Shown one piece after another: positions 1 through 64,000 of a DNA stretch of 64,000 bases (positions are counted from its first letter, which is position 1; every line of letters starts with the position of its first letter). Source of the stretch: Mizuhopecten yessoensis (Eukaryota); assembly GCF_002113885.1 (NCBI RefSeq), contig NW_018406970.1:809960-873959 (forward strand), read 5' to 3'. Position numbers and translations under genes: made by a program. The notes beneath the pieces are model-generated. The model was not told the DNA's origin, made no database searches, and saw only the letters and a list, made by a program, of their open reading frames with translations.

Positions 1-1137
1 TACTAGTAGGTAACTGGTTCCACAGTCTAACAGTAGAAGGAAAAAAGGATACGTTGGATAATTTAAGTCTGTTGTTAGGTAGGATGTAGTTATCAACGTT
101 TCGATGATTATAGTGAGAGTGCGACAAGGGAAGGGAGTAGAGTGTTGAGATAGTAAGGAGCTATATTATTGTGGATTATAAAAAAAATAAAAAAATTCGA
201 CGGGATCTCCGATGGGCTAGAGAATCCCATCCAGTTTCATTGTATATAAATTGTCTACTAGTAAACCAGTGACAATGCGTCCAGCTTCAAGTTGTATTTT
301 TTCTAATTTGTCTGAATCAGTAATAGAACAACCATCCCAAAGCTCACATCAATATTTTTGAATAGAAATTATAAATGTTTTATATATTTTATTCAGTGTA
401 CGTCGGTTCAGGGTATATTTCAATTTACAGAGGACACTTAATTGTTTAACTACCTTTTTACATATATTATCAATGTATAGGTCCATTTACAGTTAGCATT
501 GATGATAACTCCCATATGCTTATGGTTTTCAACAAAATCAATACTTACATTATTAAAGTTAATTTCAATGAGGTGATCAAGATCAATATTAGAAATAAGT
601 AAAGCATCTTTTTTTGCAGGATTGAATTTGGCAAGCCACTTATCTGCCCACAATTGTATATTTACTAGATCATTATTAATTTTTTGTTACTTGTGGTGAT
701 TTATCCGAATACAAAAGAGAGGTGTCATCAGCAAATGGTTTTGATAGACTTTCTATATTATCTGTTATGTCATTAATATAAAGTATAAACAGCAATGGGC
801 CAAGAACCGAACCCTGAGGTACTCCTGCATTTGTTCTCTTAGCAGAAGATCTACTATTTCCAATAAAAACTTGTTGAGATCTATTAGTAACATAATCAAT
901 TAACCAGTCCAATAACTTTCCGGATATTCCATAGCTAGCTAGTTTCACTTCAAGTCCCCTATGCCACACTCGATCAAACGCCTTAGACAAGTTGGCTGTT
1001 TTTTTTCAAGATTGTCGCACATAGTATGCTATATTTCTATAAGCTGGTGTACAGTAGAATGACCTGATATGAAAATTATCTAAAAGGTAGTTATGTAAAT
1101 ATTTAGCGACTAATCTTTCGAAAACTTTACCAATACA
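1..1137 (-). mobile_element. Degenerate, 5'-truncated non-LTR retrotransposon (CR1/L2-like LINE) reverse transcriptase fragment
   Basis: Minus-strand translation gives RT motifs CIGKVFERLV, SKAFDRVWH, AGVPQGSVLGPLLFILYINDI, FADDT and WADKWLAKFNPAK, broken by frameshifts and deletions. At about 1136 the sequence switches to DNA homologous to 28155 and 50901 onward. Confidence 0.9.
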
Positions 1138-1665
1138 TTTACATGTGATACGGTAGAAGCTGGTAGAAGCTGGTCACGTGGCAGGGAATGACTCCTACGG
1201 GACTTATCAAACGAGTACTGTGACCAAATATTGGTAGCTTATATATATTTTGATGTTCACATTTTCTTAGAGTTTGTTTTTACTTCAGTCAATAGAGCAG
1301 TGTTTTCCTCAAGAAAATGCCAACTGTTGATGAAGAAAATGTAAACGAAAACATCGAACCTGGTTGTTCAATCTTATACCAAAGAGAATTTAGCCAATCC
1401 ACGGCCATCACATTCCAGGGTAGATTACTCGATGACAAGGAATCGGAATATCTTGAGCTGATTTTTGGCGAAAACGTCATAAAACTTTTTTGCAAATCAA
1501 GCTGCAGCACCAAATCTTGCTCTCACTACTTCAATATAAATGAAATAATGTATCTGTTCCTAGGCAACCCGAGTACGCACTCAACATCATCCGTTTTAGA
1601 CATAATTTATATACCCTAATTAACAACTGGTGTATTTACTCTTCTAATGCAGTAAACGCATGCGT
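1136..1665 (-). pseudogene. Inverted relic of C1qDC intron 3; the relic exon is not present in the window, the LINE abuts this end
   Basis: The reverse complement resembles intron 3 of the intact C1q genes (cgcatgcgtttactgcattagaa vs cgtatgcgtttactgtattagaa; ggtcacagtactcg vs gaccacaatactc). The same block occurs at 28100-28687 and 50850-51436. Confidence 0.65.
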
Positions 1666-1684
1666 ACCTTTTGATAGCCTGTTT

Positions 1685-1889
1685 ATGACTATATATTTGA
1701 TTCGTAACAGATGTGGTGTTTTGGGCAGCTCTGAATTGATAAATTACTATTGGATAACAGACGCAGTTTCAGTTACCACGAGTTTTGGCCCCCAATGATG
1801 AGACGTAAATACGGATGGCAAAGGACCATAGCAGTGGGACAGACATCCAATCTATGTCTGCGATGTATAACAGATTCCGGATTCACTGA
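1685..1889 (+). pseudogene. Relic 3' half of a gC1q exon
   Basis: With frameshifts it reads LIRN..YWITDAVSVTT..PNDET*IRMAKDHSSGTDIQSMSAMYNRFRIH*, collinear with LVRN..WTTGAASAITML.PGDEVWVRVAKDHS..DIYPTFTMFNGFLIH* of the intact genes. It ends in the same ATTCACTGAG. Confidence 0.8.
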
Positions 1890-2369
1890 GCTTAAACAAC
1901 AAAATAACATATTTGTTTCCTTGCCGCAATAGATAAACATGTATCTCAGGTAAGGAAAAAGGTATCAATTTTTACTGTAACAATTGTGGTGTTAGAAAGG
2001 CGCTGCGAAAGATATAGATAAAATATGGATTCTTATTTGTTTTGTTGTTTACGCAAGTTTTACACTGGTAGGTTTTTGTGAGGCCGTTAAACCCCGAACA
2101 AACAAACAAACAAACAAGCATTTCACACTTGTAGGCTAATTATTTGAATTCTAGACGATCTTATCCGCTTTACAGTTTTAATAAACAGATTAAAAAGCTT
2201 ATTTTTTTCTATATCTGTCTTTAATATGTGCTCCTAGCCAAAAGACAATAAGCCTGAATTGACGGCTCACCTAAACAGGTAATGGTATGATGTTTTAGGT
2301 AATCATGCTACGATAAACAACTTCGATACTTTTATGTTACCTTACATCAAATTTTAAATTCATATTGCT

Positions 2370-2681
2370 AATAATAATTATTATTTGAGGTTCGTATATA
2401 CCGCTTTATTACAACCTAGGTCGTCTCAAAGCGGTTCACAAATTCTTATCAGTGGTTATCGGGCCTTTCCAACCAGCCAATATCTTTCGCCATTAAGACG
2501 CTCACGGCTAGTATTCAATATTTCTGCCCTGCCCAACCACGTACTCATTTACAGCTGAGTAGGCTGGAACAAACGGAGTAAAGGATCTTGTTAAGGGATA
2601 CAACACAGTGCCATGTCGTGATTCGAACCCGCGACCCTTCAGTCACGAGCCCGACTTCCTACCACTTAACTAACGTGCCTC
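2370..2681 (-). mobile_element. tRNA-derived SINE with CORE-like centre and L2-like 3' tail
   Basis: Minus strand shows A-box-like TAGTTAAGTGG, B-box GGTTCGAATC, TGTGTTGTATCCCTTAACAAG, and tail GAACCGCTTTGAGAC...AAAGCGGTATATA...(ATT)n. Present at the same position upstream of all four C1q genes. Confidence 0.75.
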
Positions 2682-2845
2682 TATATGAATCCAATGTTCA
2701 TTTTACTTCCTGTTTGCAGAATTTATCAGTACAGAAAGAGGGTATATATTTGTATTCATGTGAAAGTGTGCTTCGAGCATTTCTACATATTTAATGTATA
2801 CACACTTCGTCCTATATCTCGTTCATGGTCGTGTGGAACTAACGT

Positions 2846-2883
2846 CTTATCTGACCTACATGTATACATGCCACACTATAAAA
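2846..2883 (+). promoter_or_regulatory. Putative C1qDC core promoter: GATA-type site (CTTATC) and TATA box
   Basis: TATAAAA at 2877-2883 lies about 53 bp upstream of the ATG. Equivalent TATA boxes are at 15026, 29884 and 52608, each preceded by the same CTTATCTGACCTACA block. Confidence 0.55.
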
Positions 2884-2929
2884 TTGTTTGCGCGTTTGAT
2901 CAGACCTCGATTTTGAAACGATTGTAAAC

Positions 2930-5107
2930 ATGGCATTGCTGCTGTCAGTTCTGGCCATATGCATCCTTCTATTGGAAGCGTCCTTTCCGGTATCCAGCCA
3001 CTCAGTGACTGGTGATGAAACTTCTGATACAGAAATGCGTGAAATTCGACTTCTCTTAAACAAGTATGGAGCGCAAATAGGTAATACAAGTGTATGTATC
3101 GTGTTTGTCTGCTCAACATTTATGTTTATATTATTGCTTAAAGTGTATGTCTTGTTGCTGTCAAACATGTAGTGCGGGTATCATCAATAGTCAAGAGTCA
3201 AGAACCTTTATTTAACGTCGCGTATACATGTAACATAATAACATTAGCAATGTAGTGCTATTCTTGCGGCAAAACATATATAAAATTTCGTACTTATTTT
3301 TCCAAAATGAGGATAACAAAATTGACAAAAAATCGTCATCAAATAATTGTAAAACAAATCCTGTAGGATTAAGCTTAATCCTGTAAGATATGTTGAATTT
3401 ACAGCAAATTGATTTTATTGTTGTATCTATGAGTGTAATATTCAATATCCCGAGTCAAAAGTCTACAAGTAGTGATAAACCCGATCTTTCCATTATCAGT
3501 ATTGCAATCACGAGTACTTTCCAATCTTCCTTCACAGAAACTCTACAGAGGGAGAATGCACGACTTGAAGAGAAAACCATGACACTTGAAAAGAAAATCA
3601 TGACACTTGAAGAGAAAGTCACCTCACCTGAAGATAAATCACCGACATTTGAAGATAAAACACCGACATTTGAAGAACAACGTAAGCCTAAAACAGACCG
3701 AGTGAAAAACACCAAACTAGGGCCAGACAAACTCGGTATACCAGACGGTTCGGCAATATCCGACGGAAAGTCCCAATCAACAAAAAGAAACTCTGGTATG
3801 AAATTACATTGTTTCCTTAACTATAAAGATACCGGTAAATGCACGGCACATTTTAAAACGAGAGGATACCGATATGAATTAGCATTGGTAAAACAAGTTC
3901 ATAGGTCTTGATAAACAGGCAACAGTGCTATGTTGCGAAAACCAATGTAGACTGTCTGTACAACACGTGTACCTGATCTGTTTTAAAATTCAGATGGAGC
4001 TTACTTTTAACATGGGCTTCTTAAAAAAGGAAATGTGATACTAGCCAATCCTTTCTTTTATGTGTACTTATTTGCTCTTCAGAAGACAAGAGAAAATGAA
4101 GACCTACACACATTCTTGATGTTGATATAAAAGATTGTTTCATGTTATGATAACAACGTGTTATACGTCCGTACACTATTAGAACGTGTTTTCCTTGTAT
4201 TCCCTTCCTTGACAAATCGATACCTTTTTCTGATTACAGATGAAGCCGTTAAGATAGTAAACCCTCGTGTTGGTAAGCAATGCTTGTCTGCATTTATTTG
4301 TGTCCGTTTTTATGAAGTGATAACAATACCATGAACTTATATTTGTAAACGAGATTAGGTTATTATTTCTAGGTAGTTTCGAAACGATCATGATATCCCC
4401 CCCCCCAAAAAAAAGAAAAAGAATGTCAAAAGAACATTTTCTCAAACAAATATTCATTTGTTATTAGTTTCTCACTCAATAGATGGACGCGTAGTTTTAA
4501 TTATTAAGCTATTCTATCGACTGCATCAAAAACAAAATACCATTTACTTTTATTCACCTCATTTTGACCACAATACTCTTTAGCAAAGTCGCGCGTAGTC
4601 ATTTTTTGATATGTGACATTTTACTGCTATATCATATGTGCCCATGTAATTCATGAATAGGTTTTTTTCATCTTTTATTTAAGGATATTATATTTCACAG
4701 ATTCCACAAACGACAGCATTATTGCATTCCATGCCATTCTCGCACATACTGTAAGTGATCCTGCTGGAGAACATATCGTTACGTTTGACCACATCATCAC
4801 CAATATCGGAGCCCATTACAGCTCTAACAGCGGTGTTTTTACCTGTGTTGAGGTCGGCGTATACCAGTTTTCATGGATGGTCAAGGTTAATAATAAGCAA
4901 TGGATAACTACAGAGTTGGTACGTAACGGTGTGGTGTTTGGGTCAGCCATGAGCGGAGACGACGTCTTTTGGACAACGGGCGCAGCATCAGCTATCACGA
5001 TGCTGTCTCCCGGTGATCAGGTCTGGGTACGGGTGGCACAGGATCATAGCGGTGGGTCAGACATCTTACCAACGTTTACAATATTTAATGGATTTATGAT
5101 TCACTGA
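2930..5107 (+). CDS. Secreted C1q domain-containing protein (signal peptide + coiled coil + gC1q), copy 1, about 282 aa
   Basis: Exons 2930-3080, 3538-3795, 4240-4272, 4701-5107; all introns GT-AG phase 1, frame open. Signal peptide MALLLSVLAICILLLEASFPVSS. gC1q motifs IAFHA, IVTFDHIITNIGAHYSSNSGVFTCVEVGVYQFSW, LSPGDQVWV, FNGFMIH*. AATAAA at 5118. Confidence 0.92.
3561..3686 (+). repeat. Coding 21-bp (heptad) tandem repeat, 6 units, in C1qDC exon 2
   Basis: The unit ACA(C/T)TTGAAGA(G/T)AAA... encodes RLEEKTM TLEKKIM TLEEKVT SPEDKSP TFEDKTP TFEEQRK. Equivalent arrays occur in all four paralogs. Confidence 0.85.
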
Positions 5108-5907
5108 GTTGCTAAAAAATAAACCTAAAAATATGTGTACGTGTAGTTGTATAATTCTTTTAATTAAAAGATGATACCTATAAGGCAAATATAAAAAAAA
5201 ATATAAAAGTGTTCTGGAATGTCTATAACTTATAACTTATGAACGATCATTTCTTTAAAGAAACCCATACATTGCGGGACTTTTTGAAAAATAAATGAGA
5301 TGAAATTTACGAATAAAATAAACAAGATTGCTCCGAATGTGAAAAACAATTGTGGGACTAGGCCAGGATCCGAACCCTGAATTTCCTATACTTGATATTG
5401 TTTTTACTATTTCTCTAACTGATTGAGTAAGCTGGTCAATAGAAGTGTCCTATCCCAACTGTGCTAAAGATATATCCAAATGAAAGTTAAGGGGAGGTAA
5501 CTGTTTATAGGTAAAACCACAGAGCAGTGGGACCAGGATCTTTAAGTAAATAATTGTGTTTAAACTTGCTTTACGTAATTACAAGCATTGTCTACGCCAA
5601 GACAATATGAAGAAGTATACATTCCAGCTGTATACATATTATTCAAAACAAAATGTATCTTTAAGGTATCGTGTTAATTTTACCAGATTTGTAAAATATT
5701 CAATTTTGCTAGGTTCATCTTTCCATTTAATTTCTCTAAAGTAACAAAAACGATTGTCTTTCATTTTTTTCGTTATGAGGTTTCCAAGATGTGTTTTTTT
5801 CAATTTAAGTATATTTCAAATCAATTTGCTAAGAAATAAGAAATTTATGAATACAAAAAATTGATTATAAAAATAAATTTATAATTAATAAATGGACACA
5901 TAAGATA

Positions 5908-7098
5908 CAGTTGTGTGACCGCACAACGCACCAAAAATAGCGTGCGTACAAAGTGCATACATCGTTCACACACCGTCCGCACATCGTCCACACATGGTGC
6001 GCACAACTTTGCGATTTAACAATAGTTCGCCCCGTTGTGCGCTTCTTTCCGCACAACTATACGATTTGGTACAATTTGTTGATCAATATTACGGAATGAA
6101 AAATATACGGAAAGCTTGTGTACAATAATGTACACTGTATGTATTACTGTAATTTCTCATCACAATAATTTAGATTGGTCGGGTGGTGCAGTGGATAGCA
6201 CATTTGCCTTTCACCAAGGCGGCCGGGGTTCGATTCCCCGATCGTACGTGAAAAGGTTGGGGTCACCTGCCCGACCACGTGGGTTTTCTCCGGGTACTCC
6301 GGTTTCCCCCAACACGCTAACATCCGGGCCAACAAGAGTGACCAATATAAGTTGAAATAACTTGTTTCATAATTGTTGTAAAATAAATAAAGTTTATATT
6401 ATAATTTAGATTATGTACAATTTTACAATGCGTGTTACACGGTATTATAGTGACCGTTAGACTGTCAAGAATGGGTTTGAATCCAAGGCAACAGAACGGG
6501 TAAATAACAATTTGATGAGTACCCGGAGTTTTACCTGGCCCGTGCCTGACTGGAATAGCTGATATGTGATACCGTAAGACCGTTATTAAAACACAACTGG
6601 ACGTTTAGTATTTGTTATTTGCATTTGGTTTGACTTATAGCTCCCTTTCTCGTGGATTTTCACACCCCGACGAGTTACGAAAGTGCCTCGGGCGAGGGAG
6701 AACTACGGTCCAAGTATATGTAAAAAGTGGCTATGTTTACCTGTATACGGGACTGTGTTGTTATTTTACATGTGTCGATTAAGGTCGTTTAAAAAACCCA
6801 CCGAAAAACACAATTTATCAATTTAAGAAAGTATAGAAAGAAAGAAAAGCTTATAGATGTAGCTAGAATATAGAAACATACTTAAAAATCCGGTTTATAT
6901 TTTTAAACACAAAACCGTATATATTGTTCAGCAATTCCTCTATTTACACCCAACCACGATTGTTATCGCACAAAGTTCGTCCATCGTGTGCACAAATGTG
7001 CGCAAGCAATGATCGTCCACTTTTTTTTATCGTTCACACATCGTTCACACATCATGCACACACCACACATCGTGTAACGTTGTGCGATCCCACAACTG
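5908..7098. mobile_element. Non-autonomous TIR DNA transposon (TA target duplication, Tc1/mariner-type) with nested SINE
   Basis: Ends CAGTTGTGTGACCGCACAACG / CGTTGTGCGATCCCACAACTG are flanked by TA, with subterminal CACATCGT repeats. A second copy is at 33160-34137 and the empty site (aagaTAaatt) is at about 18043 in unit 2. Confidence 0.88.
6177..6400 (+). mobile_element. tRNA-derived SINE with V-SINE-like core
   Basis: A box GGTGCAGTGG, B box GGTTCGATTCC, core GGGTTTTCTCCGGGTACTCCGGTTTCCCCC. A 12-bp TSD ATAATTTAGATT lies at 6165-6176 and 6401-6412; the empty site is at about 33415-33426. Confidence 0.9.
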
Positions 7099-10000
7099 TA
7101 AATGAACTATGTATATATTCTATTAGATTAAAAGAACTTTATTTTGTCCTGTTGACTTCTTTATTTAAGTCCTCAAGAATGTTGTTTAATAAATGCGGTA
7201 ACGTTCTCATAAAATATACATTTGGTCGTCGAAGTATTCATGATGATATATTGATATGCGACAATTAATTATTATTGATTGATTGTGAAACATGATACCC
7301 ATATTCAATAAAAAGTTGTTTTTGTTTTGTTTCCAAAATAGACACCCCACAAAAAAAAGAAAACCTCTGCTAAATTACAGTTGCACTTTCAACTTTTTTC
7401 CCTGCAGAACGATTTGAATAACATGTAAGAGCTTCAGTAGAAATTAAAGCAATAGTTGTTACAGGGAGTTTAATTGAGGTAAAAACATATATGGGCCTAC
7501 CATTCTGTTAGGGAGGCCAGTAGCCTCTACAACGTATGGGCTGAATCACTACTCTATTTTATTTTGTGAACGTGGAAATCTTTAAAACATATTTAGGAAA
7601 TTGAATCGAGTTGTTGAAAAGTCAGCAAGTATGCATGCCATTTGCACTAATTTAATTCTTTTTTTCAACTTTTGAAATTTCAAAGTTTGGTGAATGACTG
7701 CATATCGACACGTTAAATGATAATTTTTCACCATAAACGACATACTTCACAATATCGCATCAATGTTAATTTTGTGAATAATTTATAAACCGTGGAAATT
7801 ACACACTATTTCATTCTGTGTCTTCATCCTACCATCAGGTCGATATCGGATCAAAGTCAGACAGATACACCAACATACCGCCTTCATCATGCATTTCACA
7901 CATGTTAACATACATTACTCATAGAGTCACCTGTTTAAATACCCTAAATTGGACTCTAAACCGAGTTTAACCAAACTTAACCTAAAGGAAAAAAATATCT
8001 TACCTATCTGATGATCGACGGTCATCAATGAGTCACCAGCCCTTGGTAACTTTGCATTTTCTTTGGATTATTCATACATTCTTACCTTGTTTGTTAGTCA
8101 TTCCGGTCGAGAATGGTACGATACCTCAGCAGTAATCTACTGACAGGGACTACTAATAGATGATATACACAGTGTCTTGTAGCAGTAGATCGCACTCGAT
8201 GCATCGAAACTTGATGGCGAGAATGAGGCATGTTGTCTTGCTCGACAGCCTGGATCAGTATGGAAAGAAGAATATGATTCTTAATGAATCATCTGGCTTC
8301 CCGGAAAATGAGAACGAATACACCAACGACCTGTTCCTCCATGTGTCCTCTGTCGCCTTTCATCCTGCAGAACTGCAAAGGTCTCATAAAGTTGGAATGT
8401 ATAGTCACCATGGAAACTCCAAAAGTTCGAGTGGCCAAAGCTGCTTTAATTCGGGTATTGCTGTGGTATCAATACTTCACGAAAGTTAAGTTTCTTAGGT
8501 TTCGTTCTTTGTCACAAAGCTTGTTTATGAAGGAAATGATTATGTCGTTCCAATTCTATCCACTTGTTTTAGCTAACACTTTGGTGGAATTAACGTAACG
8601 TGAAACAAACATCACGAATCATGACTAAGGTTATCAGGTTAGAAGTGTAGAGCACAGAATGTCAAATCCATAACACCAGGATCTGTGAGTGCAGCATATT
8701 TTACATTCACAAGAGGGTATGTGTCCAGAACATTTTAGCATAAAGGTGATTGTTCATACTTATACTTGCCCTCTAACAAAGACTATCTATCACATAGTGG
8801 CTTTTTATCATATCTGTTTCCCTGACCCCGAATTATTCCCACTGCAGCGTAACACTCTAGTGTGAGATCCTAGATCATTTTGTATAACTACCCAACTTTC
8901 TGTGTCATTCTATTCAACTTGATTTCGAATGTCAGAGTCTTAACATTATCAGAACGATCAATGATCATGTGTGCCATACATATTTTCCCAACAAATACTT
9001 TCCTTTCTTTAAATTTTTCGATAAGAGGAAACAACAAAAAGAGTCGTCTCTAGCGAGAGGTTTGAAGTGTAATAATGAAATGTTGACGTTTTAACAGGTA
9101 CAAATAACGACAACTAGAATGGCACAAGTAGAAGCAGCATCTACAATACAGTGATATTATTTCAAAGTACCAAAGATGAAACAAAGGGGTATATTCATGC
9201 AAAATAAACCCGAACATGACGGTAAAACAATTCCCGCCCCGTAGCCACAGCGACGCAAAAAAGTAATCGTTCAGAAATGTTTTTTAAAACAGTAATGCAA
9301 ATGTTGCCATGAGATGTCTCTAATGTATTGCAATATAGGGTTGTATTTGTAATAACTATAAAACGGTATATACTTCCTTTTATTAATTAGTAAAGGATAT
9401 ATTTTGCGGTATTTGTGTTCAGAAACTCTTAAAGCCAAACAATGATATTATCATCCTCGTCGAGACATTTTTGCACAATTTTTGCACGTGCATTGACTGT
9501 TGCCATTGTATAGATAATTCTTTATTTGGTTTCTTTATATTATCCGTTCGAATGCCAGTTGTGTATAGACTACGTATAGATCCCAAAGGTATCAAACTGG
9601 TACCAAACTCAGTCTTTTGCACAGAACTGTTGCATTTTGCTGAAGCGATGGAATGTTTGTATTTCATTAGAAAAAGATATCAACTTACACAAATGATGTA
9701 AAGTCTTCATAAACAAAACGCCAAATTCAAACAAAGGTTACTTTTATTATGGTGTAAGTTGAAAATGATACAAAAAACATTCATAAAAGCTTGATCAAAC
9801 TACAATTCAATATTTGAAACAGATATATATTTATTTATTTATTTCCAATTTAACAGACCCAAGGGTCAGCTTATAGAATGGATAACAACAATACAACACA
9901 AGTATGAAATATCACAGTCAGTTATGTATGTAACACAGACTTAAAGATACTCATATGTAAAACAAAAGGAATTAGTGATAGCAAATATTGTGAACCGTAC

Positions 10001-11317
10001 TTTGAACTCTGCGAGAAAGGAACAAAATATATCACAGTCTTAGATGCTAAGAAACACAACAAACTACGGATATTTTAAGAACCTAAAGGGTAAATAGTGA
10101 CAAAACAGAATCACTATCTGATTACCATCTGAACTAATTATTTGGAGTACAAGGTAAATGCTGAGACACGAAAACGCGTGAGTACTTTAGTATAGCGAAG
10201 CAATAGAGCAATATCAAAAACAAAATATTTTACCGCAATTACAATCAAGTGCTCACGAAATGAAATTACATAATGAATAAAATTTATGAAAGAAAAACAT
10301 ATACAATTCAATTTGAAAACGTTGACTACACTTGAATGCGAAATGTGTTATTTGTGAACATTGTATCGCTAGTTAAGACGTTCTACTTTAACATTTGTTC
10401 TTGCATGTCTTTGAAAGTGTCGGGTTCTGATGCCCAACACTTACAGATGTTTTCTGTGACCAAAAGGCATGGGCCCTTGTGTCCCGCGTGATGTCACAAT
10501 TATTATTCCTTGTCGGGATGGTACACCAAGTCTGTCGCAATTACGAAAGCATCCTGTAACACAAAGGAAATATCCGAAATAGTAGGGCAATACGAATTCC
10601 CCCGCCGCCACCATATTCCTACCTTCACCCGATCAGTGTTGAAGTCAACTTGGTTTCAATTCTGATTCCGAGACGTTTCATTTGATGTCGAATATAATGC
10701 GTAAGTAAATGGATGCACTTACCGTATGGAGGTAGTGTATACAGTGTGCTATAGATGCATTGTAGCTTGACCCCTGACCTTCTGATTTATGAAGCATACC
10801 AAACAAGCACTTCTGGTGAAAAAAAACCAATGCATGAAGTTTGAGTTTATCTTCGTCCAAGGAAACCAATTTCATATTCAAATTATTAATGATCTTGACA
10901 TTTAAAATTATATTACCTGCAAGGCAATATTCCAAACAAGCCGTTTCAGCGAGGATATGCTGTTTGAAGTGTGGGTAGATTTAGCCCATAGACGTATCAA
11001 TAAATACATGTAAGACGTTTTTAAAGTTTGTTTTATTCAAAACAATCAGTCATCATCTTCATCGTCGCCATCACCATCAATACATATGTACGTGTTATCC
11101 TAACGTCTTTATTTAATAGCACTTTTTTAAAATTCATCTACATATGATCTACATATGATCACGCTTATACCAAAGTCTTATTTTAACTAGGGACACACAA
11201 GCGACCAAAATATATCTGTTGTCCCAATGGCAATATTTGGGATCTTTATATTTCTTTTTACTTATAACTACATTTACCTTTTCTTTCCAAGCGCTTTGCT
11301 TGACAACAATTCACTTT

Positions 11318-24360: not shown

Positions 24361-27007
24361 AGGTGATAAATAAATACTATGAAAAAGTTTGTGTGGATGT
24401 GTGTGTGCATTTGTCATTAACATTATATATATAGACAGACTTTTGAAAATTAAACAATTACAAATAAAATTGTTTTAAATAGAAACCATCATCTGCAGCA
24501 CAGATAAAGAGGTTATTTATAACGGTATCCCTTACCTTGTGATAGGTCTCCATATAGTCAGAGGTAAACGTTGGTGGCCCTGTAAGTTTATAGCTCAACT
24601 CAAACATGTTTCCGATGCCCACGGTAACTAAAAGTAAAAAAGAAATTTACCTGGAAACCACTAAATGTATGGCAACTCAGATATGACTTTTACGCATTGC
24701 AAATTGCCTGATACCACTTTTATTAGAATTTCAACGAAAACTTACTTTTCAACAAGGACAGGGACTTTTCTGCATCTGTGTTGAGAGAGCGACTGATCAG
24801 GTCGCACATCTGTAAATGTCAAAAATACCTAACTTAGTATTGACATCATGGAATAATTGATATTCATGTAAGAATTGTCAATCTTTTCCTTATATCCAAC
24901 TGTTACCTCTTGTTCTGGCCACGTTGAAAATGCATTTACCTTTCCTCGAGGAAAACCAAATATACCCTGAAGTTTCTTGAAACAATTAGGTAATACACGT
25001 TAATATTTCTACTCTTAAGAAGTAGAACAGATCTCTAAGTGCGCTCTAAATATGTAGAATGATCTTACTACTGTTAACAGGCATCCATTTTTAAAATCAA
25101 GATTAACAAAATATAAAAAAATAAACAAATAAAGCATCACTCAAAGAATCAAAATCTTGTATGATGTTAGGCGTTCCCATTGTTTGAAAAACGTCTAAAG
25201 AATATGTTAACTAAAGCCAAAATGCAAATGAAATAATTATGATAATAAACTTTAATTATTGAGGATAAACTAATGGTGAGCCAAAGGCTAATCTTCCACA
25301 TGATTATCTTGCTAGTAAAATACATGTGCTAGTTAAAAGTTACGTATGTATTGATTTAATGGACATAATGATGTATATATAAAGTTATATAACAGTTTTC
25401 TTAGTTGAGAGTATCACAGAATGCATAAAGTATCATGCAAAGTTATTTCATCAATTAAATGGCATGTGCCTAATTTACATACATGCTAATATAGAAATAT
25501 GGAGAAAAAAAAGTGGAAAATTAAAATAAGTAAAATGCTCAATGTGTCTAAGTGAACTATTAATTCTCAAGAATTATTGACGTTCATTTTGTTTAAAGAA
25601 AACAAGGTTAAACTATCCGCAACCTTACCTTATCCTTGAGTAGGCTTTTAATCTTTTCTTCGAATTGCCCTTGGAATGCATTGTATGCCCATGCCCATTT
25701 GCCGTGGAACTTGATGGACACACCTCCTATATCACTTGTGCACGGTCCTGCGCTGATACTAGGGCGTTCAGTGATGTCCACTCCTTCCGGAAACACATTA
25801 TGCAAATCAGTCCCATAAGATTGATTGTCACTATAAGTACTTAATAAGAAGAATGTATAAGTAATATTGGTTTCGGTTTTGAATTTAGAGCAAGGGAAGT
25901 CAGTGAAGAAAGGTCCTTTTGATTTATAAAGTACCATGTATACATGTTTCTTTTATCGCTTAACTATTACATATATATAAATATATTATAAAACTTTTAA
26001 TCATGTGTTTGACCCGATATGACATAATGACAAACATATACATACTTATTAATACAGACCACTCGTATTGAACAATATTCTTTCTTTAGGAAATCAGTTT
26101 CCTTTCATCCCCAAAACAAGTTGTTTATTTTCAAGTTCTATAACATTGTCATTGTCTTTTAAGGCAATCGACAGTTTTTAATGTCGTTCATGCCTACATA
26201 CGACTATCTGACTTCTTGTGGCGCTGACATATCTATTACTTATACTTAAAAGGAGATAAATAAAATGCTACAGAACAGGTATAGGCCCGGGTTTCATACG
26301 TTGAGCTTGCCCTTAAAAATTACTGTTATGCTGGAAAACATCCCTATTAGCATTTCACTCAGAGTGACTTTGGATGACAAACATGAAAGACAACCTACCA
26401 AAATCGGCTTGTACACTGAAGTAAACTCCAGATACGGATATATCAAAGCTGCCATCATCCGAAAACTTAAGGCTGTGAATACAAATATTTAGTTAACATT
26501 ATATTGTAGGACACCTAAATATATTCTATAGAAAATCTATGAATTGCATTTAACGCTTTCATAATTTTGCTCATTATTTCAAACGCAAAAGGCGCTAACA
26601 TAAGATTACCGTTTTGAGTATTTGACGTGACAATCGATTTTCTGCTCTTTAACCTATGGAAATATTCTAAAGAGCGTGATTACCTTAGGGAAGATTCTAT
26701 AGACACCATAAATTATATATACTACATATATGTCGTAGTAAAAATCACCGAAGGAATATATCATTGCTGTCATAGCGATATGTTTAAACTAGAATGTCAG
26801 TAGCGTTGAAGCGTAATGACAAAATAAAAATATTACAAGTATGAATTCTAAAATATATAAGTACATACTAAATATAATAATGTCAAAAATTTATCATTGT
26901 TATTGATAAACTGATTCATTTTCGATTATAACATTGAAGTGTGTTTATCCCAATTTACGGTTTAATTACTGTATAATCAACAACCAAGCACATTATCAAG
27001 ATTCTAT

Positions 27008-27275
27008 GGTTGGGGATTGAACGCCCTCAAAACAACTAAGGTCATAAGGGCACGGGGGCCTACGAAGGGGGAAAGAGAAGTAACGACAAATCTCAAGTGT
27101 TGCAATGGGGGCAACATATCAATTTTGGTCTTTTCCATGTCCTCTTAGTAAAAGACACAGAAGAAAACCCCGAGTCTTTAGGCCCCCACATTAGTCGCCT
27201 GTTACAACACTGGATGCCTCCTACGACATGCAGAATGATAAACCGGGAAAACCCAGTCCTCGAACCTGCACAGGG
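27008..27275 (-). mobile_element. SINE fragment (3' part) in BPI intron 3
   Basis: The + strand shows AACGCCC..AACAACTAAGGTCATAAGG (reverse of a GACCTTAGCTGTT-type SINE tail) and GTCGCCT/CCTACGACATGC (reverse of a GCATGTCGTAAGAGGCGAC-like domain). A paralog is at about 45695-45955. Confidence 0.5.
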
Positions 27276-27700
27276 TCGCTCTAGTAAACACGAAGTCAAA
27301 ACGACGGATTGCAGATCGCATTTTAGGCATAAAAAGTATCACATACAAGTTTTTTCTTGAATGAGTACTCGAACCTTCCGCTCATGGCGAGGCCTATGTC
27401 TGAAGCTGACCATTTCAGCCCAATACCTGCTATGGGTTTAAGCGAGCTTGAGGATGGCGGCGAAAATTCGGTTATTTGGGCACTGTCAGAGGAAGAGACA
27501 TAAATTAACGTATTTAAATCAAGAGAGCAAGCCATAGTTTATACTCATCTGCATACTTGTATCGTTAATTGATCAAGTGTTAATTGTCTAAATGGTTTTA
27601 CTTAAATTGGATGTTTTGTGGGATTGTTGTAAGAGACGTTTAATCCGAAATAAAGCGATTATTACTTAACGTAAACGAAAATTATATTTCCTGGATTAAG

Positions 27701-28101
27701 TCACTGAAAACGAAATCCATTTAACATTCTGAACGAGGGGTGTATGTCTGCCCCGCTGATATGTCCCGTCACAACTCGTACACGTACGCAGACCTCATCG
27801 TCAGGGGTCGACATCGTGACAACTGATGCTGTGCCCATTATCCAATTTGTATCGTCTCCACCCAGAGCTGAACCACAACACACCGTTACGAACTTACTCC
27901 GTTCTCATTTACTGCCCAGCAGTATTTTGAATAGCAATGACAATTGTATACGCCAGCTTATACACAGGTAAATATGTCGATTGTTTAGCTGAAATGGGCA
28001 CTGATATGTTTGTCGATTTGCTCAAACGGAACGATACGCTCTGATGCTTGATCACCTACTGTATGCATGAAATGCAGTAAGGCTACTGTCGGCTGTGGAT
28101 A
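27701..28101 (-). pseudogene. Inverted gC1q-exon pseudogene (intron-3 homology continues to about 28687)
   Basis: Minus strand reads HTVGDQASERIVPFEQIDKHISAHFS* and GSALGGDDTNWIMGTASVVTMSTPDDEVCVRV..GHISGADIHPSFRMLNGFRFQ*, collinear with the intact exon 4 but with stops and frameshifts. Confidence 0.88.
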
Positions 28102-28704
28102 ATAAAAACATATCTCAAACGTATGGAAGAAAATTCCGACTACATAAAAAAGGCATTTACATATGAAACGGTAGAAGCCGGTCACGTGGCAGGGAATGAC
28201 TGCTACGGTACTCATCAAACGAGTATTGTGACAAAACATTGGCAGCTTACATATATTTTAATGTTCACAATAATATGGAGTTTGTTTTTACTTCGGGCAA
28301 TACAGCATTGTTTTCCTCACGGTAAGGCCAAATGTTGATTAAGAAAATGTAAACGTAAATATCGAACCTGGTTGTTGAATCTTGTACTGTAGAGAATTTC
28401 GCCAATCCACGGCCATCACGTTCAAAGGTAGATCCCTCGATGACAAGGACGTGGTATCTCTTGAGCTGAGTTTGGCGAAAATAGTATCAAACTTTGTTGC
28501 AAAGCAAGCAGCAGCACTACATATTTTACTCTCACTATTTCAATATAAATCCGATAATGTATATACGAAATACATCTGTTCGTTAAGCAGCCCGAGTAAG
28601 AACTAAACATGATCCATTTTAGACATAATTTATATACCCTGATTCACAACTTGCGTATTTACTCTACTAATGCAGTAAACGCATGCGTCACCTTTGATAA
28701 GCTG

Positions 28705-28906
28705 TTCATAATTGTGGATTTGATTCGTAACGAATGATGTGTTTGGGACAGCTCTGAGTTGATACAATTACTGTTGGACAACAAACGCAGTTTCAGTTCT
28801 CCCGATTTTGACCCCCGGTGATGAGACCTACGTTCGGATGGGAAAGGACCATACTAGTGACATCCAACCTATGTCTGCGATGTATAACCGATTCCGGATT
28901 CACTGA
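28705..28906 (+). pseudogene. Relic 3' half of a gC1q exon
   Basis: Paralog of 1685-1889: TTGATTCGTAAC...CCCGGTGATGAG...GGAAAGGACCAT...ATTCACTGA. Confidence 0.8.
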
Positions 28907-29347
28907 GCTAAAACAACAAAATAACATATTTGTTTCCTTGCCGCAATAGATAAACATGTATCTCAGGTAAGGCAAATGGTATCAATTTTACTGTAACAGG
29001 TGCTACGAAGGATACAGATAAAATATAGATTATTTTGTTTTGTTTTGTTGTTAAAGCAAGTTTTACACTTGCATGTTCGTCTTCATATGACCTTAGTTGT
29101 TGAAAGGCCGTTAAACCCCCAAAACAAACAAACAAACAAGCAATTTACACTTGTAGGTTAATTTATTTGATTCTAAATAATCGTATCTGCCTTACAATTT
29201 CGGTCCTTAATATGTGCTACAAGCCAAAAGACAATAAGACGAAAGTGAAGTCTGACCCAAAAAGTTCATTGTATCGTAAAGCATACTATGATAAACGACT
29301 TATATATTTTTATGTTACCTAACATTAAATTTAAAATTCATATATAT

Positions 29348-29688
29348 AATAATAATAATAATAATTTGAGGTTCTTATATACCGCCTTATTACAACCTGG
29401 GTCGTGTAAATGCGGTTCACAAATTATGATTCTGGTTATAGGGCCTTTGCAACCAGCCAATATCTTCCTGGGAAGCATACAGCCGGTGCTGCCATTAAGG
29501 TGCACACGGCTGTGTAGTATTCAACGATTCTAGCACTGCCCAAACACGTTCTCATTTACCGCTAAGTAAAAAGGAACACGCGTAGTAAATAATCTTGTTC
29601 GGGGATACAGCACATTGCCATGAATTCATTCGAATCCTCGACCCTTTAGTCACGAGCCCGGCATCCTACTACTTAACTACCGTGCCTC
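29348..29688 (-). mobile_element. tRNA-derived SINE (paralog of 2370-2681)
   Basis: Same element upstream of C1q copy 3, with an (AAT)n tail at 29348-29365. Confidence 0.75.
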
Positions 29689-29935
29689 TATATTAATCAA
29701 ATTTTCCTTTTACCTTCTATTTGCAGAACCTATTAGAAAAGAGAGAGGGTTTATGTTTGTATACATTTGAAAGTGTGTTTTGAGCATTTCTATATATCTT
29801 ATGTATACACACTTCGCCCTATTATCTCTTTTAAGGTCGTGTGCCGCTAACGCCTTATCTGACCTACAATGTACATGCCCCACTATAAATAAGCTGCGCA
29901 TTTGATCACACCTCATTACTGAAACTATTGTAAAC

Positions 29936-32350
29936 ATGTCATTGCTCTGTGTTCTGGCCATATGCAACCTTCTATTGGACGCGTCCTTTGCGGTAGCCAG
30001 TCCCTCAGTGACTGGTGATGGGACCTCCGATACAGAATTGCGTGAAATCAGACTTCTCCTTAACAAACATGGAGCGCAAATAGGTAATACAGGTGTATAC
30101 ATCGTGTTTGTCTGCTCCACATTTATGTTTACATTCTTGCTTTAAGCTAATGTTTTGAAGCTATCAGACATTTATTGTAGACATCATGCACTTGTTTAAT
30201 ACTTCCTAAATGAAGAAAACAAGTTGACAAAAATCGGCATAAAAATAAAAAGCTTGTGGGATAACCTTAATTCTGTAAGATATGTTATATTTACAGCAAA
30301 TTAATGTTATAGTAATACCTATGCGTAATATTCACTTGCACAGGCCACAAGCCTACAAATAGTGATAAACCCGATCTTTCCATTATCAGTAATGAGTACT
30401 TGTCAATCTACCTTCACAGAAACACTACAGAGGGAGAACGTACGACTTGAAGAGAAAACCATGACGCTTGAAAAGAAAATCATAGCCCTTGAAAAGAAAG
30501 CTATTACCCTTGAAGAGAAAATCATGACACTTGAAGAGAAAACACCGACATTTGAAGAACAACCTGAGCCGAAATCTGACCGTGTGAACAACACCAAACC
30601 AGGCCCAGACATACTCGGTATACCAGATGGTTCGGCAATATCTGACGGAAAGTCCCAATCAACAAAAAGAAACCCTGGTATGAAATTACATTGTTTCCTT
30701 AACTTTAAATATACCGTTAAATGCACGGCACATTTCAAAACGAAAAGCAAAAATAGAGGATAACGATATGAATTAGCATTGGTAAATGAAGTTCATAGGT
30801 CTTGATAAACAGTCCATGCTGTATTAAGAAATCCAATGTAGACTGTCTGTACAACACGTCTACCTGATCTGTTTTTAAATTCATATGGAGCTTACTTTTT
30901 ACATGGGCTTCTAAAGAAAGGAAATGTGATACTAGCCAATCCTTTCTTTTATATGTACTGATTTGCCCTTTAGAAGACAAGAAAAAATCAAGACCTACAC
31001 ACAGTCTTGATGTTGAAATTAAAGATTCTTTCATGTTATGATACCAATTCAGTATATGCCTGTATATCATCAGTTCGTGGTTACCGTGTATTCTCTTCCT
31101 TGACAATTCGATACCTTTTCTGATTACAGATGAAGCCGTTAAGACAGTAAACCCTCGTGTTGGTAAGCAATGTCTGTCTGCATTTATTTGTGTCAGTTTT
31201 TATGAAGTGATAACAATATCATGAAATTATATTTGTAAACGGGATTAGGTATTGTTTCTATGTAGGTAGTTTCGATACGATCACGACATCTAAAACAATG
31301 AAAAAAATATACCAATTACACGTTTTCTAGAACAAATATTTTTACTCATAAGCAAAGTGCCGTATGCGTTTACTGTATTAGAACTGTTAATACAAAGGTA
31401 GTGAATCATTATATCATGTTTCTTACAACAAACCATGTTCTGTTTTCAACGTACCATGTTTTGTCTTTACCTAGCCCGGGATTTGAGAAATATGTATGTT
31501 TGATTACATTTAAATCATATTGAAGAAGAAGAACATGTAAATGATGTTTCGCTGTAGCTTGATTTAACAAAGAATATTTTTGCTAAACCCTAGGCCCCAA
31601 CCCCAAAACGCCCCCGCCCCCGAAATATCACAACCCATATCACCGATCTTTGTTTGCCGAAACTTGGTTCTTATAAGAGTTAAGATCCAGGTTCTAAATG
31701 TTCGTTTTTAGTTTCTCACTTAATGGATGGACGCTTAGTTTCAATTAATAAGCTATTATATCGCCTGAATCAAAAACAAAATACCATTAACTTCTTTTCA
31801 CCACATTTTGACCACCATACTATTTAGCCATGTTGCGCGTAGTCATATTTTGATATGTGACAAACTACTGCAATAATATTTCTGCACATGTATTTTATGA
31901 ATAGGTTTCTTCATCTTTTATTTAAGGATATTATATTTCACAGATTCCACTACCGACAGCATTATTGCATTCCATGCCATTCTCGTACATACTGTAAGAG
32001 ATCCTGCTGCAGAACATATCGTTACGTTTGACCACATCATCACCAATATCGGAGCCCATTATAGATCTACAACCGGTGTTTTTACCTGTGTTGAAGTCGG
32101 CGTATACCAGTTTTCATGGATGGTCAAGGTTGAGAGCTCCCAGTGGATAACTACAGAGTTGGTACGTAACGGTGTGGTGTTTGGGACAGCCATGAGCGGA
32201 GACGACGCCTATTTTACAACGGGCGCATCATCAGCTATCACGATGCTGGCTCCCGGCGATCAGGTCTGGGTACGGGTGGGAAAGGACCATAGCGGTGTGG
32301 CAGACATCTACCCAACGTTTACAATGTTTAATGGGTTTCTGATTCACTGA
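29936..32350 (+). CDS. Secreted C1q domain-containing protein, copy 3, about 281 aa
   Basis: Exons 29936-30083, 30420-30677, 31130-31162, 31944-32350; phase-1 GT-AG introns, open frame. gC1q motifs TNIGAHYRSTTGVFTC, LAPGDQVWV, FNGFLIH*. Confidence 0.92.
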
Positions 32351-33159
32351 GTTGCTTAAAAAAAATAAAAAATAAACTGTTTACGTGTAGTTGTATAATT
32401 CTTTTAATTAAAAGAAGATACCTATAAGGCAAATATACAAAATATAAAAGTGTTCTGGCATGTCTATAACTTATAACTTATGATAGATCATTTCTTAAAA
32501 GAACCACATACATTTCGGAACTTTTTGAAAAATAAATGAGATGAAATTTACGAATATAATAAACAAGATTGCTCCGAATGTGAAAAAAATATTTGTGGGG
32601 CTAGACCAGGATCCGAACCCTGCATTTCCTATACTTTATATTGTTTTCACTATTTCTCTAACTGATTGAGTTAGCTGGTCAATAGAAGTGTCTTATCCCA
32701 ACTGTGCTAAAGATATATCCAAATGGAAGTTAAGGAGAGGTTACTGTTTATAGGTAAAACCACAGAGCAGTGGGACCAGGATATTTGAGTAAATAATTGT
32801 GTTCAAACTGGTTCTACGTAATTACAATCATTGTCTACGCCAAGACAATATGAAAAAGTATTCATTCCAGCTGTATACATATTATTTAATACAAAATGTA
32901 CAAAGTATCTTTATTAAGGTATCATGTTAATTTTACCAGATTTCTAAAATCTTCAATTTTGCTAGGTTTATCTTTCCATTTAATTTCTCTAAAGTAACAA
33001 AAACAAATGTCTTTCATTTTTTTCGTTTCGAGGTTTCCAGAATGTATTTTTTTAATTGAAGTATATTTCAAATTAATTTGATAAGAAATAAGAAATTTAT
33101 AAATACAACAAATTGATTATAAACATAAATTTATAATTAATAAATGGATATATAAGATA

Positions 33160-34137
33160 CAGTTGTTTGACCGCACAACGCACAAAAAAAGCGTGAGTAC
33201 ACTGTGCATACATCGTTAACACACCGTCCGCACATTGTCCACATATGGTGCGCACAACTGTGCGATTAACCAATCGTTCGCCCCGTTGTGCGCTTCTCTC
33301 CGCACAACTATGCGATTTGGTACAATTTTGTAATCAATATGACGGAATGAAAAATATACGGAAAACTTGTATACAATAATGTACACTGTATATATTACTG
33401 TAATATCTCATCACAATAATTTAGATTATGTACAATTCTACAATGCGTGTAACATAGTATAACAGCGACCGTTAGACTGTCAAGAATGGGTTTGACTCTA
33501 TGGCAACAGAACAGGTGAATAACAATTTGATGAGTGACCGGAGTTTTACCTGACCTGTGCCTGACGGGAAGAGCTGATATGTGATACCGTAAGACCGTTA
33601 TAAAAACACAACTGGACGTTAAGTATTTGTTATTTGCATTCGGTTTGACTTATAGTTCCACTTCACGTGGCTTTTCACACCCCGACGAGTTACGTAAGTG
33701 CCCCGGGCGAGGGAGGTACATGTACAAAGTGGCTATGTTTACCTGTATACGTGACTGTGTTGTTATTTTACATGTGTCGATTAAGGTCGTTTAAAAAACA
33801 CACCGCAAAACACAGTTTCTAAATTTGAGAAAGCTTATAGATGTAGCTAGAATATAGAAAAATACTTAAAAATCAGGTTTATATGTGTAAACACGAAACC
33901 GTATATATTGTTCAGCAATGCCTCAATTTAAACCCAACCACGATTGTTATCGCACAACGTTCGTCCATCGTGCGCAAAAATGTCCGCAAGCAATAATCGT
34001 CCTCTTTTTATCGTTTGCACATCGTGCACACAACGTTCACACACCGTGCGCACATCGTGCACACACCGCACATCGTGCAAATTCCGCACATCGTGCACAC
34101 ATCGCACATCGTGTAACGTTGAGCGATCCCACAACTG
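33160..34137. mobile_element. Non-autonomous TIR DNA transposon (paralog of 5908-7098, without the nested SINE)
   Basis: TA-CAGTTGTTTGACCGCACAACG ... CGTTGAGCGATCCCACAACTG-TA, with expanded subterminal GCACATCGTGCAC repeats at 34015-34112. Confidence 0.88.
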
Positions 34138-37100
34138 TAAATGAATTATGCATATATTTTATTTGATTAAAAGAACTTTAATTTGTCCTGTTGACTTCTT
34201 TATTTTAGTCCTCAAGAATGTTTTTGAATAAATGCGGTAGGGTTCTTATAAAATGTACATTTTGTCGTCAGTAAGTATTCACGATGATGTATTGATATGC
34301 AACGATTGATTGATTGACACGTTAAACGATTATTTTTCACCATAAACGACATACTACATAATATCGCATCACTGTTAATTTTGTGATTAATTAATAAACC
34401 GTGGAAATTACACACTATTTCATTCTGTGTCTTCATTCTACCATCAGGTCGACATCGGTTCAAAGTCAGACGGATACAACAACATACCGCCTTCAGCATG
34501 CATTTCACACATGTTCACATACATTTCTCATAGGGTCACGTGTTTAAATACTCTAAATTGGACTCTAAACCGAGTTTAACCAATCTTAACATAACAGAAA
34601 AAAATATCTTACCTATCTGATGATCGACAGTCGTCAATGAGTCACCAGCTCTTGGTAACTTTGCGTTTTCTTTGGATTATTCATAAGTTCTTACTTTGTC
34701 TGTTACTCTTTCCGGTCAGGAATGATACGATACCTCAGCAGTCATCTACTATCAAACGTTTCCATGAATAAAGTGTTCATTACGTATGCCATCAACGAGA
34801 GAAAAGCCAAGGTCGTCAAGGGACTATTAATAAATGATATACACAGTGTCTTGAAGCAGCAGATCGCATTTGATGAAGATGAGGCATGTTGTCTTGCTCG
34901 ACAGCCTGGATCAGTATGGAAAGAAAAATATGTTTCTTACTGAATCATCTGGCTTCCCGGAAAATGGGAACGAATGCACTAACAAACTGTTCCTCCGTGT
35001 GGCCTCTGTCGCCTTTCATCCTGCAGAACGGCGAAGGTCTCATAGAGTTGGAATGTATAGTCTCCATGGAAACTCCAAAAGTTCGAGTCGCCAAAGCAGC
35101 TTTAGTTCAGCTTGTGCTGTGGTATCAATACTTTACGAAAGTAAAGTTTCTTAGGTTTCGTTCTTTGTCACAAACCTTGTTTATGAAGGAAATGATTATG
35201 TCGTTTCAATTCTATCCACTTGGTTTAGCTAACATTTTGGATGGAATTAACGTAACGTGAAACAAACATCACGAATAATGACTAAGGTTATCAGGATAAA
35301 ACTGTAGAGCAAGGAATGTCAAATCCATAACAACAGGATCTGTGAGTGCAGCATATTTTACATTCACAAGAGGGTATGTGTTGTGATAGATCCAGAACAT
35401 TTTAGCATAAAGGTGATTGTTTATACTTATACTTGCCCTCTAACAAAGACTATCTATCACATAGTGGCTTTTTATCATATCTGTTTCCCTGACCCCGTAT
35501 TACTCCCACTGCAACGTAACACTCTCGTGTGAGATCCTAGATCATTTTGTATAACTACCCAACTTTCTGTGTTCTTCAATTCAACTCAATTTCGAATGTC
35601 AGAGGCTTAACATTATCAGACGATGCATGCTCATGTGTGCCATACATATTTTCCCAACAAAAACTTCCCTTTCTTTAAATTTTCCATCAGAGGGAACACC
35701 AAAAAGAATCTTCTCTAGCGAGAGGTTTGACGTGTAATAATAAAATGTTGACGTTGAAACAAGTAAAAATAACGACAACTAGAATGGCACAATTATAAGC
35801 AGCATCTACAACACATTGATTTTAATTCAAAGTACCAAAGATGAAACAAAGGGGTAAATTTATGCAAAATAAACCCGCACATAACGGTAAAACAAACCCC
35901 GCCCCGTAGCCACAGCGACGCAAAAAAGAAATTGTTCAGAAATCTTTTTTAAAACAGTAATGCAAATGTTACCATGACATGTCTCTAATGTATTGCAATA
36001 TAGGATTGTATTTGTAACAACTATACAAGGGTTTATACTTGATTTAATTAATCAGTAAAGGATATATTTTACGGTTTTTCTGTTCAGAAACTCTTAAACC
36101 GGAAATTGCAATTGCCATACAATGATATAATCATCCTCGTCGAGACATTCTTGCACAATTTTTGCACGTGCATTGACTGTTGCCATTGTATAGATAATAT
36201 CTTTATTTGGTTTCTTTTTATTCACCGTTCGAATGCCAGGTGTGTATAGACTACGTATAGATCCAAAAGTGCGTTGTTCACTACAATTATTGAATTTGCA
36301 GCCTTCATTTCATCAAAGCTTAAAACATATCTTGATGTGATATTTAATTTTTATAACAGTAAAACACATCGTTACTAAATTCCTTCCAAATAAAGTACCT
36401 TCATCGTGCCCATTGTATTTGATTTCCTGATTTACCTTACTCAAATTATTCTTATATTGTAACCGTTCCTAACACTAAGTAATGATTTCTTTAAAAGTGA
36501 AACATTTTGGGTGTGGAAATGTTAAGGTTTGGACTCTTTAAACTAACTGCAGTGATAATGTTTTTGTTTTGTTTTGCATTTGCAATGGTTTCGAAATCAA
36601 TATATTCTTTTTATTTTCATTTATATAATCTATAAATAAATATTCGCAGGTTGAAATTTTAGCAACAATTAACTCAACGCGAAAAACGCAAACCATCTAG
36701 CCCTGCAAAAGTAATCCACTTTTAGTACAACTACCTTTCATGGATGCAATAATGCCGTGATGTGTTTGTTCTAGTTCCATACCGACTTAATTTTCAGAAA
36801 CATTAATAATAACGTTAAATAGACCAGCTGAAATTCAATTACTCTCCTTGCATATTTGAGTGAAGCGTAAGTGGCGAATCGTTTATCTGATATACTTTAA
36901 TTGGTATCTAACTCAGTCTTTTGTACAGAACTGTTGCATTTTGCTGAGTCGATGGAATGTTTGTATTTCATTATAAAAAGATATCAATCTACACAAATGG
37001 CGTATAGCCTTCATAAACAAAACGCCAACTTCAAACAAAGGTTTGTTATGTTGTAAGTTACTAATAAATTAAAGTACAATTCAATATTGGAAACAGATAT

Positions 37101-38301
37101 TTATTTATTTATTTATTTCAAATTCAAGACCAAAGGGTCCACTAACAGAATGGATAACAAGAATAAAACACAAGTATAAAATATCACAGTCAGTTATGCA
37201 TTTAACACAGACTAAAATATACTCATATGTAAAACAAAAGGAATTAGTGATAGCAAATATTGTTAACCGTACTTTGAACTATGTGAGAGAGGAACAAAAT
37301 ATATCACAGTGTTAGATACTAAAAAACATAAAACACTACGGATGTTACAAGAACCCAATGGGTAAATAGTGACAAAACAGAATCACTATCTGATTAACAT
37401 CCGAACTATTTTTTGTAGTACATGGTAAATGCTGAGACACGAACACGCGTGAGTACTTAAGTATAGCAAAGAAATAGAGCAATATCAAAAACAAAATATT
37501 TTTTGTGCTTACGAAATTACATAATGTATCAAATGTTCATATGCACAAAATTTATAAAAGAAAAACATATGCAAATCAATTTAAAAGGTTGACTACACTT
37601 GAGTGGGAAAATGTGATATTTGTGAACATTGTATCGCTAGTTAAGACGTTCTACTTCAACATTTGTTCTTGCATGTCTTTGAAAGTGTCGGGTTCTGATG
37701 CCCAACACTTACAGATGTTTGTTTTCTGTGACCAAAAGGCATGGGCCCTTGTGTCCCGCGTGATGTCACAATTATTATTCCTTGTCGGGATGGTACACCA
37801 AGTCTGTCGCAATGACGAAAGCGTCCTGTAACACAAAGAAAATATCCGTAATCGTAGATATGTAGAGCACACACGATCTAAACACTGGCATACATATCTG
37901 AGACTCCAGGTACATATCCTGGATTTCACAGGGCAATACAAATCCCCTGCCGCCACAATCACCCTATCTCCTCCCGATCAGTTTTGAAGTCGACTTGGTT
38001 TGAATTTTGATACCGATACGTTTCGTGTGTTGTCGAATGTAATTCTTACATTTGTAAATACATGTATGCACTTTACGTATGAAAGTAGTGTATACAGTGT
38101 GCTATAGATGCATCGTACCTTAACCCTTGACCTTCTGATTTATGAAGCATAAACAAAAAAGTACCTCTGGTGGAAAAAAAGAGTGCATGATGAAAAAAAA
38201 TTAAGTTAGAGTTTATCTTTGTCCAAGGAAACTCTTGTGTTTGTTCGGAAACCAATTTCATATTTAAATTATTAATTATCTTGACCTATAAAATTATATT
38301 A

Positions 38302-38550
38302 NNNNNNNNNNNNNNNNNNNNNNNNNNNNNNNNNNNNNNNNNNNNNNNNNNNNNNNNNNNNNNNNNNNNNNNNNNNNNNNNNNNNNNNNNNNNNNNNNNN
38401 NNNNNNNNNNNNNNNNNNNNNNNNNNNNNNNNNNNNNNNNNNNNNNNNNNNNNNNNNNNNNNNNNNNNNNNNNNNNNNNNNNNNNNNNNNNNNNNNNNNN
38501 NNNNNNNNNNNNNNNNNNNNNNNNNNNNNNNNNNNNNNNNNNNNNNNNNN
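38302..38550. other. Assembly gap at the CAT microsatellite
   Basis: Run of N. Confidence 0.99.
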
Positions 38551-38751
38551 ATCGTCATCGTCATAACCATCAATACATATGTACGTCTTATCCTAACGTC
38601 TTTATTCAATAGCACTTTTATAAATTCAGCTACATATGATTTTGCCTTTATCAAAGTTTTATTTTAACTAGGGAAACACAAGCGACCAAAATAAATCTTT
38701 CTACTTATAACTATATTTTTTCCATGCGCTTTGCTTGGCAACACCTCACGT

Positions 38752-39100
38752 TTGGCTTTAATATTGAACTTCGCCTATGTAAGGCGGGCAATTAGTTCGG
38801 TTTCCAGGCCGGAGCATACCTTGCAGAACGTTCAGCATTTAGAGGAATGGCAACAACTAATTCACTAGTTGTCAGAAAAATGTGACCAGGCGGAATGCTG
38901 TGCTGGGTACCTTCGGCATGGTATTTCATTGGGAAAACACTATAAAGTCGGCATCGTATCGGAACTATCACAAGGAGGCAAATACACAAACATACCCTAC
39001 CTCCTGTGCGCGCGCACACACACAAGCACGCATACACATCACAAAGGAAGAACGTCGTTAAGTGACTTTAGCTGTTAATTGGTCTAATGCAAAATAAAAC
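38752..39100 (+). mobile_element. Degenerate SINE (near-identical to 22386-22735)
   Basis: Direct sequence match to the unit 2 copy. Confidence 0.6.
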
Positions 39101-40658
39101 CAACTAACATGTATAATTAGTTTCTTGTTAAAATGTGATTTACATTAAAATACATGTTTTGCAAACAGGTATATGCATGATTATAACTTAGCCACTTATC
39201 ATGAATTATATGTCTGAAAGAACATAAATACTTTTTTGTGCATAATGACTCCGTTTCCGATTTTGTTAACGTTTATTGATGAGCGAGCTATTTCATTTTA
39301 ATTTATTCAAAATAGGTTAGACAAGAATTTATAAACTGTATTAGCCATCACTCACTTTCAGTAGCACTAACTTGGCATTTTTCAATGACACCTTTCCGAG
39401 TGGTAGCGGAATTCCCTTTTGTCCAAGATCTGATTAAAAAAGAATTAAAAAGATCAGACATTGAAATTTTGTTATTAGCGTGCAACCACTTAAAATTTTA
39501 TCCTCAGCAATGTTAAATGATGTTAATCAGCACAGTATGTGATATATTTGAATTTCAGTTTGTTTATCATGTAAAGAAATTGCCTCCCTTTAGCATACTA
39601 TAGACATACTGTAAATATTTTGTATTAAATTGTTAGATTACAATAGTGGCTAAATATGTCAGGGATAACATGGAGTAACGGTATAGAAATATGCTGAAAT
39701 GAAATACATTTGGGATATTATAGAGTAACGGTATGGAAATAAATAAATATGATATATTTTTTTGGATAACATGGAGTATATGATTTTCAATGTTCAATAA
39801 GAGCTTGGTGTTAGTGTAAACATAAATAGTGATGTACTCACCGCATTCATTGTAAGTACGTAGTCGGTAGATGCCCTGGTGTTAGTCTCCAGTCTGCTGC
39901 CTAGTTCGTTCTCTATGTCCTCTGGCTTAAAATAGAGGGTTGACAAAGTTGACACCGGTCGGACATATAGGGCTATTGATCCGGCCATCTTGGTTTCTAT
40001 GGAACCGTCGACAACAGAAATATGCGGCATCGTTGTACTTCTCATTCGTAGTTCAGTCTGACAATTGGGATACTTCTGTTAGAGCTAAAAAGTAAATAAA
40101 ACAATAATAATTCAAGAATGTCAACACTACTATTTTGTGAAATATTTAAAAACCTTTCGGGTCATCAATAAATAAGTATCGTTATCCTTTTGTAATCTTA
40201 CATGTAACCCGATCGATTGAAAACATTATTGACATTATTATGTACTTACTGTCACGTTCTCGTTAAAAATCAAAGTTTTAAAACTTCGTTTCGACATTTT
40301 GTACTGAAAATCTCCATTTAACAGTTAGCCAAATATAGAAATTTATGAGCATATATATGTTTTGACATTAACATTGAAATGTGAAATGATATTGTCAAAG
40401 AAAAATAGTTTGTCTTCCAGTATAATTTACAGACCGCTGGAATAAAGTTGCCGATACATAGCGAACTGGTACACGTCGTATTCAAAACTCCACATGCGCT
40501 TTCAGGTAGCTGAAATGAGAACATAAGTATACCATATAAGGTATACATTGATAGTGTAAACGCACATCCATATAAAATCAAATATTTTCAAACACAGTAC
40601 AATTGTACATATAACCTTGATTTGAATAATTTGTTTCGGATAGCGATCTTCGTACAAA

Positions 40659-41159
40659 NNNNNNNNNNNNNNNNNNNNNNNNNNNNNNNNNNNNNNNNNN
40701 NNNNNNNNNNNNNNNNNNNNNNNNNNNNNNNNNNNNNNNNNNNNNNNNNNNNNNNNNNNNNNNNNNNNNNNNNNNNNNNNNNNNNNNNNNNNNNNNNNNN
40801 NNNNNNNNNNNNNNNNNNNNNNNNNNNNNNNNNNNNNNNNNNNNNNNNNNNNNNNNNNNNNNNNNNNNNNNNNNNNNNNNNNNNNNNNNNNNNNNNNNNN
40901 NNNNNNNNNNNNNNNNNNNNNNNNNNNNNNNNNNNNNNNNNNNNNNNNNNNNNNNNNNNNNNNNNNNNNNNNNNNNNNNNNNNNNNNNNNNNNNNNNNNN
41001 NNNNNNNNNNNNNNNNNNNNNNNNNNNNNNNNNNNNNNNNNNNNNNNNNNNNNNNNNNNNNNNNNNNNNNNNNNNNNNNNNNNNNNNNNNNNNNNNNNNN
41101 NNNNNNNNNNNNNNNNNNNNNNNNNNNNNNNNNNNNNNNNNNNNNNNNNNNNNNNNNNN
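40659..41159. other. Assembly gap in BPI-C intron 8
   Basis: Run of N. Confidence 0.99.
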
Positions 41160-41968
41160 AAAAAAATTGTTAAATAGTTTATCATTACTACTGGTTTTTA
41201 CACCTCATATCTAAACACATATAGCATGTGTAATACTCAATCGTTGGTTTAGACTATATTCTGTAGGTAGATCGGCTATTGTTTCACCTAGTTGTTTAAA
41301 CATATACAATGATAATTGTAAACTCTTGGATAATAAATGTTGTAAACCGTACGTCCTGCGCAGTGAGATTGTAGGAGAGGAGGTTGTGTTGTTGAGCCTG
41401 GTAAAACAAACTGTTCATCATGAAGTCAGACACCCACAAGTACATCATACGGCTTGTGTCGTCCCACAAAGGGAGGGGTGGGGCCTGGAAAGGGGGCGGG
41501 GCAGGCACAGACTTCCAGTCAATTTCACCCTGGAACAGTGTATGTGAAAATACATGTAATATCATATCTTATGATGAAAAACACAAGTTGGCAAACGATA
41601 GAGTGAAAGATAAACAATAATTTTTCGAATTGTAAATAGAACAATTTTGCAACAGAATGTGACACAAAATCATGCATCTCAAACTTGTTCAGCATAAGAT
41701 ATTCATTTATCAAATAGTCTGATTTATGTGGTATTGAACAAATACAAATAGTTGAAAAAAAGAATATTAGAGATGTCCACATTTAATTATTGCTCCAAAA
41801 CGATGCTTTCCTAACTATGTATCTAAACAGAGCTGTTTTTCAAAAATAGATTAGGACAGAATTGTTTTGTAATGCAAATTCTGCAACAATTTCGGCTCGA
41901 AAACGCTTGATGCTTTACACATTCAGTGTGGAAAGATTTTATATAAATTTTTCAGAATGATGATGATA

Positions 41969-42000
<32 letters not shown>

Positions 42001-44737
42001 ATAAGATCATTTTGAGATTATTTTGATGATAATGATGATGATGATAAATAAATAATGATTATGATGACAATGATGAAGACGGCGAAGGTGATAAATAAAT
42101 ACTATGAAAAAGTTTGTGTGGATGTGTGTGTGCATTTGTCATTAACATTATATATATAGACAGACTTTTGAAAATTAAACAATTACAAATAAAATTGTTT
42201 TAAATAGAAACCATCATCTGCAGCACAGATAAAGAGGTTATTTATAACGGTATCCCTTACCTTGTGATAGGTCTCCATATAGTCAGAGGTAAACGTTGGT
42301 GGCCCTGTAAGTTTATAGCTCAACTCAAACATGTTTCCGATGCCCACGGTAACTAAAAGTAAAAAAGAAATTTACCTGGAAACCACTAAATGTATGGCAA
42401 CTCAGATATGACTTTTACGCATTGCAAATTGCCTGATACCACTTTTACTAGAATTTCAACGAAAACTTACTTTTCAACAAGGACAGGGACTTTTCTGCAT
42501 CTGTGTTGAGAGAGCGACTGATCAGGTCGCACATCTGAAAAATCAAAAATACCTAATTTAGTATTGACATCATGAAACAATTGATATTCATGAAAGAATT
42601 GTCAATCTTTTCCTTATATCCAACTGTTACCTCTTGTTCTCGAGGAAAACCAAATATACCCTGAAGTTTCTTGAAACAATTAGGTAATACAGGTTAATAT
42701 TTCTACTCTTAAGAAGTAGAACAGATCTCTAAGTGCGCTCTAAATATGTAGAATGATCTTACTACTCTTAACAGGCATCCATTTTTAAAATCAAGATTAA
42801 CAAAATATAAAAAATAAACAAATAAAGCATCACTCAAAGAATCAAAATCTTGTATGATGTTAGGCGTTCCCATTGTTTGAAAAGCGTCTAAAGAATATGT
42901 TAACTAAAGCCAAAATGCAAATGAAATAATAATGATAATAAACTTTAATTATTGAGGATAAACTAATGGTGAGCCAAAGGCTAATCTTCCACATGATTAT
43001 CTTGCTAGTAAAATACATGTGCTAGTTAAAAGTTACGTATATATTGATTTAATGGATATAATGATTTATATATAAAGTTATATAACAGTTTTCTTAATTG
43101 AAAGTATCACAGAATGCATATAGTATCATGCAAAGGTATTTCATAAATTAAATGGCATGTGCCTAATTTACATACATGCTAATATAGAAATATGGAAAAA
43201 AAAAGTGAAAAATTAAATAAGTAAAATGATCAATGTGTCTAAGTAAACTATTTATTCTCAAGAATTATTGACGTTCATTTAATTTAAAAAAAAAACAGGT
43301 TAAATTATCCGCAACCTTACCTTATCCTTGAGTTTGCTTTTAATCTTTTTCGCTAATTGCCCTCGGAATGCATTGTATGCCCATGCCCATTTGCCGTGGA
43401 ACTTGATGGACACACCTCCTATATCACTTGTGCATGGTCCTGCGCTGATACTAGGACGTCCAGTGATGTCCACTTCTTCCGGAAACACATTATGCAAATC
43501 AGTCCCATAAGATTGATTGTCACTATAAGTACTTTATAAGAAGAGTGTATAAGTAATATTGGTTTCGGTTTTGATTTTAGAGCAAGGGAAGTCAGTGTAG
43601 AAAGGTCCTTTGATTTATAAAGTATCATGTATACATGTTTCTTTTATCGCTTAAGTATTACATATTTTTATATATAAATAAATATATTATAAAACTTTTA
43701 ATCATGTGTTCGACCCGAAATGACATAATGACACATCTACATACTTATTAATACAGACCACTCGTATTTAACAATAATCTTTCTTTAGGAAACCAGTTTG
43801 CTTCCATCCCAAAAACAAGTTGTTTATTTACAAGTTCTATAACATTGTTATTGTAGAGTATTTGATGCTTTTAAGGCGTTTTTTAATTTCGTTCATGCCT
43901 ACATACGACTATCTGACTTCTTTTGGCGCTGACATATCTATTACTTATACTTAAAAGGAGGTATAGTAAAATGGTTGAATACTTCTATTTAAGAGTTTTT
44001 ACGTGTTCTCATCAAATGTTTTATGGTTTTGATTTGTGTATAAATATCAACCATCAGACGGAGGCTCGACCAAAAACTTTGATAGGTCATTTGAGATATA
44101 AATAAAATGCTACAGAACAGGTATAGGCCCGGGTCCCATAGTCATGTACTCTCTTATTCAGCTGTGCTACATTTAAGTGATACTTTGTAGAAAAAGTCAT
44201 GATATCTGACATTTACAAGAAGTTACAATAGGTAGACATCACAGTGAAAGTAAATGTTCTTGAATGAGCCAGACTGATATATTGATTTTAAGTTTTGCGT
44301 GTTCGCACCAAGTCAAAAGATGTTTTAAATCACTGAATGAATGATTGTTATGCTGAGCTTGCCCTAAAAGATGACTGTTATGCTGGAAAACATCCCTATT
44401 AGCATTTCACTCAGAGTGACTTTGGATGACAAATATGAAAGACAACCTACCAAAATCGGCTTGTACACTGAAGTAAACTCCAGATACGGATATATCAAAG
44501 CTGCCATCATCCGAAAACTTACGGCTGTGAATACAAATATTTAGTTAATATTATATTGTAGCACACCTAAACATATTCCATAGAAAATCTATCAATTGCA
44601 TTTAACGCTTTCATAATTTTGCTCATTATTTCAAACGCAAAAGGCGCTAACATGAGACTACCGTTTTGATAATTACGATAAGTATTTGACGTGACAATGG
44701 ATTTTCTGCTCTTTAACCTATGGAAATATTCTAAAGA

Positions 44738-45707
44738 GCGTGATTACCATAGGGGAGATTCTATAGACACCATAAATTATATATACTGCATATATGTCGT
44801 AATGGATATGAAGTAAAAGTCACCGAGGGAATACATCATTGCTGTCATAGTGATATGTTTAAACTAGAATGTCAGTAGTGTTGAAGCGTAATGACAAAAT
44901 AAAAATATTACAAGTATGAATTCTAAAATATATAAGTACATACTAAATATAATAATGTCACAAATTTATAATTGTTAATGATAAACTGATTCATTTTCGA
45001 TCATAACATTGAACTGTGTTTATCCCAATTTACGGTTTAATTACTGTATAATCAACAACCAAGCACATTATCAAGATTCTATGTTTGGGAATTGAATGAC
45101 AAAATAAAAATATTACAAGTATGAATTCTAAAATATATAAGTAGCGTGATTACCATAGGGGAGATTCTATAGACACCATAAATTATATATACTGCATATA
45201 TGTCGTAATGGATATGAAGTAAAAGTCACCGAGGGAATACATCATTGCTGTCATAGTGATATGTTTAAACTAGAATGTCAGTAGTGTTGAAGCGTAATGA
45301 CAAAATAAAAATATTACAAGTATGAATTCTAAAATATATAAGTACATACTAAATATAATAATGTCACAAATTTATAATTGTTAATGATAAACTGATTCAT
45401 TTTCGATCATAACATTGAACTGTGTTTATCCCAATTTACGGTTTAATTACTGTATAATCAACAACCAAGCACATTATCAAGATTCTATGTTTGGGAATTG
45501 AATGACAAAATAAAAATATTACAAGTATGAATTCTAAAATATATAAGTACATACTAAATATAATAATGTCACAAATTTATAATTGTTAATGATAAACTGA
45601 TTCATTTTCGATCATAACATTGAACTGTGTTTATCCCAATTTACGGTTTAATTACTGTATAATCAACAACCAAGCACATTATCAAGATTCTATGTTTGGG
45701 AATTGAA
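44738..45707. repeat. Local near-exact tandem duplications in BPI-C intron 3
   Basis: Block X (GCGTGATTACCATAGGGGAG..., about 150 bp) at 44738 and 45144. Block Y (AATGACAAAATAAAAATATTAC...GGGAATTG, about 205 bp) at about 44890, 45296 and 45501, plus a partial copy at about 45095. Both are single-copy in paralog B (26674-27020). Confidence 0.9.
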
Positions 45708-47008
45708 CGCCCTCAAAACAACATAAGGGCACGGGGGCCTACGAAGGGGGAAAGAGAAGTAACGACAAATCTCAAGTGTTGCAATGGGGGCAACATATCA
45801 ATTTTGGTCTTTTCCATGTCCTCTTAGTAAAAGACACAGAAGAAAACCCCGATTCTTTAGGCCCCCACATTAGTCGCATTTTACAACATTGGTTGCCTCC
45901 TACGACATGCAGAATGATAAACCGGGAAAATCCAGTCCCCGAACCTGCACAGGGCCACTCATGTTAAGGAAGAAGACAGAATGACGAAACACCTTGTTAT
46001 ATAATAGTAAACACGCAGTCAAAACGACCGATTGCAGAAATTACAGATCGCATTTTAGGCTTAAAAAGTATCACTTACAAGTTTTTTCTTGAATGAGTAC
46101 TCGAACCTTCCGCTCATGGCGAGGCCTATGTCTGAAACTGACCATTTCAGCCCAATACCTGCTATGGGTTTAAGCGAGCTTGAGGATGGCGGTGAAAATT
46201 CGGTTATTTGGGCACTGTCAGAGGAAGAGACATAAATTAACGTATTTAAATAAAGAGAGCAAGCCATAGTTTATACTCATCTGCATACTTGTATCGTTAA
46301 TTGATCAAGTGTTTATTGTCTAAATGGTTTGACTTAAATTGGATGTTTTGTGGTCTTGTTGTAAGAGACTTTTAATCCGAATAATGGAATAGAATGAATC
46401 GTAAGTATTGGAGTTTCTTTTAATTCAATATCGAAACAAGTGAGTAACCGTCCCACATACTCAGTGATGGAGTAGACTCTCCAGGCGGGATATCGATTTT
46501 CTGACCCCTCACACTCTTCGACAGCTGAACAATTGATTCTTGGTTTGCTGAAAAATATACGGGACTTACTTAATTTAATGTGCTATAAGAAAACGAAAAT
46601 AGGATTCGAATCAATAGTAATTGTGTTTTCTTTGTAGTAAGCAAGTTAAAGTGAAATGACGTCGGTTAAAATTGAGAAAGAAGAGTATGATTTTACATTC
46701 GAAGTCAACCATGAATATAGATTAAGTCGAAATCTTGATAGAAGTCAAACAACAAAACGAAAGTAGGAAATACCATATTATATATCATTATTGTTAACGA
46801 TTATCCTTGTTTCAAAAATGAAAACAAATGTAAGGTGTGCACAGACTATTTAATGTCTATCACCGATCGTATTCCTTTTATTACATTATATTTGAATATG
46901 ATTTATCAATGGCAGTAGCAATCATATCCGGTGTAGTGCCTCTAGTAATATCATGACACATGAGGATAGGGGAAGCATAGGAAGTGATCTGATAAAGTAC
47001 CTGATATA

Positions 47009-47227
47009 CTGTGAAATCTCTAATTGTAGAGGGGCTTTCAATTTCATTGATATCACGGGTAATATCCATCCACGAATTCAGAGTTCCACGAAGTAATTAC
47101 ACGTTTTATAAAAAGTGATTCTCCGTTTGAGTGGGTACTCGTTATTCAGGAATTTATGTACCAACGATATGACGTTTAGTCTTGAAACCTCGAAATTCGG
47201 GCCACACGAAAATATCTGATTTCACAG
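47009..47227. mobile_element. MITE with TA-flanked TIRs
   Basis: TA-CTGTGAAATC ... GATTTCACAG-TA, with internal CCACGAA(A/T) motifs. A related decayed copy is at 61668-61859. Confidence 0.8.
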
Positions 47228-47391
47228 TATACTATTGTATACTATGTATAACTGATTGTCTTAAGACAGCTTTCACTCAATGTATATTAACATTTTCACA
47301 CTGACCATAGGAACGGTTTATATTGCTTTTTTATCTGTTGAGAGGGACACAGGTACTCGAATACAAATAAGTCACTGGGCAAATATTGTAT

Positions 47392-48887
47392 GATGTTTTA
47401 ATTTATATAAATGATATTGTTATTGATATTGCCTCTGTAAGTAAGCTTTTCGCTGACGACAATTTATATCATAGTTGATACGCCATTTTTGGCAGCTGAA
47501 CAACTAAATAATGACTTAGAAAAAATCATTATTTGGGCAAAACTTTGGCAGGTGGATTTTAATCCACAAAAAACTAAGAGTATTATTATATCAAGGAAAA
47601 GAGTTCCTCACAATCATCCTTTCCTATATCTTAACAATGCCCCAATAGAAAATGTGAACTGCCACAAATATTTAGGTGTTACACTGTTTGAAGATTGTAG
47701 TTGGTCTATACATGTTGATGACATTATCAACAAGGTGACGACTAAACTAAACCTTTTACGGAAAATACGTTTTACCCTTGATAGAAAATGTTTACAAATA
47801 TTATATTTTACTTTTATAAGATCTATTTTGGAATATGCTGACGTCGTCTGGGACAAATTAACTATTGAATATGTAAATAAGCTTGAGAAAATTAACCAGG
47901 AGGCAGCGAGAATAGTATGTGGTGCTACAAAACTTACAATCTAAATAAGTTGTATATAGAAACCGGATGGGAAAACTTAAATGAAAGAAGGAAAAAACAT
48001 AAATTGACACAATTTTTTAAAATGTTTCATCGTCTCACTCCTGATTATCTTTTCAAGCTTGTACCTCCTAGCATGTCTGAAATGCATAACTACAGCACTA
48101 GGCATGGTAACGATCTTACGGGTATCAGATGCACCACTGAGTTTTATCGTAAGTCTTTCCTACCCTCAGTTATTTCTCTTTGGAATAATACTCCTGAGGA
48201 GATTCGTTTTCATCCTTCGTGTCCCAACTTCAAGTCCTATCTCGACCAGAACTCTAGGGGACGCCCCCTGGATATTATTATGTAGGGTCGAGACAATATT
48301 AAATATATCATACTAGACTACGTCTCGGTTGCAGTTCTTTAAAACGCCATCTTTTTGAAAGAAATCTTGTTGATAATCCCTTATGTGCATGTGGACATTT
48401 TGTAGAAGACAGTTCCCATTATTTGTTATATTGTACCAATCACATTGAATCACGCCAAAGATACTTGACTCCATTGCCTTACCAATTCAGTGTTAATTTA
48501 TTACTGTTTGGTGATGTATCAAAAACATATGACCAAAATGTAAACATTTTTATAGCTACTCAAATTTCTATCAAATCAACCAGAAGATTTACAAGCAATT
48601 ATAATTCAACCACATAAAGTTATCATGTAAACTCAACTACCCATCCAACCGGGTAAAACTTCATCAGTTACTATCTTTATCCATGTTCTATCTGTTTCTC
48701 TTCACAATTTCTTATGTACATATTTAGGCTATCACTGCAAAGTTATACATGTTTTATCAGCAAAGCTTGTTATATATGGTGAGAAGGACTATGTATAAGT
48801 ACAACAGTACTTGTTTCCCAATCATCTGAATGAAATGTCTATGTAATTGTACATGTTTATTGATAGGAATAAAATATGGTTTAAACT
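47392..48887 (+). mobile_element. 5'-truncated CR1/L2-like LINE (RT C-terminus, C-terminal region, 3' UTR) in BPI-C intron 1
   Basis: Reads FLIYINDIV..SKLFADD, LNNDLEKIIIWAKLWQVDFNPQKT, HKYLGV, LYFTFIRSILEYADVVWD, SFLPSVISLWN and the Cys motif LCACGHFVEDSSHYLLYC. The 3' end is AATAAAATATGGTTTAAACT. An 11-bp TSD AAATATTGTAT lies at 47381-47391 and 48888-48898. Confidence 0.92.
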
Positions 48888-50447
48888 AAATATTGTATCT
48901 ATGTAACAACGGTTAAGGAAGGAAATCTTAGATACCAAAACGAGTGTATGAAATAAACAATGACACTGAATACAAATATATAAAGCTCACAATCAAAACA
49001 CTATTGTAGACATTTTGTCCTTATGTGATGAAATATAACCAGGTATGAACTTGTGTAGAAACAAAAGGTTGCTTAAATGAAAACATGAGTAAATGTATGA
49101 ATATATATGCAAGCTGGTATGCTGTTTATATGAGTGAGAGAATATCAACTAATAACCACTATACGCTATCAGCTCTCTGGAATACATGTTTAACGTAAGT
49201 ATATAATACGTTTGAGAAAGTTTATAAAAATTAAATATGCATTAATGTCTTATTATTTACATAATAACACAGTTATGTGTACACATTGTTTAAATATACT
49301 AGTCAGATGGTATTTACATTACGTTGATTGTTTCCGAAGCACATCAATGTTTACGTAGATTTAATACCTATATAGATTAAATAGTATGATACATATATAA
49401 TGCTTACCAGAATTATTCATTCATTCCAAAAAAAAGTTACTTTACAGACCTGCTAAAACTGTGTTAAATTCAATCGTTACCGTAATTAAGTCCTGCCGCT
49501 GTGATTCTGGTCTGAAATCCCGGATTCTCGGACACGGCAATGTCAAACCAATACATCACAGCTAAACAAAAAAGTACAATGCCACTGGACCCAGCCATCG
49601 TCAGCATAAAGCGCCTCGTTCGAATAAGGTTTGATACATTAACGGTGTCACGTGGTCACTATTATAATACAGGAATTCGAACGTACGATCTCCTCAAACA
49701 CGACAGCATGACCTGTACTCTAGTTTTGTTTACTAGAATTCCTTCTTTCGATTTGAATACATGTATAAGGGGGAGTAACTCCTCACTTATTGAATGCCTG
49801 TGGCTATATATACATGTAATGTACACGGTCGCCGTGAAGGCTATAATAATAAGAACGGTCACACAAATGTGACACGTATAATTAAAACACATACTCATGA
49901 ATGTAATATACTTTAAGTTTATCTTAGAATGTCTACTTATTTATAAAAAGATTGAATGCAAGAATTATATTATATAAAATTATATTAGTTTGCTGATATA
50001 ATCGATTCATTAATCGAATAAATTCGTTATATTTTATATATTCATTATTGGTATGTAAAGAACACATATTTATGAATTATACACACTATAAGTCCATCTA
50101 AATATGTTTATTTATGTATGTAATGAATTTATGTATTTCATAAATATATTAGTTTAGTTAATTAATTATAAGGTTTATTTACTTTATTTATCTCGAATGT
50201 TCACATACATTATAATAGATTCAATAGTCAAATAAATCCATTTTGTTAAGCGAAGATGAAATGACAATAAATTCATATATTAAGGTGTTGAAATTTTGCT
50301 TTAATACATGCAACCTGCAACCTGCAGCTGCTCAAATCCTAGCATTTTCATTTGAAGTGCCAGGAACCGTGATTAACGACATGTATTTTACTAAGGTTAA
50401 AGCGATTATTACTTAACGTAAACGAAAGTTATATTTCCTAGATTAAC

Positions 50448-50848
50448 TCACTGAAAAAGAAATCCATTTAACATTCTGAACGAGGGGTGTATGTCTGCCC
50501 CGCTGATATGTCCCATCACAACTCGTACACGTACCGAGACCTCATCGTCAGGGGTCGACATCGTGACAACTGATGCTGTGCCCATTATCCAATTTGTATC
50601 GTCTCCACCCAGAGCTGAACCACAACACACCGTTACGAACTTACTCTGTTATCATTAAGTGGCCAGCAGTATTTTGAATAGCAATGACAATTGTATACGC
50701 CAGCTTATACACAGGTAAATATGTCGATTGTTTAGCTGAAATGGGCACTGATATTTTTGTCGATTTGCTCAAACGGAACGATACGCTCTGATGCTTGATC
50801 ACCTACTGTATGCATGAAATGCAATAAGGCTACTGTCGGCTGTGGATA
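50448..50848 (-). pseudogene. Inverted gC1q-exon pseudogene (intron-3 homology continues to about 51436)
   Basis: Paralog of 27701-28101 (GGDDTNWIMGTASVVTMSTPDDEVSVRV...MLNGFLFQ*). Its 3' flank mirrors that of C1q copy 4 (GTTCCTGGCACTTCAAATG vs GTTCCTGACACTTTCAATG). Confidence 0.88.
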
Positions 50849-51439
50849 ATAAAAACATATCTCAAACGTATGGAAGAAAATTCCGACTACATACAAAATG
50901 CATTTACATATGAAACGGTAGAAGCCGGTCACGTGGCAGGGAATGACTGCTACGGGACTCATCAAACGAGTATTGTGACCAAACATTGGCAGCTTACATA
51001 TATTTTAATGTTCACAATAATATGGAGTTTGTTTTTACTTCGGGCAATACAGCATTGTTTTCCTCAAGGTAAGGCCAAATGTTGATTAAGAAAATGTAAA
51101 CGGAAATATCGAACCTGGTTGTTGAATCTTGTACTGTAGAGAATTTCGCCAATCCAAGGCCATCACGTTCAAAGGTAGATCCCTCGATGACAAGGACGTG
51201 GTATCTCTTGAGCTGAGTTTGGCGAAAATATTATCAAACTTTGTTGCAAAGCAAGCAGCAGCACTACATATTTTATTCTCACTATTTCAATATCAATCCG
51301 ATAATGTATATACGAAATACATCTGTTCGTTAAGCAGCCTGAGTAAGAACTAAACATGATCCATTTTAGACGTAATTTATATACCCTGATTCACAACTTG
51401 CGTATTTTTACTATTCTAATGCAGTAAACGCATGCGTCG

Positions 51440-51645
51440 TCATAAATATGGATTTGATTCGTAACGGATGATCTGTTTGGGACAGCTCTGAGTTGATACA
51501 ATTACTGTTGGACAACAAACGCAGCATCAGTTATCCCGATTTTGGCCCCCGGTGATGAGACTTACGTCCGGATGGGAAAGGACCATAAAGTGAGACAGAC
51601 ATCCAACCTATGTCTGCGATGTATAACGGATTCCGGATTCACTGA
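51440..51645 (+). pseudogene. Relic 3' half of a gC1q exon
   Basis: GGACAACAAACGCAGCATCAGTTATCCCGATTTTGGCCCCCGGTGATGAG aligns with GGACAACGGGCGCAGCATCAGCTATCACAATGCTGGCTCCCGGTGATGAG of the intact exon. Ends in ATTCACTGA. Confidence 0.85.
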
Positions 51646-52089
51646 GCTAAAACCACAACATAACAAATGTGTTTCTTTGCCACAATAGATAAACATGTAT
51701 CTCAGGTAAGGACAATGGTATCAATTTCACTGTAACAGTTGTGTTGTTATAAAGGCGCTACGAAGGATACAGATAAAATATAGATTATTTTGTTTTGTTT
51801 TGTTGTTAAAGCAATTTTTTACACTGGCAGGTTCGTCTTCATTTGTTTTAAGGCTGTTAAACCCACAAACAAACAAACAAACAAGCAATTTACACGTGTA
51901 GATAAAAAATGGATTCTAAACAAACTTATATGCCTTACAATTTCGGTCCTTGATATGTGCTACAAGCCAAAATACATTAAGCCTAAAGTGAAGTCTGACC
52001 CAAAAGGAAATTGTACCGTAAAGCATACTATGATAAACGACTTATATACCGTTATGTTAACTAACATTAAATTTAAAGTTCGTATAAAT

Positions 52090-52411
52090 TATAATAAGAA
52101 TAATTTGAGGTTCCTATATACCGCCTTATTACAACCTTGGCCGTGTAAAAGCGATTCACAAATTATTAGTCTGGTCGTAAAGCCTTTGCAACCAGCCAAT
52201 ATCTTTTTCAACTTCCTGGGAAGCACACAGCCGGTGCTGCCATTTAACGATTAAAGCACTGCCAAAACACGTTCTCAGTTACCGCTGAGTAGACAGGAAC
52301 ACGCGAAATAAATAATCTTGTTCGGGGATACAGCACAGTGCCATGAAATGATTTGAACCCTCGACCCTTTAGTCACGAGCCCGGCATCCTACCACTCACC
52401 TACCGTGCCTC
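52090..52411 (-). mobile_element. tRNA-derived SINE (paralog of 2370-2681)
   Basis: Same element upstream of C1q copy 4. Confidence 0.72.
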
Positions 52412-52660
52412 TATAGTAATCCAATGTTCCTTTTACCTTCTATTTGCAGAACATATTAGAAAAGAGAGAGGGTTTATATTTGTATACATTTGAAAGTGTG
52501 TTTCGAGCATTTCTGTATATCTTATATATACACACTTCGTCCTATTATCTCTTTTTAAGGTCGTGTGTCGCCTACGCCTTATCTGACCTACAATGTACAT
52601 GCCCCACTATAAAATAAGCTGCGCATTTGATCACACCTCATTTCTAAAACTATTGTAAAA

Positions 52661-54983
52661 ATGTCATTGCTTTGTGTTCTAGCCATATGCAACCTTCTAT
52701 TGGACGCGTCCTTTGCGGTAGCAAGTCCCTCAGTGACTGGTGATGGGACCTCTGATACAGAAATGCGTGACATCAGACTTCTCCTTAACAAGTATGGATC
52801 GCAAATAGGTAATACAAGTGTATGCACTGTGTTTGTCTACTCCACATTTATGTTTACATTCCTGCTTTAAGCTAATGTTTTGAAGCTATCAAACATTTAT
52901 TGTGGGCATCATGCACTTGTTTAATATTTCCTAAATGAAGAAAACAAGTTGACAAAGATCGGCATACAATTTTTAAAAAACTTGTTGGATAACCTTAATT
53001 CTGTAAGATATGTTATATTTACAGCAGAATAATGTTGTATTAATACCTATGAGTAATATTCACTTGCACAAGCCTACACATAGTGATAAACCCGATCTGT
53101 CCATTATCAGTAATCAGTGATTGTCAATCTACCTTCACAGAATCACTACAGAGGGAGAACGCACGACTTGAAGAGAAAACCATGACACTTGAAAAGAAAA
53201 TCATGACACTTGAAGAGAAAGTCACGACACTTGAAGATCAAACACCGGCATTTGAAGATAAAACACCGATGTTTGAAGAACAACGTGAGCCGAAATCTGA
53301 CCTTGTGAACAACACCAAACCAGGCCCAGACATACTCGGTATACCAGATGGTTTGGCAATATCCGACGGAAAGTCCCAATCAAGAAAAAGAAACCCTGGT
53401 ATGAAATCAGATTGTTTTCTTAACTTTATATATACCGTTAAATGTACGGCACATTTCAAAACGGAAAGCCAAACAAGAGGATACCGATATGAATTAGTAG
53501 CATTGGTAAAACAAGTTCATAGGTCTTGATAAACAGTCCATGCTATGTTACGAAATCCAATGTAGACTGTTTGTACAACACGTCTACCTGATCTGTTTTT
53601 GAATTAATGTGGAGCTTACTTTTTACATGGGCTTCTAAAGAAGAAGAAAATGTGATACTAGCCAATCGTTTCTTTTATGTTTACTGATTTTTTCTTCAAA
53701 AGACAGAACAATTCAAGACCTACAAACATTCTTGATGTTGGAATTAAACATTCTTTCATGTAATGATACCAATTTATTATACGCCCTTATACCATTAGAA
53801 CGTGTTTACCGTGTATTCACTTCCTTGACAAATCGATACCTTTTCTGATTTCAGATGAAGCCGTTAAGAAAGTAAACCCTCGTGTTGGTAAGAAATTTCT
53901 GTCTGCATTTATTTGTATCCATTTTTATGAAGGGATAGTTATATTTTGTAATTATATTTGTAAACCAGATAAGTTATTGTTTCGATTCGAAATATAAACA
54001 TAAAATGAACAAAGTTGCCAATTGTGCGTTTTCTAAAATACATATTTTTTACTGATAAGTTAAGTTCCGTATGCGTTTACTATATTAGAACAGTTAATAC
54101 AACAGTAGTGAATCATTGTATAATATTTCGTACAACATACCATGTTCTGTCTTCAACATTCCATCAGATTTGACTTCAACATTCCATCAGATTTGAGAAA
54201 TGAACATGTATGTTTGAGCCCCAAATCCCTATCCCGTCCACCGCCCAAATATATCCCATCCCTATCTCCGGAGTTCGTAGTTTGCCGAAACTTGCGATCT
54301 TATAAGAGTTAAGAACCAGGTTCTAAATGTTCGTTATAAGTTTCTCACTTAATTGTTGGACGCTTAGTTTTCCATTAAAGCGTTATTCTATCGACTGAAC
54401 CAAAAACAAAATACCATTTACTTTTTTTTCCCACCTCATTTTGACCACAATACTCTTTAACAAAGTCGCGCGTAGTAATGTTTTGATATGTTACATTTTC
54501 CTGCTATATCATATGTGAACATGTAATTCATAAATAGGTTTTTTCATCTTGTCTTTAAGGATATTATATTTCACAGATTCCACAACCGACAGCATTATTG
54601 CCTTCCATGCCATTCTCTCACATACGGTCACTGATCCTGCTGCAGAACATATCGTTACGTTTGACCACATCATCACCAATATCGGAGCCCATTACAGCTC
54701 GAAAACCGGTGTTTTTACCTGTGTTGAGGTCGGCGTATACCAGTTTTCATGGATGATTGAGGTTGCTTCTGTTCAGTGGATAACCACACAGCTGGTACGT
54801 AACGGTGCTGTAATAGGGTCAGCCATAAGTGGAGACGATACCTATTGGACAACGGGCGCAGCATCAGCTATCACAATGCTGGCTCCCGGTGATGAGGTCT
54901 GGGTACGGTTGGCAACGGGCCATAGCGTTGGGGCAGACATCACTCCAACATATACAATGTTTAATGGATTTCTGATCCATTAA
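52661..54983 (+). CDS. Secreted C1q domain-containing protein, copy 4, about 281 aa
   Basis: Exons 52661-52808, 53141-53398, 53855-53887, 54577-54983; phase-1 GT-AG introns, open frame. gC1q motifs IAFHAIL, TNIGAHYSSKTGVFTC, LAPGDEVWV, FNGFLIH*. Confidence 0.92.
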
Positions 54984-55723
54984 GTTTAAGCAATACAATG
55001 CTTGTTAACATTTAGTAATTGTCCTTTTAATTATAGGCTAATGCCCGTGTCGTATGCTGCTGTTCCTGACACTTTCAATGGAGATCGTAGGATTTTGGAA
55101 TCTGCAGTTTATTATAATGTAACTTTATAATAGGTCGACACCATGAGGTAGAAATGTTATCATATTAATATTAGTTGAATGATATAATATTAATCATAAA
55201 ACCAAATAAATTTATGAAATATATTTTGATTTAAGATTAAAGATGGATGCATGAAATAAATAAATAAATTCAGGAAATGTATTAGTTCGGTTAATAAATA
55301 ACAAAAGATAAAGTGTTGAGTGATATTTAAACTACGTATATGTGTTTTTATCATACGTAACGCAAAGTGGTTTAGTAGTATGTAATATTATTCATATAAT
55401 TATTTAACCTGTATGGTAACTGTGTATTAATATTTCCATGAACTCTATTGTAAATGTTTCCCTTTATTTCGTGTATTTACGATATACACATGTATATTAT
55501 TTATCTTCACCTCATCGTTAATGGATCAAGAAAGCATCGAGTTACTCCCCCTTAAACATGTTATTCGAATCGAAAGAAGGAAGTAAACAAAAAATAGCAT
55601 ACAGCTCATGCTCTTTGTATTAATAAGGAAGTTCTTTTTTGGAATTCCTGTATCATAAGATAAGATCTCGTGACGCTCTGACTATAATCATACCTCATTC
55701 GAACGGAGCGCTTCGTGTCGACG

Positions 55724-58700
55724 ATGCCAGAGCCCAATAGCATGGTATTATTTTGGATAACTGCGTTTTGTTGCTTGGGCATTGCCACCTCCGAAAATCC
55801 AGGATTTCAGACCAGAATCACGGCAGCAGGACTAAATTATGGTAAAAATAGAACATAAAACACTGTTTTATCAGGACTGTATCATCCTTGGTAATATTGT
55901 AAAATTATGTGTAAGATTGTTTGATTACTTTAAATGTTTTAACTGTATCTGTCTAGTATATTAAATAAGTCTACAAATCACTGTTGCTTGGAAAAGTACG
56001 AAAATGTCTTTAAAAAATCATAATTATGTTAATTTTGTATACATTCTCGGACACATTCACATTTCATTTGTATGTCATACATTGTGAAGCTTAAGAAGTT
56101 GTGTTTAGAAATCTTTCACATTTCCGTTCATTATGCCAGCTATTATGTATTCGTACATTTCTTCATACACATATAAGCAATATTTTCTCTACCAGGAAGT
56201 TCAGATACGGTAACCTTTCATAAGAAAAGCTAAAAATATCTTGTTTTCTAAAAAAATCAATTTGTTGAAATGAAAAGGATAAGAATGTAATTTGTAAGTG
56301 ACGCATCATGTTGTGCAAAGAATATGATAAAAGAAATATGATATGTTTAGATATCGGTATTCTTTCAGAGAGATACCCACTTGGTTGTTCACATCCTACA
56401 TTCGCTTTCGATTGTCGAAATAAAGCATGTTTACATAAAAGTATAATCTAGTATAAATAGCGTACGTAAATTGGTATTTCCTTTAAGAAGAGGATGTCCT
56501 TCTTTCGTGTTTTCTGTTCGATTTGCATCAGGTATTTGATCTAGTTTCTAGTAATAGATGGATTTATTTCCACATTTTTATCCAACCTCAGGACCATTTT
56601 TTAATTTTAGAATTGTTTACTTAAATGAAAAAAACACCAAGTACTGTTGGCTCGAATCCTACTTTCGTTTTCGTGTGTCACTATAGGTAAATTTCGTATA
56701 TATTGCAGCAAACAAAGAAGCCATCGTGCAGCTGTCGAAGAGCGTAAGGGGTCAGAAGATCAATGTCCCGCCGGGAAAGGCTGGCCCTGTTTCCTACTCC
56801 ATTACTGAGTATGTGGCACTGTTATTCACATGTATCAAGTTTAGTCACTAGTTATGATATTCAAATAACAGAGTCTCGTAATACTTGAAGTCGTACGATA
56901 GAGACATTAAACACTTTGTTTTGCGCGACTAAAATGGGTAAAAAATCAGTTTTTATTCATCAGTTCACAATACAAGTATTGAATATGTGTATAAAGCATA
57001 GCTTGCTCTCTTGATTTAATCACGATGAGTTGTGTCTCTTCCTCTTTCAGTGCCGAAATAACCGAGTTTTCACCACCATCCTCGAGCTCGCTCAAACCGA
57101 TAGCAGGTAGTGGGCTGAAATGGTCTGCTTCAGACATTGGACTCGCCATGAGCGGGCGCTTCAGATACTCCTTCAGAAAGATGTGAGTGATACGTTGGTT
57201 TATAAAAATAGGCCAGTTGTAAGCGTTCTTGATTGCTTTGAGTGCGGGATCATCTAAAATCGGACACTTTGTCATTTGTCTTCATCTTCATTATGTACTT
57301 TCAAACGAATAGAAATTAATTCGTGCAAAATTATAAACACGATATAATAAAGTTACGGGGAAACTCTATTGTATTTGAATTAATATCATAGAGAAGTAAT
57401 CACTATCGTAATTTATAAAATCATTGTGAGTGACATAGCTGTATCCTTATACAAACGTACATATCAACAAATCAAACAGGTATCTTATTTCATTTTGTAA
57501 AAGTTCGACATTGCAACGAACCCCAAATTGTAAATAAACTACTTTGTAATGATGTTTTCCATCTGTGATTGTGACCTCATTTCCATTGAAGTCAAAGGTA
57601 TAACCTTTGTTACGTCCTGCCAATGCGTATAATAGATTATTTATGCAGCTTTGTGGAGCCAAATATGCCATAGTTGCAATATAGAGTCGAATTAATATAT
57701 ATATTCACAGCATCAAGATTTCGGATCATGGCAGCTTTGATATATCTGTGTCTGGAGTTTCCTTCAGTGTACAAGTCGATCTAGGTAAGTTATCTTTCAT
57801 ATTCGGAACTAAAGTTACTTTGACTTATATACTTAAATAAAAATTTCAATCTTTAAAATCAAAGTTAGTATGCCTTACACGCCTTTGTGGTGCAGTACTT
57901 ATAGTGACAGTCTTATAGCGCTTATTTTTTTGTTTCTGAATGGAATGGACACGAATGGGCGGCCAAGCATCAGAGCAGGACCGTGCACAAGTGATATAGG
58001 AAGTGTGTCCATCAAGTTCCATGGCAGATGGGCATGGGCATACAATTTATTCCGACGGCAATTCGAGAAAAAAATTCAAAGATTACTCAAGGAAAAGGTT
58101 AGTTTCCGCACAGTTTGGCCTTTTTCTTCACCACATACACGTAAAAACGTTAAAATTAAAGCAGGGCTTCATGGAATGAATGTAACCGATTTGCGTTTAT
58201 ACCGCCATGGAATTGAAACAAATGACGTTCAATCCATAAACATGTTTTAATTATTCCCTAACAATTGCAATATTGCGTGTGTCGTCATCGTTAACACGAT
58301 TCATGGAGCAGCAAGAGTCACCAAACTGTTTAATTATAATCGTTTTCTCACAGGCGGGAGGTGAAGTTTCAAAATAACGCTGATTCAAATGCGTCCCTAG
58401 CTGAATTAATGAAATTTCATCTGGTAATGCTTATAGAGGAACTTGCAGTCGAAATGTAAAAATACACGTATATCTGGTAGAGCCATCTGCAACATATCAA
58501 TTGTAGAGGAAAATCCTCCTCTTTTTTTATTTAGAGGTGGGGACAAAAAAAACCAGGAAGACTTGTTACCTACTAGTTTCAAGACAATTAAGGGCACGTT
58601 TTGCTTTGATGGGAAAGACGCATATACTTCTTCAACGTTGCCAGAGAAGGAGTAGCGGCTGGATGCCAAGCATATATTTATATTACTGTTATGTATACCA

Positions 58701-61700
58701 CTTATTTACATGTGCAGAGGTCGGTATTTAATTAGTTATTTTTGGAATTTTTAGATGTGCATCCTGATTAGCCATTCTCTCAATACAGATGCTGAGAAGT
58801 CTCTGTCCTTATTGAAAGGTTAGTTGTCCTTGAAGTTCTGTTATTAATGGGATAACATTACAGTATTTGCAATGCGTTTAACTCACATCTGACCTGTTAT
58901 ACATTTATTGTTTTCAAGGTACATTGTACATTATGTTTTCATTTCTGTTGTGTAGTTACCTTGGGTATTGGGGAAATGTTGGAGCTGAGCTATAAACTTA
59001 CAAGGCCACCACAATTTACCTCTGATTATATGGAGACCTACCACAAGGTAAGGGGTACCGTTATATATAACTTCCTTGTCGGTGCTGTAGGTAGTTTTAT
59101 AATAAACCTTATTAACAAAATAAAATGTCAAGATTAAACGTTTTTCTAGCTGATATTTTTTTTTGTAATCTTTGGCATAACATAACAATACCGACCAAGC
59201 ATATACTTACAAAACATATATGTTTATATCTTTATGCTCAAAATGTATCAATCATTATGTATTGTTAAATTCACAACTGCTTTGATTCCTAATCATTTAG
59301 TAATTACCTTTTTAATCACCAGACCATGTGATTTACATGAAATTTCAATTACTGAATGTGATCATTTTCTTAGTTTTTTGTAATTATGAAACCAAATTAT
59401 TTGGGTTTTTTCCTCGACATTTAGTGAATTATGTTATTAGTTGTATGAATCTTCCTAACACGGAACACGGGTAAAATGTGCTTCCTTGTCGTTATTATAC
59501 AGGTATATATACTGCTTGCAAAATATACAACTTAATGTTTCAATTATCAAAAAAAACTCGTTTAGGTATAGGTGTACTTAGATACATAAAATCTTAATCC
59601 AAATGCACTGTTACAGGGTGAGATTGACTGGAAGTCTGCGCCTGCCCCGCCCCCTTTCCGGGCCCCATCCCTGCCCCCGTGGAAAGACACGAGCCGTATG
59701 ATGTACTTGTGGGTGTCCGATTTCATGATGAACAGTTTGTTTTACCAGGCTCAGCAACACAACCTCCTCTCCTACAATCTCACTGCGCAGGACGTACGTT
59801 TAAAAAAAAAATAAAAAAAAATATTAGTGTTGTAAATGGTATGTAACATTGAGAAGTAGTGGTTAGGGACTTACGGTCAACATGTACACTAAATCCACCC
59901 CACCCTTGATCGTTAGACCTGACATGTGTGTGAAGAAATAAAGACTGGTGGCAATGAGAAGCAGAATTATATTATTGTAAATAGCGAACATGTTTTCACT
60001 TATTTATATTATATATAAATTCATATTATGAGCACAAAAGCACATGTTTGTAAGCCGTAATATGTTTGTAATCTAGGCCTAATGGTGGATAATACATTTA
60101 AAGAGGCATGGAATAACAAGTTGAGAATGTTTCGTACATATAGCGATTCCAATTTGTTTTCTCGTTATACTCCAGCTATTTCCAGAAAGTTTGGCAATCT
60201 TCCTGACCACTCTAGGTTTAAACTGTGTACAACATTGCTGAGATGTTTCTCTCTTGATTTTCTTTCGATGTTGTTATTTTACTTCATGTGCATTTCAATA
60301 AAATCGACCGACTGAAATGCCTGGAAAAAAACTCAACTGTCGCATACAGTTGGGACTGGACCAAACCCACCCTTCATCATTGGTTTGAATATGTTGAATG
60401 GTTTACTTTTCGTAACAAAACATGACTTTAAATTGGAACAAAAATGTAAGAATACTGCTAACCGGAACAAACCTTTCGAATTAAGGCTTTCAGTACCATT
60501 AAAATAAAATGATTAGATGATTTATCCATATTTTGAAAAAATCATTAATATCAATATCGATTTATATGCCTTAGATAATATTCATTAAATTGTATTTCCA
60601 ATGAAAAAAGTGCATGAAGAATGCCGTGTCATTCTTTTACAAGATCGATCTGTTTTTCTAATTACCATATTAATTTCAAAACTTTTAACCAATGTATTCA
60701 TCTCTTTTTTCATTAAGACTTAATGTTATTGTAATTGTCGTTGAACCTTCATATTGTTTCAAAATACAAGTGCGCCATGTCTTTTATGTGTTAAAGTACT
60801 GTTTACGATGAATCGAAGTTCTACATTTGAAAATATTTGTTTTTATACATGGAAAATTCATTTACACCTTTCAAATGTAGAGCTAATATTTCTGTCATTT
60901 CAGCTCCCGGAAAACGCACAGGGAGTTTTGAACACGACGTGTACCAGTTCACTGTGTATCGGGAACTTGATTCCTGAGGTATGTAGCTAATACTGGAAGA
61001 CGAAGTATTTCTCGAATAAGTTTAATTGAAATATCAAAAGAACTATAAGCTCATTTATTCCTATTGTCACTGACTTTAACATTAAGAAATACAAACATAT
61101 GCCAAACGTGAAGAAAGAGAAAAAATGTGTTTCTATCTTCTTTGTTTTTCAACGGAATATCGCCAATAGTAGGGATATTGAGTATGTTTTCAGTGGATAC
61201 GCATTCGAGTGAGAGTACCTTGATTGTGATACTGCATGTGTGTATTAATATACAAAACGACTTTTAATTATGATTAAGACATTGTTATCAACGGTATACG
61301 TGTTTGTGTATTGAAGCTAAATAAGTATCCTAGCTGCCAGTTGGAACTACAAATGAGAAGTACGAAAATGCCGCAGATTTCTGTTGTCAACGGCTCCATA
61401 GAAACCAAGATGGCCGGATTAATAGCTTTGTATGTCCGACCTATGAAGACCTCATCCACTCTCTATTTCAAGCCAGGGGAAAAAGAGAACCCAGTTTTGG
61501 GCAGACTGAAAAGCAGTACCAAAACATTCGGCGATTTCATATTTACAATGAATGCGGTTGGTACATTTTAAAATTGCTGTTCACCGAATTCACCTCAATC
61601 AAGCTTCTATTTGCATTGCTTAATTTTAATTTCAAATATTTCTATTTGTTTTGATTTCTTAGTCATTCTGTGAAATTAATAATTTTTGAGTGGTTTTTAA

Positions 61701-63540
61701 TTTCGCTGATTTCGTTGGTCCCCTTCATCTACGATTTGATAGGTCCACGAAATAATTACAAGAATGAAAGCTCTGTATGAGTGTTTTCTCGTAACCCATG
61801 AATTATGTATCAACGAAATGCACGACATTTTGGTCCAACGAAAATGTATGATCTCATAGTAACTAGCATATTTAATTATATTTATTTTAAAGTTGTCACG
61901 AAAATGTATGATTTCATGTAGCATATTCAATTATATTTCCTTTAAAACTATCAATATTTTATCTGATTTACTTCGTAATTTGTTTCACCATTATGCAAAC
62001 GGTGTATACATGTACTAGTGTCAGTTTGTGATTAATTACCCATTATTGGTGCGTCCATGTGTATTCTAGCGGATTATTTTCCCTTATTAACGCCGTTAAC
62101 ATCCAGAGGGTTTTTTTGGGCTTCAAATACACGAATAACGTTCACACTTATGGTGGTGATATAGTCCATACACAATTAGACCGTTGAGTAATGTTTGTAT
62201 GGGTGATCTTAAAAATAACTTCCTCTTGAGCTCTATTGGTTATTATATTTTATACTTCCTTAATCGTTAGAACAGCGCGTGATTCATAAAGATCATGCGA
62301 GACCTTAAGTTCGGAGGTTAAGAAGATATATAAATGTCCCCAATGGATACAATGTACCACTTTACCTGTCATAAGGAAATTCAGTAATTTAAATAAGGAA
62401 GCTACGTACGTCGTACAGACACATCAAAATATAAGCGGAACAATACAGATTATGTAATATAGCATCATAACAACGTTATATGTGCACAACAGCCATTCCA
62501 AAATGTCCTTCTTTCATACTAAGACACTCTATATTAATACCAATAGTCATTTCTATGACAAATTTATGACAGTGAGATGACATTGTTATTGTTTTGTTTC
62601 AGAACATGACAGTGACCGGACAGATAAGTGTCGCTGAGAAAGTGATGCACTACAAGGTCACCAACATGACGTGAGTTTTCATGGCAACAACGATCATATG
62701 TTTCATTAGAATTATATATATATTATTTTATATTTTCTTTTTGTGTGGCAACATCTTTCTTAATCATTTGAAAGAGTATAACTGCAGAAGTTTTTACAGT
62801 GTATGGATACAAAAACTTACTACTAATACGTAGACTGCGTGATGACGCACTCGAAAAAAAGTCGACTCTTATTTTAGATCATTATTCTCTCAATTTCAAA
62901 TATCATTTATTATCTTGCAATTAGCAGTTGGAAACTTTGAACTTTAGAGAAACGTTTCAATCGTAATTGCATTTTCATATGAAAAATGAAACAATAAGTT
63001 GTCAAGTGCATAAACGTTGCTGACCTACTGTTTAAGCTGCAACATGTGTCGCAATACCATGCACCATACACCTTGTTTACGACATTTCTCAGTTAAACAA
63101 GAAGGTCAGCAATATCTGTTTATCACGTTAAATACCAGGCAAGGGACGTTTCGTTGTTGAATACTTTTATTTCAATTAAGTGTAATTTATTCATAATGAG
63201 ATCAAGTTTAGTGGCTTTTTCGACCAAGCTAGATTTAACACATGATTGACATTTGTTTCAGTATCACTGCTTCCCTGCAAAATTCAACTATCCCGAATGT
63301 CACTGTAAGTACACTACGAAATACATTGTACTGAGTTCAACTATTTAAAAAGATCAAATCTTAAACTATCTGTTGTGTCATTTCAAATCCTAGTTTTCGT
63401 GTGAAACATTATAATGTCTTTTTACTCTGTATACTCTGTAACGTTTAATGACATACTCTTTTTCATTTTTGAACAGGAACGAGCACTTAACTTTCTGATC
63501 AAGAATGCAGTAGAAAGGTTCATCCAGCCGAGTATTGATT
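55724..63540 (+). CDS. BPI: LBP/BPI-family (bactericidal permeability-increasing-like) protein, copy D; exons 1-13 of a predicted 15, continuing beyond the window (about 508 aa predicted)
   Basis: Exons 55724-55841, 56709-56808, 57051-57182, 57711-57784, 57943-58097 (TG acceptor, or an in-frame AG at 57917-57918), 58755-58818, 58956-59047, 59617-59793, 60904-60978, 61317-61556, 62603-62670, 63262-63304, 63477-63540; phases consistent, no stops. Family hallmarks: signal peptide + NPGFQTRITAAGLNY, the conserved Cys pair (GPCTSD...KMC), YHKGEI, Pro-rich linker PAPPPFRAPSLP, RMMYLWVSDFMMNS, LNTTC...LIPEL.KYP. Confidence 0.88.
61668..61859. mobile_element. Decayed MITE related to 47009-47227, in BPI-D intron 10
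   Basis: CTGTGAAATTAAT ... ATGATCTCATAG-TA, with internal CCACGAAA/CAACGAAA motifs. Confidence 0.5.
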
Positions 63541-64000
63541 GTATGTTGACCTCTTAAACACGTTTCTATAGTGGTAACAACCATTTTAGATTGTTTATCA
63601 TATTTATCTTTTTTGATAGCATTATTCAGTATAAGCCCAAAAATTTGTCACATTTATCTATTTCTATAGGCTTACTCCATGTTATCCCCAACTATGTCAA
63701 ACATTTTATATATATAAAGCGTTATCCCGTGTAATCTAAAAATAAGATGTCATATTCATTTATTTGTATAGGGTTAGTCCATATAATAACAAAATATGTA
63801 CCCACAATTGTTAAAGAATGATTAAATAATAAATAATTACAAGTAGTATTTTTTGCATTGAATCTTTTAATTTTATCACACGATAAGTTATGTCTCCTAA
63901 ATAATGTCTCAAGGATATTGTTGTCATTACATTAGCTTCATAAAGAAAGTCGAAGGTATCTTGAAATTGGAAGATATAGTAGTATATGCGCCCTATGAAA

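What the first reader, a model, noticed from the sequence alone, without database searches (positions are those of the whole stretch)
1136..64000. Co-amplified C1qDC + LBP/BPI innate-immune cassette with asymmetric fates
Seen: four tandem units (about 1136-13570, 13578-27650, 27651-50395, 50396-end), each pairing a C1qDC gene with an LBP/BPI gene. All four C1q copies are open with intact splice sites; three of four BPI copies are broken. Established: gC1q proteins are an expanded pattern-recognition family in bivalves, and LBP/BPI proteins bind LPS. Inference: the amplification is selected for C1q dosage or diversity while BPI hitchhikes and decays, and the ancestral C1q-BPI pair (740 bp apart) may be a co-regulated recognition + effector module. 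I do not know of a description of this linked cassette but cannot search the literature.
Basis: partly seen in the sequence, partly recalled or inferred. Interest (0 to 1): 0.75.

Follow-up and report, generated by a model that had tools for sequence, protein, structure and literature searches.

The report
Scallop C1q array carrying dead BPIs
In the Yesso scallop, a pathogen-recognition gene (C1q-type) was copied several times in a row and dragged along copies of a neighbouring antibacterial gene (LBP/BPI) that then broke down: ordinary gene-family turnover at a gene neighbourhood shared by scallops, not a proven working module.

Summary
The repeats are real. Four open C1qDC genes (74-83% identical) and three broken LBP/BPI copies lie in a Mizuhopecten yessoensis scaffold. 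The geometry was misread. Only the last pair is head-to-tail (740 bp). The three broken BPIs are on the minus strand, 4.4-5.4 kb tail-to-tail from a C1q. They derive from a second, intact and expressed paralog (BPI-B) outside the window; a third intact gene (BPI-C) follows on the right. Six dead C1q exon-3 relics were missed. Best history: an old inverted duplication of the C1q-LBP pair (BPI kept, C1q lost), then unequal crossing-over (C1q3 is a recombinant) that kept C1q and lost BPI-B copies. Two relics share their lesions, so only about two BPI deaths are independent. C1q-LBP-BPI adjacency seems conserved in Pecten and Argopecten (consecutive accessions), but C1q expanded in each species without functional BPI gains. 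I found no shared promoter, and RNA contigs hint at separate expression. Variation sits in C1q apex loops without proof of positive selection. The units are not haplotypes, though one 4-5 kb tract may be an assembly collapse. Verdict: a known kind of birth-and-death immune cluster, with a microsynteny I did not find in print.

The parts
2930..5107 (+). C1qDC gene Q1 (282 aa; exons 2930-3080, 3538-3795, 4240-4272, 4701-5107); secreted coiled-coil + gC1q type; intact
   Evidence: identical to P0002 = XP_021357953
15079..17203 (+). C1qDC gene Q2 (270 aa; exons 15079-15226, 15522-15779, 16797-17203; 33-nt mini-exon lost in frame); intact
   Evidence: P0004 = XP_021357954
29936..32350 (+). C1qDC gene Q3 (281 aa; exons 29936-30083, 30420-30677, 31130-31162, 31944-32350); intact; recombinant, 5' part like Q4 and 3' part like Q1/Q2, best switch point about 30440-30480
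   Evidence: max chi-square 73, 0 of 1000 permutations, 146 informative sites; P0003 = XP_021357967
52661..54983 (+). C1qDC gene Q4 (281 aa; exons 52661-52808, 53141-53398, 53855-53887, 54577-54983); intact; the copy in the ancestral position before BPI-A
   Evidence: P0001 = XP_021357966/OWF48178; PF00386 75 bits
54984..55723 (+). 740-bp spacer: C1q4 3' UTR with poly(A) signals 222-310 nt after the stop, then the BPI-A upstream region
   Evidence: RNA contig 5' end at 55701
55724..64000 (+). LBP/BPI gene BPI-A, exons 1-13 (55724-63540); exons 14-15 lie beyond the window; spliced and expressed; the intron 4 acceptor at 57941-57942 reads TG
   Evidence: 9 of 12 possible joints among the 15 rows shown; P0012, P0040, P0041
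10506..13031 (-). BPI-B relic 1: exons 12 (7-nt deletion), 13, 14 and 15 only; exons 1-11 deleted
21598..27482 (-). BPI-B relic 2: exons 3-7, 9, 10, 14, 15; exons 1-2 and 11-13 deleted; +4 nt at exon 3; stop at the start of exon 10; exon 8 absent at a 1-N gap
37778..49598 (-). BPI-B relic 3: exons 1-10, 14, 15; 13-nt deletion in exon 2; shares with relic 2 the +4 nt, the exon-10 stop and the loss of exons 11-13; multi-copy repeat inserted in intron 1
   Evidence: dS 0.48 (0.38-0.62) to BPI-A, dN/dS 0.29
50445..50846 (-). Dead inverted C1q exon 3, 849 bp upstream of the relic-3 ATG on the same strand: the former C1q partner of the BPI-B lineage
   Evidence: 3 in-frame stops; gaps of 11, 1, 1, 1, 2, 1 nt
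27712..28099 (-). Second copy of the dead inverted C1q exon 3 (97% identical to 50445-50846)
1685..1905 (+). Dead same-strand C1q exon-3 fragment upstream of Q1
13578..13615 (+). 38-nt remnant of the same dead C1q fragment upstream of Q2, at the unit 1/2 deletion junction
28726..28912 (+). Dead same-strand C1q exon-3 fragment upstream of Q3
51442..51656 (+). Dead same-strand C1q exon-3 fragment upstream of Q4
27649..27651 (.). Junction at which relic 2 (matching 46381) is joined to sequence matching 50398: a 4-kb deletion relative to unit 3 that removes BPI exons 1-2 and the promoter
   Evidence: one DNA contig leaves the stretch at 46381 (hint only)
20084..24242 (.). Tract 99.6-99.8% identical to 36269-40608, bounded by or containing N gaps (24243, 38302-38550, 40659-41159): possible assembly collapse or recent gene conversion

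Best explanation
A birth-and-death C1qDC tandem array that grew inside an old scallop C1q-LBP-BPI gene neighbourhood. Step 1 (inferred): the pectinid ancestor had C1q, LBP/BPI and BPI-C in a row. Step 2 (geometry shown, timing inferred): before Mizuhopecten and Azumapecten split, the C1q-LBP pair was duplicated in inverted orientation. This gave BPI-B (kept, expressed); its C1q partner later died. Step 3 (inferred from junctions): a segment from the 3' flank of BPI-B to just past the C1q stop was duplicated in tandem, and unequal crossing-over multiplied it (shown for the recombinant Q3). Step 4 (shown): the new C1q genes stayed open under purifying selection, gained nearby poly(A) signals and diverged mainly in apex loops. 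The redundant BPI-B copies were lost by deletions and frameshifts, and two of them were already dead when they duplicated. Function (inferred from family knowledge): the C1q proteins are secreted coiled-coil trimeric lectin-like recognition proteins with slightly different binding tips; BPI-A and BPI-B are cationic LPS-binding effectors; the two are transcribed as separate genes.
For: Exon map and strands. Relics are closer to BPI-B than to BPI-A in most exons, e.g. exon 10 81% vs 65%. Intact BPI-B P0014 and BPI-C P0039 are on the same 2,145,564-bp scaffold. One deposited model (OWF48177) joins relic-3 exon 1 to BPI-B exons absent from the window, which places BPI-B to the left on the minus strand (inference). 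The fused model P0040 places BPI-C downstream of BPI-A. BPI-A is sister to the A. farreri protein, 100/98. BPI-A vs relic 3 dN/dS 0.29 (0.21-0.39); relic 2 vs 3 dS 0.026; C1q dN/dS 0.44-0.72. Q3 is recombinant. Full-length C1q tree gives species-specific clades: Mye 4 copies 99/96, Pmax 2 copies 98/95, Airr 4 copies 100/100. Variable sites: apex loops 15 of 27 vs 27 of 100 elsewhere, p=0.01. Published precedent for tandem C1qDC arrays by unequal crossing-over: PMC6835236 (abstract, passages and section 2.4).
Against: The adjacency is conserved in three genera, which a functional module would also predict. The dead inverted C1q has dS 0.70-0.91 to live copies, higher than BPI-A vs relic 3 at 0.48; the intervals only just overlap, so the single-event dating is loose. 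Its dN/dS of 0.35-0.48 means it lived long after the split. The gC1q-only tree does not resolve the four Mye copies as one clade. Apex pN/pS is about 1.0 and not above 1, so selection for diversity is not shown; surface loops vary in most proteins. One contig of run X14 spans Q4 exon 3, the spacer and BPI-A exon 1.
Confidence: 0.75

Rival explanations
1. The C1q-LBP-BPI neighbourhood is a co-regulated recognition-plus-effector module kept by selection (shared enhancer or read-through); amplification tunes the recognition part while the effector dose is capped.
For: Consecutive accessions on one contig: P. maximus XP_033754782/784 (C1q), 785 (LBP), 787 (BPI), 44.19 Mb; A. irradians XP_069113465 (C1q), 466, 467, 73.14 Mb. 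The spacer is only 740 bp. Both genes are present in run X14 and one 1116-nt contig spans the spacer. Scallop LBP/BPIs are Vibrio-induced (PMC7689009, passages).
Against: The genes are head-to-tail, and C1q4 has its own poly(A) signals. No NF-kB, AP-1 or ISRE consensus was found in the BPI-A or Q4 upstream regions, and they share no similarity. In X13 BPI-A joints have depth 137-2751 while Q4 shows one unspliced contig at depth 5 (truncated tables, weak). The A. irradians neighbour is a 170-aa model without signal peptide on a long branch, while 7 of the 8 A. irradians subfamily proteins looked up lie on other contigs. The BPI-B partner C1q died. Neighbour conservation within one family is the default expectation (own knowledge).
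Confidence: 0.12
2. Part of the array is an assembly artefact: units 2 and 3, or the BPI half of them, are two haplotypes or a collapsed repeat placed twice.
For: A 4-5 kb tract is 99.6-99.8% identical and sits at three N gaps. A perfect 406-bp doublet lies at 44737-45549. Relics 2 and 3 differ by dS 0.026.
Against: DNA contigs of two other runs differ from unique C1q4/BPI-A sequence by only 0.06-1.0% (10 of 16 DNA pieces listed), against 3-5% for relic 2 vs 3 outside the tract and 8-19% between other unit parts. The C1q genes differ at dS 0.18-0.29. Run X7 holds a contig that leaves at the unit-2-type junction and also covers unit-3-only sequence (hint).
Confidence: 0.1
3. Purely neutral array turnover: C1q copies are intact because they are small (850-bp coding target) and young, BPI copies break because they are large (15 exons, about 12 kb), and no selection for C1q is needed.
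For: Only about two independent BPI deaths; C1q lineages died twice as well; apex dN/dS is not above 1.
Against: C1q dN/dS is significantly below 1 in 5 of 6 pairs at dS 0.18-0.29, with no stop or frameshift. A spliced C1q paralog contig is present in X14.
Confidence: 0.08

Closest known systems
Tandem sC1q-like type II clusters of Crassostrea virginica (Gerdol, Greco, Pallavicini 2019, PMC6835236; abstract, passages and section 2.4 read)
   Same: Secreted coiled-coil + gC1q paralogs in tandem; unequal crossing-over; a few hypervariable sites on a conserved jelly-roll core.
   Different: Here only four copies; each repeat carries a dead LBP/BPI and dead C1q exons; the array grew from an inverted duplication. 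The paper has 0 mentions of BPI and reports significant positive selection, which four sequences cannot show here.
Molluscan LBP/BPI proteins: Azumapecten farreri LBP/BPI (G8XSQ2), Argopecten purpuratus ApLBP/BPI1 and 2 (PMC7689009, passages read), oyster BPI (C4NY69)
   Same: Two-domain PF01273 + PF02886 secreted proteins. BPI-A is the orthologue of the A. farreri protein. BPI-C groups with the cluster that holds an A. purpuratus 'LBP 2'.
   Different: M. yessoensis has an extra intact paralog (BPI-B) and three relics. The genomic link to C1qDC was not found in the papers searched. The N-domain is cationic in A and B (+11, +12) and slightly anionic in C (-4).
Vertebrate LBP/BPI/BPIF tandem cluster and RCCX-type multi-gene modules (both recalled, not tested)
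   Same: Immune genes duplicated as multi-gene segments in which one gene stays functional and a neighbour becomes a pseudogene; chimeric genes from unequal crossing-over.
   Different: Unrelated genes and lineage; an analogy for the mechanism only.

Membership tests
sC1q-like type II (bivalve C1qDC) | C-terminal globular C1q domain | tested here: met
   PF00386 75.3 bits vs cut-off 23.7; cerebellin, C1q and C1QL structures are the top PDB hits; beta-strand domain in the model (low confidence, mean pLDDT 54)
sC1q-like type II (bivalve C1qDC) | Coiled-coil tail before the domain, no collagen | tested here: met
   Helix 31-82; 21-nt heptad repeats in exon 2; no Gly-X-Y run in the sequences, despite RefSeq names
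sC1q-like type II (bivalve C1qDC) | Signal peptide | tested here: inconclusive
   Hydrophobic N-terminal helix 2-18; no dedicated predictor run
sC1q-like type II (bivalve C1qDC) | Trimer formation and binding of microbial ligands | not testable with these tools
   Needs recombinant protein
LBP/BPI family | N- and C-terminal LBP/BPI/CETP domains | tested here: met
   PF01273 and PF02886 on exon translations and on P0012 and P0014
LBP/BPI family | Conserved cysteine pair in the N-domain; cationic N-domain in BPI-like members | tested here: met
   Cys150 and Cys189 in P0041 with equivalents in all 8 proteins checked; net charge +11 (A), +12 (B), -4 (C). That the pair forms a disulfide is recalled.
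LBP/BPI family | LPS binding or bactericidal activity | not testable with these tools
   Knock-down effect of an A. purpuratus homologue on Vibrio load is published (PMC7689009, passages); orthology of that gene to BPI-A not checked
Birth-and-death tandem C1qDC cluster | Adjacent, closely related paralogs with signs of unequal crossing-over and pseudogenes | tested here: met
   (99/96 on full length; unresolved on the domain alone)
Birth-and-death tandem C1qDC cluster | Positive selection at a few head-domain sites | tested here: inconclusive
   Apex loops enriched in variable sites (p=0.01 to 0.0001 by loop padding); apex pN over domain pS 1.15-1.26, intervals include 1
Co-regulated functional gene module | Linkage conserved across species | tested here: met
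   Indirect only: consecutive accessions on contigs of equal length in P. maximus and A. irradians; no coordinates or strands seen
Co-regulated functional gene module | Shared promoter or regulatory elements | tested here: not met
   Head-to-tail; no shared consensus motif or similarity in 6 upstream regions; a crude scan
Co-regulated functional gene module | Co-expression | tested here: inconclusive
   Both present in X14; BPI-A spliced with Q4 near background in X13 (contigs only, truncated tables)
Co-regulated functional gene module | Functional pair amplified together | tested here: not met
   No duplication left both partners intact: 0 of 3 recent units, and the older inverted arm lost its C1q

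The most novel reading that the evidence does not exclude
Scallops keep a conserved C1q-LBP-BPI immune locus in which a lectin-like sensor and LPS-binding effectors are co-regulated. The sensor is free to multiply and diversify its binding tip, while extra BPI dose is selected against, so every co-duplicated BPI is killed. The inverted BPI relics may in addition yield antisense or decoy RNA.
Probability: 0.12. Interest if true: 0.6.

Novelty: new member of a known kind. Interest (0 to 1): 0.3.

Why it matters
As it stands this is a well-resolved example of how bivalve C1qDC arrays grow (inverted duplication, then unequal crossing-over with a chimeric gene) and how neighbours are dragged along and lost. 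It is of practical use for scallop immunology. It separates three intact LBP/BPI genes from three relics, and it shows that public gene models here are wrong in three ways: BPI-A fused to BPI-C, a relic exon 1 spliced onto BPI-B, and a 26-residue insert caused by the TG acceptor. qPCR or RNAi primers can cross-react with relics that are about 90% identical. The pectinid C1q-LBP-BPI adjacency was not found in the papers searched and makes the co-regulation question cheap to test. It would be of wider interest only if co-regulation were shown.

Tried and rejected
No whole genome was held for the window, so flanks were inferred from database proteins only. A metagenome scan with the gC1q exon gave 2 distant loci out of 302 candidate stretches (28-32% identity), with no BPI on them. 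Earlier scan notes: nothing by place or by words. I first read the A. irradians data as loss of linkage; one search found the adjacent C1q and reversed that. I first thought the inverted C1q died at duplication, from raw identity; codon analysis gave dN/dS 0.35-0.48, so it lived on for a long time. A suspected third gene in the spacer (8160-8598) had no convincing Pfam hit and no Atlas hit; part of the spacer is the BPI-B 3' end. A suspected broken exon-2 acceptor in C1q was a wrong first guess; the true AG site lies 21 nt downstream. I rejected the idea that BPI-A is dead through its TG acceptor: RNA joints in both RNA-like runs, a transcript-derived protein (P0041) and the RefSeq model all join at the normal position. 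Contig depth over C1q4 was 1.3-1.9 times the BPI-A intron depth in X3 and 2-3.3 times in X7; this hints at copy-number variation but is no copy number, so it was not used as evidence. The X14 contig across the spacer is not evidence of one transcript: its mean depth can be reached with the gap near background (my arithmetic). No complex prediction was run, as adjacency alone is no reason for one. Literature searches for the linkage found no description; I read only the listings, apart from three papers. The library lacks most subscription journals in shellfish immunology, so absence from print is not established. PMC10672452 (passages) had nothing that bears on this. (assembly heterozygosity) was seen as a listing only and not used.
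Full report
OBSERVATION. A self-comparison shows long direct repeats of 75-99.8% identity and inverted matches across the window; a shuffled control gave no hit. Four C1qDC genes lie on the plus strand (2930-5107, 15079-17203, 29936-32350, 52661-54983). All 4 of 4 are open with GT-AG sites and are identical to four RefSeq proteins of Mizuhopecten yessoensis on one 2,145,564-bp scaffold. Each has a hydrophobic N-terminus, a coiled-coil helix (residues 31-82), a linker and a gC1q domain. One LBP/BPI gene (BPI-A) starts 740 bp after the last C1q stop, on the same strand, and runs off the window after exon 13. Three further LBP/BPI copies are broken.

WHAT WAS MISREAD. The three broken copies are on the minus strand. 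They lie tail-to-tail with the preceding C1q, 4.4-5.4 kb away, so the 740-bp pair occurs intact only once. The window also holds six dead C1q exon-3 pieces, from two ancestral pseudogenes that were co-duplicated: an inverted one (27712-28099, 50445-50846; 3-4 in-frame stops and several frameshifts) and a same-strand one upstream of each live gene. The inverted relic at 50445 lies 849 bp upstream of the relic-3 BPI start, on its strand, and is collinear with the C1q4-BPI-A pair. It is the dead C1q partner of an inverted copy of the pair.

GENES OUTSIDE THE WINDOW. The same scaffold encodes an intact 510-aa paralog, BPI-B (P0014), and an older paralog, BPI-C (P0039). The relics resemble BPI-B more than BPI-A in most exons (exon 10: 81% vs 65%; exon 3 is an exception), and no exon of BPI-B matches the window fully. 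One deposited model begins with the exon 1 of relic 3 and continues with BPI-B exons; this places BPI-B left of the window on the minus strand (inference). A RefSeq model fuses BPI-A with BPI-C, which places BPI-C to the right. RNA contigs show spliced BPI-A (9 of 12 possible joints among the 15 rows shown) and a second spliced transcript whose exon 9-10 joint reads as in BPI-B, without the stop of relics 2 and 3. The cluster therefore has three intact LBP/BPI genes and three relics, four intact C1q genes and six relic pieces.

HISTORY. BPI-A is sister to the Azumapecten farreri protein (100/98), so the A/B split predates that speciation. BPI-A vs relic 3 gives dS 0.48 (0.38-0.62) and dN/dS 0.29, so the B lineage was long functional. 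The inverted C1q relic has dS 0.70-0.91 and dN/dS 0.35-0.48 against live copies: it also lived for a time and then died, and the dating is only loosely matched. In this older round BPI survived and C1q was lost. The recent round has C1q dS 0.18-0.29 and dN/dS 0.44-0.72, with upper bounds below 1 in 5 of 6 pairs. Homology between units 1-3 and unit 4 fades within about 60 nt after the C1q stop. The repeated segment is thus BPI-B copy + dead C1q pieces + live C1q, and Q1-Q3 have poly(A) signals 11-14 nt after their stops. Q3 is a recombinant: left of 31300, 98 of 119 informative sites side with Q4; right of it, 6 of 27 (max chi-square 73, 0 of 1000 permutations). This is the mark of unequal crossing-over. 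Relic 3 spans promoter to last exon, so the BPI copy was complete at birth and decayed afterwards. Relics 2 and 3 share three lesions (+4 nt at exon 3, a stop at the start of exon 10, loss of exons 11-13) and differ by dS 0.026. 'Three of four broken' therefore reflects about two independent deaths.

DOSAGE OR DIVERSITY. The four proteins are 74-83% identical. With loop limits from the model and the apex assignment recalled from C1q topology, 15 of 27 apex-loop sites vary against 27 of 100 elsewhere (p=0.01). pN/pS is about 1.0 in the loops and 0.37-0.47 outside, and the intervals include 1. This fits diversification of the binding tip but does not show positive selection. It matches the pattern reported for oyster clusters (PMC6835236, section 2.4).

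SYNTENY. In Pecten maximus two orthologous C1q proteins, an LBP and a BPI-C orthologue carry accessions XP_033754782, 784, 785 and 787 on a 44.19-Mb contig. In Argopecten irradians a C1q of the same subfamily, an LBP and a BPI carry XP_069113465-467 on a 73.14-Mb contig. This is indirect (no coordinates) but points to an ancestral pectinid C1q-LBP-BPI neighbourhood. C1q copies multiplied separately in each species. P. maximus shows two C1q beside one LBP in these searches. In A. irradians 7 of the 8 subfamily proteins looked up lie on other contigs, and the adjacent one is a 170-aa model without signal peptide on a long branch. C1q expansion does not need BPI.

CO-REGULATION. The intact pair is head-to-tail. 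C1q4 has poly(A) signals 222-310 nt after its stop. A crude scan found no NF-kB, AP-1 or ISRE consensus in the Q4 or BPI-A upstream regions and no similarity between them. In run X13, BPI-A joints have depth 137-2751 while C1q4 shows one unspliced contig at depth 5; in X14 both are present and one contig crosses the spacer. These are contigs with truncated tables and only a weak hint of independent expression.

ARTEFACT CHECK. DNA contigs of two runs differ from unique C1q4/BPI-A sequence by 0.06-1.0% (10 of 16 DNA pieces listed), well below the 3-19% between units. The exception is 20084-24242 vs 36269-40608 (99.6-99.8%), which sits at three N gaps and may be a collapse or a conversion tract; the missing exon 8 of relic 2 falls on one of the gaps. 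The BPI-A intron 4 acceptor reads TG in the window, yet RNA joints in both RNA-like runs and two database proteins use the normal position. It is either a GT-TG intron or a private allele or error.

LITERATURE AND VERDICT. Seven searches found no account of C1qDC-LBP/BPI linkage, but the library lacks most subscription journals. Tandem C1qDC expansion by unequal crossing-over is published (PMC6835236; abstract, passages, one section), as is the immune role of scallop LBP/BPI (PMC7689009; passages). The locus is a new member of a known kind: a birth-and-death C1qDC array (confidence 0.75) in which BPI hitchhiked in the recent round only. The family-wide adjacency is a modest new fact. The co-regulated module remains possible (0.12) but has no positive support here. 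Interest 0.3.

Noticed in passing
window 57941-57942 (+): The intron 4 acceptor of BPI-A reads TG, yet spliced contigs of two RNA-like runs, a transcript-derived protein and RefSeq join at that position: a possible GT-TG intron in a highly expressed gene, or a reference allele or error. One deposited model avoids it with a 26-residue insert.
   Followed up: partly
window 2391-2685, 14561-14869, 29372-29692, 52111-52415 (-): A very high-copy ~300-bp element (contig depth about 1000 times single copy) lies about 210-250 bp upstream of every C1q start and was co-duplicated. It looks like a tRNA-derived SINE (recalled, not tested).
   Followed up: partly
window 6178-6248 (+): tRNA-like sequence with an irregular anticodon, present only in unit 1; probably a SINE head.
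   Followed up: no
window 676-1005 (-) and about 46970-49400 (+): Reverse-transcriptase fragment at the left edge (PF00078) that truncates unit 1, and a broken multi-copy element in intron 1 of relic 3 (no Pfam hit; high depth).
   Followed up: partly
window 44737-45707: Perfect 406-bp doublet plus a 205-bp repeat, 99-100% identical, in a relic-3 intron; possibly an assembly duplication.
   Followed up: no
window 12220-12658 and 63600-63800: A 50-bp minisatellite of about 9 copies in intron 13 of relic 1, with related sequence in intron 13 of BPI-A.
   Followed up: no
window 61317-61556 (+), exon 10: Scallop BPI-A/B and BPI-C proteins carry an insertion of roughly 15-25 residues in the C-terminal domain, rich in basic and aromatic residues in BPI-C (by eye, not aligned to outgroups).
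   Followed up: no
database models P0040, P0042, P0012 (same scaffold): Three public gene models are wrong: BPI-A fused with BPI-C (1011 aa), relic-3 exon 1 spliced onto BPI-B, and BPI-A with an intron-derived insert.
   Followed up: yes
window 8160-8598 (+) and copies near 18650 and 34855: Frameshifted ORF-like stretch in the spacer of units 1-3 with no convincing Pfam hit and no Atlas hit; unexplained, perhaps an old repeat.
   Followed up: partly
window 52449-54884, runs X3 and X7: Summed contig depth over C1q4, relative to BPI-A introns, differs between two DNA-like runs (about 1.3-1.9 vs 2-3.3 times): a weak hint of C1q copy-number variation.
   Followed up: no
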